Source: Alphaproteobacteria bacterium
GTDB taxonomy: Bacteria; Pseudomonadota; Alphaproteobacteria; Bin95
Assembly: GCA_964291285.2 (NCBI GenBank)
Contig: OZ219787.1
Coordinates: 1,120,001 to 1,184,000 of the forward strand
Reading direction: 5' to 3'
Length of the DNA stretch: 64,000 nucleotides
Made by a program: the position numbers and the translations under genes. Within the stretch, counting starts at the first letter, position 1; each line of letters begins with the position of its first letter. Positions 1-64,000 of this stretch are shown here, piece by piece. The notes under the pieces were generated by a model. The model ran no database searches. It had not been told where the DNA came from and saw only the letters and a program-made list of their open reading frames with translations.

Positions 1-294
1 GCGGACGACGTTCTCTATGCGGTTGCCCGCGCGGGTCGCCCAGGGCCGCAAGCGCCGGGCGGTCTGCAACATGATCTCGGCGCCGGCCTCGGAAAGCACC
101 CGAAAGGGCGACGAAACCGCGACCGGCGTGGCCGTCGGCTCGATTTCGGCCTTGCCGTAGCCGAACTCGGCGAGCCCGGTCACGCTTGCCGGCGGCTCCA
201 GCGCCAGATGCCTGCCGGGATCGAAGGGAACCTCGTCCGGGAGCCACTCATAGCCGGCCGGGCGCCGGTCCGGAAACGGTACAGCGACATTCAT
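1..294 (-). CDS. Hypothetical protein, N-terminal part only (runs off the window); possibly Fe(II)/2OG oxygenase-like
   Basis: Manually translated open frame from ATG 294 (MNVAVPFPDRRPAGYEWLPDEVPFDPGRHLALEPP...AVSSPFRVLSEAG), preceded by SD-like AAGAGG and co-directional with ridA; the family guess is weak. Confidence 0.55.
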   Translation of the reverse strand, partial: MNVAVPFPDRRPAGYEWLPDEVPFDPGRHLALEPPASVTGLAEFGYGKAEIEPTATPVAVSSPFRVLSEAGAEIMLQTARRLRPWATRAGNRIENVVR

Positions 295-343
295 CGCGCG
301 GCTGACCTCTTCATTGTCCTGCACCGGCCGGCAGACCCCTGAG

Positions 344-730
344 TCACCCGGAGCGGACGGCAATCGCCTCGATCTCGACCTTGAGCTCCGGCATGGCGAG
401 CGCGCTCACCTCGACCAGGGTCGAAACCGGGAAGTCGCCGGCGAAGAACTCCCGGCGGGCCCGCCACACCTCCTCACGCCTGGAGATGTCCGTGACATAG
501 ATCACCACCTTGACGACATCGGCCATCGAGGCCCCGGCAGCGTCCAGCAGCCTGGCGATCTTCTCGAAGATCGCGCGCGCCTGCCCGTATTCGTCGCCGG
601 CTAGGATTTCCGAGCCGTTGCGCGCCGTCATGCCGGCGACGAAGATCTGGTTGCCCGCGACCAGGCAGTTCGACCAGGTCTCCGGCGGCGGTTCCGGCAC
701 TTCGGGGTGGATGATGCGCATGGCCGCCAT
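344..730 (-). CDS. RidA/YjgF/UK114 family protein
   Basis: IFVAGMT, DVVKVVIYVTD, FPVSTLVEVSAL and LKVEIEAIA motifs. Confidence 0.9.
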   Translation of the reverse strand: MAAMRIIHPEVPEPPPETWSNCLVAGNQIFVAGMTARNGSEILAGDEYGQARAIFEKIARLLDAAGASMADVVKVVIYVTDISRREEVWRARREFFAGDFPVSTLVEVSALAMPELKVEIEAIAVRSG

Positions 731-744
731 GGTACTCTCCTCGG

Positions 745-2082
745 TCAGGCTTTGACGATCCGCGCCGGGCGCGGCCGGTCATCGTAAACATTGCGCGTAT
801 CGACAACCAAGGGAACCGCCGCCGCCAGCGCCTCCCAGTCGACGGCGTCGTGGTCCGTCACCGCGATGGCGGCGTCGAACCCGGCGAGCGCCTCCGGCGA
901 CCGGCCTATGGAGGGTATGCCGGCGAGGGCAGGTTGGGCGCGCGTCGTCGGGATCGCCGGCACATGGGGGTCGAGATAGGCGACCTCGGCCCCGCCATCC
1001 GCAAGCAGCTCCCAGAGCCGGAGCGCCGGGCTCTCGCGCGTATCGTCGACGTTCTTCTTATAGGCGACGCCAACCAGCAGGATACGGCTCCCGGCAAGCG
1101 TTGCCGGGGCGAGCGCTTCTTCCAGCCGGGCAACCACGCGCTCCGGCATTTCCGCATTGATCTCGCCGGCAAGCTCGATGAAACGGCTTGGCAGGTCGAG
1201 GCCGCGCGCCTTCCAGGCGAGGTAGAACGGGTCGATGGGAATGCAGTGCCCACCCCAGCCGGGACCGGGCCAGAAGGGCATGTAGCCGAAGGGCTTGGTG
1301 CTGGCGGCCTCGACGACCTCCCAGATGTCCACGCCCATTGCTGCGTAGATGCCCTTGAGTTCATTGACGAGCGCGATGTTGACGGCACGGAAGACGTTCT
1401 CGGTGAGCTTCGCCGCCTCCGCCGCCGCCGGCGAGGACACGGCATGTACTGCAGGAGAGACGCTTTCATAGAGCGCGCGAGCGAGCGCCAGCGCCTCGGC
1501 GCCGTCAGCGCCGACGACGCGCGGAATGCGCCGCTCGCCGCTGCCGGGGGACTCGCGCTCCGGCGCATAGGCGAGGAAGAAATCCTGTCCGCTGCAGAGG
1601 CCGCTTGCCTCCAGGATCGGCTTGACGATCTCTTCGGTCGTGCCGGGCCAGGTGGTCGATTCGAGCACGACGAGCTGCCCCGGCGGCAAGGTGGCGGCGA
1701 CGGCGCGGGCGCTTGCCTCGACGAAACGCAGGTCAGGCTCGCGATACGTCCCAAGCGGCGTCGGCACACAGATTGCGACGGCATCGGCTTCACCCAGGCG
1801 GGTAAAATCGTCCGTCGCCTCGAACCGCCCGCTTGCTGTCATCGAAGCGACCTCGCGGTCGGTGACATCCATGATGTAGGAGCGGCCGGCTGCGAGCAGC
1901 GACGGCTTCTCGGGGTCGGTGTCGAAGCCGGTGACGGTGAAGCCCGCCTCATGAAAGGCGCGCACCAGCGGCAGCCCTACATAACCAAGCCCGATGACGC
2001 CGATTTGCGCCTGGCGGCCCGTGAGCTTTCGAAGCAAAGCGCCGGAGACCGCCGCGCCCGCTTTCGACAGTCTTTCGCTCAT
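745..2082 (-). CDS. Nucleotide-sugar dehydrogenase (UDP-GlcNAc/ManNAc 6-dehydrogenase, WbpA/WecC family)
   Basis: GLGYVGLP Rossmann motif, ICVPTP, LESTTWPGTT, catalytic GGHCIPIDP, YKKNVDDTRESP; start trimmed to ATG 2082. Confidence 0.9.
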   Translation of the reverse strand: MSERLSKAGAAVSGALLRKLTGRQAQIGVIGLGYVGLPLVRAFHEAGFTVTGFDTDPEKPSLLAAGRSYIMDVTDREVASMTASGRFEATDDFTRLGEADAVAICVPTPLGTYREPDLRFVEASARAVAATLPPGQLVVLESTTWPGTTEEIVKPILEASGLCSGQDFFLAYAPERESPGSGERRIPRVVGADGAEALALARALYESVSPAVHAVSSPAAAEAAKLTENVFRAVNIALVNELKGIYAAMGVDIWEVVEAASTKPFGYMPFWPGPGWGGHCIPIDPFYLAWKARGLDLPSRFIELAGEINAEMPERVVARLEEALAPATLAGSRILLVGVAYKKNVDDTRESPALRLWELLADGGAEVAYLDPHVPAIPTTRAQPALAGIPSIGRSPEALAGFDAAIAVTDHDAVDWEALAAAVPLVVDTRNVYDDRPRPARIVKA

Positions 2083-2154
2083 GAAAAACCGCCTCTTCTT
2101 TCCGACCGGGCCGAACCTCGTCCCCGCCGGGTTTCGCGTCAAGCGGTCGACATT

Positions 2155-2664
2155 TCAACAGGCCGTGCGCCCCGCCCGCCGCTTCTCCAGCGCGAGGAGC
2201 AGGGCCTGGGCGAACGTCATGTGGGCGCCCCAGGGTTCGAAGCGGCTTTCTGGGGAGGCGGGCATTGCCATGAAGAGGTTGGAAGCACCCGCCAGGGGGT
2301 TGTCGGCCCTGTGCGCGAAGGCGAGCACCGGAATCTCCTTCGCCTGCGCCCCCGTAGCGACCCTGACGGCCGAATCGTCATCGTCAGAAAGGCAGACCGC
2401 CAGCAGCAGGTCGCTGGCGCCAAGGGCTGAGACAACCCGCCGCGCTACGTTCGCGGGCGATTCGATCCTGTGGCACCGGCAACCGAGTTGTACCAAACCG
2501 TCGAACAGGCAGGCGGCAATCCAGGAGGCCTGCCGGTAACCGACGATGTGGATGGAATTGGCGTCGGCCAACATCTTGACCGCTCGATCCAGAGCAGCTG
2601 CATCGACATTCCTCTTGAAATCTTCGATAGCGAGGATGGATGAATCTGCAACCTCATTCAGCAT
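2155..2664 (-). CDS. SIS-domain protein (RpiR paralog lacking the HTH)
   Basis: Aligns by eye with the C-terminal two-thirds of the RpiR at 3230-4105; the upstream frame closes at TAG 2809-2811 with no HTH. Confidence 0.7.
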   Translation of the reverse strand: MLNEVADSSILAIEDFKRNVDAAALDRAVKMLADANSIHIVGYRQASWIAACLFDGLVQLGCRCHRIESPANVARRVVSALGASDLLLAVCLSDDDDSAVRVATGAQAKEIPVLAFAHRADNPLAGASNLFMAMPASPESRFEPWGAHMTFAQALLLALEKRRAGRTAC

Positions 2665-3100
2665 TGCGCGGCGCTCCCGCGCGGCTTCCCGTCGGGCAAT
2701 GGGTGGGCGGGAGCCGGGTCCTGTATGAAGTTGTGGTCGCGCCCACGGAGCGGGAAGAACGGCCCCGGGCGAAATCGGGACGGCTTTTCGGGGAGAAAGA
2801 GGCCCGAACTATGCCGGAAGGGTGGAGGTATGCCGGCAAATGCGCCGGGCGACAGAGAAGACAGGGATGTGCTCGCAACAAATCGAAATGCCGGGGCTTT
2901 GGCCAACGGGATTGGCGTTCGGCTTCCAATCCGCCGGGCGTGGCCCGATGAAGCGTGCAGGCCCCGCGCCGCGCGAGCCTGGTCCGCCACGGTCCGGCAA
3001 AGCCGGTAGGCGATTGACATAACTGGAGTTTCCGTCCGGTATGCTGCGTTTCGTCCTGCGAGGCACCGTGTCTTCCTTCCGACGTCATCGAATATCATAA

Positions 3101-3181
3101 TAGAAAATATGTTCCATTACCAATAATAACTTGAAATGTTCTTCTTTTTCTGCTTGGCTCGGCCCGTGGAAAATTGTTTCA
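3101..3181. promoter_or_regulatory. Candidate RpiR/IolR-type operators in a divergent AT-rich promoter region
   Basis: Imperfect palindromes TAGAAAATATGTTCCA (3101-3116) and TGGAAAATTGTTTCA (3167-3181) resemble GGAA-Nx-TTCC boxes. Confidence 0.4.
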
Positions 3182-3229
3182 TGTTGTGTCATCAAGGCGC
3201 TGTCGGGTTCGGGCGATGCTGCGTTGGAG

Positions 3230-4105
3230 ATGAGTATGGAGAGCAGAGAGCTGTCCTGGGACTATCCCCGGCTTCACAGAGCGTTCCTGGACAGGTTCGA
3301 AACGCTCAGCCCGCATCTGAAACGCATTGCCCGCTACGCCTTGTCAGACCCCAGCCGGTTCGCATTGCAGACCGTGGCGGAGATTTCGCGGAGCTGCAGC
3401 GTCCAGCCCTCCACTGTCGTTCGGTTCGCCAAGACATTCGGCTATCCGGGTTTCTCCGATATGCAGAACGTCTTTCGTTCGCGCCTGATGGAAGGCTCCG
3501 AGGCCTACCGGGAACAGGTTCACGAACATCGAGGCAAGCTCGGGACCGTTTCCGGCAACGACCCGGCCGCGATCCTCGGCGAATTCGCGAATGCGTCCAT
3601 CCTGGCGGTTCAACGCCTGAAAGACACCCTCGACGCGGACATGCTGCAGCGGGCGGCCGCCTTGATGAACGAGGCGGGCGCTGTTTACCTGGTTGGACAG
3701 CAGCGCGCGCTTCCGGTGGCCTCCTGCCTCGCATACTGGTTGATCGAGTTCGAATATCGCTGCCATTTGCTCGACCCTGCCGTCGGCGCGCTGTCCCGCC
3801 AGGTCGCGACAGTGGCCGCGGATGAGCTGTTGATTGTTATCGGCCTGGACGAGTTGCCCGATGCCCTGCTTGATGCTGTTTCTGCCGCGCATAACCGCGG
3901 GGTACCCGTGCTCGCCATCACCGATTCGGAAGTAAGCCGGCTTGCTCGGGACTCCAGGATCTGTTTTGTGCTGCGCGATGCCGAAGTACATCGAATTACC
4001 CCGTTGGCGCCCCATATAGTCCTGGTCCAGTCGCTGGTTATCGCGCTTGATGCGCTGCGATACGCCCACCGGTCAGACGATTTGCGGCGCGGCGTGGCGG
4101 GTTAG
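3230..4105 (+). CDS. MurR/RpiR family transcriptional regulator
   Basis: HTH LSPHLKRIARY...TVAEIS...VQPSTVVRFAKTFGYPGFSDMQ followed by a SIS domain (VLAITDSEVSRLA). Confidence 0.9.
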   Translation: MSMESRELSWDYPRLHRAFLDRFETLSPHLKRIARYALSDPSRFALQTVAEISRSCSVQPSTVVRFAKTFGYPGFSDMQNVFRSRLMEGSEAYREQVHEHRGKLGTVSGNDPAAILGEFANASILAVQRLKDTLDADMLQRAAALMNEAGAVYLVGQQRALPVASCLAYWLIEFEYRCHLLDPAVGALSRQVATVAADELLIVIGLDELPDALLDAVSAAHNRGVPVLAITDSEVSRLARDSRICFVLRDAEVHRITPLAPHIVLVQSLVIALDALRYAHRSDDLRRGVAG

Positions 4106-4303
4106 CTCCGAAGCGCTGCCGGCGCCAGAACCTTCCCTGCTGGCACGGTTGTCCGAGTCATCCCCCTCCCAAACAGTCCGGCAGCGCGGACAGCTGGAAA
4201 AGTGCGCGTTGAGTCAAACCCGAGTACCGCCGCGTATCTAAAAATCCAAATGCTTATTTTATAAAACTAAACGGAATGATAAGTTAGGGGCTTTACCGCA
4301 ACG

Positions 4304-5923
4304 TCAACCGCCGGTCAACGGAAGCGCGGATTGCCCACTGCCGCGCGCCGCAACGCTCGGTGTCAAGAACCGCCGGCCGTCCAGTATCTCTTGCGCCGTC
4401 AGAATTTGCATACGCGGATACATGACGCCCAACACGTCGATGTCTCCTGCCGCTGCCATTTCGCGGGCGAAATTCGCTGCCTGGCGCTTCCCCAGAGGGT
4501 CCATGACTATCAGCCCCGCCATGTCGGCTTCTTCGCGTTCCAAGACGCCCCGGAGGTCGCGCACAACGCCGATCCCGACATTGGCCCCGCCCTTCACCTC
4601 AATCACCATCGAGCGCAGTTCCTTGTAGTTCGGCCGGGCGAAGTAGAGCCGCCCGTCTATGCCGCCATCACTGCCCCGTCGCGTCGTAACGAACCCGTCC
4701 ACTTGCTCCACTGCCCACCGCTGAAAATGGTATTTGTCGCGGGTCCAGAGGTCGCGCGCGCCTTCCAGCGTTCGCGGGACGCCCTCAATCGAAAAGTCGG
4801 TTCCCTCGACAAGCCGCAGGCGTTCTTCCAACCGCGCCTTGGCAACCTTCTTGATAGCGTGAATGGCAATGTCGATGCCTATCCACCGTCGCTCCAGCTT
4901 GTGCGCCGCTTCCAGTGTCGTAGCACACCCGCAAAACGGGTCAAACACAGTGTCGCCCGGCCCGCTGGACGCCTTGATGATGCGTTCCAGAAGGGCCGTG
5001 GGCTTTTGAGTTGCATAGCCGAGGCGTTCCGACCGGGCCGGGCCGGGAATGTCGGTCCAGACATTGTTCGGGATAATGCCCGCCGCTGGGCGTTGCTTGC
5101 GCCAAGGGACGCCCGCCGCCCACTCGATTTCGCCCGCCTCATCCAGTTCTATGAGGCGTTCACGCTTCACAGTCCAGCCGGAGTCATGCGGCGGCGAGAC
5201 GCCCTTGTAGGCATAGACGAGATTCGGGCGCGGGCCGAGTCCTGGCGGGCGGAACGGGCTGCGGCGCTTGAACCGCCCTTTATTGTCCTGCCGGGGGAAG
5301 GCCGTCACCATGTCGGAATAGGGCAGCGCGATGGAATCCGCGTTGAACGCATAGCGCCGCCCGCGCGTGTAGAAGAGGATATTGTCTGCCGAGCGACCAT
5401 AATTGCGGATCGCGTGTTGACTGCGCTTCCCCGCGCCCTTCACGCGCTCCCAGATGATTTCGTTGCGGAAGTTCTCATGCCCAAATATCGCGTCCATCAT
5501 CACCTTGATGTAGTGCGATGCCGTGGAATCGCAGTGCAAATAGACGCTGCCCGTGGGCTTCAGGATGCCGCGCATGGGCAAGAGCCGCTGGACCATGTAG
5601 GCGAGATAGGCGAGCAGGCGCGGGTTGGTCTTCCGCAGCGCGTTCATCCACAGTTTCCAAAATTCCGCAACCTCATCGTCCAGCCCGGCTTCCCGTAGCA
5701 GGATAGGCATTTGACGGACCGCGCGTTCGGTCTCTTCGTCGAGCGTCCATGTATCGCAGAACGCCTCGATCTGGTCCGGGAGCGGCCGCCCCGTCTCATC
5801 CTTGTAAATGGCGTTATAATCGCGCTGCGAATTGAAAGGCGGGTCCAGATAGATGAGGTCCACGCTTCCCAACGGCATTTCCTGCATGATGTCCAAGCAG
5901 TCGCCGTAGTAGAGGCGGTTCAC
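4304..5923 (-). CDS. Beta-class N6A/N4C DNA methyltransferase fused to an Mrr-like restriction endonuclease domain
   Basis: LYYGDCL, LIYLDPPF, YATQKP, FDPFCGCATT; C-terminal DGGIDG...IEVKGG; GTG start overlaps the transposase stop (GTGA). Confidence 0.85.
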   Translation of the reverse strand: MNRLYYGDCLDIMQEMPLGSVDLIYLDPPFNSQRDYNAIYKDETGRPLPDQIEAFCDTWTLDEETERAVRQMPILLREAGLDDEVAEFWKLWMNALRKTNPRLLAYLAYMVQRLLPMRGILKPTGSVYLHCDSTASHYIKVMMDAIFGHENFRNEIIWERVKGAGKRSQHAIRNYGRSADNILFYTRGRRYAFNADSIALPYSDMVTAFPRQDNKGRFKRRSPFRPPGLGPRPNLVYAYKGVSPPHDSGWTVKRERLIELDEAGEIEWAAGVPWRKQRPAAGIIPNNVWTDIPGPARSERLGYATQKPTALLERIIKASSGPGDTVFDPFCGCATTLEAAHKLERRWIGIDIAIHAIKKVAKARLEERLRLVEGTDFSIEGVPRTLEGARDLWTRDKYHFQRWAVEQVDGFVTTRRGSDGGIDGRLYFARPNYKELRSMVIEVKGGANVGIGVVRDLRGVLEREEADMAGLIVMDPLGKRQAANFAREMAAAGDIDVLGVMYPRMQILTAQEILDGRRFLTPSVAARGSGQSALPLTGG

Positions 5924-6814
5924 CGGAAGACACTCCACAGGAATGTTCCGAACGGGTTATCGTTCTTCCGGTTGTTGTATTTCCACGACGCTTCCGCGAC
6001 GAACAGCGGCGTCCAGTGATAGCTGTAATGGTGATGCGAGCCATACCAAGCCCGCTTGACCAAAGCCCAGAAGCCTTCAATCGTGTTCGTATGCGTCGCG
6101 CCATCGGCATAGGCAACGCTGTGATTGATCACTGCATGGGCGAAACCGGAACGGGCGGCCGCTGCATAGGCCCGGTATTCGTCCGTAATCAGAAGCGTTC
6201 CGGCAGGCTCGATCGTAGCTTGCAAGAAACGAAGAATGCCCCGGCCTGAAAGGTCGGTAGCGATATGGGCGACAACATTGCCCCCGCGTTCTACCGCTCC
6301 GATTATCGGCGTCTTGCTGGTGCCGCGCCCTCTTTTACGGGGGGGGGGGCAATTCGCCAGTCTTGCGCGCGCGTGAGTTCCCCTTCCTCGGCTTCCCGCC
6401 AACATAGGTCTCGTCAGCCTCGACGATGCCCTGTAGCAACGGAGCTTGGTCTTCCGCCATTGCCGCCCGGATACGGTGCTGGACGAACCGCGCGGTCGGT
6501 TGCGTCATTTCAAGGTCGCGGGCGAGCTGGTGACTGGATAGGCTCTTCTTCGCATTGACCATAAGGCCAATCGCCATGAACCATTTCTGCAACGGCACCT
6601 TGGTCTTCTGCATGATGGTGCCGGACAGAACATTGAAGCTAGCCTTGCAGTCATGGCAGTTCCACCGCCCAACGCGACGCCCTTCATTCTTCCGCGCGAC
6701 CAGCACGGAACCGCAGTGCGGGCAGCACGGCTCATCGCCCCAGCGCACGGCTTCAAGGTGCGCGATGCAAGCCTCTTGGTCGGGGAACCGCTGGAATATC
6801 GTGAAGATGTTCAT
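5920..6814 (-). pseudogene. IS1595 transposase, frameshifted in a C11 tract (G11 at 6339-6349 on + strand)
   Basis: Zn ribbon CPHCGS/CHDC, VEADETYVGG, ITDEY, HTNTIEGFW; removing one C fuses ORFs 6335-6850 and 5920-6405. Confidence 0.9.
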
Positions 6815-6957
6815 GGTGTCTGTCTCCCTACAGGATGAATGTAGGGACAACCGGGACCAGCTTCAAGCCCCTAACTTATCATTCCGAAACTAAATGATAA
6901 ACATGCATATCTGATGCAAGGCGTCGCCTGTCTGGACCCTCGCTCCCGACGCTTCGA

Positions 6958-7917
6958 TTACATATCCGGGCCGTAATAGGCCCGATACCATGAGGAGAAG
7001 CGTGGCAGCCCTTCGTCGATGGCTGTCCGGGGCGCATAGCCGAAATGCCGCGCCGCTTCGCCGATATCGGCGCAGGTTTCCAGCACATCGCCAGGCTGCA
7101 TCGGCTGGAAGTCGATCCGGGCCTCAACGCCGAGAGCAGCCTCCAGCGTCTCGATGAAACGCATCAACGGCTCGGCGCGGCCATTGCCGATATTGTAGAT
7201 CCGATGGCCGTCTCCGGTCCGGTCGAGCGCACCGATCGTGCCTGCAACCGCGTCCTCCACGAACGTGAAGTCGCGGGCAAGCCGGCCTTCATTGAAAACC
7301 CGGATCGGCTTGCCGGCAAGCATGGCGCGGGCAAATAGGGTCGGCGCCATGTCCGGCCGGCCCCACGGCCCGTAAACCGTGAAATAGCGTAGCCCCGTCG
7401 CGCGGAAGCCGTAAAGATGCGCATAGCACTCCGTCATCATCTCGTCTGCCCGCTTGGTGGCGGCGTAGAGCGACAGCGGCCGGTCGGCCGGCGCATCGAC
7501 GGCAAGCGGACCGGGGCCGGCGTCCCCGTAGACCGAGGAGGAGCTCGCATAGACGAAGTGGGACACGCCCCGCCGCCGCGCCAGTTCCAGCAGGTTCAGG
7601 TGGCCGGCGATGTTAGCGCGGACATAGGCGCGCGGGTTCTCCAGCGAATAGCGCACGCCGGCCTGCGCGGCGAGGTGCAGGACGCGGTCCACGCCGTCGA
7701 GCGCCAGCCGGTCCATCGCCTCGTCGTCGGCGATGTCGGCGCGCATGAAGGTAAAGCCGGGCAGGCCGTTGAGGCGCGCCAGCCGGGCCTGCTTCAGCAC
7801 CGGGTCGTAATAGCCGTCGAGATTGTCGATCCCGATGACCACCTCGCCGCGGGCAAGCAGGGCGGCGGCGGCGTGCATGCCGATGAAGCCGGCAACGCCG
7901 GTGACGAGAATGCTCAT
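6958..7917 (-). CDS. NAD-dependent epimerase (UDP-glucuronate 4-epimerase-like)
   Basis: GVAGFIG, HLAAQAGVRYSLENP, YAATK, FTVYGPWGRPDMA. Confidence 0.92.
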   Translation of the reverse strand: MSILVTGVAGFIGMHAAAALLARGEVVIGIDNLDGYYDPVLKQARLARLNGLPGFTFMRADIADDEAMDRLALDGVDRVLHLAAQAGVRYSLENPRAYVRANIAGHLNLLELARRRGVSHFVYASSSSVYGDAGPGPLAVDAPADRPLSLYAATKRADEMMTECYAHLYGFRATGLRYFTVYGPWGRPDMAPTLFARAMLAGKPIRVFNEGRLARDFTFVEDAVAGTIGALDRTGDGHRIYNIGNGRAEPLMRFIETLEAALGVEARIDFQPMQPGDVLETCADIGEAARHFGYAPRTAIDEGLPRFSSWYRAYYGPDM

Positions 7918-8056
7918 GGGCTGCCGGTTCGCGTTGCGGAGGCGCCGTCACCATAGCCGAGGCGGGCGGGCGTTCAATCCTAGAGGCGCGCCGGCCTCGA
8001 CCCGACACGGCGGGGGCGCTATACCCCGGCGCCTGCCTGTCCGGCCAGGGGCCGCC

Positions 8057-9643
8057 ATGAACGACAACCGCCTCTACCTGTTCGACACGACGCTGCGCGA
8101 CGGCGCCCAGACCCAGGGCGTCGATTTCAATGTCGCGGACAAGGCCGCCATCGCGCGCGACCTCGATGCGCTCGGCATCGATTATGTCGAGGGCGGCTGG
8201 CCCGGCGCCAACCCGACGGACGACGGGTTCTTCGCGGACCCGCCAGCGCTCTCCCGCGCCCGCCTCACCGCCTTCGGCATGACGCGCCGGGCCGGGCGGT
8301 CGGCCGCCAACGATCCGGGCCTGGCGGTTACGCTGCGCTCCCGCGTGGATACGGTCTGCCTGGTCGGCAAGTCGGACGCGCGCCATGCCGAGTCGGCGCT
8401 CGGCGTTTCGCTGGACGAGAACCTGGCGATGATCCGAGATTCCATCGCGGAGATCGTCCGGCGCAACAAGGAAGCGCTGTTCGATGCGGAGCACTTCTTC
8501 GACGGCTGCAAGGCCAACCCGGACTATACGCTCAAGGTGCTGGAGACGGCGCTGGAGGCGGGCGCGCGCTGGGTCGTGCTCTGCGACACCAACGGCGGCG
8601 CGCTGCCCCATGAAGTCGAGGCGGCGGTCGCACGGGCGGCCGACATCGTGCCGGGGAGCCGGCTCGGCATCCACACCCACAACGACACCGGCAACGCCGT
8701 CGCCAACACGCTGGCGGCGGTGCGCGCCGGGGCGCGGCAGGTGCAAGGGACGCTGAACGGCCTCGGCGAGCGTTGCGGCAATGCCGACCTGGTGACGCTG
8801 CTGCCGACGCTCACTCTCAAGATGGGCTTCGAAACCGGGGTTCCGGCGGACGGGCTGGAGCGCCTCACCCAGGTCTCGCGGGCGTTCGACGAGCGGCTCA
8901 ACCGCCCGTCGAACCGCCATGCGCCCTATGTCGGCGCCTCGGCCTTCGCGCACAAGGCGGGCCTGCACGTCTCGGCGGTGGAAAAGGACCCGGGCTTCTA
9001 CGAGCACATCGCGCCGGAGGCGGTCGGCAACAAGCGCCAGATCCTGGTCTCCGACCAATCGGGCCGCGCGAACATCCTCGCGCGCTTCCGGGAGATCGGC
9101 CTCGACGTGGACCGCGACGACCCGCGCGTCGCGCGCCTTGTCGATCTGGTGAAGGAGCGCGAGTTCCAAGGCTACGCCTATGACGGCGCGCTGGCGAGCT
9201 TCGAGCTTCTGGCCCACCGGATGCTCCAGACGGTGCCCGACTACTGGTCGCTCGACAGCTTCCGCGTCACCGACGAACGGCGCCTCAACGCAAGGCGCGA
9301 GCTGGTGACCATGTCGGAAGCCGTGGTCAAGCTCACCGTCGGCGGGCGCCGGTCCATGGAGGTGGCGGAGGGCAACGGGCCGGTGAACGCGCTCGACGCC
9401 GCGCTCCGCCAGGCGCTGCTGCCGGCCTATGCCTGTCTCGAAGGCGTGCGCCTCACCGACTACCGGGTGCGCATCCTCACGCCGGGCGACGGCACGGCGG
9501 CCGTCACCCGGGTGCTGATCGAGAGCGCCGACGAGACGGGCGGGCGCTGGACCACGGTCGGCGTCTCGGAGAACATCATCAATGCGTCCTACGAGGCCCT
9601 GAACGACAGCCTGACCTACAAGCTGCTCAACGCCGGACGGTGA
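8057..9643 (+). CDS. cimA: Citramalate synthase
   Basis: DTTLRDGAQTQG, EGGWPGANP, FDAEHFFDG, HTHND, GERCGNA, AFAHKAGLH, GNGPVNALD. Confidence 0.9.
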   Translation: MNDNRLYLFDTTLRDGAQTQGVDFNVADKAAIARDLDALGIDYVEGGWPGANPTDDGFFADPPALSRARLTAFGMTRRAGRSAANDPGLAVTLRSRVDTVCLVGKSDARHAESALGVSLDENLAMIRDSIAEIVRRNKEALFDAEHFFDGCKANPDYTLKVLETALEAGARWVVLCDTNGGALPHEVEAAVARAADIVPGSRLGIHTHNDTGNAVANTLAAVRAGARQVQGTLNGLGERCGNADLVTLLPTLTLKMGFETGVPADGLERLTQVSRAFDERLNRPSNRHAPYVGASAFAHKAGLHVSAVEKDPGFYEHIAPEAVGNKRQILVSDQSGRANILARFREIGLDVDRDDPRVARLVDLVKEREFQGYAYDGALASFELLAHRMLQTVPDYWSLDSFRVTDERRLNARRELVTMSEAVVKLTVGGRRSMEVAEGNGPVNALDAALRQALLPAYACLEGVRLTDYRVRILTPGDGTAAVTRVLIESADETGGRWTTVGVSENIINASYEALNDSLTYKLLNAGR

Positions 9644-10356
9644 GCCGCCCGCCCGCCATCCTGCTGGTGCGCCCGCAGCTCGGCGGGAATATCGGCATGG
9701 CGGCCCGCGCCATGCTGAATTGCGGGCTGGACGAACTCAGGCTCGTCGCCCCGCGCGACGGCTGGCCGAACCCGGCGGCGCAGGCGGCGGCGGCCGGCGC
9801 GGACGCCGTGATCGGGAATGCGCGCGTCTTCGGCACGGCGGCGGAGGCTGTGGCCGACCTGCAACTCGTGCTGGCGGCGACGGCGCGGCGGCGCGATGTC
9901 GAGAAGCCCGTCCACGGCCCCCGCGAAGCGGCCCGCCTGCTGCGCGACTCCGGCGCGCGGACGGGCGTGCTGTTCGGGCCGGAACGCAGCGGCCTCGACA
10001 ATGACGAACTGGGTCTCGCCGCCGCCATCGTTGAGGCCCCGCTCAACCCGGCGTTCCCGTCGCTCAATCTCGCCCAGGCCGTGTTCCTGGTGGCATGGGA
10101 GTGGCGCATGGCAGGCCCGCCGCCCCAACCGCCGCCGCCGAGCGGGCTTGCCGCAGCGGAAGCCTTCGAGGGCTTCTGGCAGCATCTCGACGGCGCGCTC
10201 GACGCCGCCGGCTACTACCGCGAACCGAAGCTCAAGCCCACCGTCCAGCGCAATCTCCGCGCCGTCTTCGCCCGCGCCGGCCTCACCGACCAGGAGGTCC
10301 GCACGCTCCGCGGCGTCGTTGCGCGGTTGGCTTCGGGAAGTCGAAACAAGGGCTAG
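9640..10356 (+). CDS. trmJ: tRNA/rRNA methyltransferase, TrmJ/LasT family
   Basis: PQLGGNIGMAARAMLNCGL, FGPERSGL, SLNLAQAV, EVRTLRGV. Confidence 0.88.
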   Translation: MSRPPAILLVRPQLGGNIGMAARAMLNCGLDELRLVAPRDGWPNPAAQAAAAGADAVIGNARVFGTAAEAVADLQLVLAATARRRDVEKPVHGPREAARLLRDSGARTGVLFGPERSGLDNDELGLAAAIVEAPLNPAFPSLNLAQAVFLVAWEWRMAGPPPQPPPPSGLAAAEAFEGFWQHLDGALDAAGYYREPKLKPTVQRNLRAVFARAGLTDQEVRTLRGVVARLASGSRNKG

Positions 10357-10369
10357 CGGCTTCCTCCCC

Positions 10370-11284
10370 TCACTCCAGCCCCATGAGGCTGCGGGCGAAG
10401 TCGCGGGGGGCGAAGGGGCGGAGGTCTTCCTCGCCTTCGCCGACGCCGACGGCGTGGACCGGCAGGCCGACGCTCTCCGCGAGCGCCACGACGACGCCGC
10501 CCCTGGCCGAGCCGTCGAGCTTGGTCACGACGAGGCCCGTCACCTCCGCCATGTCCCGGAAGGCGCGGACCTGTTGCATCGCGTTCTGCCCGGTGGTCGC
10601 GTCCAGCGTCAGCACGGTGTCGTGCGGCGCGTCCGCGTCCTGCTTGGCGATCACGCGGGCGATCTTGCCGAGTTCGTCCATCAGGTTGGCCTTGTTGTGC
10701 AACCGCCCGGCCGTGTCGATCAGCAGGATATCGGTCCCGTCGCGGATCGCCTGTCCGTGGGCGTCGAAGACGAGGCCGGCGGCGTCCGCCCCCGCCGGCC
10801 GGGCCACGACAGGCGCGCCGACCCGCTCGCCCCAGAGCTGCAACTGCTCCACCGCCGCCGCCCGGAAGGTGTCGCCGGCCGCCAGCAGCACGGAGCGCCC
10901 CTCGGCGCGGAAGGCGTGGGCGAGCTTGCCGATCGTCGTCGTCTTGCCGGTGCCGTTCACGCCCACCACCAGGATGACGTGGGGCTTGCGCGCCGGATCG
11001 GGCATGAGCGGGCGGGCCACCGGCTCCAGCAGGCCGGCGATTTCCTCCGCCAGCACGCCGCGCACTTCCTCGCCCGACACCTCCTTGCCGAAGCGTGTCT
11101 GCGCGAGGCCGGATGCCAGGCGCGCGGCTGTGGCCGGCCCGAGGTCCGCCATGATGAGCAGGTCCTCCAGCTCCTCCAGCGCGTCACCGTCCAGCCGGCG
11201 CCGGTTGAAGATGCCCGCAATCCCGTCCGCGAGGCGGTCGGAGGATCGCGACAGCCCCTGCCTCAGCCGCTGAAGCCAGCTCAC
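10370..11284 (-). CDS. ftsY: SRP receptor FtsY
   Basis: GVNGTGKTTTIGKLA, DTFRAAA, DTAGRLHNK, TKLDGSARGG. Confidence 0.96.
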   Translation of the reverse strand: MSWLQRLRQGLSRSSDRLADGIAGIFNRRRLDGDALEELEDLLIMADLGPATAARLASGLAQTRFGKEVSGEEVRGVLAEEIAGLLEPVARPLMPDPARKPHVILVVGVNGTGKTTTIGKLAHAFRAEGRSVLLAAGDTFRAAAVEQLQLWGERVGAPVVARPAGADAAGLVFDAHGQAIRDGTDILLIDTAGRLHNKANLMDELGKIARVIAKQDADAPHDTVLTLDATTGQNAMQQVRAFRDMAEVTGLVVTKLDGSARGGVVVALAESVGLPVHAVGVGEGEEDLRPFAPRDFARSLMGLE

Positions 11285-12525
11285 GCCGCCAGCACCTCCG
11301 CGACCAGCCGGTCCTTCTCCACCCGGCGGACCCGCGCGCGCCGGACCGAACCGGGCAGGGCAGGCCCTTCGAGACGGGCGGGCGCGAACTGCTCGGTGCG
11401 CCCGACGCCTTCCTTCTCCACGGCGACGCGCTCGGTCATCCCGACCCGGCTTGCGAGGAAGCGCCCGGCCGCAGCCTCCCCGGCGGCCCTGAGCCGGCGG
11501 GCGCGTTCCTTGCGAAGCGGCGCGGGCACCTGCGGCATCCGCGCCGCCGGCGTGCCCCGGCGCGGGGAGTAGGGGAAGACATGCAGCCAGGTGAGAAGGC
11601 AGGCTTCCACCAGATCGAGGCTGCCGGCGAACATCGCTTCGGTCTCGGTCGGGAAGCCGGCGATCAGGTCCGCCCCGAAGGCGATTTCAGGGCGCAACGC
11701 CTTCAGCCGCTCGCAAAGCGAGACGACGTCGGCCGCGCTGTGCCGGCGCTTCATGCGCTTCAGCACCATGTCGTCGCCCGCCTGCACGGAGAGGTGCAGA
11801 TGCGGCATCAGCCGGGGCTCTTCGGCCAGCAGCCGGAAAAGCTCGTCGTCGACGGCGGCGGGATCGACGGAGGAAAGCCTGAGCCGGCGCAGCTCCGGCA
11901 CCTGCGCCAGCAGGCGGCGGACCAGCTGCCCGAGCCGGGGCGCGCCCGGCAGGTCGGCGCCCCAGGACGCAATGTCCACGCCGGTCAGCACGATTTCGGC
12001 CGCGCCCGCCTCCAGCAGGCGGCGGACCTGCGCGGCGACCCCGCCGAGCGGCACGCTGCGGCCGGGGCCGCGGCCGTAAGGGATGATGCAAAAGGTGCAG
12101 CGATGGTCGCAGCCCTGCTGCACCTGCACGAAGGCCCGCGCCCGGCCGCCGAACCCGTCCAGCAGGTGCGCCGCCGTCTCGCGCACGCTCATGATGTCGT
12201 CCACCAGCGCCGGTGGCGCGTCCGGCTTCCAGGCCCCGGTGGTCAGCTTCTCGGCATTGCCGACGACCCGGTCCACCTCCTCCATAGCGAGCCAGCGTTC
12301 CGGCGCGATCTGGGCGGCGCAGCCTGTCACCACGATCTGCACGCCGGGCCGTTCGCGCCGGGCCCTGCGGATCGCCTGCCGCGCCTGCCGCTCGGCCTCC
12401 GCCGTCACCGCGCAGGTGTTGAAGACCACGGCTTCGCCGCAACCGGCCTCGGCCGTCAGCTGGCGCATGGCCTCGGACTCCCAGGCGTTCAGGCGGCAGC
12501 CGAAGGTGACGATCTCTGCGGTCAC
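11281..12525 (-). CDS. mtaB: tRNA t6A37 methylthiotransferase MtaB
   Basis: TFGCRLN, NTCAVT, radical-SAM GCDHRCTFC, IAGFPTET; lies between dapF and ftsY; GTG start overlaps the dapF stop. Confidence 0.92.
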   Translation of the reverse strand: MTAEIVTFGCRLNAWESEAMRQLTAEAGCGEAVVFNTCAVTAEAERQARQAIRRARRERPGVQIVVTGCAAQIAPERWLAMEEVDRVVGNAEKLTTGAWKPDAPPALVDDIMSVRETAAHLLDGFGGRARAFVQVQQGCDHRCTFCIIPYGRGPGRSVPLGGVAAQVRRLLEAGAAEIVLTGVDIASWGADLPGAPRLGQLVRRLLAQVPELRRLRLSSVDPAAVDDELFRLLAEEPRLMPHLHLSVQAGDDMVLKRMKRRHSAADVVSLCERLKALRPEIAFGADLIAGFPTETEAMFAGSLDLVEACLLTWLHVFPYSPRRGTPAARMPQVPAPLRKERARRLRAAGEAAAGRFLASRVGMTERVAVEKEGVGRTEQFAPARLEGPALPGSVRRARVRRVEKDRLVAEVLAA

Positions 12526-13361
12526 GGCCCTGCCTCCGGCACATGCGCTTCGAACTCGCCCCGGAAGCTCACCGCGGCCGGCCCGGTCATCAGCAGGTGG
12601 CCGTCGCTCTCGCGCCACTCGATGAAGAGCGGCCCGCCGTCGAGGCGCACTTCCATCCGCCGCCCGCCGAGGCCCCGGCGATAGGCGGCAGCGGCCGCCG
12701 CGCAGGCCCCGGTGCCGCAGGCGCGGGTGACGCCGACTCCCCGCTCCCAGACGCGCAGCCGCATGGCGTCCCGGCCCTGCATCTCCGCCACGCCCACATT
12801 GACGCGCTCCGGGAACGTTGCGTCATGCTCGATCTCGGGGCCCCATCGTTCCAGGTCCACGCCCCCGGCATCCTCCACGAAAAAGGTGGCGTGCGGGTTG
12901 CCGATATTCGTCGCCGTCGGCCCTGCCAGCGGGCCATAAGCCAAATCCAGACGGAGCGTGTCGGCCGGACCGGCGAGTGGAATCTCGTCCCAGGCGAGCC
13001 GCGCCGGCCCCATATCGACCCGCACCAGCCCGGCGTCGGCGCGCGCCGCCCGGAGCGTTCCCGCGACGGTCTCCACCGCCGCTTCGTCCCGCCCGCATTC
13101 GTCGAACAGGAGCGCCGCCACGCAGCGCGTGCCGTTGCCGCAGGCCTCGACTTCGCCGCCGTCGGCGTTGCGGATTTCCATGAACACGTCGCCGCCGCGC
13201 ATGGGCGGGCGCAGCACCATGAACTGGTCGCAGCCGATGCCGGTGCGCCGGTCCGCCACGCGGCGGTAACCCGCCTCGGACCAGCCGAGCGGCCGGGCGC
13301 GCGCGTCCAGCACGACGAAATCATTGCCGAGCCCGTGCATCTTGACGAAGGGAATGCCCAT
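12522..13361 (-). CDS. dapF: Diaminopimelate epimerase
   Basis: KMHGLGNDF, GIGCDQ, EACGNGTRC, GNPH, WERGVGVTRACGTGACA. Confidence 0.96.
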   Translation of the reverse strand: MGIPFVKMHGLGNDFVVLDARARPLGWSEAGYRRVADRRTGIGCDQFMVLRPPMRGGDVFMEIRNADGGEVEACGNGTRCVAALLFDECGRDEAAVETVAGTLRAARADAGLVRVDMGPARLAWDEIPLAGPADTLRLDLAYGPLAGPTATNIGNPHATFFVEDAGGVDLERWGPEIEHDATFPERVNVGVAEMQGRDAMRLRVWERGVGVTRACGTGACAAAAAAYRRGLGGRRMEVRLDGGPLFIEWRESDGHLLMTGPAAVSFRGEFEAHVPEAGP

Positions 13362-13538
13362 GGCCTGCTCGCGACCTCCAAACGCCGCTCCCGGCAGCGG
13401 CGGGACCCTATCTAGGGCCGAAGCCCATCCTCCGCAACGGCGGCGGCTGCCTTGACGGTTCCGGGACCGACTCATACGAATCGTCAAAACGAAGGTGCGG
13501 CCAACCGCGCAATCGGCGCAACCCAAGGAGTTGGACCG

Positions 13539-13868
13539 ATGGCAGACCCCGACGCCAGACCCTATGTCATCGAACGCCGCGAGACGGTGGCGGAAACCGA
13601 CACGCTGCGGGTTGGCATACTGACGCTCGCGGCGGGGCAGGAAGTGCCCTGGCACTATCACAGCGAGATCGAGGACACCTTCTACTGCCTGGAAGGCACG
13701 CTCTCGGTGGAAACCCGTGCGCCCAGGGCGCAGCACCTGCTCGAGGTCGGCGAAAGCTGCGCCGTGCCGAAGATGACCGCGCACCGTGTCACGGGGAAGG
13801 CTGGCAGCCGCGCCCGCTTCCTGATCGTGCAGGGCATAGGCACCTACGACTTCTGCCCGGTCGGCTGA
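13539..13868 (+). CDS. Cupin domain protein
   Basis: PWHYHSEIEDTFYCLEG...HRV cupin motifs; SD AAGGAG. Confidence 0.85.
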   Translation: MADPDARPYVIERRETVAETDTLRVGILTLAAGQEVPWHYHSEIEDTFYCLEGTLSVETRAPRAQHLLEVGESCAVPKMTAHRVTGKAGSRARFLIVQGIGTYDFCPVG

Positions 13869-14038
13869 ACGCTGATTCCGGAAAGCAAGCCCCTGCGTGC
13901 AGAGGGCGGCGGCCCGCTGAAGCTCACCTTCGAATTGCACCGGCAGAGGCCCAAGGGTGACGGCGGCGGGCGAAACAATGCAGAATGGCCGCCACCGAAC
14001 GGGGAGGCGGCGGTATCGCCGCGACTTGGGGGAAGCGC

Positions 14039-14821
14039 ATGGAGTTCGAAGGCCGGACCGTCATCGTGACGGGCGCAGGCACGGGTGTGGGGGCGGCTGC
14101 CGCGACGCGCCTCGCCGGGGGCGGCGCCAACATCATCGTCAACTACTCCCGCAGCCGGGACGAGGCGGAGGCCGTGGCGGGCGCCTGCCGGGAGGCGGGC
14201 GGCGACGCCGCGGCGGTGCAGGGCGATGTGGCGGATGACGGTGACTGCAAGCGTCTCGCCGGGGAAGCCGTCGCGCGCTGGGGTCGGATCGATGGCCTTA
14301 TCAACAGTGCCGGCACGACGGTGTTCCGGCCCGGCAACGACTTCGAGACCCTCTCGCAGGAGGACTTCCAGCGCATCTACAGCGTAAATGTCGTCGGCGC
14401 CTTCCTGATGACCCGGGCGGTGGCGGCGCAGATGAAGTCCCAAGGCAGCGGCAGCGTTGTCAACATATCGTCCATTGCGGGCGTGATGGGCGTCGGCAGC
14501 TCTATCGCCTATGCGGCGTCCAAGGGCGCGCTGAATACGCTGACGCTTTCGCTGGCGCGCGCGCTCGCGCCCGAGATCCGGGTTAACACGGTGGCGCCCG
14601 GCTTCATCACCGGCCGCTGGTGGCGCGAGAAGATGGGCGAGGGCTACGACAAGATGGTCGCCAACACCGAGGCGGCGACGCCGCTCAAGCGGGCCGGCAC
14701 GCCGGAGGACATGGCGGCGGCGGCCGTCTGGCTGCTCTGCGGCGACATCAACATCACCGGCGAAATCCTGATCTCTGACGCCGGCATGCATCTCGGCGCA
14801 GCGCCCCTCAAGGCGCGCTGA
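14039..14821 (+). CDS. SDR family oxidoreductase
   Basis: TGAGTGVG, INSAG, YAASKGA, VNTVAPG. Confidence 0.92.
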   Translation: MEFEGRTVIVTGAGTGVGAAAATRLAGGGANIIVNYSRSRDEAEAVAGACREAGGDAAAVQGDVADDGDCKRLAGEAVARWGRIDGLINSAGTTVFRPGNDFETLSQEDFQRIYSVNVVGAFLMTRAVAAQMKSQGSGSVVNISSIAGVMGVGSSIAYAASKGALNTLTLSLARALAPEIRVNTVAPGFITGRWWREKMGEGYDKMVANTEAATPLKRAGTPEDMAAAAVWLLCGDINITGEILISDAGMHLGAAPLKAR

Positions 14822-14972
14822 TACCCCGTTCGGGACGGAAGACCCGGTGCAGAATCCGTTCTGGTAGGCACCGCGTTTCGGTTCGGGCCGGAATTTGTCG
14901 CCCCGGACCCCGATTCGGGGTGACGGCTGGGGCTCTGTCGACGACTCCGTTCCAACCCAAACGGATCGCTCG

Positions 14973-16481
<1,509 letters not shown>

Positions 16482-16588
16482 CGCTCGGTCCTCTCCGGAA
16501 AACGAGGGTGGCGGCGGGCGTTCCCGCAGCCGCCGTTTCGATTTTCACTCATAGCCGCGCCCAAGGGCAAGCCCGTCGCCCCGGCCGC

Positions 16589-19500
16589 TCACCAGGTGTC
16601 GATGAAGGCGTATTTCTTGCCCTCGCGCGGCGGCGCGGGCGGCAGGCGTTTCAGGCTGTTCACGATCCAGCGCCGCGTTTCCGCCGGGTCGATCACGTCG
16701 TCGAGCCCCCCGCCCGCCGCGGCGTTGACGGCGCGGGCGCGCTCATAGGCGTCGGCGACCCGGCGGTCGAACTCGGCCTTGCGCGCCTCCGGGTCCTCGA
16801 TGGAGGCCAGAACCGGGCGGAAGCCGAGCTTCACCGCGCCCTCGATATTCATGCCGGCGAACTCCGCCGTCGGCCACGCCACCATGCAGAAACTGACCAG
16901 CGCGCTTGCCCCGCACATGGCCTGCACGCCGAGCCCGTAGGCCTTGCGGACGATGACGCCGAACATCGGCACGCTGAGGTTCGCGCCGGTGTTGAAGAGC
17001 CGTGTGCAATGGCGGACCAGAGCCGTGCGCTCGTGGTCCGGGCCGACCATGATGCCGGGGCAGTCCATCAGGCTCAGCACCGGAATGTCGAAGGCGTCGC
17101 AGAGTTGCAGGAAGCGCGCGCCCTTGTCCGCGCCGTCGGAATCGACCGCGCCGGCCAGGTGGTGGGGGTTGTTGGCGATGACGCCCATCGGGCGGCCCTC
17201 GATGCGGATGAGGCAGGTGATGATGCCGATGCCGAATTGTTCGCGCAGTTCCAGAACGGAGTCCCTGTCGGCGAGCGTGCGGATGATCTCCCGCATGTCG
17301 TAGAGGCGCACCCGGTTCTCCGGCACCGCATGGCGCAGCATCCGCTGGTCCCCGCCTTCCTCCCAGCGATCCGTCGGCCCCTGGAAATAGGAGAGGTAGC
17401 GCTTGGCGGTATCGACCGCTTCGTCCTCGTCCTCGACGAGGATATCGACCACGCCATTCTTTACTTGGAAGTCCATGGGCCCCACCTCCTCTGGCGTATA
17501 GACGCCGAGGCCGCCGCCCTCGATCATGGCGGGGCCGCCCATGGCGATGGTGGAGCTTTTCGTTGCGATGATGACGTCGCAGCAGGCGAGCAGGGCGGTG
17601 TTGCCGGCGAAGCAGCGTCCGTTGTTGATCCCGACCAGCGGTACGAGGCCGCTCAGCCTCGAGAAGGTGGTGAAGGTGTCGGTGTCGAAGGCGACGCGCG
17701 GGCCGGTATTGTCGTCGCCCGGCCGCCCGCCGCCGCCCTCCGAGAACAGCACCACCGGCAGCCGGAAGCGCTGCGCCAGCTCGAACATCCGGTCCTGCTT
17801 GTAGTGGTTGCGCCGGCCCTGGGTGCCGGCCAGCACGGTGTAGTCGTAATGCACGACGACGGCCCGCGAGCGCGCATCGTCGAAGTCGGCGCCGTTGATC
17901 GAGGCCGTGCCCGCCACCACGCCGTCGGCCGGGTATTTCCGCCTGAGCGTCTCGATGTCGTAGCGCTGGTGCTGGAGGGCGGTGAGCAGCGGCCAGTATT
18001 CCTGGAAGGAGCCGGGGTCCACCAGCTGGTCGATGTTCTCGCGCGGCATCCGGTAGCCCATGCCGTGCCGCCGGGCGACGGCCTCCGGGCGGTTCCCGTC
18101 CAGGGTCCAGGCGTGGCGCGCGACCACCTCTTCGAGGTCCGGGCGGATGAAGTCCGGATCGACCTCCCGGCCGCCCTCGGCGAAATCGCCCTCGACCTCC
18201 GCCGGCTCGATGAAGGCGATGGGCCAGCCTTCGCGGACCACGTCGCCCTGCTCCATCGTCACCCGGCGCACGATCCCGGCGCGCTCCGCCCGGATCTCGT
18301 GCTCCATCTTCATCGCCTCGACCACGGCGACCGGCTGGCCCGCCAGAACCCGGTCGTTCTCCGCGACCAGCAGCGCAACGATGGTGCCCTGGATGGGCGA
18401 CGCCACGCCGGCGAGGCCCTCCGGTTCCGGCGGCCGGCGCCGCTCCTGCTCCGCCTCTGCGGCCTTGACCGCGCGGTCGTGGGCGAACAGCGCCAGCGGG
18501 TCGGTGCTGTCCACGCGCGCGCCGGCGAAGCCGTCCCCGCCGTTCGCCTGTGCAGCGCCGGCGGCGAAGCGGGGCCGCAACCCTTCCGGCGGGGCGGCCA
18601 GCGCGGCGGCCTCCTCCTCCACCCAGCGCGTGTGGGTCCGCCCGGCGGCGAAATCCTCATGCGCCAGCACGTTCATCAGGAAGGGAATGTTGGTCGCCAC
18701 GCCTTCGATACGGAACTCGGCGAGCACCCGCCTGGTCCGCGCCGCGGCATCCGCAAAATCCGGAGAGGGCGAGTGGCAGACCGCCTTGGCGAGCAGCGAG
18801 TCGAAGGCGGTGCTCGTGCGGTAGCCCGCATAGCCGAAGCCGTCCACCCGCACGCCCGGTCCGCTCGGCGCCTCGTAGGCCTCGATCAGCCCGGCCTCCG
18901 GCCGCACCGAGCCGTCGGCAGCCACCGTCTCCATGTTCACCCGCGCCTGGATCGCATGGCCGCGCGGGCGGGCGGCGGCGGGGTCGTCGAGGCCGAGCCC
19001 GGCGAGCGTCGCGCCGCCGGCCAGCCGGAACTGGGCCTCGACGAGATCGACGCCGGTAACGGCCTCCGTCACCGTGTGCTCGACCTGCAGCCGGGCATTG
19101 GCCTCGATGAAGGCGAACGCCGTGCCCTCCGGTTTCTTGCCGGCGTCCACGAGGAATTCGAAGGTGCCGAGATTGACATAGCCGACCGACCGGGCGAGCC
19201 GCACGGCTGCTTCGGCCATCTCGCGGCGCAACTCGGGATCGAGCCCCGGCGCGGGCGCGGTCTCGACGATCTTCTGGTAGCGGCGCTGGACGCTGCATTC
19301 GCGTTCGCCCAGATGCACGGCGTGGCCCGTCCGGTCGCCGAGCACCTGGACCTCGATATGCCGGGCGCGGGGGATGAAGGCCTCGACATACACCTCGCCG
19401 CAGCCGAACGCGGCCTCCGCCTCGGACCGGCAGCGCGCCCAGGCCGGCCCGACCTCGCCGGCCTCGAACACGGCGCGGGCCCCCCGCCCGCCGCCGCCGG

Positions 19501-19984
19501 CGAGTGCCTTTATCATCATCGCGCCGCCGGACCCGAGCGAGTCGAAAAAGGCCTGCGCCTCTTCCAGAGATACGGCGCGGTCGATGCCCTCCGGGACGGG
19601 CACGCCCGCCGCGCGCGCCGCCTTGCGCGCCTCCGCCTTGTCCCCGAAGAGGCGCAGATGTTTCGGGTCGGGCCCGACGAAGCACAGGCCGGCCGCCGCG
19701 CAGGCCTCCGCAAATTCCGCGCGCTCCGAGAGGAAGCCGTAGCCCGGATGAACCGCGTCGTAGCCGCCGTCGCAGGCGGTCTTCACGATCTGCCCGATAT
19801 CGAGATAGGCCGCCGGTCCCGTCCCGGAGAGCGGGTGCGCCTCGTCCGCCATGCGCGTGTGCAGGCTGGCGGCGTCGTCCTCGGAATAGACGGCGCCCGC
19901 GCGCAGGCCGAGGTCGGCGGCGGCGCGCGCAATGCGGATGGCGATCTCGCCCCGGTTGGCGATCAGGACGGCGGAGAGGGTCAT
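16589..19984 (-). CDS. Single-chain biotin-dependent acyl-CoA carboxylase (BC-BCCP-CT)
   Basis: IANRGEIA, HPGYGFLSE, ERECSVQRR, RLQVEH, biotinyl EAMKME, CT motifs YDYTVLAGTQG and GGGRPGD. Confidence 0.92.
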   Translation of the reverse strand: MTLSAVLIANRGEIAIRIARAAADLGLRAGAVYSEDDAASLHTRMADEAHPLSGTGPAAYLDIGQIVKTACDGGYDAVHPGYGFLSERAEFAEACAAAGLCFVGPDPKHLRLFGDKAEARKAARAAGVPVPEGIDRAVSLEEAQAFFDSLGSGGAMMIKALAGGGGRGARAVFEAGEVGPAWARCRSEAEAAFGCGEVYVEAFIPRARHIEVQVLGDRTGHAVHLGERECSVQRRYQKIVETAPAPGLDPELRREMAEAAVRLARSVGYVNLGTFEFLVDAGKKPEGTAFAFIEANARLQVEHTVTEAVTGVDLVEAQFRLAGGATLAGLGLDDPAAARPRGHAIQARVNMETVAADGSVRPEAGLIEAYEAPSGPGVRVDGFGYAGYRTSTAFDSLLAKAVCHSPSPDFADAAARTRRVLAEFRIEGVATNIPFLMNVLAHEDFAAGRTHTRWVEEEAAALAAPPEGLRPRFAAGAAQANGGDGFAGARVDSTDPLALFAHDRAVKAAEAEQERRRPPEPEGLAGVASPIQGTIVALLVAENDRVLAGQPVAVVEAMKMEHEIRAERAGIVRRVTMEQGDVVREGWPIAFIEPAEVEGDFAEGGREVDPDFIRPDLEEVVARHAWTLDGNRPEAVARRHGMGYRMPRENIDQLVDPGSFQEYWPLLTALQHQRYDIETLRRKYPADGVVAGTASINGADFDDARSRAVVVHYDYTVLAGTQGRRNHYKQDRMFELAQRFRLPVVLFSEGGGGRPGDDNTGPRVAFDTDTFTTFSRLSGLVPLVGINNGRCFAGNTALLACCDVIIATKSSTIAMGGPAMIEGGGLGVYTPEEVGPMDFQVKNGVVDILVEDEDEAVDTAKRYLSYFQGPTDRWEEGGDQRMLRHAVPENRVRLYDMREIIRTLADRDSVLELREQFGIGIITCLIRIEGRPMGVIANNPHHLAGAVDSDGADKGARFLQLCDAFDIPVLSLMDCPGIMVGPDHERTALVRHCTRLFNTGANLSVPMFGVIVRKAYGLGVQAMCGASALVSFCMVAWPTAEFAGMNIEGAVKLGFRPVLASIEDPEARKAEFDRRVADAYERARAVNAAAGGGLDDVIDPAETRRWIVNSLKRLPPAPPREGKKYAFIDTW

Positions 19985-20048
19985 GGCGTCTCCCTTGGGG
20001 TCGTTGCGGCGCGCGCGGCGTCTCCGGTCCGCCCCGTATCGCCCCTTT

Positions 20049-20180
20049 CCGTCACCCCGGACTTGATCCGGGGTCCACCCCTGACCGTTTGTACCCGCCG
20101 CAGCCGGTGGAGGGCAGACCCAACCGCCGAGGCTGCCGGGAGAGCCGGAGATGGACCCCGGATCAAGTCCGGGGTGACGG
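20049..20180. repeat. REP/REPIN-like palindromic element
   Basis: Perfect 29-bp inverted repeat CCGTCACCCCGGACTTGATCCGGGGTCCA (20049-20077 / 20152-20180), each arm itself a hairpin; degenerate relatives near 14900-14926 and 20305-20340. Confidence 0.8.
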
Positions 20181-20375
20181 GTTGCCGGGGTGGCCTCTGC
20201 CTTCGCGAGGGCAGGCGGTTGCGGGCCGTGCGATGCAATGCCGACGCCACAGGCGTGTGAAGCCGGCAGGGGCCGGGGCGGCGAGGAGTACGCCGACCGG
20301 ATAGCCGTGGACTCGTTCCGGGGGTGTCCGGGCATGACGGAGGACCCTGCATCGGGGCAATTTCCGGACGGTCTC

Positions 20376-20792
20376 TCAGGGCGCGGGCGCGTAGGGATCG
20401 TAGGAGCCGAAATTCCAGAGATGCCCCTCCGGGTCGAGGGCGCTGTAGAGGCGGCCGCCATAGGGCTGGTCTTCCGGCGCCATCACGACCTCCGCCCCGG
20501 CGGCCGCGGCGCGGGCGTGGTGCGCGTCCACGTCGGCCACGATCAGGTAGGGGCACTGCGTCTGCCGGCCGCCGACCTCGCCGGGCGGGACCATGCGGCT
20601 GTCGTAGTCCCCGTCGCGCGCCTGGCCCAGCATCACCATGCCGTGGCCGAAGGTCAGCTGGGCGTGCTCGATCGCGCCGTCCCCGCCCTCGACGACCAGG
20701 TGGCGCTCGAAGCCGAAGGCGCGGCAGAGCCAGTCCAGCGCCGCGCGGGAATCGCGGTAGCGGAGCGTCGGAATCACGGTGGGCGTCGGCAT
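20376..20792 (-). CDS. VOC/glyoxalase-bleomycin resistance family protein
   Basis: IPTLRYRD...AALDWLCRAFGF...HAQL...DPEGHLWNFG. Confidence 0.88.
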   Translation of the reverse strand: MPTPTVIPTLRYRDSRAALDWLCRAFGFERHLVVEGGDGAIEHAQLTFGHGMVMLGQARDGDYDSRMVPPGEVGGRQTQCPYLIVADVDAHHARAAAAGAEVVMAPEDQPYGGRLYSALDPEGHLWNFGSYDPYAPAP

Positions 20793-21044
20793 CGGGAACC
20801 CTTCGCAAGCGGTCGGTCGCCGCCATTGGTCGCGCGCCTCCGCCCGCCGGTCAAGCCCGGCCAATAGGGGATTTATTTCTTAAATCACTTGTAATTCTCC
20901 AGCCGCACACTATATTTTCTACGGGATTGCGGGTTGGAAGCGGGAACATGACTTGAACGGGCGGGCGGTCGAGCCCCATGCAGCGGGAAGCGGAGCCGTG
21001 AAAGCGTCGGGCCGGGACGGACAGGAGAGCGACTGTGTTGTCGG

Positions 21045-23559
<2,515 letters not shown>

Positions 23560-23816
23560 GTCCGCTCCCGCTGTTGCGACTATAGCTGCAACAACGATCC
23601 GGAGAGATACAAGGTGCGCGCGCGCGCACGGGCCGGGGTTGCGGATGTCGCACCAGGTTGCCAACGGCCGGGGCGCCCGGCCCGTACCGAAGGCCATCGG
23701 GATATCCGACCGGGTGGATAAGGGGCGGCGGCCGCCCCCTCGTCATCCCGGACGGGGCGGCGAAGGAGACGCGCGGCGCTTGCATGTTGCGCGGCGCTCG
23801 GCGACAAGGGGAGACG

Positions 23817-26800
23817 ATGGCGGAAGGGACATTCAGGGCGGCGGCCGAGGCGTATTTCGCTGGCCTCGCGCGCGTGCAGGCGTCCGGCGGCGCAACGGCT
23901 GAGCGGTCCTACTATGGGCCGCTCAACAACCTGTTGAATGCGGTCGGCCAGACTCTCAAGCCCAAGGTTTTCTGTATTCAGGAGCTTGCCGAACAAGGCG
24001 CGGGCCATCCCGATTTCGGCCTCTATGCGGCGAAGCAGGTGCGCAAGGGAGAGCCGCGCGAGGGCCAGCTTCCCGAATGCGGCGTCGTCGAGGTGAAACC
24101 CGTCGGGGACGATGCCTGGATGACGGCTGATTCGGATCAGGTCAGCCGCTATCGGGGCCGCTACCGGCTGGTGCTGGCGACCAACTTGCGGGATTTTGTG
24201 CTGGTCGGCGAAGCCGGCGCCGGCCACCCGGCGAAGCTCGAAACCTTCCGGCTGGCGGAGAGCGCGGAGGACTTCCGCTGCAAGCTGGAGACGCCGCGCG
24301 CCTTCGCAAGCGAAACGGGCGTTCGCCTCGGCGAATATCTCGCCCGCGCGCTCTCGCACCGGGCGGCGCTTGCCGAACCGAAGGACCTCGCCCGCCTGCT
24401 CGCTTCCTATGCCCGCGATGGCCTCGCGCGGGTCGAAGCGGCGGGTGATGCACCGTCTCTTGAGACTGTACGGTCGGCGCTGGAGGAAGCGCTCGGCGTG
24501 CGCTTCGAGGGCGAGAAGGGCGCGCGCTTCTTCCATTCCACGCTGGTACAGACGCTCTTCTACGGCGTCTTCTCCGCCTGGGTGCTGTGGGCGCGGCAGC
24601 GGCCCCCGCCGGCGGGCGGTTTCGACTGGCGCACCGCCGTCTGGCACTTGCGCGCGCCGGTGCTGCGGGGGCTGTTCCAGCAATTGTCCGACCCCGGCCG
24701 GTTACAGCCTCTCGGCCTCGTCGAGGTGCTGGACTGGACAGCCGCCGCGCTCGACCGCGTGGACCGGCCGGCCTTCTTCTCCCGTTTCGCCGAGGGCGAG
24801 GCGGTTCCCTATTTCTACGAACCTTTCCTGGAGGCCTTCGACCCCGCGCTCCGCAAGCAGTTGGGTGTCTGGTACACGCCCCCGGAAGTGGTCCGCTACA
24901 TGGTCGCCCGCGTGGACCGGGCGCTGAAGGACGATCTCGGCATCCCGGAAGGTCTGGCGGCGGAGAACGTCTATGTGCTGGACCCCTGCTGCGGCACCGG
25001 GGCCTATCTGGCGGAGGTGCTGCGGCGGATCGCAGCAAACTATCTCGAAGCCGGCAGAGGCGCGCTCACCGGTGTGCTGGTGCGGCGAGCGGCGACGGAG
25101 CGGGTGTTTGGCTTCGAGATTATGCCCGCCCCCTTCGTCGTCGCGCATCTTCAGGTTGGTCTGACCATGCAGGAGTTAGATGCGCCGCTCGCCGACGACG
25201 AGACCGAACGTGCTGGCGTGTTCCTCACCAATGCGCTGACCGGCTGGGAGCCTCGTACGACCAAACCGCTGCCCTTCCCGGAACTGGAGGAGGAGCGCGA
25301 CCGAGCCGAGCGGGTGAAGCGGGACACACCGATCCTCGTTGTTCTCGGCAACCCGCCCTATAACGGTTTCGCGGGCATGGCCGTCGAGGAGGAACGCGAG
25401 CTTTCGGACGCCTACCGGACGACGAAGCGGGTGCGAAAGCCTGAAGGCCAGGGCCTGAATGACCTCTATGTCCGCTTTTTCCGTATGGCGGAACGGCGCA
25501 TTGCAGAAAAGACCGGTCAGGGCGTGGTCTGCTTCATTTCCAACTACTCTTGGCTGGACGGGCTTTCCTTCACCGGCATGAGGGAGCGCTATCTCGAAGC
25601 GTTCGACGCGGTGCGGATCGACTGCCTCAACGGCGATAAATACAAGACCGGCAAGATCACTCCGGACGGCTTGCCCGATCCGAGTATCTTTTCGACCGAA
25701 GGCGATCCCGTCGGCATTCAGGTCGGCACAGCCATCACGACACTGGTGCGCAAGGCAGAGCACAAGCCGAATACCGCCGTCGAATTCCGGCATCTTTGGG
25801 GACAGGAGAAACTGGCGACCCTGATCGCAACGGCGGAGGCGGAGCCGGATGCGCTATACGGGAATGTCGAATCGATCCTGCCGCTGGGCCTTCCCTTCGT
25901 GCATGCTGAGGTGAGGGCCGACTGGTTCCAATGTCCAGCACTGCCCGATCTGTTTCCGTCATACTTTCCAGGCGTTGTTACCAACCGTGATGCTTTTCTC
26001 GTGGATACCGACCTCGACCGCTTGAAGGCAAGAATCGCCGACTATTTCGATGCGAGACTTAGCCACGAAGAGATTGCACAGCGCTATCCGGTTGCGATGA
26101 AGACCACGACGTCCATTCGACTCCGCGCCCGTGAAATTCGTGATTTGCGGGTTATGCGAGGCAAGCCAAGTGCAACCGGCTTCATTCGATATGCATTCAG
26201 GCCATTTGATAACCGATGGCTCTATTGGGAGGCAGAATCGGGCCTACTTGCTCGCCCAAGTCCAGATTACAGACCGCACGTTTTCGAGGAAAATTATTCA
26301 TTGGTTTCGCAACAGAAGCCACGCCGGGATTGGTCTCCACCCCAATTTATCTCGAATATGGGCTGCTATGATTTGATGGATCGCAATGTTTCTTGTTTTC
26401 CCGTTTGGCTTCGCGGCAACGGAATCGAGGGAGATGAAAATGGCACACGCTTCCCAAATTTGTCTCGCACCGCGCACCGCTTTCTCGACCGCTTGGGCCT
26501 CGGTGTCGAAGATCTGTTCCACCATGTCCTTGCCGTCCTGCACGATCCGGCTTACCGTGAAGCCAACGCCGGGGCGCTGCGCATGGGCTGGCCGCGTATC
26601 CCGCTGCCCGGCTGGCCGGATGGCGGAATCAAGGGCGTGGCCGAGGATTTGGCGGGGTCGGCGGCGCGCGGGCGTGACCTAGCGGCGTTGCTCGACCCCG
26701 AAACTCCCGTCCCCGGCGTGACGCAAGCGCCGCTCCGCCCGGAGATCGAGGTCATCGCCGCCGTCACAGCCATAGACGGAGGCTACATTAAAGGAGAAGA

Positions 26801-27182
26801 TTTTGCCGTAACCGCCGGTTGGGGCCATCTCGGGCAGGGCGACGCCGTAATGCCCGGCCAGGGCCGCGCCGTCGAACGCCCCTTCACCCCAGAGGAGCGC
26901 GTCACCATGGGCGATGCGCTGCCCGCGCTCGGCGAGACCACCTTCGACATATACCTCAACGCCAACGCATATTGGCGCAATGTGCCCGCCGCCGTCTGGA
27001 ACTACAAGCTGGGCGGTTATCAGGTCCTCAAGAAATGGCTCTCCTACCGCGAACGGAAGGTTCTCGGCCGCTCCCTGCGGATCGAGGAGGTGCAGGACTT
27101 TGCGGAGACAGCACGGAGAATCGGGGCCATTCTGTGCCTCGTTGACCCTGATGTCGCGACTTCAAAGTCGATCTCCGGATGA
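23817..27182 (+). CDS. Single-polypeptide Type IIG/ISP-like restriction-modification enzyme (nuclease-N6A MTase-TRD, no helicase)
   Basis: N-terminal PDF...VEVK nuclease motif, GVWYTPPEVV, VLDPCCGTG, LGNPPY; LlaBIII-type C-terminus (YAFRPFDNRWLY, YKLGGYQVLKKWLSYR). Confidence 0.85.
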   Translation: MAEGTFRAAAEAYFAGLARVQASGGATAERSYYGPLNNLLNAVGQTLKPKVFCIQELAEQGAGHPDFGLYAAKQVRKGEPREGQLPECGVVEVKPVGDDAWMTADSDQVSRYRGRYRLVLATNLRDFVLVGEAGAGHPAKLETFRLAESAEDFRCKLETPRAFASETGVRLGEYLARALSHRAALAEPKDLARLLASYARDGLARVEAAGDAPSLETVRSALEEALGVRFEGEKGARFFHSTLVQTLFYGVFSAWVLWARQRPPPAGGFDWRTAVWHLRAPVLRGLFQQLSDPGRLQPLGLVEVLDWTAAALDRVDRPAFFSRFAEGEAVPYFYEPFLEAFDPALRKQLGVWYTPPEVVRYMVARVDRALKDDLGIPEGLAAENVYVLDPCCGTGAYLAEVLRRIAANYLEAGRGALTGVLVRRAATERVFGFEIMPAPFVVAHLQVGLTMQELDAPLADDETERAGVFLTNALTGWEPRTTKPLPFPELEEERDRAERVKRDTPILVVLGNPPYNGFAGMAVEEERELSDAYRTTKRVRKPEGQGLNDLYVRFFRMAERRIAEKTGQGVVCFISNYSWLDGLSFTGMRERYLEAFDAVRIDCLNGDKYKTGKITPDGLPDPSIFSTEGDPVGIQVGTAITTLVRKAEHKPNTAVEFRHLWGQEKLATLIATAEAEPDALYGNVESILPLGLPFVHAEVRADWFQCPALPDLFPSYFPGVVTNRDAFLVDTDLDRLKARIADYFDARLSHEEIAQRYPVAMKTTTSIRLRAREIRDLRVMRGKPSATGFIRYAFRPFDNRWLYWEAESGLLARPSPDYRPHVFEENYSLVSQQKPRRDWSPPQFISNMGCYDLMDRNVSCFPVWLRGNGIEGDENGTRFPNLSRTAHRFLDRLGLGVEDLFHHVLAVLHDPAYREANAGALRMGWPRIPLPGWPDGGIKGVAEDLAGSAARGRDLAALLDPETPVPGVTQAPLRPEIEVIAAVTAIDGGYIKGEDFAVTAGWGHLGQGDAVMPGQGRAVERPFTPEERVTMGDALPALGETTFDIYLNANAYWRNVPAAVWNYKLGGYQVLKKWLSYRERKVLGRSLRIEEVQDFAETARRIGAILCLVDPDVATSKSISG

Positions 27183-27205
27183 ATGAATTTAGCGATTTGT
27201 GAAGG

Positions 27206-28276
27206 ATGTCACTTATGGCTGAAAACAATACACCGAATGATCCATCAGTCTTTCTGAGAGAAATGGTGGAAGCTATGGATAGGCAGAAAAGACAAAAAAT
27301 AGAACGTTGTATTGCTCACTTGAGCACATACGAAATTCCTACTCCCAGCCATATTTGTCGGACTATAAATTCCTTGATAGGGCATGAAAGACAAAATGTG
27401 TTAAGTTATCATCCGTTTTGGAAAGAGCAAGCTTTACGTCAAGGATTGGCGTCTCTTATTCATGCTTCTCATCAAGCATCTATGGACATTTGTCGTCACG
27501 ATGCTGCGTTGGGAGAATTGGCTCGTTCGGAAAACTTCCAAGACGGCGTGGACCTTTACGTTAGTTTCCCTTCACAAAAGGATACGGTTGCTTACTGCGC
27601 ACTGGCGATGGGGGTCAAAAGCACGCTTAAAGAGATTCAAGGTCTGCGTACAGACATTTGTGATGAGTTAGGTAAGTTAGTTGATAACTTGTTCGATGAG
27701 GATATTTCGCAATTCATTCGAGAGTTAAGAAATAATCTGCTTCATGGCCGAATAGTCATTCCGCAATGGGAGATTTCGTATAGCAATGAAAAAGGAAGAA
27801 ATGCTGGTTCTATGGTGTACAATATAGAAAATCTATTGCGTTCCGGTCATTGGAACGAGGAGGCCAAAAGATACATTCTGTCTTCCCAAGATGAGAAGAT
27901 CAATTTGTCTTCAGTAATTCGCGACCACTTTAAAGTGATGAACGATTTGTACCGCTCTGTCAATAGTATGTTTTTCAAAAATATTACTCTTGTGGAGAAA
28001 GATTTCCATGACATAGAAGATACTCACAAGAAACAGGTGCGGACCCAATGGGCTAGGATATTGGTTGAACAAGCTGCGGTCGGAAAGAATCCTTACGATC
28101 ACCTCCATAGTTTCTTTGATCCTGAAACCGTGCGCGAGATATTACGTCTGCCTCCACATAGTAGGGAACAGGTGGATTTCATCATTTCATTGAAGTCTGC
28201 TGAAATTGACTGGGACGATAGACTGCGGAATACGATGTACAAAATATTCGGAGTTGCGGATTACACAGATACATAA
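27206..28276 (+). CDS. AT-rich hypothetical protein with a HEPN-like RxxxxH motif
   Basis: 356-aa ORF with much lower GC than its flanks; helical segment FIRELRNNLLHGR. Confidence 0.65.
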   Translation: MSLMAENNTPNDPSVFLREMVEAMDRQKRQKIERCIAHLSTYEIPTPSHICRTINSLIGHERQNVLSYHPFWKEQALRQGLASLIHASHQASMDICRHDAALGELARSENFQDGVDLYVSFPSQKDTVAYCALAMGVKSTLKEIQGLRTDICDELGKLVDNLFDEDISQFIRELRNNLLHGRIVIPQWEISYSNEKGRNAGSMVYNIENLLRSGHWNEEAKRYILSSQDEKINLSSVIRDHFKVMNDLYRSVNSMFFKNITLVEKDFHDIEDTHKKQVRTQWARILVEQAAVGKNPYDHLHSFFDPETVREILRLPPHSREQVDFIISLKSAEIDWDDRLRNTMYKIFGVADYTDT

Positions 28277-28326
28277 TTAGTACGCCGAGCGCCCGGTCCC
28301 CGTCGTTGGCAGACGCACCGTCAGCC

Positions 28327-28644
28327 TTACGCGACCGCTCCGAGGCCGTTCCGGGCGACCAGGGTCAGCAGCTTCAGCGATGCGCCGCGGGGCCGCCTCT
28401 CGCCCCGCTCCCACTGGCTCACAAGGCCCGTCGTCACATTGAGGTGGCGGGCGAACACCGCCTGGCTCGCATTCTCCCGCAGGCGGATTTCGCGAATCCT
28501 CTCCGGCGCCATGTCCTCGACCGGCGTCAGACACATCCCGTCGAAGGCCCTCATGGTCCGCTTCGCCATGACGCCCGCCTCCGCCATGCCCTGCGCGGTC
28601 TCATGCACCGACGCCAGTACCGGGCTTCCGTATCGCCTAGCCAT
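28327..28644 (-). CDS. XRE/HTH antitoxin (HigA-like)
   Basis: SVHETA...TMRAFD...IREIRLRENASQAVFARHLNV...SQWERGERRPRGASLKLL. Confidence 0.85.
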   Translation of the reverse strand: MARRYGSPVLASVHETAQGMAEAGVMAKRTMRAFDGMCLTPVEDMAPERIREIRLRENASQAVFARHLNVTTGLVSQWERGERRPRGASLKLLTLVARNGLGAVA

Positions 28645-28906
28645 CGCAGTCCACCTCGCCGATGGTCCCGTTCTTCAGCACCGCTTCCAGACCGGGGCCG
28701 TCCAGCCCCAGCATTTCGTCCGCCAACGCCCGCAAAGCCCTGAGTTCGTCGCGCCGGAGGTTCTCCCGGTCGCTCTTCGCAAACCCGTGGACAAAAAACG
28801 CGAGTTCCCCCCGGCGCAACGGCAGGATCGCACGCACGCCCCCGGATTTGCCCCGGCCCGGCCGGGCGATGCGCTGCTTGATGACCCCGCCGCCGCCGTC
28901 CGGCAC
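28637..28906 (-). pseudogene. RelE/ParE-family toxin, N-terminally truncated
   Basis: GGGVIKQRIARPGRGKSGG...FFVHGFAKSDRENL is present, but the usual N-terminal segment is missing. Confidence 0.7.
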
Positions 28907-29219
28907 TACCGCCTCGGCAGTTTCCGTGCGGGGGGCCGTCCGTGCTTGCGAAGGGCGATGCCGCGGCGCGTGAGGAAGTTCCGTATCGCGACCCGGCTGA
29001 AGACAAGGCCGCCCGCCTCAAGCGCCCGGCGCAGCTCCGCCAGGGTGAAGCCCGGATTTTCGTCCAGGATGCCCAGAACGGCGTCGCGCGCCGCCTCGAT
29101 CTTCCACGAGCGGGTGTCGCCGCCCATCGGCCTGGGCCCCGGATGCCCCTGTTCGCGTTTGTTAGCGACGGTTACAGAGCGCGCCTATTCGCTGACATTT
29201 TTCGGCCGGTTGCGGTTTT

Positions 29220-30092
29220 TCAGTTGATCTGTTGGTCATCGGTTTCGATTGGTTCGCCGGCTCGGTCGCGGATGAGCATGTCGTTCCAGTCCCGGTTGTC
29301 GAGTGCGGGTCGCAGCCGGACGATTCTGGTGTCGTTGCGGGCGAGGCGCCTTGCGGCGTGATCGCCGTTTGTGGTGGCGTCGTATGCACAGAAGATGAGG
29401 CGCGGGTTCCATGCCTCGATCCATTTGGGGACTTTGGTGGCGACGGCGCCGGTGGAGACGGTGGCGCATTCGGTGCGTTTTACCGGGCCGAGGTGGAGGG
29501 AGAGGATGGAGAGTGCGTCGAGGGCGTTGCCGGCCAGGATGACGGCGTGTGGCCATTCGGTCTCCCAGGACATCCAGAAGCCGCCGCCCGCGGTCGTTTT
29601 GCGGTCAGCGGTGACGGTTTCGATGCCGGTAGCCTCGCCGGCGGCGTTTCGGCGGACGAACACGGGGTTGCCGTGAGGGTCGGCATGGACCAGGCCGAGG
29701 TCGCGGCACAGGGTGACGAGCGCGTCCGCGAGGCCGCGCCGCTCGACGAGGTATCGCCGGAGGTTGGGCCAGCGGGGGTCCTTGGCCGGCGCCTGCCGGC
29801 GGCCGCCTGGGGGCATTGAGAGGTCGGACAGTTCGGCGAGGAAGTCGATGGCGTCCGGCGGGGTGCATCCGAGCGCATGGACCGCCAGTTCGATAGCCCC
29901 GGCTCCCTCCTCTGCGCGCAGATGGTCGTAGAACATGAAGCGGTTGATGGAGAGGACCGATCCTGGCCGTCTCCAGCGCACGGCATTGTCGGGATCGCTG
30001 CGGTAGCCGAGGGCTCGGGCGACGGGTTCGAGGGGATAGCCCCGCAGGCTCTCGGCCCGCACCCGCCGCTCGCGGGGGCGGGAGGGATGCAT
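29220..30092 (-). CDS. DUF3991/Toprim primase-like passenger protein (degenerate active site)
   Basis: FYDH...GAGAIELAVH, RRYLVERRGL, ALDALS, IFCAYDA..GD, KDWND-like RDWNDML. Confidence 0.7.
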   Translation of the reverse strand: MHPSRPRERRVRAESLRGYPLEPVARALGYRSDPDNAVRWRRPGSVLSINRFMFYDHLRAEEGAGAIELAVHALGCTPPDAIDFLAELSDLSMPPGGRRQAPAKDPRWPNLRRYLVERRGLADALVTLCRDLGLVHADPHGNPVFVRRNAAGEATGIETVTADRKTTAGGGFWMSWETEWPHAVILAGNALDALSILSLHLGPVKRTECATVSTGAVATKVPKWIEAWNPRLIFCAYDATTNGDHAARRLARNDTRIVRLRPALDNRDWNDMLIRDRAGEPIETDDQQIN

Positions 30093-30094
30093 GG

Positions 30095-30889
30095 CTATGG
30101 CGACGGGACCGGGTTCGCCTTTCCAGTGCTTTGCCCGGCTTTCGGTCCGCGCCGGCGGCGGCGTTCGGCGCTGCGCTGCTTCTGACGTTCCTCGGCTTCC
30201 TTGCGGCGCCAGGAGTCGCCGTCGATGGCGACGATCTCGGCGTTGTGGACGAGCCGGTCGACGAGGGCGACCAGGCAGGCGGCGTTTGGGAAGGCCTCGC
30301 TCCACTCGGCGAAGGGGCGGTTCGTGGTGATTATGGTTGAGTTCTGCTGGCTGCGGCTTGAGACGATGTTGAACAGCAGGTCGGCGTGGCGGTTGGAGTA
30401 GGAGAGATATCCGACTTCGTCGATGACCAGCAGGTGCTGTCGGGCGTAGAAGCGCAGCCTGCGCTGGAGCAGGGTGTCGGAGTCGATGGCGGCGAGTTCG
30501 CCGAGCAGGCTGGCGGCGGTTGCGAAGCGCACGATGTGGCCTTCGAGGACGGCGCGGTGGGCGATATTGGCGGCGATGGTGGACTTTCCGACGCCGTTGG
30601 GTCCGACCAGTACGAGGTTTGCGGCCTCCTTGAGGAAGTCGAGGGTCATGAGGTCCTCGACGGCCATGCGGTCGCAGCGCCTTGGCCAGTCCCAGTCGAA
30701 GTCTGCGAGCGGCTTGAACTGTCCGAGGCGGGCGTCGGCGAGGCGGCGTTTGAGGCTTCGGGCGCGCTTCTCATCTTCTTCCCACGCGATCAGGGAGGCG
30801 AGCCAGTCGCGCTCCGCGACTTCGCCCCAATGGGCGAGGAGGCCGTGCAGGCCCAGCGCGCGGGCGCGGTTCATGAGGGTGTCGGTCAT
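30095..30889 (-). CDS. istB: IS21 helper ATPase IstB
   Basis: LADFDW, GPNGVGKS, LLVIDEVGY, ITTNRPF, ALVDRLVH. Confidence 0.95.
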   Translation of the reverse strand: MTDTLMNRARALGLHGLLAHWGEVAERDWLASLIAWEEDEKRARSLKRRLADARLGQFKPLADFDWDWPRRCDRMAVEDLMTLDFLKEAANLVLVGPNGVGKSTIAANIAHRAVLEGHIVRFATAASLLGELAAIDSDTLLQRRLRFYARQHLLVIDEVGYLSYSNRHADLLFNIVSSRSQQNSTIITTNRPFAEWSEAFPNAACLVALVDRLVHNAEIVAIDGDSWRRKEAEERQKQRSAERRRRRGPKAGQSTGKANPVPSP

Positions 30890-32391
30890 TCTTCGCTGTC
30901 CTTTTCATGGTAGCCGGCCAGCCCGTCGTATCCGCCGAGATCGTGATCGCGCACGGCGATGTCGCGCACGCGCGGGTCCCTGGGCAGGTCGATGGGGATC
31001 GGCGGCGGCCTGTCCTGCAGTTCGCGCCGCCGTGTGAGGCTGAGGCGCACGGCATTGGGATGGGGGACGCCGCGTTCGAGGGCCTCGTCGATGGCGGCTT
31101 CGAGCTCGGCGGCGCCGTATTGGTCGAGCAGGCGCAGCAGGGCGGCGACGGTGGCGCCGATATAAGCGCCGCGGGGGGCGGCCTCGGCGATCAGGCGCTC
31201 GCTGTTGGGCGCGGCCTGGAGCAGCCGGCTCTGCCCGCGCAGGCTGCGGGCGTGACGCTTGCGCCTGACCAGCTCCTCAATGTGTTCGGGGTTCTCGATG
31301 CGGGCCGCCTTGTCGAAGCTGCGCGGATGGCGGGCGATGACCTCCATGCCGTCGAGGATGCGCACCTCTTCCAGCGTCGCGGCCACGGTGAGGGTGCGCC
31401 GGACATGGGTATGCGGGACGCTGTAGTCATTGAGGTCGAACCTGGCATAGGGGGTCTTGGCGATCCTGACCTCGACCCTCTCGTCGACGGGGGGACGGTC
31501 GTCGGGCAGCGCCATCAGGGAGCCGCGCTCGCGCTCGAAGGCCTCGCTCACGGTGAGGGAGCGGTCGTCCGGCCAGGGGCGGTCGGCGGCGACGCCCTCG
31601 CACCACTCCCGGGCCTGGGCGTTGAGATCGTCGAGGTCACGCCAGGCGCGGGCGGCGAAGAAGCTGTCGCGCACATAGCGTATGGCCCGCTCGACGCGGC
31701 CCTTCTCGTTGCCTCGGGCGACCGCGACCGGCTTCGGCAGGAAGCGGTAGGCGCCTGCGAAGTCGAGAAGCCGGGGATTGAAGCGGATGGCGTCGCCGCG
31801 CCGCTCCAGCACGACGCTCTTCAGATTGTCGTACCAGAGCTCGCGGGGCACGCCCTGCCAAGCCTCGAAGGCCTCGACATGGCCGCGCAGGAAGTTGTCC
31901 ATCCCGGCGTTGAGGTAGAAGCGCAGGAAGAGGCGGCGCGAGTGGCCGAGCACCATCACGAAGGCCATCAGCGGGCGCTCCGCACGCCCGATCCTCACCT
32001 TGCCGAAGTGGGCCCAGTCGACCTGGGCCTGCTCGCCGGGCAGGGCCTTGAGGCGCAGATAGGCCTCGGCCACCGGCCGCGGACGCTCGGGCGCGATCAT
32101 GCGCCGGAAGTGGCTCTCGCACCCCCGGTAACCGCGCTCGACCGCCATCCGGTAGAGCCGGCTGGAGGGCAACTTCGGCCAGACCGCCAGGGTCTGGCGG
32201 ACGAAGGGCAGGAACGGATCGATCATCGAAGATCTGCGCCGCTTCTCAGGCGTGGGCGCCCCGGCGGCCGCCACCGCGCGCTCGACCGTGCCGTGGTGGA
32301 CGCCGAGCTGGCGCGCGATCGTGCCGATCCGCCACTTCTCGGCAAAATACAGCCGCAGGATCTCGGCCCGGGTCTGCTGGTCGATCGCCAT
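30886..32391 (-). CDS. istA: IS21 transposase IstA
   Basis: PGEQAQVDWAHFG, YDNLKSVV, NEKGRVERAIRYVR, NDYSVP. Confidence 0.95.
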   Translation of the reverse strand: MAIDQQTRAEILRLYFAEKWRIGTIARQLGVHHGTVERAVAAAGAPTPEKRRRSSMIDPFLPFVRQTLAVWPKLPSSRLYRMAVERGYRGCESHFRRMIAPERPRPVAEAYLRLKALPGEQAQVDWAHFGKVRIGRAERPLMAFVMVLGHSRRLFLRFYLNAGMDNFLRGHVEAFEAWQGVPRELWYDNLKSVVLERRGDAIRFNPRLLDFAGAYRFLPKPVAVARGNEKGRVERAIRYVRDSFFAARAWRDLDDLNAQAREWCEGVAADRPWPDDRSLTVSEAFERERGSLMALPDDRPPVDERVEVRIAKTPYARFDLNDYSVPHTHVRRTLTVAATLEEVRILDGMEVIARHPRSFDKAARIENPEHIEELVRRKRHARSLRGQSRLLQAAPNSERLIAEAAPRGAYIGATVAALLRLLDQYGAAELEAAIDEALERGVPHPNAVRLSLTRRRELQDRPPPIPIDLPRDPRVRDIAVRDHDLGGYDGLAGYHEKDSEE

Positions 32392-32392
32392 C

Positions 32393-32827
32393 TCACTCCC
32401 TTCGCGCCGGGCGCAGGCCCGGATAGACCGCCCGGGCGCAGAACCGCCCGCAGTGATCGCAGCGGAACACTCCGGCGGGACGGTCGGGTCCGAAGGGCCT
32501 CCTTCCCGAGCGCCCCGCCGGCATGCCCGCCACAACAGGACGGCGCGGTGAACGGGTCAAAGGGTGATGCGTCACTTTCTGCGCACGGCGCCCCTCCTCA
32601 GGCGCACGGACGCGACGGCGCTCGCGGTAGCGCCGCTGGCGTTCGGCATGCTTGTGACGGCCCCGCCGGCTGTTCTGGTAGCGACGCCCGGCAAGGCGCA
32701 GCGAGCGCCGCCGCGCCCGGCCGCTGCACGGACGCGAGCAGTAGATGTTGCCGTGGTCGCACCGCCGGCACAGCACAACCTGGCGATGGCACGAAGCGCA
32801 GGTGAACAGGCGGGCGGCGTTCCTCAT
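32393..32827 (-). CDS. Small Cys-rich (Zn-finger) basic protein upstream of istA
   Basis: CASC..LCRRCD..YCSRPC then Arg-rich helix HAERQRRYRERRR; lies inside the IS ends, stop abuts the istA start. Confidence 0.7.
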   Translation of the reverse strand: MRNAARLFTCASCHRQVVLCRRCDHGNIYCSRPCSGRARRRSLRLAGRRYQNSRRGRHKHAERQRRYRERRRVRAPEEGRRAQKVTHHPLTRSPRRPVVAGMPAGRSGRRPFGPDRPAGVFRCDHCGRFCARAVYPGLRPARRE

Positions 32828-33379
32828 CGCAAAGACCGATGAGAACGGGGTGGACCCACGCCCGAACGCCTACGATACTGCGCATACGGGCCGTGCCTTG
32901 CATGGCTCGGGGGGTGCGGCGCCGGTCGTTGCCACCTAGCAAACGGGGCCGGCGCCGCATCGTTCTCAGCAGCCCCAGTCTACCCCCTCGCGCAGCCCGG
33001 CGACCCCCGCCGACAGCGCCAGGACACCCTCCCCTCGGCAGGCGAAAATATCAACGCGACGGGGGCCGGCGACTCCAGTCGGGCTACGCCCTCCTTCCGT
33101 CCCAGGCCCCCGTCACAAACACCGCCGCACCACAATCACTGCGATCATCACGCCCCGCAAAAACGCGCAACGCCAGCAAATAAGCGCCTTTTACGACCGT
33201 CACCTACAGCGTTCGAGCCTGCGCCACGCGGCGATGGAAGACACGCTCACGCGGAACCGTTCCGCCGCCTCCCGGAAGCTCAGCCCTTCGGCGACCGTTT
33301 CGAGCACCCGGCGCCTCAGGTCCGGGGAAAGGGGTTTCGGCATGTCCGCCGGACCTCCCGCGCCGGCGGGGCCGGTTTA

Positions 33380-33394
33380 GAACATAACGGGAAT
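33380..33394 (-). promoter_or_regulatory. Candidate LexA (SOS) box in the promoter of the IS630-HTH ORF
   Basis: GAAC-ATAACGG-GAAT; on the - strand it lies in the spacer of TTTACA-N17-TAAACC. Confidence 0.6.
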
Positions 33395-33471
33395 ATTGTA
33401 AAGGACTGCCGCGCCGGCCCGGCCCCATGCGTCGCGAGGCCCCGGATCGGGGTCGGGGGCGGCCGGCGGCG

Positions 33472-34257
33472 CTACATGCCTTCGCAGACCACCGGATTGG
33501 AGAGGGTGCCGAGCCCGGAAATCTCGATTTCGCAGAGGTCGCCGTGCGCCATGTTCGGGCCGGCGCCTTCCGTGCCCATCCAGACCACGTCGCCCGGCAC
33601 CAGCGTCAGATAGCGGGACATGCGGGCGATGAAGGTCTCGACGGAGAAGATCATCGAGTCGGTGGCGAAGCGGATCGTCTCCTCGCCGTTCAGCCGCACG
33701 ACCGTTTCCGTCCCGGCCGGGTCGAACTCCGTGTCGATCCAGGGGCCCATCGGCGCGAAGCTGTCGGTGTTCTTGGCGCGCCAGAGCGTGCGGTCATGCG
33801 CCTGCCAGTGGCGCTCCGAGACGTCGTTGCCGATGGTGTAGCCGAGCAGGTGGGCGCGCACCTCGTCCTCGCGGATATTGCGCGCGGTCCGGCCGATCAC
33901 CGCCACCAGTTCGGCCTCGTATTGCACGCGCCCGGTTGCGTCCGCCGGGATGACGATGGGCTGCTTGTGGCCGGTTAGCGCGTTGACGGCGCGGTAGCCG
34001 ATGTCCGCGCTCTCCGGCAGGGACGGTATCTCGCCGCGCTTGTTGGCCGCCGCCACCGCATGTTCGGGATAGTTGAGGCCGGCGGCGTAGAAGGTGGGCG
34101 GCACGACCGGCGGCAGGAAGGCGGCGGTCTCCAGCGCGACCCGTTCTCCGGTCGGCGCATGCCCGTCGAAGGGGGATCCCTCGACGGTTGCGATGCTGTC
34201 CCCCTCGACGATGCCGTAGCGGGGTCCGTCCGCCGTCCCGATCCGCGCCCAGCGCAT
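33472..34257 (-). CDS. Fumarylacetoacetate hydrolase family protein
   Basis: AGLNYPEH, YEAELVAVIG, GYTIGNDVSER, AKNTDSFAPMGP, PGDVVWMGT. Confidence 0.92.
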   Translation of the reverse strand: MRWARIGTADGPRYGIVEGDSIATVEGSPFDGHAPTGERVALETAAFLPPVVPPTFYAAGLNYPEHAVAAANKRGEIPSLPESADIGYRAVNALTGHKQPIVIPADATGRVQYEAELVAVIGRTARNIREDEVRAHLLGYTIGNDVSERHWQAHDRTLWRAKNTDSFAPMGPWIDTEFDPAGTETVVRLNGEETIRFATDSMIFSVETFIARMSRYLTLVPGDVVWMGTEGAGPNMAHGDLCEIEISGLGTLSNPVVCEGM

Positions 34258-34400
34258 GGCGCTCCCTCCCACATGCCCGTTCCGGGCCCGCCATTGGTGG
34301 CGCGCACCCGACGGCCGGTCAAGTCCGGCGCAGTGTCCCCGGCGTCCCGCAGCCGGCATAATGGCGGCTCCATCGCCTGTTAGGGAAAGGGCAGAGGCAC

Positions 34401-35993
34401 ATGGTCGATCTCGCGCATCTCACGCTTGCCGGGGCCTCGCGGGCCATTGCGGCGGGGCAGTTGTCGTCGGTCGATCTGGTGGAGGCGACGCTCGCGCGGA
34501 TCGAGGCTTATGACGCCCGCCTGAACAGCCATGTGACGGTGATGGCGGAAAGCGCGCTCGCGGACGCCAGGGCGGCGGATGCGGAGATCGCCGCCGGACG
34601 CAGGCGCGGGCCGCTGCACGGCGTCACCGTCGCGCTCAAGGACATCTACGACACGGAAGGCGTGCTGACGGCGGGCGGCTCGAAGACCCGGCAGGACCGC
34701 GTGCCGGACGAGGACGCCGAGACCGTGCGCCGGCTGAAAGCGGCGGGCGCGGTCATCACCGGCAAGCTCGCCACGCATGAGTTCGCGCATGGCGGCCCGA
34801 GCTTCGACCTGCCCTGGCCGCCCGCCCGGAACCCCTGGAACACCGACCACTTCTCCGGCGGCTCGTCGAGCGGCTCCGGCGTCGCGGTGGCGGCGGGGCT
34901 GTGCCTGGGCGCGCTCGGCACCGACACGGGCGGCTCGATCCGCGGGCCCGCGGCGCTCTCCGGGGTCGCCGGGCTGATGCCGAGCTACGGGCTGGTCAGC
35001 CGGCGCGGCGTCATTCCCAACTCCTTCACCTTCGACCATTGCGGGCCGCTGGCCTGGACGGCGGAGGACTGCGCGCTGCTGCTCGATGCGCTGGCCGGCC
35101 ATGACCCTGAGGACCCGCGCTCCTCGACCCGCCCGCAGCACCCCGCGCCGCCTTCCATGGCCGGGCTCCGCGTCGGCCTTCTGCGCCACTACTGGGAGGA
35201 GGACCTGAAGTGCGCGCCGGAGATGGCCGCGGCCTGCGAACGCATGGCGGAGGTTTTCCGCAGCCTCGGCGCAAGCGTGGAGACCGCCCGCATGCCGCCG
35301 GTGCAGGACTGGTACGACGTCAAGATCACCATTGCCGAGAGCGAGCTCTTCAACGTCCACCGGCGCGACCTGCAGACGCGCCCGCGCGATTTCGGCCAGG
35401 ACTTCCTCTCCCGCGCGCTCGGCGCGGTCTGCTACACCTCGCAGGACTATATCGCCGCGCACCGGCGCTGGCGCCAGCTCCGCCGGGCGATGGAGCCGGT
35501 CTATGAGCGCTTCGACATATTGGTCGCGCCCTCGGCGACAGGCCCCGCGCCGCGCCTCGACGCGCACGACACCGCGAACTTCTGGCTCCATCCCAGCATC
35601 ACCACCCCCTTCGACGTGACCGGCGGCCCGGCGCTGACGATCACGGCCGGCTTCTCGGAAAGCGGCCTGCCGCTCGGCGTGCAGATCGCCGCCGCTCCCT
35701 TCCATGACCGGGTGGTTCTGGCGGCAGGCCAGGCCTTCGAGCAAGCCACCGAATGGCGCGACCGCCGACCGTTGCTTGAAGCGGGCCCGCCGCCGGAGCG
35801 CGAGGCGGTGTCCCTGCCCGCGCCCGTCCTTCCGCCCGAGGGGGAATTGCTGGACGAAGTGCGGATGCTCGCCGCCGCCGCCGGCCTGCCGGACGACGAT
35901 TATGTACTGGCCCTCATAGCCGAAGGCGCCCCCCACGCCCGCGCCATGGGCCGACGGCTGGACCGGGACTACGGATATAGCGACGAGATTTGA
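34401..35993 (+). CDS. Amidase (amidase-signature family)
   Basis: GPLHGV.VALKD, GGSSSGS, GTDTGGSIRGPA, GLPLGVQI. Confidence 0.93.
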   Translation: MVDLAHLTLAGASRAIAAGQLSSVDLVEATLARIEAYDARLNSHVTVMAESALADARAADAEIAAGRRRGPLHGVTVALKDIYDTEGVLTAGGSKTRQDRVPDEDAETVRRLKAAGAVITGKLATHEFAHGGPSFDLPWPPARNPWNTDHFSGGSSSGSGVAVAAGLCLGALGTDTGGSIRGPAALSGVAGLMPSYGLVSRRGVIPNSFTFDHCGPLAWTAEDCALLLDALAGHDPEDPRSSTRPQHPAPPSMAGLRVGLLRHYWEEDLKCAPEMAAACERMAEVFRSLGASVETARMPPVQDWYDVKITIAESELFNVHRRDLQTRPRDFGQDFLSRALGAVCYTSQDYIAAHRRWRQLRRAMEPVYERFDILVAPSATGPAPRLDAHDTANFWLHPSITTPFDVTGGPALTITAGFSESGLPLGVQIAAAPFHDRVVLAAGQAFEQATEWRDRRPLLEAGPPPEREAVSLPAPVLPPEGELLDEVRMLAAAAGLPDDDYVLALIAEGAPHARAMGRRLDRDYGYSDEI

Positions 35994-36090
35994 AGTTGCT
36001 TGGACAGAAACCGGGGGCGATCCTGCGCGTTCGGATGGAAGGCGGGGGCCGGTAGCTACTCTACCGGGCGTTGGCGCCTTGCTTCTCCTC

Positions 36091-36111
36091 ATGTATCATC
36101 ATATGATACAT
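36091..36111. promoter_or_regulatory. Candidate HigA operator palindrome
   Basis: ATGTATCAT-CAT-ATGATACAT just upstream of the higB start. Confidence 0.65.
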
Positions 36112-36118
36112 TCGTGCT

Positions 36119-36400
36119 ATGATCGTCAGCACCAAGGGCAAACGGGCCGCGGAAGCGGTTGCAGGCCGCTACGGTAAGGGCTTTCCGACGGATCTGACAA
36201 AACGGACGCGCGCCATGCTCTCGGCGATGAATGCGGCAACGGTCCTTGAAGATCTCCGGTTTCCTCCGGGAAACCATCTGGAGCGGCTCAAGGGCGATAG
36301 AACCGGTCAACATTCGGTTCGTATCAACGATCAATGGCGCATCTGCTTTGTGTGGACCGAGCAGGGGCCGGCAGACGTCGAGATCGTGGACTATCACTGA
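36119..36400 (+). CDS. higB: HigB (RelE-family) toxin
   Basis: DLRFPPGNHLERLKGDRTGQHSVRINDQWRICF...VEIVDYH. Confidence 0.92.
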   Translation: MIVSTKGKRAAEAVAGRYGKGFPTDLTKRTRAMLSAMNAATVLEDLRFPPGNHLERLKGDRTGQHSVRINDQWRICFVWTEQGPADVEIVDYH

Positions 36401-36411
36401 AGGGACCTGGG

Positions 36412-36702
36412 ATGACCTTGTTGAAAAATCCGTCTCATCCGGGGGAGGTGCTTGCTCTCCTCTACCTGGAGCCGCTCGGGATGAGCGCGCCCGCGCTCGC
36501 AAAGCGCCTGGGCGTGCCCCGGACGCGGATCGAGCGTCTCGTGAAGGGCGAAACCTCGGTGAGCGTGGACACCGCGATGCGCCTCTCGAAGTTCTTCGGT
36601 AATACCGCGGAGTTCTGGATGAACCTGCAGCGCGCCTGCGATCTCGCCCGGGCCCGCGAAACCCTCGACCTGTCCGGTATCGAACCCCTCGCAGCGGCCT
36701 GA
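36412..36702 (+). CDS. higA: HigA antitoxin
   Basis: HPGEVL...LAKRLGV...TAMRLSKFFGNTAEFWMNLQ. Confidence 0.92.
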   Translation: MTLLKNPSHPGEVLALLYLEPLGMSAPALAKRLGVPRTRIERLVKGETSVSVDTAMRLSKFFGNTAEFWMNLQRACDLARARETLDLSGIEPLAAA

Positions 36703-36766
36703 ATCTTGCGGCAGCGATATAACCAAATGCCCATCGGGCGTACTGCGGGATTTTTTCCGGCCAGCT

Positions 36767-36973
36767 TCAGAGCATCTTGAAATAGCGGAAGGCGCGCCCG
36801 ATTGAGTTCTGCTTCCTGGACGGGCACGGGTGCTTGCGAGCATTGCCATGTCGGTTTGGAGCATCGCGCCGCTCAAGGCCGTAAAGTTCCTTACAATGCG
36901 CAATCCAGCACGTTTTCGGTGTCCATCCGTAATGTTCTCGAACCCAGTTCTGGATCTCCTTGTATGTTGCCAT
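36767..36973 (-). CDS. Small conserved-looking protein (68 aa)
   Basis: MATYKEIQNWV...WIAHCKELYGL...PCP..K..I..AFRYFKML resembles the C-terminal tail of some RlmD/TrmA-annotated proteins; SD-like AAGGA. Confidence 0.65.
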   Translation of the reverse strand: MATYKEIQNWVREHYGWTPKTCWIAHCKELYGLERRDAPNRHGNARKHPCPSRKQNSIGRAFRYFKML

Positions 36974-37032
36974 TTCGCGATGTTCCTTGCCGAAAGCACG
37001 TTATGTAATAGAGGGTCAATTTGGGTCCACGC

Positions 37033-37410
37033 TTACCAGCGCCGGTCGACGGCCGTGGCGTCGAAGACCTTGTCGACAGATACCAGGGCGCAATTCTCGA
37101 GTAGCGCCTGAGCGGCCAGCAGGCGGTCCCAAGGGTCGCGGTGTTCCCAATCGAGCAGGGCCGCATATTCGGCATGGCCGTGGGTGACGGGCAGTTCCTC
37201 TACCGCGTTGCGCCTCAACGCAGCCCGCAATTCCTGCGGCGGCAGATTCACCCGACGACGTCCGGCCTTGAGTTCGATCTCGTAGATCGAGACCGCGCTG
37301 ACGAGCAGCTCATTCGCACGGTCGAGGATCAGGGCGCGCGCCGTTTCAGACAGCCGGGCGCTCCCCGTCAGCCACCAATAGACGGCATGGCTGTCCAGCA
37401 GCAGTCTCAC
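37033..37410 (-). CDS. vapC: VapC/PIN toxin
   Basis: MRLLLDSH, SAVSIYEI, HRDPWDRLLAAQA, LVSVD. Confidence 0.9.
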   Translation of the reverse strand: MRLLLDSHAVYWWLTGSARLSETARALILDRANELLVSAVSIYEIELKAGRRRVNLPPQELRAALRRNAVEELPVTHGHAEYAALLDWEHRDPWDRLLAAQALLENCALVSVDKVFDATAVDRRW

Positions 37411-37697
37411 TCGGGATCGGGAGTTCCGCGCCAGATGCCGAGGGAGTCGTTGTATTCCCCGGCGTCGATTGCGGCCTGTTCCGGATCGCCACCGTCGAAG
37501 AGGTCGTCCGGCAGGCCGAGATGCCCGAGCGGCGCGGCCTCCCGGCCCGCTGCCTCGGTCGGGGGGACGATGCGGGCGTGGGGCTCCCGCCCCTTGGCGA
37601 TGACGATTTCCTCGCCAGACTTCGCCCGCGCCAGGAGTTCCGAAAACCGGGCGCGCGCCTCAGCGATCTTGTAGGTGGCCGGCGGCATGGATTCCAT
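37407..37697 (-). CDS. Phd/YefM-family antitoxin
   Basis: IAEARARFSELLARAKSGEEIVIAKGREPHARIVP; stop overlaps the vapC start. Confidence 0.88.
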   Translation of the reverse strand: MESMPPATYKIAEARARFSELLARAKSGEEIVIAKGREPHARIVPPTEAAGREAAPLGHLGLPDDLFDGGDPEQAAIDAGEYNDSLGIWRGTPDPE

Positions 37698-37887
37698 CCC
37701 GATGTTGTACCCGGCCTCCCGGCACGGAGCGGCGCCAAGAGGTCGATAGAAATGTACATCAAGGTTGGTCAATTGCAAGCTGGACCGAACGGCATACTCC
37801 GTCACTGCAAGGCGCGCTATGGCCAGCCGCCCCAACCCGGATTATTCCTGCAGGGACGGGAACCGTTGGCGGACGGGAGGACGGGGC

Positions 37888-38499
37888 ATGGCGATCGTGC
37901 TTTACCACTGCGCCCATGCGCGCTCGATGCGGTGCGTGTGGACCCTGGAGGAGATGGGGCTCGACTACGAGCTGGTGACGCTGGAGTTCCCGCCGCGCGC
38001 CCACCACAAGGACTACAAGCAGGTGAACCCGCTCGGCACGGTGCCCTGCCTGGTCGACGGTGACGCCTGGATGACGGAGTCGGGCGCCATCTGCCACTAC
38101 CTGGTGGACCGCTACGGCCCGACGCCGCTCCGCGTGGCGCCCGACGAACCGGACTATCCGCTCTGGCTCGACTGGCTGCATCGCAGCGACGCCACGCTCA
38201 CCTTCCCGCAGACGCTGGTCTTCCGCTACCGCGACCTCGAGCCGGAGGAGCGGCGCCTGCCGCAGGTCGTGGAGGACTACAGGCTCTGGTTCCTCGGCCG
38301 GCTCCGGGTGCTGGAAGCGGCGCTGGAAAGCCGCGACTATCTCTGTTCGGGACGCTTCACGATTGCCGATATCGCCATCGTCTGGGCGCTGCATTTCGCC
38401 GGGCGGATCGGCATCGAGGAAGCCTTCACGCCCAATATCCAGGCCTATTGGGACCGCACGACAAACCGCCCCGCCTTCGCCCGCGCCGCGGCGCTCTGA
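37888..38499 (+). CDS. Glutathione S-transferase family protein
   Basis: RSMRCVWTLEEMG, VNPLGTVP, ESGAI, FTIADI. Confidence 0.92.
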   Translation: MAIVLYHCAHARSMRCVWTLEEMGLDYELVTLEFPPRAHHKDYKQVNPLGTVPCLVDGDAWMTESGAICHYLVDRYGPTPLRVAPDEPDYPLWLDWLHRSDATLTFPQTLVFRYRDLEPEERRLPQVVEDYRLWFLGRLRVLEAALESRDYLCSGRFTIADIAIVWALHFAGRIGIEEAFTPNIQAYWDRTTNRPAFARAAAL

Positions 38500-38638
38500 G
38501 CCGGAGAGCGCGCAGGAAAATTCTGCCGGGTCGGGCGCTAAACGATATTGACGAACCCTCGCCGGCGCGGCCGGATACTGCCAGTCGGTCAACCGGTCGG
38601 GGGCGCTGGCGCACCCGACCTGCTGCGAGTACACCGCC

Positions 38639-39754
38639 ATGGTTGCTGCGCCCCGCTTCACCCGCTTGGTTGAAAGCCTGCCCTCGACGATCCCGTTCGT
38701 CGGTCCGGAGACGCTGGAGCGCCGCCGGGGGGAGGCGTTCCGCGTCCGCGTCGGTGCGAACGAAAGCGCCTTCGGCATCTCTCCCAAGGCCGCCAGGGCC
38801 ATGCGCGAGGCCACCCGGAACATCTCCTGGTACAACGACCCGGAGGGCCATGAACTCCGGAGCGCTATCGCCGCGCTCCACGGCGTTTCCATGGACGAGG
38901 TGCTGCTCGGTGCCGGCATCGACGAGATGCTGGGCAATGTCGTGCGGCTGGTCGTCGAGCCGGGAGCGCCGGTGGTCACCTCGCTCGGCGCCTATCCGAC
39001 CTTCAACTACCATGTCGCGGGCTTCGGCGGCGTGCTGGAAGCCGTGCCCTACCGCGACGACCGGATCGACCTGGAAGCCCTGCTCGACGCGGTGTTCCGG
39101 CTGGAGGCGCCGCTCGTCTTCCTCGCCAACCCCGACAACCCGATGGGCACCTGGCACGACGCGGCCGCGGTACGCGCCTTCATCGACGAGCTGCCGGAAT
39201 GGACGCTGCTGGTGCTCGACGAGGCCTATATCGATTTCGCGCCCGCCTCGGCGGTGTTTCCCATCGATGCCGACGACCCGCGCGTCATCCGCATGCGGAC
39301 CTTCTCCAAGGCGCACGGCATGGCGGGCGCGCGCATCGGCTACGCGGTCGCGCCCGCCCGGACCATCGGGGGCCTGGGCCGCATCCGCAACCATTTCGGC
39401 GTGAATCGCATCGCTCAGGCGGGCGCGCTCGCCTCGCTCCACGACACGGCGTTCATCACTTCCGTGGTCGATGAGGTCGCGCGCGGGCGCAACGATTATT
39501 ACGCGCTCGCCCAGCGCCTCGGGCTCTCGACCGTTCAGTCCGCGACGAACTTCGTCGCCATAGACATGGGCGGCGACGGAGACCGGGCCCGTGCGGTGCT
39601 GGCGCGGCTCCAGGACGAGGGCGTGTTCGTGCGCATGCCGGGCGTCGCCCCGCTCGACCGCTGCATCCGCGTGACTGTAGGGACGGCGGACGAGCGCGCG
39701 CTGTTCGCGGAGGTTTTCGAGGCCGTGGCCGGCGAATTCGCAGGGCAGGGCTGA
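38639..39754 (+). CDS. PLP-dependent aminotransferase class I/II (HisC-like)
   Basis: GANES, ANPDNPMG, LDEAY, RTFSKAHGMAGARIGY. Confidence 0.9.
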   Translation: MVAAPRFTRLVESLPSTIPFVGPETLERRRGEAFRVRVGANESAFGISPKAARAMREATRNISWYNDPEGHELRSAIAALHGVSMDEVLLGAGIDEMLGNVVRLVVEPGAPVVTSLGAYPTFNYHVAGFGGVLEAVPYRDDRIDLEALLDAVFRLEAPLVFLANPDNPMGTWHDAAAVRAFIDELPEWTLLVLDEAYIDFAPASAVFPIDADDPRVIRMRTFSKAHGMAGARIGYAVAPARTIGGLGRIRNHFGVNRIAQAGALASLHDTAFITSVVDEVARGRNDYYALAQRLGLSTVQSATNFVAIDMGGDGDRARAVLARLQDEGVFVRMPGVAPLDRCIRVTVGTADERALFAEVFEAVAGEFAGQG

Positions 39755-39953
39755 ATGGGAAAGATAGATGCCAGAACCGAGCCATAAGCGACTGTGCTGC
39801 CGCACTCTGAGTCCGCAGGGGTGCCTATTAATGGCTGCGTAGAATTGGTACGCTCCCCATCTATCCGAACAAACCCAATTGATTTATAGAATCGGTTGCC
39901 TCTAGCTTTCAGACAACCTTCTGCTGTCGAAGAGCACGGAAAGGTGCATTAGG

Positions 39954-40931
39954 ATGACACAGCGCGTATTCATCGCTAACTTTGGGCGTGGAAATTATGA
40001 ATGGCCAACTTGCTTGAGAGATTCCACTATTGCTACAATGAACGATGAACATGTTCAGGAATATTGGGCTAATGGAGATCGCGAAAATTATATACAATAT
40101 TGCATCAATAATTTGAAAAGTTCTGGTGGAATTTCACCTACAAGACCGGTTGCGTCTCGTTGGTTTAATCTAATGACAATTGTCTCTGAGTCAGAAGGTG
40201 ATATCTGGATTCACCGTGCTAAAGATGAACTGTGGTGGACTATCTCTTTACACCAACAACCAACCATTACGTTAAAATTAGATCCTAACCCTCTCGAGGG
40301 AAGCGTCAATGTGTATATTTGTCACAAGCCCTGCAAACCGTGGTCAAACAAAAACAAAAATAACTCTCCCCTAATGTGGAAATCTTTACGCCCAAAGGCT
40401 AAGGACTTTATGTTCACCGAGGGCTCATTGCAGAGACTTCAACCAGATAACGCTCAATATGCGCTTGCCCTAATTGAGGGAATAGATTTATCAAAATGGC
40501 ATAATCGTCCCGATTGGAAGAAAAGGCAAATTAATACGCAAAGAACGCCTGTAAATTATCTTAACCCTAGACAAAAATCTATTGTTGATATGGCTATGAC
40601 TGCAGAAGGCACAGCACGGAGTTCACGAGGACAAAAAATTGAAACCCGAGTCAAGAACAAGGAAATTAAGTTTACTCGACAACAGCTTGAAAAATATCTA
40701 GATGCTTTATTACAAGCGCAGGATGGACTATGTGCAATTTCGTCACTGCCACTGCAATATCAAGGTAGTCACGATAATGCAGAATTCCTGTGTTCACTGG
40801 ATAGGATTGACAGTGATGGGCACTACGAACAGGGAAATTTGCAAATTGTATGTAGATTCATAAATCGTTGGAAGCGTGACCAGAATGATGAAGAATTCCG
40901 AAACCTTTTGGACATTGTTCGAGGCATATAG
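39954..40931 (+). CDS. AT-rich protein with a C-terminal HNH/EndoVII-like nuclease motif
   Basis: QDGLCAIS...SLDRIDSDGHYEQGNLQIVCRFINRWK; strongly lower GC than its neighbours. Confidence 0.7.
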   Translation: MTQRVFIANFGRGNYEWPTCLRDSTIATMNDEHVQEYWANGDRENYIQYCINNLKSSGGISPTRPVASRWFNLMTIVSESEGDIWIHRAKDELWWTISLHQQPTITLKLDPNPLEGSVNVYICHKPCKPWSNKNKNNSPLMWKSLRPKAKDFMFTEGSLQRLQPDNAQYALALIEGIDLSKWHNRPDWKKRQINTQRTPVNYLNPRQKSIVDMAMTAEGTARSSRGQKIETRVKNKEIKFTRQQLEKYLDALLQAQDGLCAISSLPLQYQGSHDNAEFLCSLDRIDSDGHYEQGNLQIVCRFINRWKRDQNDEEFRNLLDIVRGI

Positions 40932-40946
40932 GAGTATGGATGGTTA

Positions 40947-41783
40947 GGTCGTGTACCCATAAGGGGTTTCTTCTTCAGCGAAGCTGTGATTCAAGCTCCC
41001 AACTTCAGGGAGCGAGGACATGGGCCGGTACGATCTGACGGACTTCGAATGGCGGGTGATCAAGCCGTTGCTGCCGAACAAGACCCGTGGGGTGCCGCGG
41101 GTTGACGACCGGCGGGTGTTGAACGGCATTCTGTGGGTGCTTCGCGCGGGGGCGCCGTGGCGAGACCTGCCGGAGCACTACGGGCCTTATACGACCTGCT
41201 ACAACCGGTTCAACCGCTGGCGCAAGAAGGGCATCTGGGATCAGTTGATGGATGCGGTGGTGGAGGCTCACGACGGCAATGTGCAGATGATCGACAGTTC
41301 GAGCGTCCGGGTTCACCAGCATGCGGCGGGGTCAAAAAAGGGGGTCCGGATCGTTGCATGGGCCGTTCCCGTGGCGGACTGACCACGAAGATCCACGCCG
41401 TGTCGGACGTGAGCGGCCTGCCGGTCCGCTATGACCTCAGCCCCGGCCAGGCGCACGACACCACGGCCGCCGGTGCCATGCTGGCGACCCTGCCGCCCGA
41501 CAGTTTCCTCGTCGCCGACAAGGCCTATGACGCCAAATGGATCCGTGACCTGATCGAGCAACACGATGCCGTCCCGATCATCCCCGACCGCGAAGGCGCG
41601 AAGACCAGGCACGCTTTCTCCAAACCCTTGTATAAATTGCGAAACCGGATCGAACGCGCCTTCAACAAACTCAAGCAGTTCCGCCGCATCGCCACCCGAT
41701 ACGAAAAGCTCGCGGCCAACTTCCTCGCCATGATCAAGATCGCTACTGTAAGGCTCTGGCTACGCGCTTATGAGTCCACGGCC
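40947..41783 (+). mobile_element. IS5-family (IS427-like) element, two-ORF transposase
   Basis: TIR GGTCGTGTACCCATAAG / GGCCGTGGACTCATAAG; flanking GTTA duplication; orfA 41020-41382 (GAPWRDLP, IDSSSVRVHQ); orfB (GGLTTKIH, ADKAYD, RNRIER, RRIATRYEK); slippery A6G5 at about 41334-41344. Confidence 0.92.
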
Positions 41784-41876
41784 GTTAGTGGCTTATCGTT
41801 ACAAGCGATGCAGACTGTGGCCTCGCCGGGATTTTCGGGTTAAACAGGCTGGGATTTCTGGGTTGATCAGTTTGTC

Positions 41877-43520
41877 ATGAACGGGGAAGCGGTTCTGGGC
41901 GACGGGCGCGTCAGGCCGGACTGGACGATGACGCATCTGGTCCGCGCCCGGGCGCGCGAGCATGGCGAACGGGTCTTCGCGACCTTCGAGGGCGGGGCAG
42001 CGCTGACCTTCGCCGGACTCGACCGGGAGTCGGACCGCTTCGCCGCCGCGCTCGCCGCCTGCGGGGTCGGCCCCGGCGAGCGGGTGATGGCGCTGCTCGG
42101 CAACGGGCCGGAAATCCTGATCGCCTTTTTCGGCGCCATGAAGGCGGGCGCCCTCATCGTGCCGGTCAACATCGAACTCAAGGGCGCGTTCCTGGCGCAC
42201 CAGATCGGGAACGCGGAGCCGGCGATGGTCGTGGCGGAAGCCGGCCTTGTGCAGGCATTCGACGGCGTCGAGGGGCCGGCGCCGGCGCGGCTGGCCGTGG
42301 TCGGGGACGAAGCGCCGGCGGCCCTGCCGGGCCTGTTCGCCGGGAGCGCCGTCTCGACCTTCGAAGCCTTCCTGGCCGCAGGTGGCGGCGGTCCCGTTCC
42401 CGAAACAGGCGTCCGGCCCGGGGATATCGGGGCCATCATGTACACGTCCGGCACCACGGGGCCCTCGAAGGGCGTGCTGCTGCCGCACGGGCACCTGTTC
42501 CTGATGTCCGCCGCGACGGCGCGCGCGACGGGCCTGACGGGCGACGACTGCTACTACGTCTCCATGCCGCTCTTCCACATCAACGCGCTCTGCGCGCAGA
42601 CGCTGGCGGCGCTGACGGTCGGCGCCAGGGTCCATATCGTGCGCCGCTTCAGCCCCAACCGCTGGCTGGACGAGGTCATCGCCTGCGGCGCCACGCACAC
42701 CAACCTGCTGGGCGTCATGCCGGAGTTCCTGTTCAACACGGCCCCCACGCCGCGCGACCGCGACCACCGCCTGCGCGTGACCCTGGCGGTGCCCATCGGC
42801 CCCTGGGGCGCGGAGTTCGAGGAGCGCTTCGGCCTGCGCATCCTCCAGGGCTTCGGGATGACGGAGTGCGGCCTGCCGTTCTGGTGCCGGCTTTCCGAAC
42901 CCGTCGAGACCGGCTGCGCCGGCTATATCGCCGAGCAATGGTACGAGGCGCGCGTGGCCGATCCCGACACCGACATGCCCCTGGCCGCGGGCGAGGTGGG
43001 CGAATTGCTGGTCCGCCCGAAAATGCCCGGCTGCTTCTTCGCCGGCTACTACCGGATGCCGGAGCGCACGGTGGAAGCCTGGCGCAATTTCTGGTTCCAC
43101 ACGGGCGACGCCGCGCGCTATGACGAACGCGGCCGCCTCCACTATGTGGACCGCCTCAAGGACTGTATCCGCCGGCGCGGCGAGAACATTTCCGCCTTCG
43201 AGGTCGAGCAGGTACTGAACGCGCACCCCGCCATCGCCGAGAGCGCCGTGGTCGGGGTCAGGGTCGAGGGCGCGGGCGGCGAGGAGGAGGTTCTGGCGCT
43301 GCTGCTCCCGGAAAACGGTGCGCGGCCGGACCCGTGCGAGCTGCTCGACTGGTGCATGCCCCGCATGCCGCGCTACGCCGTGCCGCGTTTCGTGGATTTC
43401 GTCGGCGGTTTCGAGAAGACGGCATCCGGCAAGCTGCGCAAGGCCGACCTCCGCGACACCGGCCTGCCGCCGGGCGCCTGGGACCGGGAACAGGCCGGCT
43501 ACACCATCGCCCGGCATTGA
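41877..43520 (+). CDS. AMP-binding acyl-CoA ligase (CaiC-like)
   Basis: YTSGTTGPSKG, GFGMTE, WFHTGD, DRLKDCIRRRGENIS, KTASGKLRK. Confidence 0.92.
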   Translation: MNGEAVLGDGRVRPDWTMTHLVRARAREHGERVFATFEGGAALTFAGLDRESDRFAAALAACGVGPGERVMALLGNGPEILIAFFGAMKAGALIVPVNIELKGAFLAHQIGNAEPAMVVAEAGLVQAFDGVEGPAPARLAVVGDEAPAALPGLFAGSAVSTFEAFLAAGGGGPVPETGVRPGDIGAIMYTSGTTGPSKGVLLPHGHLFLMSAATARATGLTGDDCYYVSMPLFHINALCAQTLAALTVGARVHIVRRFSPNRWLDEVIACGATHTNLLGVMPEFLFNTAPTPRDRDHRLRVTLAVPIGPWGAEFEERFGLRILQGFGMTECGLPFWCRLSEPVETGCAGYIAEQWYEARVADPDTDMPLAAGEVGELLVRPKMPGCFFAGYYRMPERTVEAWRNFWFHTGDAARYDERGRLHYVDRLKDCIRRRGENISAFEVEQVLNAHPAIAESAVVGVRVEGAGGEEEVLALLLPENGARPDPCELLDWCMPRMPRYAVPRFVDFVGGFEKTASGKLRKADLRDTGLPPGAWDREQAGYTIARH

Positions 43521-43622
43521 CGAAAGGGAGCGGACAGTTCCGCCGCCGGATCGAATGCGGACCATCGGTCAAACCGGGTATATAAAACCAGCATTGACGC
43601 CGTCCGGGGAGGGTTGAGGACC

Positions 43623-45215
43623 ATGCAGGCCGAATATGTCATCGTGGGGGCGGGTTCCGCCGGGTGCGTGCTCGCCGAGCGGCTGAGCGCGGGCGGAGCG
43701 GAAGTGGTGCTGCTGGAGGCGGGCGGGAAGGACACGAACCCGCTCATCCATGTGCCGGCGGGCGTGCTGAAGCTCATCACCCACCCGGTCGTCAACTGGA
43801 ACTACTACACCGAGCCGGACGAGAAGACCGGCAACCGCGCGTTCCATTGCCCGCGCGGCAAGGTGCTGGGCGGGTCGTCCTCGATCAACGGCATGCTGTT
43901 CATCCGCGGCAACGCGGCCGATTTCGACAGCTGGGCCCAGATGGGCGCGCGCGGCTGGTCCTATGACGACGTGAAGCAGCACTTCAAGAGCATCGAGCGC
44001 TACGGGCCGGGCGATCCGGGCGAGCGCGGCAAGTCGGGCCCGATCCTGGTGGAGGACTACCGGACCGTCCTGCCGCTCACCCACCGCTTCGTCGAGGCGG
44101 CGCAGCAGGCGGGGCACGCCTTCGCGCGGGACCTGAGCGGCCGGCCGCCGGCGGAGGGCGTGGGCTACTCGCAGATGTCGCGCAACGGGCGCTTCCGCGG
44201 CTCGACCGCGCGGACCTTCCTGCGCGACGCGCGCGGGCGGGCGAACCTGCGGGTCGTGACCGACGCCCATGCGACCGGGCTCACCTTCGAAGGCAAGCGC
44301 TGCACGGGCGTCGCCTTCCGGCAAGGCGGCCGGGACCGGGAAGTCAGCGCGGCGCGGGAGGTGATCGTCTCCGGCGGCACCGTCAACTCGCCGCATCTGC
44401 TCCACATATCGGGCGTCGGCCCGGCGGACCGGCTCAAGGAGATCGGCGTCGAGGTCCGCCACGACCTGCCGGGCGTCGGCATGAACTATTCGGACCACTA
44501 CACGGTGCGCATCTCCCACCGGGTGCGCGGCCAGCAGTCGATCAACCAGCTTGCGCGCGGCTGGCGGCTGGTGCGCGAGATGGCGCGCTTTGCGCTCCTC
44601 GGCAACGGCGCGCTCACCTTCGGCGTCTCCAGCGCGCAATGCTACACGCGCTCGCGGGAGGGGCTTGCCTCCCCGGACATCCAGCTCCTGTTCACGCCGG
44701 CGAGCTTCGACGAGGACGATTTCGGCCGGCTGGAGCGGGAGGCCGGCATGTCGGTGGCGGTCTCGATCGCGCGCCCCTCCTCGCGCGGCGAGATCGTGGC
44801 GGTCTCGCCGGACCCCTTCACGCCGCCGGCCATCCGCCCGAACATGCTCGACGACCCGGACGATCTGCGGGTCGCCGTCGAGGGTGTCCGCCAGGCGCGC
44901 GAGATTTTCGCCCAGCCGGCCTTCGCCGGCATCACCCAGGGCGAGATTTCGCCGGGGCCGGAGGTGGACGGCAAGGAGGCGCTGGAGGACTTCGTGCGCC
45001 ACACAGGGCGGACGATCTACCACATGGTCGGCACCTGCCGCATGGGCGAGGACCCGATGGCGGTGGTCGATTCGCGCCTGCGCGTGCGCGGGCTGGAAGG
45101 GCTGCGGGTGATCGACGCCTCGGTCATGCCCACAGTCACCACCGGCAACACCAACGCCCCCACCATCATGATCGCGGAGAAGGGCGCGGGCATGATCCTG
45201 GAGGATAATGCGTAG
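43623..45215 (+). CDS. GMC oxidoreductase (choline dehydrogenase-like)
   Basis: [47 protein letters not shown]. Confidence 0.92.
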
Positions 45216-45275
45216 GGCGGGGGAAAGACATTGACGCGCTGTTGACCCCGCACCCGGTTGCCGGCTTCTGTCCTG

Positions 45276-46700
45276 CTAGCCAGGCGCCCAAAAGGCGGTC
45301 GTGGAGGGGTCGCGAATTGCCGTGCGGCCAACCATGTAGCAATAGAAACTGGTGGGCGTGAAGTACAAGATCGAACCATCGCCCCAAGGCTCGATGCTGC
45401 CCTGTCGGGTGCGAGTGGTTGCAAGCAGGTGCGCGCTAGGGTGCCGCCTTGCAAATTCCCGAAGGCCTTTCAGCATTCCGGGATTTCTGAAATAGCGGTC
45501 CGACCACTTGACCTCGACGCACCAGTTCGGACTTTGTTGCCTATCGAGAAGCACGATATCCACTTCGCCATTCTGCCAGCGCGCATAGTGAAGGTTGAGG
45601 TCGGCATGGAACCATTGGGCAAAAACCGCGGTCTCCGCAATCGGGCCCATGGCCTCGTCTTCCGCCGTCACGGGGCCGAACAGTGCACAGCGCAAAGTGG
45701 GCGCGGTCACATAGACCTTGAAGGATGTCGTGCGCGTGAAGCGCCGGGCATTGCGGTCGATGCGGTGAACGATCCGGATCAGGAAGGCCGCCTCCAGATA
45801 TTCCAGATAGCGCCGGATAGTCGGCTTCGTAACACCGGAGCGCTGCGATAGCTCGTCGAGCGAGACCTCCTCGGCCGTGTTGAATACCAGGGTCATAAAG
45901 AGGGCATTCAATTCCTGCACGTTCTGAATGCCGTAAAGGCTCGGAAGATCGCGAAGGAGTACCTTGTCAACGATGTCGGCTCCGATATAGCGCGCGGGGT
46001 CGTCACGAATGGCGGGTGACGAAACGGCTTCCGGGAAGCCGCCGAAATTCACATAGTCGATAAAATGATTGTTCAACCCTTCCGGGTCGACAAGGCGGTA
46101 GGACGTATCGGTTACCGGTTCTACAAGCCCTGCGATGCCCTGAAGATCGAGAAATTCGTAGAAGGTAAGGGGAGGCAGCAGGAAGTCCGTGAAACGGCCC
46201 GCGCCCGATTCCATGCTCTTCAGGCGCAGCGCGGCGGCGGCCGACCCGGACACGACGCAGCGAATGCCGGGATGTGCGTCCACGAACGCCTTGAGGTGGC
46301 GTTCCCAGTCGGCCAGATACTGGATTTCGTCCAGGAAGAGCGCGCGGGGACCGTCGGCACTGCCGCTCGCCTCGCGGATTTCCCCGGCTATTTCCTCGAT
46401 GGAGAGCCGCGCATAAAGCGGCTGGTCGAGCGAGGCGTATCCGACGTCCCGGGGCGCGTAATCTGCTGCGGCGAGGAGGCGGTCGATGGCGTGGTGGATC
46501 AGGACGGTCTTGCCGACGCGCCTCGGCCCCATGAGAACCACGGCGCGGCGAACGCCCGTTTCTTCGACGAGTTCGGCGAAGCGCCGGAAATAGGCGCGCG
46601 GCTTCAGTCGGGCGTAGTCCTCCCGGATTCCGCCGCCGTCCCACCAGGGGTTGTCGGCTCTCAGGCGCTGATGCCGTTGGGTTGACGAAATCTCACGCAC
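45276..46700 (-). CDS. AAA_14 ATPase with DUF4143-like / PD-(D/E)xK C-terminus
   Basis: [23 protein letters not shown], wHTH-like [12 protein letters not shown]-terminal EVDIV...VEVKW. Confidence 0.85.
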
Positions 46701-47009
46701 CGCCCGAATGTAGCGTTACCCGCCGCCGAATTCAAGTTAAGCAAAGTCAACTTTCCTTATCGGGAAATCCCCGAAATTATCCATATATTTCAATTGGATA
46801 TAATTACACGAAATACCGTGAACCCGCACGAATCGTGGGAAATCGGCGCTTTCCTGCCTGCTGCCGGCCGCCCGCGTCCGGGCCTGCATTGCCGGCTGCG
46901 GTGGAAACGGCGTCGGTTCCGGGCGGTGTCCAGGGCGCCGGTCGAGCGGACCGGCGGGCCGAGGCCCGTGCCGGAGGAACTGCGCCCGGCGCCGCCCCAG
47001 GCGGGCGCG

Positions 47010-47453
47010 TCATCGCGGCGGGGCTTCCGGCCGCGCCCGGCCGTCCGCCGCAGGGTCCTTCCGGCGGCCGGCGAGGCGCTGTTTGCGTTCGAGGCCGTGG
47101 CGTTTCAGGAAGCGCTGCACCGTCATCGCGCTGAACGCCGCTCCCTCGGCGGCGAGCGCATCGCGCAGCCCGTACATGGAAATCGCCGGCCGCGCCTCCA
47201 GGATGCGGAGGATCCGCTCCCGCTCGGCTTCGATCCGCCACGAGCGGCGGTCGCCGCCCTGCCTGTCGGCCCGGAGCTGTCCGCGCTCGCGGAACCGCCG
47301 CACCCACAGGGCGACGCTGTCCCCGCCCACGTCGTAAAGCCGGCCCGCGGCCCGGGCGCTCATGCCCTTCTCCACCACCGCCGCGACCGCCCGGCGGCGC
47401 AGGTCCTCGCCGACCGCCCGGCCCCGCCGCCGCTCCGCCAATATATCCGTCAC
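47010..47453 (-). CDS. IS630-type HTH-only protein
   Basis: DLRRRAVAAV..GMSARAAGRLYDV..SVALWVRRFRERG..GGDRRS..RFLKRHGLERK; no DDE domain downstream. Confidence 0.75.
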   Translation of the reverse strand: MTDILAERRRGRAVGEDLRRRAVAAVVEKGMSARAAGRLYDVGGDSVALWVRRFRERGQLRADRQGGDRRSWRIEAERERILRILEARPAISMYGLRDALAAEGAAFSAMTVQRFLKRHGLERKQRLAGRRKDPAADGRARPEAPPR

Positions 47454-47595
47454 CGCTCCTCCCTTTCCGCTTCGCCGCCTTGCGGCAGGTTGATGGATAC
47501 TTGCGCCGTTTCCGCGCCGCCTGCATGTCCGTGATTACCCCTCAACTTCTCCGTCACGGCCCTCGCTTCCCCCTTGCAGCCTTGTATCGACTTGA

Positions 47596-48777
<1,182 letters not shown>

Positions 48778-48940
48778 CCGACAACACAGTCGCTCTCCCT
48801 GCGAGCGGCCGCCAGCCGGCCGCCGGGAGAGGCGCGTCTGTACAGGACGGGGAGCGATGCGCGGCGCCCGTGCAACCGCCGCTCCCCGTCTGTGCCGTCA
48901 GGTCATGGTCCCGTTCGCTCCCGCCGGATGCTTCTTTCTA

Positions 48941-48955
48941 GAATGAATATAGAAC
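48941..48955 (-). promoter_or_regulatory. Candidate LexA box overlapping a sigma70 promoter that faces the IS630-HTH ORF 47010-47453
   Basis: GAAT-GAATATA-GAAC; - strand TTGCAT-N16-TATATT. Confidence 0.6.
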
Positions 48956-49032
48956 AAATGAAGTGCAATGCAACCCATTAGAGGAAAAAAAACTTAAATA
49001 GTGTTATTTCAAAGGCTTCGACGTTCGCCCCG

Positions 49033-50391
49033 CTACGACCGGGCCTGCGGTTCGGAGGCCCGCCCGGCGGCGAAGGCCAGTGCGAGGGTGGCCAGGACCG
49101 GGACGGCGGCGGAGCCGAGGAAGACGGCGGCGAAGGCGTAGAGGAATGTGCCGCCGACGGTGTTGAAGGCGAGCATCAGGCCGGTTGCGCCCAGCACCAC
49201 GCCGAGCGTGCGCGTCATCATCACCAGGCTGCCGGCCACGCCCCGGTCCGCCAGCGGCAGGCTGCCGCTCGCGACTTCCAGATAGGCGACCTGGAAGATG
49301 CCGAGGCCCGCGCCGTGCACCAGCAGCGCGACCACCACGAAGGCCATGCCCGGCTCCGCGCCCCAGAGGCCGATGCCGGCAAGCCCGCCAGCGACCGCAA
49401 GCGCGCCGGCCGCCGCAATCAGTCTGCCGTCGCGGCGCTGCGCCCAGCGTCCGGCCAGGGGTGACGCCAGCGCCATCCCGAGCGGCGAGAGGGCGAGCAG
49501 AGCGCCCGCGGTCAGCACGTCCAGCCCGGCCACGCGGTCGAGCCAGAAGGGTACCAGCAGCATAACCGCGAAGCCGACGAGATTGACCGCAATGTTGCTC
49601 GCCGCTGGAATGGAGAAGCCCGGCCGGCGGAAGGGGGCCAGGCGGATGATCGGTGATGGATGGCTGCGGAGCGCGAACCAGGCGCCGGCCCCGAACGCCG
49701 CCAGCAGCAGCGCGAAGCCGAACCAGCCGCCGCTTGCCGCCCGGTTGATGCCGAGCAGCAGGCAGCCAAGCGCGAGGACCAGCAGCGCAGCGCCCACCGC
49801 GTCGAAACGGGGCGCGCCTCCGCCTGCGGCGGCCGCGGGCGGCGCGCGGAACAGCAGCAGGGCGGCGAGTGCGATCGGGGCACGGAACCAGAACACGCCG
49901 GCCCAGCCCATCGCGTCCACCAGCAGGCCGCCCAGCGAGGGCCCGACCGCGCCGCCGAGCGCGAACAGCAGCGTGTAGGCGCCGAGCACCCGCGCGCGCG
50001 ACGACTCGGGGAAGTAGGCCGTCGCCAGTGCCGGGCCGACCGCGAGCACCATCGCCGTGCCGACGCCCTGGGCCACGCGGGCGGCGAGCAGGATTTCGAA
50101 AGCCGGCGCGAGCGCGCAGGCGACGAAGGCGGCGATGCTCCAGGCGAGCCCGATGCGGAACAGCCGTGCATGGCCGAACAGGTCGCCGAGGCGCCCGCAG
50201 ACCAGCATCAGGCTCGCATAGGTCAGCACGTAGCAGATGACGACCCACTGGATGTCGCCGAGTTCGATGCCGAGGCTGCGGACGATGTCGGGGAAGGCGA
50301 TGTTGACGGCCGTGTCGAGCGAGCCGATGGCCGTGCCCAGCCCCACGACGACGACGCCCGCCGCCGCCCGCCTGCCCGGACCGCTGCTCAT
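49033..50391 (-). CDS. MFS transporter (DHA2-like)
   Basis: LDTAVNIAFP, QWVVICYVL, GRLGDLFGH, ARVAQGVG; many TM segments. Confidence 0.9.
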   Translation of the reverse strand: MSSGPGRRAAAGVVVVGLGTAIGSLDTAVNIAFPDIVRSLGIELGDIQWVVICYVLTYASLMLVCGRLGDLFGHARLFRIGLAWSIAAFVACALAPAFEILLAARVAQGVGTAMVLAVGPALATAYFPESSRARVLGAYTLLFALGGAVGPSLGGLLVDAMGWAGVFWFRAPIALAALLLFRAPPAAAAGGGAPRFDAVGAALLVLALGCLLLGINRAASGGWFGFALLLAAFGAGAWFALRSHPSPIIRLAPFRRPGFSIPAASNIAVNLVGFAVMLLVPFWLDRVAGLDVLTAGALLALSPLGMALASPLAGRWAQRRDGRLIAAAGALAVAGGLAGIGLWGAEPGMAFVVVALLVHGAGLGIFQVAYLEVASGSLPLADRGVAGSLVMMTRTLGVVLGATGLMLAFNTVGGTFLYAFAAVFLGSAAVPVLATLALAFAAGRASEPQARS

Positions 50392-50418
50392 CGCGCGGCG
50401 TTTCCCTCCGGACCCCGC

Positions 50419-51504
50419 CTACCGGAACTTCGGCATGATCTCTTCCGCGAACCGGCGGAAATTGCGCCGGTCCACGGCCTTGGGCGGCAGCAGCACGATC
50501 TCCCGGCAGCCGGCCGCTTCCATCGCCCGGATGCGCTCGACGATCAGGTCCGGCTCGCCGACCAGCCCGCCGGTCGCCTGCACCGTGGCGGGCGTGACGA
50601 AGCGGTGCTCCGCCTCGGGCAGGTAGGAGCAGTGGCCCAGATGGACGCGGAGGTGCATCCGGTCGTCCGGGATGCCGAGGTCCTTCAGGAAGCGGTTGTA
50701 GAGGTCCCAGTCGTCGCGGGCGTAGTCGGGGATGAACCCGTCATGGCCGACGATGCGGGCGTGCTCCCACCAGTAATGCAGCGTGGCGCCCACCTGCGCG
50801 CCGATCTCCTCGACGATATGCGGGTCGCTCACCTTCTCGCCCGGCTTCATGGCGCAGTAGAAGGTGAGCGTCGAGGCGTGGAAGTCCTCCGGCAGCGTGC
50901 GGTCCGCCTTCTCGGCCCCGGCCTTCACCCGGTCGAGATTGCGCGCCATGACGCCGAGCGGCTCGGCGCCCGCGCAGATGCGCCCGTCGCCGAGTTCGCC
51001 CGCGATCTCCAGCGCCCTGGGTCCATTGGCCGCGACATGGATCGGCACCGGCGGCTCGAAGCCGATGAAGCCCATCTCCCGGTTCTGGAAGCGGATGGGG
51101 CGCGTCAAGCCGTCATGCGTGAACGCAACCTCCTCGCCGTGCAGGAGGCCGCGCACCACGCGGAGATAATCGCGGAACGCAGCGGGCTTCATCGGGGGAT
51201 GGCCCATGATGCGCATGGCGGTGTGGCCGGTGCCGATGCCGAGAAAGGCGCGGCCGGGCGCAAGCCGGTTGATGGACGCGATCGAATGCGCTGTCACCGG
51301 CGCTAGGCGGGTGCCCGGTATCGCGACCCCGGTGCCGAGGCGGATGCGCGAGGTGTTGGCCGCCGCCAGCGCCAGCACCGCATAGCAGTCCGACCAGATC
51401 ATCTGGCTGTCCGGCGCCCAGCCGGAATCGTAGCCGAGCTCCTCGGCGAGCTGCAGCGTCTGCCACTCGTCGATCTTGGTGTTGACCATCGCGCCGAACT
51501 GCAT
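50419..51504 (-). CDS. LLM-class flavin-dependent oxidoreductase
   Basis: AEELGYDSGW, TSRIRLGTGV, APGRAFLGIGTG, IHVAANGPRALEIAGELGDG. Confidence 0.9.
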   Translation of the reverse strand: MQFGAMVNTKIDEWQTLQLAEELGYDSGWAPDSQMIWSDCYAVLALAAANTSRIRLGTGVAIPGTRLAPVTAHSIASINRLAPGRAFLGIGTGHTAMRIMGHPPMKPAAFRDYLRVVRGLLHGEEVAFTHDGLTRPIRFQNREMGFIGFEPPVPIHVAANGPRALEIAGELGDGRICAGAEPLGVMARNLDRVKAGAEKADRTLPEDFHASTLTFYCAMKPGEKVSDPHIVEEIGAQVGATLHYWWEHARIVGHDGFIPDYARDDWDLYNRFLKDLGIPDDRMHLRVHLGHCSYLPEAEHRFVTPATVQATGGLVGEPDLIVERIRAMEAAGCREIVLLPPKAVDRRNFRRFAEEIMPKFR

Positions 51505-51630
51505 GGGGGCGTTTCCTTCCATCGCAACGGCCCGGACTATAGCGCGCCGCCGCCGGCCGGCATTCCGGTTTGTCCGGGGCCTCTGTATCCTTGCACGGCG
51601 AACGGCTCCCGGAGGCGGAAGGACGGACCC

Positions 51631-52767
51631 ATGGCGATTGCCGAGCCCGCGTTCACTCTGGGCGTGGAGGAAGAGTATCTGCTGGTCGATGCGGAGACGG
51701 GCGCGCTTGCCTCCAACCCGCCGGAAAGCCTGATGGACGAGTGCGTAAGCGCGCTCGGCGAGCAGGTCACCAACGAGTTCCTCCAGGCCCAGGTCGAGAT
51801 CGGCACGAAGGTCTGCGGCGATATCGGCGAGGTGCGGGCGGAGCTGCGCCGGCTCAGGAGTGGCGTCGCGCGGGCCTGCGGCAATCACGGCCTCGCCCCG
51901 GTCGCGGCCTCCACGCACCCCTTCGGCGACTGGCGCCAGCAGGACTATGTCCACAAGGAGCGCTATGAGGGCCTCGCCCACGACATGCAGGCCGTGGCCT
52001 ACCGCATGCTCATCTGCGGCATGCACGTCCATGTCGGCATCGAGGACGAGGAGCTGCGCATCGACCTGATGAACCAGGCCCGGTACTTCCTGCCCCACAT
52101 GCTCTGCCTGACGACCTCCTCGCCCTTCTGGCAGGGGCGGGACACGGGGCTGGCGTCCTACCGGCTGACGGTCTTCGACGCCATGCCGCGCACCGGCCTG
52201 CCCGAGCCGCTGGCCAGCTGGAGCGAATACCAGCGCATGATCGAGCACATGACGAGCTCCGGCCTCTTGGAGGATGGCTCCAAGATCTGGTGGGACCTCC
52301 GCCCGAGCTCGCGCTTCTCGACCCTGGAGATGCGCATCTGCGACGTCTGCCCGGACATGGAGGACGCGCTCGCCGTCGCCGCGCTGTTCCAGTGCATCCT
52401 GCGCATGCTCTACCGCCTGCGGCTCGGCAACCAGCGCTGGCGTGACTATCCCAACATGCTGATCCAGGAGAACCGCTGGCTGGCGCAGCGCTATGGCAGC
52501 CGCAGCTGGCTGGTCGATTTCGGCAAGCGCGCGCTGGTGCCCTTCGCCGACCTCACGGACGAGCTTCTGGAGCTGGTGCGCGAGGACGCAGAGGCGCTCG
52601 GCTGCACGGCGGAGGTGGAGCGCGCCAGGCGGATCGCTGCCCGCGGCACCTCCGCCGAGCGCCAGCGCGCCGCCTGGGAAGCCGCCGGCGGCGGCGCCGA
52701 CAGCGACGCGGCGCTCCGCGCGGTCGTTCGAGAACTGGCGGCCGAGACGGTGAGCGGCCTTGACTGA
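51631..52767 (+). CDS. ybdK: Carboxylate-amine ligase (YbdK/GCS2 family)
   Basis: TLGVEEEY, GMHVHVG, SSPFW, WWDLRP, TLEMRICD. Confidence 0.9.
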   Translation: MAIAEPAFTLGVEEEYLLVDAETGALASNPPESLMDECVSALGEQVTNEFLQAQVEIGTKVCGDIGEVRAELRRLRSGVARACGNHGLAPVAASTHPFGDWRQQDYVHKERYEGLAHDMQAVAYRMLICGMHVHVGIEDEELRIDLMNQARYFLPHMLCLTTSSPFWQGRDTGLASYRLTVFDAMPRTGLPEPLASWSEYQRMIEHMTSSGLLEDGSKIWWDLRPSSRFSTLEMRICDVCPDMEDALAVAALFQCILRMLYRLRLGNQRWRDYPNMLIQENRWLAQRYGSRSWLVDFGKRALVPFADLTDELLELVREDAEALGCTAEVERARRIAARGTSAERQRAAWEAAGGGADSDAALRAVVRELAAETVSGLD

Positions 52768-52860
52768 ATAGTGGCCGGTGGCCAGTCGATAGTGGATAGG
52801 GTTCGGCCTGACCTGCTATTCACCAAACACCGACCACTAACCGCCGGAGCCCGGTCCCCC

Positions 52861-53904
52861 ATGCGCATCCTCGCCGGCCTCGTCCTCATCGCCCTTGCCG
52901 CCCTGCCCGTGCCCGCGCCCGCCGCCGATGCGGGGCCCGACCAGTATTGGCGCAAGGCCTGGCCCAACACGGATTTCAGCCGCCATTCGGTGCCGTTCGA
53001 GGAGATCGCGTCCGGCGGCGTCGCGCGCGACCAGATCCCGCCGATCGACGATCCCGTCTTCACCTCCGTTGCGGAGGCGGAGAAGCTGATCGCGCCGACC
53101 GAGCCGGTGATTTCGCTGACGGTGGACGGCGAGCGCCGCGCCTATCCGCTCGCGATCCTGATCTGGCACGAGATCGTGAACGACACCATCGCCGGCAGGC
53201 CCGTGGCGGTGACTTATTGCCCGCTCTGCGATGCGGCGCTGGTGTTCGACCGGCGGGTCGCGGGCCGGGTGCTCGATTTCGGCACGACGGGGCTGCTGCG
53301 CTTCTCGGACCTCGTGATGTGGGACCGGCAGACGGAAAGCTGGTGGCAGCAGTTCCTGGGCGAGGCGATGGTGGGGGAGCTGACGGGCGAGCGGCTCACC
53401 ATGCTGCCCTCGCGCGTCGAGAGCTTCGCGCGCTTCGCCGCCGCCGCGCCGGACGGAACGGTGCTGATGCCGAACGACCCGAACATGCGCAGCTACGGCT
53501 CCAACCCCTATGCCGGCTATGACGGCGCGCACTGGCCCTTCCTCTTCCGGGGCGCCTATCCGCTGGCGGCGGTGCCGCCGCTGGCGCGCGTCGCCATGGT
53601 CGGCAAGCGGGCCTGGACGGTGGACCTGCTGAAGGAGAAGAAGCGCATCGAGGCGGGCGACCTCGTGCTGGAATGGGCGCCCGGCCAGAACTCGGCGCTC
53701 GACAAGGGGGTGATCCGCGAGGGCCGCGACATCGGCAATGTCACCGTGCAGCGCCGCGCCGCCGCCGGCGGGCTGGTCGATGCGGTCCACGACGTGACCT
53801 TCGCCTTCGCCTTCCTCGCCTTCGTGCCGGACGGCGTCATCCACACCATCTGCGGCCCGTATGTGAAGCCGGAAACCCTGCCGGAGAACCTCGCCTGCGG
53901 GTAG
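52861..53904 (+). CDS. Secreted DUF3179-family protein
   Basis: Signal peptide; DQIPPID, RAYPLAILIWHEIVND, TYCPLC, MWDRQTESWWQQ. Confidence 0.85.
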   Translation: MRILAGLVLIALAALPVPAPAADAGPDQYWRKAWPNTDFSRHSVPFEEIASGGVARDQIPPIDDPVFTSVAEAEKLIAPTEPVISLTVDGERRAYPLAILIWHEIVNDTIAGRPVAVTYCPLCDAALVFDRRVAGRVLDFGTTGLLRFSDLVMWDRQTESWWQQFLGEAMVGELTGERLTMLPSRVESFARFAAAAPDGTVLMPNDPNMRSYGSNPYAGYDGAHWPFLFRGAYPLAAVPPLARVAMVGKRAWTVDLLKEKKRIEAGDLVLEWAPGQNSALDKGVIREGRDIGNVTVQRRAAAGGLVDAVHDVTFAFAFLAFVPDGVIHTICGPYVKPETLPENLACG

Positions 53905-53945
53905 GGGCCGGTGGGGCAGGCGGGGCGAGGGATCTACCGAGCCGC

Positions 53946-53977
53946 TTGACAGCTACCTGTTTGTTCCCTATATATTC
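53946..53977 (+). promoter_or_regulatory. sigma70 promoter with overlapping candidate LexA box
   Basis: TTGACA (53946-51)-N17-TATATA(TT); GTTC-CCTATAT-ATTC at 53963-53977. Confidence 0.65.
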
Positions 53978-54156
53978 CGTTTGACGAAGAAAACGGACCC
54001 ATCGGAGCCATGACCTGAACCAAGGGCGGCGGCCGCACGAGGCCGCATTGCGCCCCAGCGAATTCGGACCCGCAATGCCGGCGGCGCAGGCCGGGCGGCA
54101 AGCGGGAGGGGTGCGGCCGCCATGCAGGCCCTGGGGGGACGAAACGGCAGCAAATT

Positions 54157-54245
54157 GCGGTCAACCTGAGCCGAAAAAGGCCGTTTGTGGTGGTCGACCT
54201 GAGCCGAAAAGGGCCGTTTGTGGCGGTCAACCTGAGCCGAAAAGG
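54157..54245 (+). repeat. 33-bp tandem repeat, about 2.7 copies
   Basis: Unit GCGGTCAACCTGAGCCGAAAAAGGCCGTTTGTG; the last partial unit runs into the SD of the ORF at 54256. Confidence 0.9.
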
Positions 54246-54255
54246 AGAAGAGACG

Positions 54256-54693
54256 ATGACGAACGAAGTGGCGGACGGAACGGCGGGCGCGCCGGCGGCG
54301 GTCCTGCCGGTGCCGAGACAGGGCCGGGCGGTGAACGAGCAACTGCGGGGCCTGGTGCTGGCGGCCGTGCTGCATGAGGGCCTGACCGGCGGCGCGGCAG
54401 CGCGGCGGTTCGGGCTGGGCCGGGCGACGGTCAACCGGTGGGTGCGGCAGTTTCGCGAGACCGGCCAGGTGCGGGCCGGCGGGCAGGGGGGCAGCACCGC
54501 GCGGCTGGAGCGTTCGCGGGGGCTGATCCTCCGCATCCTGGTCGCGCGGCCGGACATTTCCATGTACGGATTGTGCGACATGCTCGCCGCCGAGGGGGTG
54601 AAAGCCAATCCGTTCACGCTGCAGCGCTTCCTGAAACGCCACGGCCTGGACCGCAAGAGCCGCCGCGCCCGGCGGCGGGGGAGCGGGGGCTAA
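54256..54693 (+). CDS. IS630-type HTH-only protein
   Basis: QLRGLVLAAV..AAARRFGL..TVNRWVRQFRETG..RPDISMYGL..QRFLKRHGLDRK; paralog of 47010-47453; no DDE domain. Confidence 0.75.
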   Translation: MTNEVADGTAGAPAAVLPVPRQGRAVNEQLRGLVLAAVLHEGLTGGAAARRFGLGRATVNRWVRQFRETGQVRAGGQGGSTARLERSRGLILRILVARPDISMYGLCDMLAAEGVKANPFTLQRFLKRHGLDRKSRRARRRGSGG

Positions 54694-54729
54694 CGGCGGG
54701 CGCTTGCGCCGGGGCCGCGGGCCGGGCGG

Positions 54730-54981
54730 CTAACAGGCCCGGTTGCGCAGTTCGCGGTCGGAGACGGTATCGCCGGCGTCCAGGGCGCGGCGTCCTTCCT
54801 CAAGGGCGTAGCGGCCCCCGCCGCTCAGCGGCTCGTCGGCCTCGGGGGCGAGGGAGAGCGCTCGAACGAACGGGTGCCCGGACCCGGACAGGAATTCGAG
54901 ATAACGCTCGGCGACCGGGAGTTCGCTGGCAGGAAGCGCGTCCACCAGCTGATGCAGTCGCTCCCCAGGCTCGGCTTCCAT
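54730..54981 (-). CDS. Orphan antitoxin-like small protein
   Basis: ERLHQLVDALPASEL..AERYLEFL..PFVRAL..APEADEPL..GDTVS pattern resembles small proteins usually found upstream of relE; SD GGAGG. Confidence 0.55.
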   Translation of the reverse strand: MEAEPGERLHQLVDALPASELPVAERYLEFLSGSGHPFVRALSLAPEADEPLSGGGRYALEEGRRALDAGDTVSDRELRNRAC

Positions 54982-55144
54982 GGCGCTCCCTCCGTGGCGG
55001 CTGCCGTCCCGAAGCTCTCTCGCCACTTGGAACGACGAAATTTGCTTCCGCCAAAATTTCAGCTTGCAGCTATCTCACGTCCAATATTAGCATGTGTATA
55101 AATCGGTTTTGTAATGCCTATCATCGGAGGAGGTTCGGGGTACA

Positions 55145-56245
55145 GTGGATGGAGGGGGAAATCCGCTGGCCGGCATCCGGGAGGAGCTTGCCGACGAATA
55201 TGCGCAGCCGACAGCGATGCCACAGCGCAGCGCACGCGCTCCGACCGCAGGGTGTCTATTCAGCGGCATGGGGGGATTTGCCTCCGGGCTGGTCGCCTCC
55301 GGCTTCACCGTCTCGTGGGCTTCCGACAACAATGCCGACGCGTGCGCCGCGTTCTCTCATCGCCATCCGGGCGTCCGCATCCTTCAATGTGATGTACAAG
55401 ATTTGCGAGCCGACGCTGACGGCCTTGCCCCAGTAGACGTCTTGGCCGCTGGCTTTCCGTGCCAAAGCTTCTCTCAGGCTGGCGGACGAAAGGGGTTTGA
55501 CGACGACCGAGGTAAAGCCTTTTTCGAAATACCCCGTCTACTCAGCGAGCTTGCGCCACAACATCGACCGAAGTTTTTGATTCTAGAGAATGTAGAGTAT
55601 ATCCTCTACGGCAATGATGGGCGCTGGTTTGATACCATCCAGCGCGAACTCCGCCGGGTCGGCTATTGGTTTCGCCGTCAATCCTGCTGGCAAGTCAATG
55701 TCAAGGATGCAACGGCTATTCCGCAGGACCGCTCTCGCGTCTTTATGGTTGCGGCTTCTCGCGAACACTATAGTCACAATCCGTTCAAACCTCCAATCAT
55801 TCAGGTAAATAGAGCAGCGACAGATGTAAACATATTCTTGGATCGTTCAAAAAGAGCGAATGACGATGATTATTTGCCAAAAGATAACAAATATTGTAAA
55901 ATGATAGAAACTAAAATACTGGAAGGAGAATCTTCTGAAAATTTATATCAATTGAGGCGATCTTATGTTCGAGAAAAAAGAGGGAAACAGTGCCCTACAT
56001 TAACGGCGAATATGGGAATTGGTGGCCATAATGTGCCATTCATCAAGGACTCGTGGGGTATTCGTCGCCTTACTGTAGAAGAAATTGCCCGGCTTCAAGG
56101 TTTTGATACTTCGGTTTCACTCTTTCCAGACTTAACGTCGCAGGCACAATATAGGTTGTTAGGAAATGCTGTCTGCCCAGAGCTTGCCCGTCTAGCAGCC
56201 AAAGAATGCTTTCCACACTTGACACTGGATGAGGAAATATCGTGA
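55145..56245 (+). CDS. dcm: DNA (cytosine-5) methyltransferase
   Basis: LFSGMGG, GFPCQSFS, ENV, PQDRSR, RLQGF, LGNAV; start uncertain (55145 or 55217). Confidence 0.93.
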   Translation: MDGGGNPLAGIREELADEYAQPTAMPQRSARAPTAGCLFSGMGGFASGLVASGFTVSWASDNNADACAAFSHRHPGVRILQCDVQDLRADADGLAPVDVLAAGFPCQSFSQAGGRKGFDDDRGKAFFEIPRLLSELAPQHRPKFLILENVEYILYGNDGRWFDTIQRELRRVGYWFRRQSCWQVNVKDATAIPQDRSRVFMVAASREHYSHNPFKPPIIQVNRAATDVNIFLDRSKRANDDDYLPKDNKYCKMIETKILEGESSENLYQLRRSYVREKRGKQCPTLTANMGIGGHNVPFIKDSWGIRRLTVEEIARLQGFDTSVSLFPDLTSQAQYRLLGNAVCPELARLAAKECFPHLTLDEEIS

Positions 56246-58185
56246 CAAGAATCGGATGGAAATTTCCCCCCACGGGTGGCGGAGTGGAAGGTGGTTACAA
56301 TCATGCCGGCATGACTCACTTCCAAGGTGCTAGATATCCAAGTCTGGCACGGGAAGTGATCCAAAATTCCCTTGATGCACGCAAATCCGAAGCCCGCCCC
56401 GTTCATGTGACTTTCGAGATTCAACAGCTTCTACGGGATCAGATGCCCGGCTATGAGGAGTTTCTGGATATAATTAATCGTTGTATTGAAGCATCTGACA
56501 ATGACGAAAGGGCACGATCTGAATTGGAATTAGAGAAGAAAGTAGTGCAGCGTAAAAAAATCATTTTTCTACGTATAGTGGATAGAGAAACAACAGGACT
56601 TAGTGGTAGTAAGTGGGCAGCGCTGTTGAAGAAGGAGGGATTGCCGGATAAAGAAAGTGCTACTGCGGGTGGCAGCTTCGGTATAGGAAAGAACGCTCCT
56701 TTTGCGATGTCACCATTGAGGACGGTGTATTACTGGTCTCGGTTTGAAGCGGGCTCGGAAGTGTTGGAGAAATTTCAGGGTAAGGCTATACTGATTTCGC
56801 ATCTAGATGATGATAAGGAGGATACACAGAGTATCGGGTTCTTTGGCAGTAAGGACAAATGCTTGGAACTTTCAGATGCACAAATCCCAGAAGCAATTCG
56901 TATGATAGAAACTCCGGACAGGGGAATAGGAACTTCTCTTTGGATACCGGGATTCGATGGGTCGGCAATTTGGAGAGATAAGATTGCCGGGAGTGTAGTG
57001 GAAAATTTCTTTTGTGCTGTTGACGAAGCGAAACTCGAGGTCTTGGTTGATTCAGATTCTTATACGACGACTGATCTTCTTTCTATTGAAGCAGCGAGCT
57101 TGGGAGATTGGTTTGAACATCTTGTTAACAATGAAGCCCATTCCGAGGACAATCTTCGTTTGAGGCGGGCGAGGGCATTTTGGGAAGTTATGAAGGCGCC
57201 GATGGTTATAAAAGAGAAAGAGGATAAGGATTTGGGCCATTGCAAGTTATGGATAACGGTGAGTGATAAATACGAAGATGTTGGACGTGTTGGATTAATT
57301 CGATTGAATGGGATGTTGATAACCGATCAGCAGGAGGGGTTACGGCAGTTTCGACGCACGATGCCGTTCGCGGCAGTATGTCGATTCGAGTCCGACAAGG
57401 GTAACGAGTTGCTTCGTGGGATGGAGAATCCGAGGCACGATCAGTTTCAGCCGGAATTTTTGCCGACGGAGGATCGCAGCCGCGGACGGGCAGCGCTCAC
57501 GCGGATTACGAGATGGATTCGGGAGGAGATCAACAAGGTAGCGATGCCAGAGGTAAGTGGTGAAGCGATTGCTATTACGGAACTCGCCAGGCTGCTCCCA
57601 GACCTCGAACCAGATGACGGTCTTGGCGCGGTGCCCAGCGAGGACGGAGAGCGACCGCTCGAAGGCGCGCCCCTTATTCAGCTAAAGCCAATTCGGCCGC
57701 CGCGTCAAAGGCAGGAGGTGCCGGACGACGGCGTGGTCGAGGGAGGCCAGGAGGAAGGCGACGACGAGAACGGCGGGACGGTAGGCGGCGGAGGGGGGAG
57801 TGACAATGGTGACGGTGGCGGAGAAACGGGGAGTGGGACAGAGACGCTTGTTTTCGGTCCTGTCCAAATTGAGAACAGTAGATGTTTGCCGTCGCCCGAG
57901 GATAAGAAACGGTTGCAAGTCCTGTTTACCCCTAAATCCCGCGGGACCGGCGCGTCTCTGTCGCTTGTAGAGGCGGGTGATTCGGATTTTATCCAAAGAA
58001 ATGATCTCCAAGTGGTAAAGCCGAACGGGGAAAGAGTAAAACTGTCGGAATTTCACCTCGAATTCATAGCCAATGAACGAGTGAGTATTTTGATCGAGGG
58101 CGACGAACCTGTTGCACAGCGTGCATGGCGGATCATGGTGAAGCAACCCAAGGAGCATAAGCCGGCCGCAGAGGGACAGAAATAA
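56242..58185 (+). CDS. GHKL (MutL/MORC-like) ATPase with acidic Gly-rich linker
   Basis: N-box REVIQNSLDA, DRETTGL, GGSFGIGKNA, GTSLWI. Confidence 0.75.
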   Translation: MTRIGWKFPPTGGGVEGGYNHAGMTHFQGARYPSLAREVIQNSLDARKSEARPVHVTFEIQQLLRDQMPGYEEFLDIINRCIEASDNDERARSELELEKKVVQRKKIIFLRIVDRETTGLSGSKWAALLKKEGLPDKESATAGGSFGIGKNAPFAMSPLRTVYYWSRFEAGSEVLEKFQGKAILISHLDDDKEDTQSIGFFGSKDKCLELSDAQIPEAIRMIETPDRGIGTSLWIPGFDGSAIWRDKIAGSVVENFFCAVDEAKLEVLVDSDSYTTTDLLSIEAASLGDWFEHLVNNEAHSEDNLRLRRARAFWEVMKAPMVIKEKEDKDLGHCKLWITVSDKYEDVGRVGLIRLNGMLITDQQEGLRQFRRTMPFAAVCRFESDKGNELLRGMENPRHDQFQPEFLPTEDRSRGRAALTRITRWIREEINKVAMPEVSGEAIAITELARLLPDLEPDDGLGAVPSEDGERPLEGAPLIQLKPIRPPRQRQEVPDDGVVEGGQEEGDDENGGTVGGGGGSDNGDGGGETGSGTETLVFGPVQIENSRCLPSPEDKKRLQVLFTPKSRGTGASLSLVEAGDSDFIQRNDLQVVKPNGERVKLSEFHLEFIANERVSILIEGDEPVAQRAWRIMVKQPKEHKPAAEGQK

Positions 58186-59036
58186 TGAGATACGATCCGA
58201 ACAAGATGTGGCAATACCCGGTTCTGAGACCGGAAAGCGACGATTATCCAACTTCCGAATTTCAAGCGACCATTGATCCTCAAAGAATGGAAAATTCCAC
58301 AGCGCTTCGAGTGACAGTGGATTTCGCTCTCGGTGATGCAAATTTGTCCAAGCTCATCGAAGATCGATTCGCGCAATACATAATACTCACTCGATGCTCT
58401 AAAACATATTTTCGACAAATGAATTCAACTAATTCTGGGCGATTGATATTCGATATTGCTGGTGACAGGATTTACGGTGAAATTGAAATTTCTCCTTACA
58501 TAATGGCAGTAGATGAAATATCGGAATTTCGCGCCAATAGCTGGCATGAAGATTATGATTTGCTGCCAACACCGCACCTTGAACCTGGTTCCGTTCTCGC
58601 TCTTGACACTCCAAGGCACTACTATATTGACAATGCAGAGGAGCAATCGGTTAATTCGATTATTGAAGTGCAACCGGGCAATCCTGAAAATGGCAGATGG
58701 GATTGCGATTTCGAGGGGGAGAGAGTCAAAATCACTATGTCGAATGAAGATTATGAAAAATTTCGTCGTGCTCGTCAAGAAAATTTAAGCGAGGAAGAAA
58801 AGGCATAGATATTGAATTCGATTTACTTTCCGGCTGTTTACCACATATTGGTCACAACGGACTCGGAAAAAAGTGTTTATGTGGAAAGACGCTGGTATCG
58901 CGCACTCGATAAACGTCTTGAGGAGATAAACGGAGGAACTTTGGGCCAAGACGGTAGAAATAGACTGGAAGATGCGCAACGCTTGTTGGAAAACCCCTTT
59001 TCTCGATTACCTTTTATAGCTGCGGATGCGCTATAA
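58185..59036 (+). pseudogene. Unknown protein with an in-frame TAG at 58806-58808
   Basis: ORFs 58185-58808 and 58812-59036 share a frame; the joined ORF is TAATG-coupled to both neighbours. Confidence 0.75.
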
Positions 59037-59797
59037 TGAAGATCGTGCAATACTATACCGATCAGGCCGTGGAGAGCTTGCGAGACGATATTGAAACGAA
59101 TCTCGACTGGTACTATACGGGAAAGGGGGTGCAACCCGCTCCTAAGAATCTTGAACGACCCGTTCGAGAAAGTCATTTTAGGATGGAGAATATTATGGAA
59201 GTTCTTGAAGTTTCTGAAGAAAATCCTTCTGAATTGGATAGTGGAAATGCGATTAGGTTATACGCAGCGCTTCCTCAAATGACCCCGAAAGTCGCCTCCA
59301 TGGAAAAGCTCTGGACACGACTGTCGCACGGTGAGGGCGCCGAGTACATTAGCAGGCGCTGGTTGGTAACACGCCCTGAAGACAACGAAAAGGCGGCGAA
59401 GGCTGTGCGAAATCATTTTTTCGCTAAGGGAAATCGAGGTGTTATTCGAGATAATGGTTTGTCGAGGCTCTGGTGGCTTGGTCATATAGCGCATCGGACA
59501 GACCGGGAGAATCCTGACCTGTTTTTGGATATTGTTTTGCATAGGCAAGATGTTCGTTCCGCACTGGTAGAACGCCCTTCTGTTGCAATGAATGAGGCGG
59601 TCCTGTGTGGGATATATTCCGTTATGAAAGAGAAATGGGCCGCATGTGGTAGGAAGGCTAAACTTTTTCAGCGCGATGTTTTTCGCGGCTGGATGATTGG
59701 GTTGAACCGGCGCGGGGGCATTGTGCTGTTAGACGCGCTGCCTGAAAAAGTGCTCAATAAGGTGTTGTGGGAGGAAGCAGAGGCAGCGGGTGCATGA
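59036..59797 (+). CDS. DUF6339-like protein
   Basis: DSGNAIRLY..MTP..AS.EKLW..LSH...YI.RRW...NGLSRLWW pattern (family recalled, not searched). Confidence 0.65.
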   Translation: MKIVQYYTDQAVESLRDDIETNLDWYYTGKGVQPAPKNLERPVRESHFRMENIMEVLEVSEENPSELDSGNAIRLYAALPQMTPKVASMEKLWTRLSHGEGAEYISRRWLVTRPEDNEKAAKAVRNHFFAKGNRGVIRDNGLSRLWWLGHIAHRTDRENPDLFLDIVLHRQDVRSALVERPSVAMNEAVLCGIYSVMKEKWAACGRKAKLFQRDVFRGWMIGLNRRGGIVLLDALPEKVLNKVLWEEAEAAGA

Positions 59798-60074
59798 CGG
59801 ATAACCTGTCACCCGAAGCGCGGGCGCGCTGCATGTCGCATATTCGGTCGGAGGGAATGCGGCCGGAGCGGGCGGTTCGGTCGTTGGTCCATCGAATGGG
59901 TTTTCGATTTCGTCTGCACCGGCGCGATTTGCCGGGCAAGCCCGATTTGGTTTTGCCGAGGCACAAGGCGGTGATCTTCGTTCACGGCTGTTTTTGGCAT
60001 TGGCATCCAGATGTAGAGTGCCCTATCGCCGGGTTGCCAAAATCGAATCTTGGCTACTGGCTGCCGAAGCTAAC

Positions 60075-62086
60075 CCGACTTCCGCAACTCGGCTTGAGAA
60101 TCGACTGATTTGACGGTTTTCCGGCGCGAGAAGTGTCGGATTTCGGTGCAGTACCTCTCGGGACCGGCTTGTAGTGCCGACCTACCCCCTTGATCGGGCT
60201 GGCGAAGATCCGGACGCTGCGCTGATGTTCGTGCGCTGCAAGAGACGCTTCAAGGACGGCAAGGAGCACCGCTACTGGAGCGTTGTGGAGAACGTCCGGG
60301 TCCACGGCGGTCGGGTTGTTCAGCGTCAGGTGCTCTATCTCGGGGAGATCAACGACAGCCAGCGAGCGGCGTGGTGCCGCTCGATCGAGGTGGTGGAGGG
60401 CAAGTCGCGATCACGGCAGATGGCGCTGTTTCCCGAGGACCGGGAGGCGCCGGCGCTGACTTGCGAAGTGGTGAAGATCGACCTCTCGCAGGTGGCGCTT
60501 CACGACCCGCGCCAGTGGGGGGCGTGCTGGCTGGCGCTGTCCTTGTGGGACCGCCTGGACCTGGACCGCTTCTGGGAAGAGCGGCTGCCGGCGAGCCGGC
60601 AAGGCACGCGGTGGCTGGACATCCTGAAGATCCAGGTCTGCTACCGGCTGATCGACCCGGGCAGCGAGTGGCGCCTTCACCGTCACTGGTATGAGCACAG
60701 CGCGCTTCGCGATCTTCTGGGTGGCGAGCGGGCGATCGCCGACGACACACTCTATCGCTGTCTCGACAAGCTGCTGGCGCACAAGCAGGGCTTCTTCTCG
60801 TTTCTGCGCGACCGCTGGGCGACGCTGTTCGAGGCGCGCTTCGACGTGCTGCTCTACGACCTGACCTCGACCTACTTCGAGAGCGATCCGCCGTTCGATG
60901 ACAAGCGCCGCTTCGGCTACAGCCGGGACAAGCGGCCCGACTGCGTGCAGGTGGTGATCGCCCTGATCGTTACGCCGCAGGGCTTTCCGCTGGCCTATGA
61001 GGTGATGCCGGGCAACACCTCCGACGACACCACGCTGGCGGCGTTCCTCAAGAAGATCGAGGATCAGTATGGCCGCTCCGAGCGGGTGTGGATCATGGAC
61101 CGCGGCATCCCCACCGAGGAGACGCTGGCCGCGATGCGCGAGGGCGAGGCGCCGGTGCGCTACCTGGTGGGCACGCCCAAGGGCCGGCTGACGCGGCTCG
61201 AGAAGGTGTTCCTGGGCCTGCCCTGGCAGGAGGTGCGCCAGTCCGTGACTGTCAAGCTTCTGGTCGAGGATGGCGAGCTCTACGTCCTGGTGCGCAGCGA
61301 GGGGCGGCAGGTGAAGGAACGCGGCATGCGCCGGCGCCGGCTGAAGAGGCTGTGGCGTCGATTGGCCGAGTTGCAAGGGCAGTCGAACAGCCGGGATCAG
61401 TTGTTGCTCAAGCTCGGCGCCGCCAGGAAGGAGGCCGGCCGGGCCTGGAGCCTGGTCGACATCACCGTGCCCGGGACCGACAGCGAACTCGCCGCCAACG
61501 GCTTCTCATTCCGCCTGCAGCGCGACCGGCTGCGCCAGGTCCGCCGCCGCGAGGGCCGTTACCTGCTGCGATCCAACATGGTCGCCGAAGACCCCGCCAC
61601 GCTGTGGCATCTGTACATGCAGCTCGTCGAGATCGAGCAGGCGTTCAAGGAACTCAAGCACGACCTCGCGATCCGCCCCATCTTCCATCAGCGCCAAGAG
61701 CGCATCGAGGCGCATATCTTCGTCTCGTTCATCGCCTACTGCCTGCTGGTGACCCTGAAGAACCTCGCCCGGCCGCGCGCCCCGGGCCTCACCCCACGCG
61801 CCATCCTTGAGGCCTTCGCCACCATCCAGATGGTGGACGTCCATCTGCCAACCACCGACGGCCGGCACCTCGTCCTGCCGCGCCACACCCGGCCGAACAA
61901 GGAGCACGAGCTACTGCTGCAACAGCTCGGCATGACCTGGCCGCAGCAACCCGCACCCCGGATCTCCGCCTGACGGCACACGGCGCCGCCTCTCCGTTCG
62001 CCGCCTTGTAGTGCCGACCCTCGGGGAGACGATCAAGGCTATTCAATGAGTTAGCATCCTCATGACCCCCGAGTTGCGGAAGTCGG
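60075..62086 (+). mobile_element. IS1634-family element
   Basis: Perfect 18-bp TIR CCGACTTCCGCAACTCGG; 6-bp TSD GCTAAC (60069-74 / 62087-92); subterminal CTTGTAGTGCCGACC at both ends. Confidence 0.95.
60225..61973 (+). CDS. IS1634 transposase
   Basis: YDLTSTYFE, GYSRDKRPD, MDRG, IEQAFKELK, RPIFH. Confidence 0.93.
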   Translation: MFVRCKRRFKDGKEHRYWSVVENVRVHGGRVVQRQVLYLGEINDSQRAAWCRSIEVVEGKSRSRQMALFPEDREAPALTCEVVKIDLSQVALHDPRQWGACWLALSLWDRLDLDRFWEERLPASRQGTRWLDILKIQVCYRLIDPGSEWRLHRHWYEHSALRDLLGGERAIADDTLYRCLDKLLAHKQGFFSFLRDRWATLFEARFDVLLYDLTSTYFESDPPFDDKRRFGYSRDKRPDCVQVVIALIVTPQGFPLAYEVMPGNTSDDTTLAAFLKKIEDQYGRSERVWIMDRGIPTEETLAAMREGEAPVRYLVGTPKGRLTRLEKVFLGLPWQEVRQSVTVKLLVEDGELYVLVRSEGRQVKERGMRRRRLKRLWRRLAELQGQSNSRDQLLLKLGAARKEAGRAWSLVDITVPGTDSELAANGFSFRLQRDRLRQVRRREGRYLLRSNMVAEDPATLWHLYMQLVEIEQAFKELKHDLAIRPIFHQRQERIEAHIFVSFIAYCLLVTLKNLARPRAPGLTPRAILEAFATIQMVDVHLPTTDGRHLVLPRHTRPNKEHELLLQQLGMTWPQQPAPRISA

Positions 62087-62309
62087 GCTAACTCGAACAA
62101 GAGAGCGCGACGGCATGAACCAACGAGCGCTCGAAGCAATGGGCTGGCGGGTGCTCACAATCTGGGAATGCTCTTTGCGGCAGCCCGACGCAGTAACCAA
62201 TGAAATCAGCTACTTCTTGAGTTCTGGATAGTCTGGTCGACCTCACCCCCACGCATCCTTCGAGGCCGTTGCCGCGCCCCGCCCGGCAGCCGTGACACGG
62301 CCGGCGGGC

Positions 62310-63926
62310 TCACCCCCGCGCATCCTCCAGCGCCATCGCCGCGCCTTTTTCGGCGATCATGATGGTGGGGCTGTTGGTGTTGCCGGAGGTGATCGCGGGC
62401 ATGACCGAGGCGTCGATCACGCGGAGGTTCTCCAGCCCGTGGACCTTCAGCCGGTCGGTCACCACGGCCCCGGGGTCTCCGCCCATGCGGCAGGTGCCGA
62501 CGGGGTGGAAGATCGTCGTGCCGATGGCGCCCGCGGCCCCGGCCAGCTCCGCGTCCGCCTCGAGCGCCGCGCCGGGGAGGAACTCCTCGGGCTCGTAGGG
62601 CGCCAGCGAGGGCGCGGCGGCGATGCGGCGCGTGAGGCGGATCGCGGCCACCGCCACCTGCCGGTCGGCCTCGGTCGAGAGGTAGTTGGGCGCGATCGCC
62701 GGCGGCGCCTCCGGGTCCGGCGATTTCAGGCCGACCGTCCCCCGGCTCTCCGGCCGGAGGTTGCACACCGACGCCGTGAAGGCGGGGAAGCGGTGCAGCG
62801 GCTCGCCGAAGCGGTCCAGCGACAGCGGCTGCACATGGTATTGCAGGTTCGCGGTCTCGCGCGCGGGGTCGGACTTCGCGAAGGCGCCCAACTGGCTCGG
62901 CGCCATGGTGAGCGGCCCGCGCCGGAAGAGCGCATATTCGAGCCCCATGCCGAGCTTGCCCCAGAGGCTGTTCGCGCGCCGGTTCAGGGTCTCGACATGC
63001 GCCACCCGGTAGATCAGGCGAAGCTGGAGATGGTCCTGGAGGTTGGCGCCGACGCCGGCGAGCTCGTGATGGACCGCGACGCCCTTCTCCCGCAGCAGCG
63101 CGCCCGGCCCGACGCCCGAGACCTGCAGGAGATGCGGCGAGCCGACGGCGCCCGCCGCCAGGATGAGCTCGCCCGCGACTTCGGCGCGCGCCGGCCGGCC
63201 CTTCAGGCGGAACTCCAGGCCCGCCGCGCGGGAGCCGTCGAACAGGATGCGCCGCGCCTGGGCGTGGGTCAGCACGGTCAGGTTGGGGCGGTCCTGCGCG
63301 GGCTTGAGGAAGGCGTCGGCGGCGGTCCAGCGCACGCCGCGGCGCTGGTTGACCATGAACTTGCCCGTGCCCTCATTGTCGCCGTCGTTGAAGTCCGGCG
63401 TCGGACGCAGGCCGATATCGGCGCAGGCGCGCTGGAAGGCGTCGAGGATCTCCCAGCCGGTGCGCGGCTCCTCCACCCGCCATTCGCCGTCCGCGCCGTG
63501 AAAGGCGTCGGCCGGGCCGAAATGGCGCTCCGACTTCCGGAACCAGGGCAGCACGTCGTCCCAGCCCCAGCCGCGGTTGCCGCTCTGCGCCCAGCCGTCA
63601 TAGTCGCGCGCCTGGCCGCGCATGTAGATCATGCCGTTGATCGCCGAGCAGCCGCCCAGCACCCGCCCGCGCGGATAGGCGAGGGCGCGCCCGTTCAGCC
63701 CCGCCTCGGCCTCGGTGGTGAAGCACCAGTCGGTGCGCGGGTTGTTCTGGGTGTAGAGATAGCCGACGGGGATTTTGATCCAGATGTAGTTGTCCCGGCC
63801 GCCCGCCTCCAGCAGCAGCACCCGGTTGCGGGGGTCCTCCGAGAGCCGGTTCGCCAGCACGCACCCCGCCGAGCCCGCGCCGACGATCACATAGTCGAAG
63901 CTGCCGACGCTGGCGGGCCCGGTCAT
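62310..63926 (-). CDS. GMC oxidoreductase (choline dehydrogenase-like)
   Basis: [56 protein letters not shown]. Confidence 0.93.
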   Translation of the reverse strand: MTGPASVGSFDYVIVGAGSAGCVLANRLSEDPRNRVLLLEAGGRDNYIWIKIPVGYLYTQNNPRTDWCFTTEAEAGLNGRALAYPRGRVLGGCSAINGMIYMRGQARDYDGWAQSGNRGWGWDDVLPWFRKSERHFGPADAFHGADGEWRVEEPRTGWEILDAFQRACADIGLRPTPDFNDGDNEGTGKFMVNQRRGVRWTAADAFLKPAQDRPNLTVLTHAQARRILFDGSRAAGLEFRLKGRPARAEVAGELILAAGAVGSPHLLQVSGVGPGALLREKGVAVHHELAGVGANLQDHLQLRLIYRVAHVETLNRRANSLWGKLGMGLEYALFRRGPLTMAPSQLGAFAKSDPARETANLQYHVQPLSLDRFGEPLHRFPAFTASVCNLRPESRGTVGLKSPDPEAPPAIAPNYLSTEADRQVAVAAIRLTRRIAAAPSLAPYEPEEFLPGAALEADAELAGAAGAIGTTIFHPVGTCRMGGDPGAVVTDRLKVHGLENLRVIDASVMPAITSGNTNSPTIMIAEKGAAMALEDARG

Positions 63927-64000
63927 GCCGCCTGCGTCGTGACGACGAGTCGTTCACCGAGCAGCCGAAGCGCGGCCTCGACCCGATCGATATGCGAACG

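Follow-up and report, generated by a model that had tools for sequence, protein, structure and literature searches.

In eukaryotes, the domestication of transposase DNA-binding domains is well documented, but much less is on record for bacteria. The OrfA-type products of two-ORF IS elements (IS1, IS3, IS911) are known regulators. The integron platform is made up of a LexA-controlled intI gene beside a cassette insertion site. Among operators, 11-bp direct repeats are typical of OmpR- and CtrA-type sites, and the CTATAT-type -10 is the rhizobial consensus. The Caulobacter LexA box is given as GTTCN7GTTC (PMC9578287 Table 1; PMC12700426). Regulators that co-localize with defense systems include the WYL-domain BrxR/CapW, CapH/CapP, and RptR (PMC9122601, PMC9122589, 10.1101/2022.04.27.489752, PMC12255303).

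The window, the whole 64-kb stretch of DNA analyzed here, contains three short helix-turn-helix (HTH) genes. The initial annotation described them as HTH-only paralogs, and all three are present, with products of 127 aa (c1), 147 aa (c2), and 145 aa (c3). The c2 gene (47010..47453, minus strand) has a GTG start, and c3 lies at 54256..54693 on the plus strand. The c1 gene is divided into a 5' part (33209..33343, minus strand, 45 codons; HTH_23 29.7 bits, HTH_28 26.9 bits) and a 3' part (28906..29154, minus strand, 82 codons and the stop). The division is caused by an IS21-like element of 4049 bp (29160..33208, minus strand) that encodes istA (30886..32535), istB (30095..30889), and extra ORFs. 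A 5-bp AACGC duplication is found on both sides of the element, and the c1 reading frame is continuous after its in silico removal. c2 and c3 are 54.5% identical over 121 aa, while c1 is 40.9% identical to c2 and 30.9% identical to c3, each over 110 aa. A fourth copy of the HTH gene was not found within the window.

The HTH genes match the Pfam families HTH_23, HTH_28, HTH_32, and HTH_Tnp_Tc3_2 and are 39-47% identical to IS630 N-termini. The NCBIfam IS630 model NF033545 aligns with c2 at profile positions 1-123 of 299 (E 5.5e-15) and with c3 at positions 6-119 (E 7.9e-12). Both scores fall short of the curated 100-bit cutoff, as only one third of the model is covered. This first third corresponds to the N-terminal DNA-binding region that the genes were said to retain. 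A DDE domain was not detected by Pfam in the window ORFs downstream of c1-c3, nor in any of 150 downstream ORFs scanned in related loci for the IS630 type, and tblastn of a reference DDE orfB against the window gave no match at E<=0.01. Frameshifted DDE remnants 3' of the genes, named beforehand as evidence against a conserved family, were not found. Around the HTH genes or islets there are internal GC-rich inverted pairs and no terminal inverted repeats (TIRs), and inverted ends are absent from the borders of paralog similarity. The absence of a DDE ORF and TIRs, as first reported, is therefore upheld by the Pfam, orfB, and inverted-repeat searches.

The reference IS630 (L061, from Komagataeibacter saccharivorans plasmid NZ_CP023041.1) is itself a two-ORF element with a 148-aa orfA and a 203-aa DDE orfB. 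Its orfA matches all three window genes and 57 loci. Its orfB matches L051 and L059 only, and what it matches in L051 is a full but unrelated IS630 at a distance of about 5 kb. L061-type OrfA resembles the window proteins in size (~130-150 aa), in its two HTH subdomains, and in its end point, with 41-46% identity over ~110-125 aa. Unlike it, the window family has no overlapping DDE orfB, TIRs, or TA duplication. Members of the family instead occupy fixed syntenic chromosomal sites and form many diverged paralogs per genome, with a conserved promoter of their own and a leader of 200-420 nt. By homology, c1-c3 are OrfA-type descendants of an IS630 transposase encoded by two ORFs; neither the DDE ORF nor the element ends remain.

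The AF2 model of c2 (pLDDT 73.9, pTM 0.40) has two helical bundles, with helices at residues 16-57 and 69-131, and a low-confidence linker at 64-67. Pax paired domains rank first among the Foldseek matches in the PDB, and the DNA-binding domains of SETMAR, Mos1, Sleeping Beauty RED, and Tc3 come next. The predicted fold would share a bipartite PAI/RED-like architecture without transposase catalysis with eukaryotic domesticated Tc1/mariner domains such as the Pax paired domain and SETMAR. However, the structural matches are weak (best E 3.7e-3, TM 0.41-0.47, none at E<=1e-3), and the family described here is bacterial, stand-alone, and multi-copy.

Searches returned 317 short homologs, and the best 120 of the 317 are 60-95% identical. 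Of the 60 loci recovered, uncultured Alphaproteobacteria account for 59. The paralog count proposed earlier, run on these related genomes, gives lower bounds of at least 4-8 copies per genome. The early stop after an FLxRxG motif, initially noticed in the three window genes, is a family trait; in the 48 loci with a strict FLKRHGL, the C-terminal tail is 11-54 aa long (median 19). For c2 and its L001 ortholog, dN/dS is 0.33-0.46, compared with 0.14-0.16 for flanking genes, and other ortholog pairs range from 0.22 to 0.52. The proposed dN/dS check thus gives 0.2-0.5 for orthologs; for paralog pairs it gives 0.5-1.3, by a method made unreliable here by the ~85-90% G+C of third codon positions. 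By this measure, the orthologs are under purifying selection. On sequence evidence, the hosts, a few uncultured Alphaproteobacteria, retain the HTH genes as a lineage-specific family with multiple copies per genome.

Decay of three functionless IS630 remnants, with boxes arising by chance, is extremely improbable. Such decay would fit the disruption of c1 by the IS21-like element, the IS110 insertion in the c2 leader, the frameshift in related locus L056, and the high dN/dS among paralogs. It does not fit the same C-terminal end in nearly all of the 60 loci, the low ortholog dN/dS, the conserved promoter and leader, the lack of DDE remnants, or the enrichment of the box at HTH promoters. Random IS debris is contradicted by the same conserved gene end, ortholog dN/dS, promoter and leader, and box enrichment, and the initial proposal of a transposase-derived family rather than debris stands.

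The HTH proteins could also be OrfA-like trans-inhibitors or regulators of IS630 transposition that are made on DNA damage and bind element ends without catalysis. The L061 IS630 naturally encodes a 148-aa OrfA of the same architecture, OrfA-type regulators provide a precedent, and a full IS630 is present in L051. This role is nevertheless very unlikely, as identity to IS630 N-termini is only 39-47%, and at least 4-8 diverged paralogs per genome stand against a full IS630 in one of 60 loci (619 kb sampled). A search for long relatives also found none, which is weak evidence. Moreover, IS630 regulation leaves the fixed syntenic positions and the one-sided placement of defense genes unexplained.

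Each window gene is preceded by a promoter-like region. That of c1 (33380..33403, minus strand) has TTTACA at 33403..33398 and an ATTC-N7-GTTC box at 33394..33380, located 37-51 nt 5' of the ATG; GTTCTTTATTTGTGC is found at the equivalent position in the c1-type orthologs L057 and L058. The c2 promoter (48941..48973, minus strand) is composed of TTGCAT (48973..48968), a 16-nt spacer, and TATATT (48951..48946), which is overlapped by a GTTC-N7-ATTC box (48955..48941). In the c3 promoter (53946..53977, plus strand), TTGACA (53946..53951) and TATATA (53969..53974) are separated by 17 nt, and a second GTTC-N7-ATTC box (53963..53977) overlaps TATATA. The boxes of c2 and c3 lie ~290-370 nt 5' of the start codons and precede a long leader; being homologous, they count as dependent sites. 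All three boxes, and the IS110 between box 2 and c2, are where the initial annotation placed them. Their described overlap with sigma70-like promoters needs a correction, as none of the c1, c2, and c3 sites is called as a promoter in a strict generic sigma-70 scan. Each box has one mismatch (ATTC) to GTTC-N7-GTTC. The window contains six sites of the form GTTC-N7-ATTC or ATTC-N7-GTTC, compared with 1.3 +/- 1.2 in local shuffles, and three of the six are the c1, c2, and c3 boxes.

Across the family, the consensus over the -10 element is TTTGTTC-N7-GTT(C/T), a direct repeat with an 11-bp period. When 35 promoters were chosen by -35/-10 alone, 27 had GTTC 0-2 nt ahead of the -10, and 15 of these 27 had [GA]TT[CT] 11 nt further on. 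The information profile reaches 2 bits at TTC and ~1-1.4 bits at G-T-T-Y, with a variable spacer. Among 45 sites, the second half-site is GTTT in 13, GTTC in 11, ATTC in 6, and other sequences in 15. Exact GTTC-N7-GTTC occurs 15 times in 618,626 bp, and 8 of these sites are at HTH promoters, a ~40-fold concentration. The repeat is absent at the expected register in 18 of 63 upstream regions, and one whole subfamily has GGAT-AAAA-ATCC in its place. The claim of a LexA-type box upstream is thus kept family-wide, with an exact box in 8 related loci, but about a quarter of upstream regions have no box and the second half-site is degenerate.

The repeat has the half-site and spacing of the Caulobacter crescentus LexA operator and is likewise a direct repeat over the core promoter. 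It differs in the single mismatch of the window sites and in a family-wide second half that is GTT(C/T) or weaker. With a conserved repeat and an exact box in 8 related loci, LexA control is well motivated but unproven. Paralogs whose proteins differ by 40-70% have the repeat in common, which suggests a common trans-acting factor rather than paralog-specific autoregulation.

The family may instead be domesticated while the repeat is not a LexA site and has no coupling to damage, a possible but rather unlikely case. The repeat would then be part of an exceptionally strong promoter, consisting of a T-rich spacer, a CTATAT -10, and a start-site region, in which the first GTTC could contribute its C to the CTATAT-type -10. 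Otherwise, it would be the operator of another direct-repeat binder, with winged-helix response regulators or the HTH proteins themselves as candidates; an 11-bp period also suits an OmpR/CtrA-type regulator. The degenerate second half-site, with [GA]TT[CT] in only 15 of 27 promoters, and the repeat-less subfamilies, which keep the same leader and gene, agree with either form. Against both are the concentration of the exact box at HTH promoters and the conservation of the repeat while the remaining spacer varies. The repeat is also common to paralogs that have diverged strongly, among them the short-leader c1 type, where its position is equivalent, and it is identical in sequence to the alphaproteobacterial LexA box as given in the published reports (PMC9578287; PMC12700426).

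The long leader is conserved across the family (200-420 nt) and contains an in-frame mini-ORF of 2-4 codons (ATG-ACC-TGA) and a GGAGGTGCGC motif. The c2 leader is in two parts (48799..48940 and 47454..47663, both minus strand), with the mini-ORF ATGACCTGA at 48906..48898. The c3 leader (53978..54255, plus strand) has ATGACCTGA at 54010..54018, a GGGAGGGGTGCGG motif at about 54104..54116, and three 33-bp tandem repeats (54142..54243). A leader alignment gave no pairs in RNAalifold, and folding z-scores of -0.68 and -0.21 gave no RNA structure signal. Rfam had no match in the window at the gathering score, and the c3 leader had a chance-level match (E 0.29). The promoter, leader, and HTH gene form a repeated module of 0.7-0.85 kb, as paralog similarity extends from the -35 box to 0-15 bp past the stop codon.

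On balance, we somewhat favor the reading that orphan IS630 OrfA descendants form a host-retained, multi-copy family whose module joins a sigma-70-type promoter, a LexA-form repeat, a leader, and an HTH gene. LexA would sit on the repeat and block RNA polymerase. Upon DNA damage, RecA-stimulated LexA self-cleavage would permit transcription of the module, and the leader may add a second, post-initiation layer of control. The HTH protein would bind DNA sequence-specifically, with the tandem repeats of its own leader, IS630 ends, or neighboring promoters as candidate targets.

All three window copies adjoin defense or toxin-antitoxin genes, as first reported. At c1, a 5'-truncated RelE-like toxin ORF (28906..28637, minus strand) begins on the stop codon (TAGTG overlap) and is followed by an HTH_3 antitoxin (28644..28327, minus strand). 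The RelE-like ORF encodes 89 aa, whereas a homolog has 124 aa and aligns only from about its residue 38 onward. The c2 cargo is an AAA_14-DUF4143 ATPase (45276..46700, minus strand) that matches the PADLOC candidate family PDC-S01, and a different gene takes its place in the ortholog locus L001. The variable region after c3 (54694..62299, plus strand) begins with a small ORF in the opposite orientation. It contains a C5 methyltransferase (55145..56245), PDC-M33A (56242..58185), PDC-M33C/DUF6339 (59036..59797), a Vsr-like fragment, and an IS4-like element (60174..61973).

Family-wide, PADLOC matches the first downstream gene in 12 of 56 loci and the first upstream gene in 0 of 55, a comparison that covers 69 of 154 downstream ORFs from a home-made gene caller. 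When up to three downstream genes are considered, a match is found at 14 of 56 loci, and likewise at all three window copies and a fourth leader copy. The downstream defense genes include restriction-modification, Cas9, AbiE, Dsr1, and PDC candidates. Between orthologs, homology is lost ~0-50 bp from the stop and returns after indels of 0.1-5 kb; at the c2 and c3 loci, the cargo differs in L001, L047, and L050 between conserved flanks. Cargo genes are preceded by AT-rich promoter regions of their own and appear to be separate transcription units. The suggested regulation of adjacent defense genes by the HTH protein is therefore unsupported, and co-transcription finds no support either, as the opposite ORF intervenes at c3.

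The module could be a cassette that is or was mobile or duplicative, or it could be a fixed landing pad; in either case, its 3' end, at the stop codon, would be a favored junction for insertion and exchange of defense and toxin-antitoxin genes, with the DNA-binding protein marking or assisting the exchange and a catalytic partner acting in trans. An SOS-controlled integron platform is a loose parallel. The sharp limits of paralog similarity, the loss and return of ortholog homology, the cargo differences in L001, L047, and L050, the PADLOC asymmetry, the truncated relE abutting the c1 stop codon, and a full IS630 in at least one of these genomes (L051) are all in line with such exchange. We consider it unlikely. 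There are no TIRs or target duplication, the gene 3' end has no second copy beyond the cargo, and the islets contain no recombinase. The orthologs are syntenic, so the module has not moved recently. Ordinary recombination can make variable regions beside any conserved gene, and the PADLOC counts rest on the partial ORF set described above. For the non-autonomous element first suggested, the evidence is mixed: the sharply bordered promoter-leader-gene unit favors it, and the lack of TIRs and the syntenic orthologs oppose it.

A more far-reaching reading, which we regard as a long shot, is that the module is an SOS-controlled anchor for defense-gene turnover. The catalytically inactive transposase DNA-binding domain would mark its own stop-codon junction, and a trans partner would insert or exchange unrelated defense and toxin-antitoxin genes there. 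Damage, e.g., from phage attack, would be the trigger, and the mini-ORF leader may be a second gate. As in the integron platform, an SOS-type operator is found at a gene adjoining a site where unrelated genes accumulate. In contrast to it, there are no recombinase and no attI/attC-like repeats, and the cargo is one to few genes, each with its own promoter. If the anchor were real, the integron platform would gain a new counterpart that has no recombinase.

In the available portions of their reports, BrxR/CapW, CapH/CapP, and RptR are similar in that a small DNA-binding gene lies beside many unrelated defense systems, and CapH/CapP also ties defense to DNA damage. The family described here differs from what those portions describe in having a paired-like HTH of transposase origin that lacks a WYL or protease partner, defense genes that vary at one locus in apparently separate transcription units, and no operator common to the HTH gene and cargo. 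Pfam finds HTH families and no WYL domain in the window HTH genes, and PADLOC gives no match for c2. A description of such an orphan IS630 HTH family was not found in the portions of the literature that the search covered. The family represents an orphan IS630 OrfA expanded into a bacterial host-retained family at conserved sites, with different defense systems 3' of it by genome. LexA control, if true, would extend the alphaproteobacterial SOS regulon by a branch specific to this lineage and would tie DNA damage to sites of immunity-gene turnover. In these uncultured bacteria, searches for defense hot spots could also use the module as a handle.

The leader is itself a target. An IS110-family element (47664..48798, plus strand; ends uncertain by ~6 nt) divides the c2 leader at the conserved motif CAGGGAGAG^GGTGCG, between box 2 and c2. 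A second IS110 copy in the window (21024..23618) is inserted at the identical leader motif; the IS110 element targets this motif. Should the module be a defense-gene anchor, this dedicated IS110 would be its parasite. This site-specific element could serve as a natural example of a programmable target. The initial annotation did not include this targeting, the long conserved leader, the mini-ORF, or a fourth promoter and leader copy without an HTH gene (20889..21029, plus strand). The fourth copy has TTGTAA and TATATT separated by 16 nt, with ATGACTTGA within a perfect GAAC-N7-GAAC (20944..20958). Its leader is broken by the second IS110 and is followed by a type IIG restriction-modification gene (23658..27182).

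The three HTH-only genes of the window are orphan, OrfA-type descendants of IS630 transposases, OrfA being the DNA-binding N-terminal part. They lie where the initial annotation placed them. The first (c1, minus strand) starts at 33343, breaks after 45 codons, regains its frame at 29154, and ends at 28906. The split is due to an IS21-like element of 4049 bp (29160..33208) with a 5-bp AACGC duplication at its flanks; in addition to istA and istB it has extra ORFs. One extra ORF is DUF3991/Toprim-like (29220-30305), and a second (32393-32827) encodes 144 aa rich in arginine and cysteine. The other two genes are c2 (47453..47010, minus strand) and c3 (54256..54693, plus strand). The proteins c1, c2, and c3 have 127, 147, and 145 aa, with pairwise identities of 54.5% (c2-c3), 40.9% (c1-c2), and 30.9% (c1-c3). 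No fourth copy was found in the window by tblastn, and no tRNA or tmRNA gene that could anchor an island is present there.

This descent is concluded from IS630/OrfA homology, the absence of the catalytic DDE domain, the lack of bracketing inverted repeats, and structural model matches. The match to the NCBIfam IS630 model is confined to the initial 119-123 of its 299 positions, and Pfam reports HTH families only. A plasmid tblastn returned 103 records, every one below 60% identity and most at genes whose annotation is IS630 family transposase. One of these records, the reference IS630 of a Komagataeibacter saccharivorans plasmid (NZ_CP023041.1), itself consists of two ORFs in different frames, orfA (148 aa) and the DDE orfB (203 aa). 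Matches to its orfA include all three genes of the window and 57 related loci. Its orfB has no tblastn match in the window and matches only L051 and L059 among the related loci; the L051 match lies about 5 kb away, in a full IS630 of its own. The overlapping ORF at 54438..55436 and other downstream window ORFs have no Pfam match or belong to unrelated families. An IS630 with programmed frameshifting and a hidden DDE ORF was rejected because orfB is unmatched in the window and the downstream ORFs lack DDE. No TIRs or direct repeats delimit the HTH genes or islets, and no inverted repeats bracket the genes. Profile, orfB tblastn, and repeat searches thus bear out the original observation of an IS630 N-terminal match without DDE ORF or TIRs. 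The AlphaFold model has two helical bundles with a weak linker between them (pLDDT 73.9, pTM 0.40). Its best PDB matches, all weak (best E 3.7e-3, none <=1e-3), are Pax paired domains, followed by SETMAR, Mos1, Sleeping Beauty RED, and Tc3 DNA-binding domains.

The genes belong to a family. A search of proteins of 80-258 aa gave 317 matches; the 120 listed are mostly 131-156 aa long and 60-95% identical, and several share the same long contigs. The genome scan found at least 60 loci, 59 of these 60 from a handful of uncultured Alphaproteobacteria, and the genome-wide count of HTH-only paralogs proposed earlier comes to at least 4-8 copies per genome. Complete MAG chromosomes with family members include OY730441.1, CBDBGH010000003.1, and OZ244041.1. 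The early stop after the FLxRxG..RK motif recurs as well. In the 48 loci with a strict FLKRHGL-type motif, the frame ends 11-54 residues further (median 19), and in ten others with variant motifs the C-terminal tails are equally short. The HTH gene of L056 is frameshifted, and in L059 (Sphingomonas) the frame continues into a DDE remnant. Frameshifted DDE remnants downstream had been named as evidence against a retained family. None of the 150 ORFs scanned downstream of related HTH genes, out of 154 predicted with a simple GC3-based caller (our own script), encodes an IS630-type DDE. Longer, fused relatives were absent among 8000 candidates, which is weak evidence; of the best 150 representatives at 50% identity, 135 have at most 200 aa.

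Orthologous HTH genes are under purifying selection. The c2 locus is orthologous to L001 (flanks 86-90% identical, HTH gene 90.6%), and the Nei-Gojobori dN/dS of this gene pair is 0.33-0.46, vs 0.14 and 0.16 for the MFS and GMC genes on its flanks. In further ortholog pairs the ratio lies between 0.22 and 0.52. Paralog pairs give 0.5-1.3, values to which no weight is attached because third positions of about 85-90% G+C compress dS and make them uninterpretable. In several ortholog pairs the module, meaning promoter, leader, and HTH gene, is more diverged than its flanks (81% vs 92-94% identity in L031/L044). The same excess is often seen, as in L012/L014, L006/L017, and L020/L021, and hints at accelerated evolution or gene conversion among paralogs.

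The most likely reading of these sequences is a host-retained orphan OrfA family whose expression would be controlled first at the promoter, by a LexA-type operator, and next by a conserved leader. The boxes, direct repeats of the GTTC-N7-GTTC type, are confirmed at 33380-33394, 48941-48955, and 53963-53977. The window holds six GTTC-N7-ATTC or ATTC-N7-GTTC sites vs 1.3 expected, and one exact GTTC-N7-GTTC. Across the family, upstream regions are alignable from the -35 box onward, and an operator-like repeat is conserved. The best site in 45 of the 63 upstream regions has the order CTTGAC(A/T), 11-12 nt, TTTGTTC, TATATAT or TCTATAT, and then a second half-site, which is GTTT in 13, GTTC in 11, ATTC in 6, and another sequence in 15. 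Against circularity, 35 promoters were chosen by their -35 and -10 elements alone; GTTC lies 0-2 nt before the -10 in 27 of these, 15 of which have [GA]TT[CT] 11 nt beyond it. The c1-type orthologs L057 and L058, a type with a short leader, carry GTTCTTTATTTGTGC at the position of the window's ATTCCCGTTATGTTC.

GTTCN7GTTC is the LexA box of Caulobacter, as listed in Table 1 of PMC9578287 and in PMC12700426. The exact form occurs 15 times in 618,626 bp of loci, and 8 of these sites lie at HTH promoters on the strand of the gene. The other 7, mostly intragenic or with GC-rich spacers, adjoin no recognisable SOS gene. Several observations count against the LexA reading. The repeat is absent from two subfamilies (L004, L007-L011, L015, L016; and L024, L040, L046, L052), the second half-site is loose, and the consensus is that of Caulobacter rather than a matrix from these genomes. 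A strict generic sigma-70 scan of the three window upstream regions also gave 0 sites. The sigma70-like promoter proposed at each box is therefore supported by family-wide -35/-10 conservation but not by the generic scan. That strongly diverged paralogs have the repeat in common speaks for a shared factor such as LexA rather than for autoregulation by each paralog. LexA would then bind the repeat, DNA damage would induce the HTH gene, and the HTH protein may act on DNA targets of its own.

The leader spans 200-420 nt from promoter to start codon and has two sequence anchors, of which the first, a tiny ORF, occurs in 56 of 63 upstream regions and is in frame every time. Its forms are ATGACCTGA (37), ATGACTTGA (1), 15-nt forms such as ATGATCTGGACCTGA (16), and ATGACCTGGTGA (2), with the readings ATG-ACC-TGA, ATG-ACC-TGG-TGA, and ATG-A(C/T)C-TGG-A(C/T)C-TGA. 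Window copies lie within the c3 leader (53978-54255), at 48898-48906, and at 20948-20956; the mini-ORF may have a role in leader function. The second anchor is a ACAGGGGAGGTGCGCGC-like motif, also written GGAGGTGCGC. A leader HMM (nhmmer) gave 53 matches, 51 in loci, all no more than 520 nt ahead of an HTH gene, and 2 in the window (c3 full, c2 partial), with none away from HTH genes in either set. Some leaders close with tandem repeats of 23-45 bp, for example three 33-bp repeats at 54142..54243. TRF (period >=12) finds repeats in 22 of 63 upstream regions, about 8 of which are 23-45-bp repeats near the start codon, so they are not a universal leader feature. The c2 repeat is an artefact of an IS110 junction. 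A structured RNA is not supported: the leader has no Rfam match, RNAalifold on 53 leaders gave 0 pairs from a MAFFT alignment that is poor in the variable middle, and its folding energies do not improve on those of shuffled sequences (z -0.68, -0.21).

A fourth, diverged promoter-plus-leader copy (TTGTAA-16-TATATT), identified by eye only, lies at 20889..21029. It has a perfect GAAC-N7-GAAC at 20944-20958 around the mini-ORF ATGACTTGA, lacks an HTH gene, and leads into a 1174-aa type IIG/ISP restriction-modification gene (23613-27182). An IS110-family element has two window copies, 47664-48798 (plus strand), confirmed between the second box and c2, and 21024-23618 (minus strand), the latter split by an IS256/Mutator-family element (transposase 22248-23489). 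They are 100% identical across aligned segments of 1084 bp and 60 bp. The insertion point in the second leader anchor is identical for both, CAGG(G)AGAG^GGTGCG (CAGGAGAG/GGTGCG), which suggests sequence-specific targeting of this leader.

The 3' side of the HTH genes is variable and rich in defence genes. Paralog DNA similarity runs from the -35 box to 0-15 bp past the stop codon. Orthologous loci have conserved flanks; homology is commonly lost about 0-50 bp from the stop and returns after indels of 0.1-5 kb. At c2 the cargo, meaning the variable genes beyond the stop codon, differs: the window has an AAA_14-DUF4143 ATPase (PADLOC PDC-S01) and L001 an unrelated 207-aa ORF. The c3 locus is orthologous to L047, with Dsr1 cargo, and L050, with IS5 and a C5 methyltransferase. 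In the window its cargo comprises a C5 methyltransferase and, next to it, a candidate multi-gene PDC-M33 defence system (PADLOC) in the 55145-60100 region, a Vsr-like mismatch-endonuclease fragment adjoining it, and an IS4-like element (60174-61973) that cuts this fragment. PDC-M33A (56242-58185) and PDC-M33C/DUF6339 (59036-59797) enclose a low-GC ORF (about 58186-58900), and G+C falls to 48-50% across 55145-60100. A RelE-like toxin ORF (28637-28906, minus strand) begins within the c1 stop codon (TAGTG), exactly where it is 5'-truncated: it has 89 aa vs 124 in a plasmid homolog, matches this from about residue 38, and is short of about 37 codons at the N-terminus. It is followed by an intact HTH_3 antitoxin gene.

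PADLOC was given 69 proteins, namely 8 window proteins, c2, and 60 of the 154 downstream ORFs, selected as without an obvious housekeeping Pfam match. Among the up to three genes downstream, one or more matched in 14 of 56 loci; for the first downstream gene the count is 12/56 vs 0/55 for the first upstream gene. Pfam adds FitA/PIN, PemK, and C5 methyltransferase in five further loci. In related genomes, HTH modules adjoin a complete type II CRISPR-Cas9/Cas1/Cas2 set (L038, 6624-11429), the Dsr1 (SIR2) gene (L047, 6705-10412), and an AbiEi/AbiEii pair (L019, 1964-2905). Co-transcription as a means of regulating the adjacent defence genes is not supported, since the cargo genes have their own promoter regions, which are AT-rich, and an oppositely oriented ORF separates the c3 HTH gene from the methyltransferase. 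Under a bolder reading, which fits the sharp module edges and the stop-codon junction, the module would be a landing pad that receives defence genes or a cassette that was once mobile. Far from the HTH genes, an ORF at 4304-5938 (minus strand) encodes an N6/N4 DNA methyltransferase domain fused with a restriction endonuclease domain of the Mrr type, and a related methyltransferase adjoins the HTH module of L033.

Follow-up and report, generated by a model that had tools for sequence, protein, structure and literature searches.

In the window, i.e., the whole stretch of 64,000 nucleotides that we analyzed, we observed an island of low GC content that carries five genes on the + strand, in the order dcm, gene A, gene B, gene C (DUF6339) and vsr (Table 1). 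GC was 0.44-0.60 across 55.0-60.0 kb, compared to approximately 0.67-0.74 in the flanks; the drop starts from about 0.72, and GC recovers only within a host-like insertion sequence (IS) and beyond 62.2 kb. GC3 was 0.38-0.50 for the island genes and 0.80-0.95 for host-like ORFs, and housekeeping genes (GCS2, DUF3179 and GMC oxidoreductase) stand on the flanks of the island. Consecutive cassette genes overlap at all four junctions: GTGA for dcm/A (56242-56245), TAATG for A/B (58183-58187) and again for B/C (59034-59038), and ATGA for C/vsr (59794-59797). Together, A, B and C occupy 3.55 kb between dcm and vsr. An earlier note had reported a low-GC block with five translationally coupled genes, and its composition, genes and four junctions were all found as it described them. 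The cassette was acquired horizontally and is foreign to its host.

Table 1. Position of the cassette, its genes and the lesions they carry in the window.
Feature	Position	Strand	Basis
Low-GC foreign island with the cassette (edges approximate)	55040..62240	.	GC, GC3
dcm, C5 cytosine DNA methyltransferase, 366 aa, apparently intact	55145..56245	+	PF00145, TIGR00675, PADLOC
Gene A, probable GHKL-type ATPase, 647 aa, full length	56242..58185	+	PADLOC PDC-M33A, motifs
Gene B, 283 codons, pseudogene here	58185..59036	+	PADLOC PDC-M33B on both sides of the TAG
In-frame TAG, codon 208 of B	58806..58808	+	Read from sequence
Gene C, DUF6339 protein, 253 aa, full length	59036..59797	+	PF19866, PADLOC PDC-M33C
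5' part of vsr (very-short-patch repair endonuclease), truncated by IS	59794..60074	+	PF03852, TIGR00632
IS1634-family IS inside vsr	~60075..62086	+	Transposase 60174-61973 and inverted repeats
vsr 3' part, ends at TAG 62229-62231	62087..62231	+	Translation 62091-62231 is the Vsr C-terminal region

State of dcm, B, C and vsr in the window

Dcm matched Pfam PF00145 (1.2e-51, model positions 6-322 of 324), NCBIfam TIGR00675 (4.2e-53) and PADLOC MTase_II (4.4e-66), in agreement with the C5 methyltransferase proposed earlier, and its closest solved structures were M.HaeIII (7e-21) and M.HhaI. Its translation shows the PCQ and ENV motifs of C5 methylases. With the dcm stop overlapping the start of A, the operon contains the cognate DNA methyltransferase expected of a restriction-modification (R-M) system. 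We located the target-recognition region of Dcm from what we take to be the positions of its motifs; the later part of this presumed region is strongly conserved (0.69-0.90 per 15-residue window in 28 main-clade loci), which means that specificity has not diversified, unlike in typical R-M systems.

The assignment of gene C as DUF6339-like was confirmed by PF19866 (1.2e-38, model positions 2-173 of 175, 133 bits for a gathering cut-off of 23.2), and C also matched PADLOC PDC-M33C (PDLC04586) at 1.3e-38. The residues kept in at least 97% of 70 homologs are mostly aromatic (Y26, A87, W93, Y104, W146, W147 and L232). Gene B had no Pfam, PHROGs or PDB-sequence match. In the window copy, B is not one intact gene: the TAG leaves a 207-aa and a 74-aa piece, which matched PADLOC PDC-M33B at 4.9e-39 (profile positions 5-198) and 5.9e-07 (208-274) of 289, respectively. 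Orthologs of B form one ORF of ~272-297 aa in most loci, and the TAG site aligns with Tyr in 17 of 35 orthologs. TAG is the stop codon of 3 of 17 host-like ORFs.

The 5' part of vsr matched PF03852 (2.6e-26) and TIGR00632 (1.5e-30), the latter over model positions 1-93 of 119 only; the remainder of the gene lies 2 kb away, past the IS, and a full-length match to the Vsr model was not obtained. An HMM built from the 3' part detects vsr ORFs in 48 loci. The IS is bounded by 25-nt inverted repeats, 92% complementary, at 60068-60092 and 62069-62093, with GCTAAC at both sides (60069-60074 and 62087-62092). Its transposase, of host-like GC3 (0.89), matched the equivalog NF033559 (9.5e-91, 305 bits for a cut-off of 100), which together with the terminal inverted repeats assigns the element to the IS1634 family. 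The gene of ~283 codons and the vsr gene listed in the earlier note are thus present, but the first is interrupted by the TAG and the second is split by the IS, neither of which had been stated. Because B carries the TAG and vsr is split, the window copy is inactivated and its restriction is dead; Dcm may continue to methylate.

Conserved motifs of gene A

Gene A comprises an N-terminal ATPase-like region (~1-260), a middle region, a linker (~456-545) and a C-terminal domain of ~100 aa. The linker was described earlier as acidic and Gly-rich, and indeed residues 456-545 contain 22 G, 9 D and 12 E in 90. A matched PADLOC PDC-M33A at 5.7e-98 (residues 1-593 on profile positions 1-580 of 627), and had no match in Pfam, NCBIfam or PHROGs. 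Its profiles retrieved nothing from the PDB sequences, with no GHKL chain among the matches at E<=10. No GHKL family matched any of the 31 members of homolog set A1 at E<=5; in set A4, HATPase_c_3 was detected in 1 of 35 members (E=0.15), the other 34 being without signal even at E<=5. Thus, across the sets of 31 and 35 members and the PDB, no curated GHKL model or solved GHKL sequence significantly matched A.

GHKL ATPases, which have the Bergerat fold, are recognized by an N-box with a catalytic Glu and an Mg-binding Asn, a G1 box (DxGxG), a G2 box (GxxGxG) and a motif IV (GT). Among 59 homologs of A, the residues kept in at least 97% are E38, N42 and D45, then D114, T117 and G119, then G144, G147 and G149, followed by G230, by R354, E395 and H399, and by G579; T231 is kept in 88-97%. 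E38, N42 and D45 make up an N-box, and hhalign pairs E38 and N42 with E29 and N33 of MutL. In the comparison with a MutL profile, A gave Prob 41% and P=2.8e-4 at the N-box, whereas the controls B and C gave P=0.14 and P=0.042. A second block aligns the strand before the G1 box with the strand before the MutL DNG (P=0.045). At the G1 position, D114, T117 and G119 are conserved, which leaves just one Gly of DxGxG in place. The G2 box (G144, G147, G149) and motif IV (G230, T231) are both present; hhalign places the G2 box on the G2 box of HtpG, though at a Prob of 0.3%. The GHKL ATPase proposed earlier finds no counterpart in the Pfam, NCBIfam, PHROGs or PDB-sequence searches, but the invariant motif residues and the weak, correctly placed MutL and HtpG profile matches indicate that A is probably a GHKL-type ATPase, which is predicted to hydrolyze ATP.

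It had also been suggested to look for a cryptic nuclease in the three middle proteins. We did not find a nuclease fold or family in A, B or C using Pfam, NCBIfam, PHROGs, PADLOC or PDB-sequence profiles, and no recognizable endonuclease domain of a restriction component appeared in any of these searches.

Conservation of the cassette across related loci

Using two peptide patterns from A, we gathered 76 related loci, i.e., those with an A alignment, a sample biased towards the clade of the window. B and C were kept in 71 of them and a C5 methylase was present in 68, directly upstream of A and co-oriented in 58. vsr was present in 49 loci and directly downstream of C in 43, and all five genes were colinear in 40 loci from many phyla. 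This arrangement recurs far beyond chance, and the conserved synteny that was looked for, with A, B and C co-occurring with dcm and vsr, is thus observed. Junctions are tight as well, with overlaps at 31 of 34 dcm-A junctions, 43 of 49 A-B junctions, 34 of 60 B-C junctions (another 26 within 20 nt) and 14 of 37 C-vsr junctions (another 22 within 20 nt). In 36 loci, pairwise identities were correlated at 0.97 (A-B), 0.96 (A-C and B-C), 0.85 (dcm-A), 0.82 (dcm-B) and 0.86 (dcm-C). The cassette had no other conserved neighbor, the largest flank family occurring in 6 of 76 loci, and dcm and vsr enclose no other restriction gene. Taken together, the five genes are one conserved, co-inherited and tightly packed unit.

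The C-vsr linkage (36 of 37 junctions overlapping or within 20 nt), the alignment of the A and MutL N-boxes and the functional interaction of MutL with Vsr in E. coli (cited in PMC2292703, partial text) would suit a methylation-plus-repair module with no defense role, in which A would be a MutL-like matchmaker that, with B and C, helps Vsr to mend 5mC deamination damage by very-short-patch repair. However, vsr is absent from 23 of 71 loci with B and C and from 22 of 68 loci with a C5 methylase. In a divergent-clade locus (L076), A-B-C is directly followed by a D12 N6A methylase, without vsr, a setting in which no deamination problem arises. A-B-C is also carried by the accessory region of a phage and by plasmids, where Abi, Shedu and R-M genes surround it. 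The cassette is foreign and mixed across phyla, as is typical of defense cargo rather than of core repair. We hold a repair module to be highly improbable.

The A family is indeed broad, with at least 921 clusters at E<=1e-3 among 8000 candidates scored in a word-indexed search, and its range covers at least ten phyla, plasmids and one temperate phage, where A-B-C adjoins the integrase and a C5 methylase lies 1 kb away. A quick tree mixes phyla (19 label changes vs. a minimum of 9). In the divergent clade of L076, A-B-C is also found in further settings: on Arthrobacter and Priestia plasmids (L084, L085) it adjoins complete type II R-M systems with their own endonuclease, in L. salivarius (L078) it adjoins HsdS/HsdM, and in two Deinococcus loci (L070, L073) it is preceded by an HNH ORF, with no methylase within 8 kb on the upstream and ~2-6 kb on the downstream side. 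In Lactococcus, A-B-C adjoins a type I HsdM fragment, and a divergent clade has its own fourth small gene before A, in place of dcm. In three further loci (L030, L040, L043), dcm is split and A, B and C are apparently whole. These observations would be expected if A-B-C were an autonomous defense module, blind to the mark of the neighboring methylase, that acts by abortive infection or as a sensor of modified or foreign DNA, travels with methylase and R-M genes and, in the main clade, became fixed inside the dcm-vsr pair without functional dependence. The PADLOC candidate is defined by the three genes alone, and PDC candidates had been discovered inside other systems (bioRxiv 10.1101/2024.01.29.577857, partial text), which point in the same direction. 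By contrast, the methylase directly upstream of A and its overlap with A, the co-divergence of Dcm with A, B and C, and a dcm-vsr interval free of any other restriction gene argue for dependence on the methylase, as do the N6A methylase swapped in at the cassette edge in L076 and the gene order small gene-dcm-A-B-C in L060. Overall, an autonomous module seems rather unlikely to us, although it keeps appreciable weight.

Known systems and the predicted role of the cassette

We scanned seven window proteins with PADLOC (the products of the five cassette genes, B as two pieces, and the IS transposase), considering matches at E<=0.01. A, B and C matched PDC-M33 A, B and C nearly full length and in the same order and orientation; the three genes are contiguous and co-oriented on the + strand, including the match to the C profile. 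A matched PDC-M33A only, and no match named Mza was obtained for the seven proteins, in a collection that should include Mza, Tiamat and Shedu models. Mza has Z1 and AIPR genes beside an ATPase and a methylase. In line with the earlier note, neither the PADLOC scan nor the flanks of the 76 loci, which had no further conserved neighbor, revealed a helicase, Z1 or AIPR gene in the cassette. The same note did not recognize a named system: a full-text literature search by the names PDC-M33 and DUF6339 retrieved no experimental description of the cassette, but A, B and C are already catalogued as a PADLOC candidate. PDC systems are 145 untested guilt-by-embedding candidates (bioRxiv 10.1101/2024.01.29.577857, partial text). 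PDC-M33 is defined in PADLOC by three genes, to which the clade of the window adds the coupled Dcm and Vsr.

In classical type II operons, as in the cassette, a C5 methylase and Vsr surround a restriction function (dcm-vsr-type II endonuclease in an example on an Arthrobacter plasmid); where these operons have one endonuclease gene, the cassette has three genes (3.55 kb), of which one is ATPase-like. BsuMI is an McrBC-like R-M cassette akin to LlaJI. LlaJI, on lactococcal plasmids, is a precedent for a multi-gene NTPase restriction cassette with methyltransferases that attacks unmethylated DNA, but it is built on an McrB-type AAA+ GTPase and we detected no sequence relation to the cassette (PMC1459862, partial text). 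As far as partial texts on the ATP-dependent multisubunit restriction enzymes CglI and NgoAVII describe them, an ATPase and a further protein share the role of restriction component and are encoded with a methyltransferase; they have a DEAD-Z1 helicase-like motor and an R-protein with defined recognition and nuclease domains, in contrast to the GHKL-like ATPase and to B and C, which have no recognized domain. Mza, Tiamat and GHKL-Shedu (VcSduA/paraMORC3) share defense around GHKL/GHL ATPases, some with neighboring methylases; the PD-(D/E)xK nuclease that is fused in Tiamat and VcSduA is absent from the cassette (PMC12137116; bioRxiv 10.64898/2026.09.30.754977; both partial texts). The general idea that GHKL ATPases belong to R-M operons, next to cytosine methylases and Vsr, dates from predictions of 2008: the MORC/paraMORC operons share with the cassette a GHKL-type ATPase, a cytosine methylase, a Vsr-family endonuclease, lateral mobility and a proposed R-M role (Iyer, Abhiman and Aravind 2008, PMC2292703, partial text). 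According to the same partial text, these operons have ATPases that match HATPase_c_3 and usually encode an SF2 helicase together with a recognizable nuclease of the RE-fold, HNH or HKD type, whereas the cassette has neither helicase nor recognizable nuclease and 34 of the 35 A homologs give no HATPase_c_3 signal.

We favor a horizontally acquired, self-contained five-gene R-M-like defense cassette, a Dcm/Vsr-coupled form of PDC-M33 that is now inactivated, and we give this reading about an even chance of being right. Dcm would mark a fixed motif of the host DNA with 5-methylcytosine and Vsr would repair the T:G mismatches arising from 5mC deamination. Between them, in the usual place of a type II restriction enzyme, A, B and C would jointly form an ATP-driven restriction component against DNA without the mark, in which A would dimerize as an ATPase clamp of the GHKL type (MutL/MORC/Hsp90-like), partnered by B and C. 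We infer from sequence a complex of the three middle proteins that would be gated by 5mC and attack unmethylated DNA. As for the subunit that cuts, our tentative candidates are the region of A with the invariant R354, E395 and H399, or B, neither with a fold match.

We counted in favor of this R-M-like cassette the PDC-M33 matches, conserved synteny, co-divergence, tight junctions, plasmid and phage defense settings, mixed phyla, the 2008 GHKL R-M precedent, the GHKL motifs and MutL and HtpG alignments of A, the gene order of L060, and the change of methylase type accompanied by loss of vsr in L076. Against it, we counted the absence of a nuclease fold, a GHKL assignment of limited hhalign probability that no library model or fold confirms, the conserved presumed target-recognition region of Dcm, the biased sample of loci, the Deinococcus loci without methylase and the copies adjoining complete type II R-M systems. 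Moreover, a split dcm with whole A, B and C should be lethal under a simple R-M model, unless these loci have a second methylase, a defect that does not show or a fault in their assembly.

At least one gene was damaged in 28 of 65 scorable loci; dcm was whole and A-B-C damaged in 20 loci, compared to 3 for the reverse, which is not significant with target size allowed for (binomial p=0.17). Such frequent decay, also seen in the window copy, and the spread of foreign cassettes across phyla would be accounted for by a mainly selfish addiction module of little anti-phage value, with post-segregational killing by A-B-C upon dilution of Dcm methylation. Its molecular mechanism would be the same as that of the R-M-like cassette, from which sequence does not separate it, and A-B-C is found in defense-rich plasmid regions; we consider an addiction module very unlikely.

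In a bolder reading, which we regard as improbable, A-B-C would represent a new class of portable restriction module, with a divergent GHKL clamp of the MORC/Hsp90 kind at its center and without canonical nuclease. It would read the mark of the coupled methyltransferase, which is C5 with Vsr in the main clade and in other loci may be N6A or type I M/S. Unmarked DNA would be stopped by a cryptic catalytic site (the invariant R354/E395/H399 of A) or be trapped, uncleaved, at the expense of ATP. If true, this module would rank with BREX or DISARM as a system of epigenetic immunity. Should the Dcm-coupled form restrict unmethylated DNA, the GHKL-ATPase R-M systems predicted in 2008 would have their first tested case, and it would be a restriction enzyme without recognizable nuclease. 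The A family is large and widespread, yet the three core proteins are without an assigned fold or function. Being a decayed remnant, the window copy is of lesser importance here and mainly illustrates the gain and then loss of such cassettes, 28 of the 65 scorable orthologous loci being likewise damaged.

Layout, composition and decay of the cassette

The cassette consists of a C5 cytosine methylase gene (dcm), the genes of three proteins designated A, B and C, and a Vsr nuclease gene (vsr), whose coordinates are presented in the table. The four translationally coupled junctions listed in the earlier note are all present (GTGA at 56242-56245, TAATG at 58183-58187, TAATG at 59034-59038 and ATGA at 59794-59797) and the lower-GC block that it described was borne out, with a GC content of 0.44-0.60 in the cassette vs about 0.67-0.74 in the flanks. 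GC3 ranges from 0.38 to 0.50 in the cassette compared to 0.80-0.95 in host-like ORFs, and the block is compositionally foreign. The flanks encode ordinary metabolism (GCS2 ligase, DUF3179, MFS transporter, luciferase-like oxygenase and GMC oxidoreductase). Profile searches confirmed the C5 methylase, for which M.HaeIII and M.HhaI are the closest proteins of solved structure, and the DUF6339-like identity of C. No match was found for A and B in Pfam, NCBIfam or PHROGs, nor for C in PHROGs. PADLOC assigned A, C and both pieces of B, at consecutive profile positions, to the candidate system PDC-M33. A promoter and terminator scan was uninformative.

Coordinates (window positions) of the cassette genes and of other features, with profile matches
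Feature	Position	Strand	Length	Match or remark
Type IIG restriction enzyme-methyltransferase fusion	23658-27179	+	1174 aa	PADLOC REase_MTase_IIG 7.6e-90
Low-GC ORF	27206-28276	+		no Pfam/PADLOC match
Low-GC ORF and adjacent DDE transposase	39954-40931 and 41133-41843	+		ORF: no family match; transposase: PF01609 8e-22
IS110-family transposase	47746-48777	+		PF01548 and PF02371
HTH_23/HTH_28 ORF	54187-54693	+		just left of island
dcm	55145-56245	+	366 aa	PF00145 1.2e-51 (Pfam); TIGR00675 4.2e-53 (NCBIfam)
A	56242-58185	+	647 aa	PDC-M33A 5.7e-98
B, two pieces	58185-58808 and 58812-59036	+	207 and 74 aa, one frame	PDC-M33B 4.9e-39 and 5.9e-07
C	59036-59797	+	253 aa	DUF6339 1.2e-38 (Pfam); PDC-M33C 1.3e-38
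vsr, 5' part	ATG 59794 to about 60074	+		cut by IS; PF03852 2.6e-26
IS inverted repeats	60068-60092 and 62069-62093		25 nt
IS1634-family transposase	60174-61973			NF033559 9.5e-91
vsr, 3' part	from about 62087, stop at 62231	+		beyond IS
Direct repeat	62242-62278 and 62309-62345		37 nt	81% identical; right edge of island

The third gene had been described as a gene of 283 codons. This length holds when the frame is read through with an X, but the gene is not whole, as it carries an in-frame TAG at 58806-58808. The X aligns with a Tyr in 17 of the 35 orthologues, and TAG ends 3/17 host-like ORFs; the codon is therefore a genuine stop. Likewise, the identity of vsr stands (PF03852, TIGR00632) but its integrity does not, since an IS1634-family element lies inside the gene; the end of the operon had been placed at 62231 because the 3' part of vsr resumes past the element and stops there. 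As expected for a truncated product, the 5' piece covers TIGR00632 only at positions 1-93 of 119. The transposase has a host-like GC3 of 0.89, and no near match to the element was found in a plasmid collection. As B is a pseudogene and a host-like insertion sequence interrupts vsr, we conclude that the cassette was acquired and then decayed; dcm, A and C look whole. Such decay is common: of the orthologous loci that could be scored, 28/65 carry at least one damaged gene.

Among the related loci L001-L069, many of which come from MAGs, splits in A, B, C or dcm were frequent, and insertions of 1-2 kb account for several of them (e.g., L001, L009, L023 and L052); these splits may be either real decay or assembly artefacts. 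Direct repeats flanking both edges of the island were sought and only the 37-nt repeat of the right edge was found. Its second copy coincides with the 3' end of the gene for the GMC oxidoreductase, and the repeat may be the scar of the insertion event. The HTH_23/HTH_28 ORF may be what is left of a transposase or of a regulator.

The A, B and C proteins

The earlier note had classified A as a GHKL ATPase with an acidic Gly-rich linker. The linker is present (90 residues, of which 22 are G, 9 are D and 12 are E). The ATPase assignment is backed by invariant motif residues and a weak MutL profile match, but not by a match to any curated model: a GHKL family was matched by 0/31 homologues in one alignment of A, and by 1/35 in another (HATPase_c_3, E=0.15, the rest being noise; Pfam, E<=5 in both cases). 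Comparison of A with PDB chains, by sequence and by profile, returned just low-complexity noise from the Gly/acid linker. Residues E38/N42/D45, D114/T117/G119, G144/G147/G149 and G230 are conserved across all clades, each in 97% or more of 59 homologues, in an order that we take to be the one expected of GHKL motifs I-IV. The middle part of A also holds invariant R354, E395 and H399, and its C-terminal domain of about 100 aa an invariant G579.

We then compared the profile of A with those of known GHKL proteins using hhalign. A homologue search seeded with E. coli MutL retrieved nothing below 95% identity, so a MutL N-terminal profile of 145 sequences from a representatives search was used instead. 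The ATPase region of A matched this profile with a probability of 41% (P=2.8e-4), compared to P=0.14 and P=0.042 for the control profiles of B and C. After removal of the N-box, the strand that precedes D114 of A aligned with the one that precedes the DNG of MutL (P=0.045). Against single E. coli proteins, E29 and N33 of MutL paired with E38 and N42 of A (probability 2.5%), and the G2 box of HtpG aligned with that of A (probability 0.3%). The middle region of A gave nothing against the MutL transducer (P=0.23), nor did A against the MutL profile in global mode. Overall, the profile-profile signal appears weak but correctly placed, and A is probably a GHKL ATPase.

For B and C, profiles of 36 and 28 rows, respectively, found nothing among PDB sequences, and Pfam at E<=5 gave noise alone for 35 B orthologues. 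The positions conserved in at least 97% of homologues are P12, V13, L14, D20, G135, W237, Q265 and P271 in B (74 homologues) and the mostly aromatic Y26, A87, W93, Y104, W146, W147 and L232 in C (70 homologues). Neither set resembles a known nuclease motif. When longer proteins with a fused C were sought, one 541-aa protein emerged, with PF19866 as its sole family. An HEPN-like Rx4-6H reading of C was rejected, since the Arg is replaced by Lys in the window and by Cys or Gly in other rows.

Conservation of the five-gene unit in related loci

Related loci were found in species-representative genomes via the alignment of A with two peptide patterns taken from A, giving 76 loci in a sample that therefore favours the window's clade; neighbouring genes were called with iterated HMMs of the window proteins over all ORFs. 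B and C are both present in 71/76 loci, the five others being remnants or contig ends. A C5 methylase is present in 68 loci (directly upstream and co-oriented in 58) and vsr in 49 (directly downstream of C in 43). The conserved five-gene synteny raised in the earlier note is real, all five genes being colinear in 40/76 loci. At L057 (Herbaspirillum sp. RV1423), none of the five genes is broken. Beyond them, no further conserved neighbour was detected: the largest flank family occurs in 6/76 loci, and the flank families checked are housekeeping (e.g., UvrA, molybdopterin oxidoreductase). With script-chosen start codons, the dcm-A junction overlaps in 31/34 loci, A-B in 43/49, B-C in 34/60 (26 more within 20 nt) and C-vsr in 14/37 (22 more within 20 nt).

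The core genes also diverge together. Among the 36 loci in which dcm and the three A-B-C genes are all whole, the pairwise-identity correlations were 0.97 (A-B), 0.96 (A-C) and 0.96 (B-C), and those with dcm 0.85 (A), 0.82 (B) and 0.86 (C); no pair of these loci combined a swapped methylase with similar A, B and C. In a quick maximum-likelihood tree of A, the window falls within a main clade of 40 rows with an SH-aLRT support of 99, its nearest neighbour being a Vicinamibacterales MAG, and phyla are mixed (19 label changes vs a minimum of 9). The closest relatives, P0004 and P0005, are 73% and 64% identical. In 28 main-clade loci, residues 211-270 of Dcm are strongly conserved (0.69-0.90 per 15-residue window), and variability is seen at residues 181-210 (0.40-0.47; numbering of the reference row). 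Judging from motif positions, we take the conserved stretch to be the target-recognition region, and its conservation suggests one fixed specificity.

These gene orders and identities indicate that, in the main clade, dcm-A-B-C-vsr is inherited together as one translationally packed unit without another restriction gene, in which A, B and C occupy the slot that the endonuclease would have in a type II dcm/vsr system. Moreover, some methylase nearly always adjoins A-B-C, and vsr tracks the C5 type. On these grounds, the most economical reading is that the cassette would be a multi-subunit, ATP-dependent restriction-modification-like system. This reading fits a broader idea in print since 2008, which predicts MutL/MORC-like GHKL ATPases in restriction-modification operons with cytosine methylases and Vsr (PMC2292703); a 2026 preprint still calls this role proposed.

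Divergent loci, alternative readings and other features of the window

More distant A-B-C loci form a divergent clade. A tblastn search with A returned 26 plasmid and 2 phage records, with nine of the plasmids from Ligilactobacillus, six from Lactococcus, two from Priestia and one each from Deinococcus, Arthrobacter, Planococcus and two haloarchaea. The annotation of these records is 'hypothetical' for A and B and 'DUF6339 family protein' for C. A conserved protein of about 75 aa is encoded just before A in 5/6 of the plasmid and phage loci compared (L083:4751-4984, L084:4768-4995, L085:4725-4955, L079:5744-5974 and L080:1907-2131) and in six divergent genome loci (L062, L068, L071, L072, L075 and L076). 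At L060 the order is small gene-dcm-A-B-C (small gene at L060:6700-6963), and neither the window nor L001-L056 has the gene. In the divergent clade it forms a fourth gene of the module. Its L083 and L085 copies had no significant Pfam match (a below-cut-off CLZ match, E=0.0015, for L083) and the L079 copy none.

The surroundings of these loci vary. Planococcus has the order vsr, dcm, small gene, A, B, C; D. actinosclerus has dcm-vsr 2 kb upstream; Priestia has a MutH/Sau3AI-family endonuclease and dcm on the opposite strand. In Arthrobacter, a complete dcm-vsr-type II endonuclease operon is followed by small gene-A-B-C and then Shedu. L. salivarius carries HsdS and an N6 methylase directly upstream, and the module of Lactococcus pS127 is flanked by an AlwI endonuclease on one side and AbiGI/GII on the other, C being followed immediately by a type I HsdM fragment. 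In a temperate C. innocuum phage, the integrase is followed by the small gene, A, B and C, and an HTH-C5 methylase is encoded 1 kb downstream of these. The Bacilli MAG locus L076 has a D12-class N6A methylase directly after C and no vsr. In the Deinococcus loci L070 and L073, an HNH-domain ORF (6994-7731) with a weak PADLOC match to a type IV methyl-directed enzyme (7.8e-05) sits upstream of A, where dcm is usually found, and no methylase occurs within 8 kb upstream and roughly 2-6 kb downstream. A RepA-type replication initiator was seen on the contig of this ORF. L062 (Paenibacillus sepulcri) carries two A-B-C copies (1-3513 and 7977-11579) with a 570-aa C5 methylase between them.

Several results count against the restriction-modification-like reading. 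In the divergent clade, A-B-C occurs beside complete restriction-modification systems or with no methylase in view, and the Dcm specificity region lacks diversification. The searches of A, B and C revealed no recognisable nuclease, and three loci (L030, L040 and L043) combine a split dcm with apparently whole A, B and C. In addition, loci with whole dcm and damaged A-B-C outnumber the reverse by 20 to 3, of which 2/20 may reflect divergence rather than damage; once target size is considered, this asymmetry is not significant (p=0.17). Together, these results keep an autonomous A-B-C module alive as a rival reading. A MutL-like repair role of A with Vsr seems less likely, as vsr is missing from 23/71 loci with B and C, one locus pairs A-B-C with an N6A methylase, and plasmids and a phage carry A-B-C among defence genes.

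The cassette had not been recognised as a named system in the earlier note. A, B and C do match PDC-M33, one of 145 untested candidates obtained by 'guilt by embedding' (bioRxiv 10.1101/2024.01.29.577857); the locus is a dead copy of this catalogued candidate. A search of a full-text library found no paper mentioning 'PDC-M33' or 'DUF6339'. No printed description was found of the five-gene Dcm/Vsr-coupled form, of the dcm/A/B/C co-divergence or of the small fourth gene, although the supplements of the PADLOC preprint may list the gene contents. The A-B-C family is a worthwhile experimental target.

Elsewhere in the window, the type IIG gene is a second restriction-modification system. The low-GC ORF directly after it lies in a stretch with a GC content of 0.44 (27-28 kb). 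GC is 0.41 over 40-41 kb, where a DDE transposase (PF01609, 8e-22) adjoins a low-GC ORF, and intermediate (0.58-0.61) over 3000-7000. Together with the IS110 and IS1634 transposases, the DDE transposase makes the window rich in insertion sequences.
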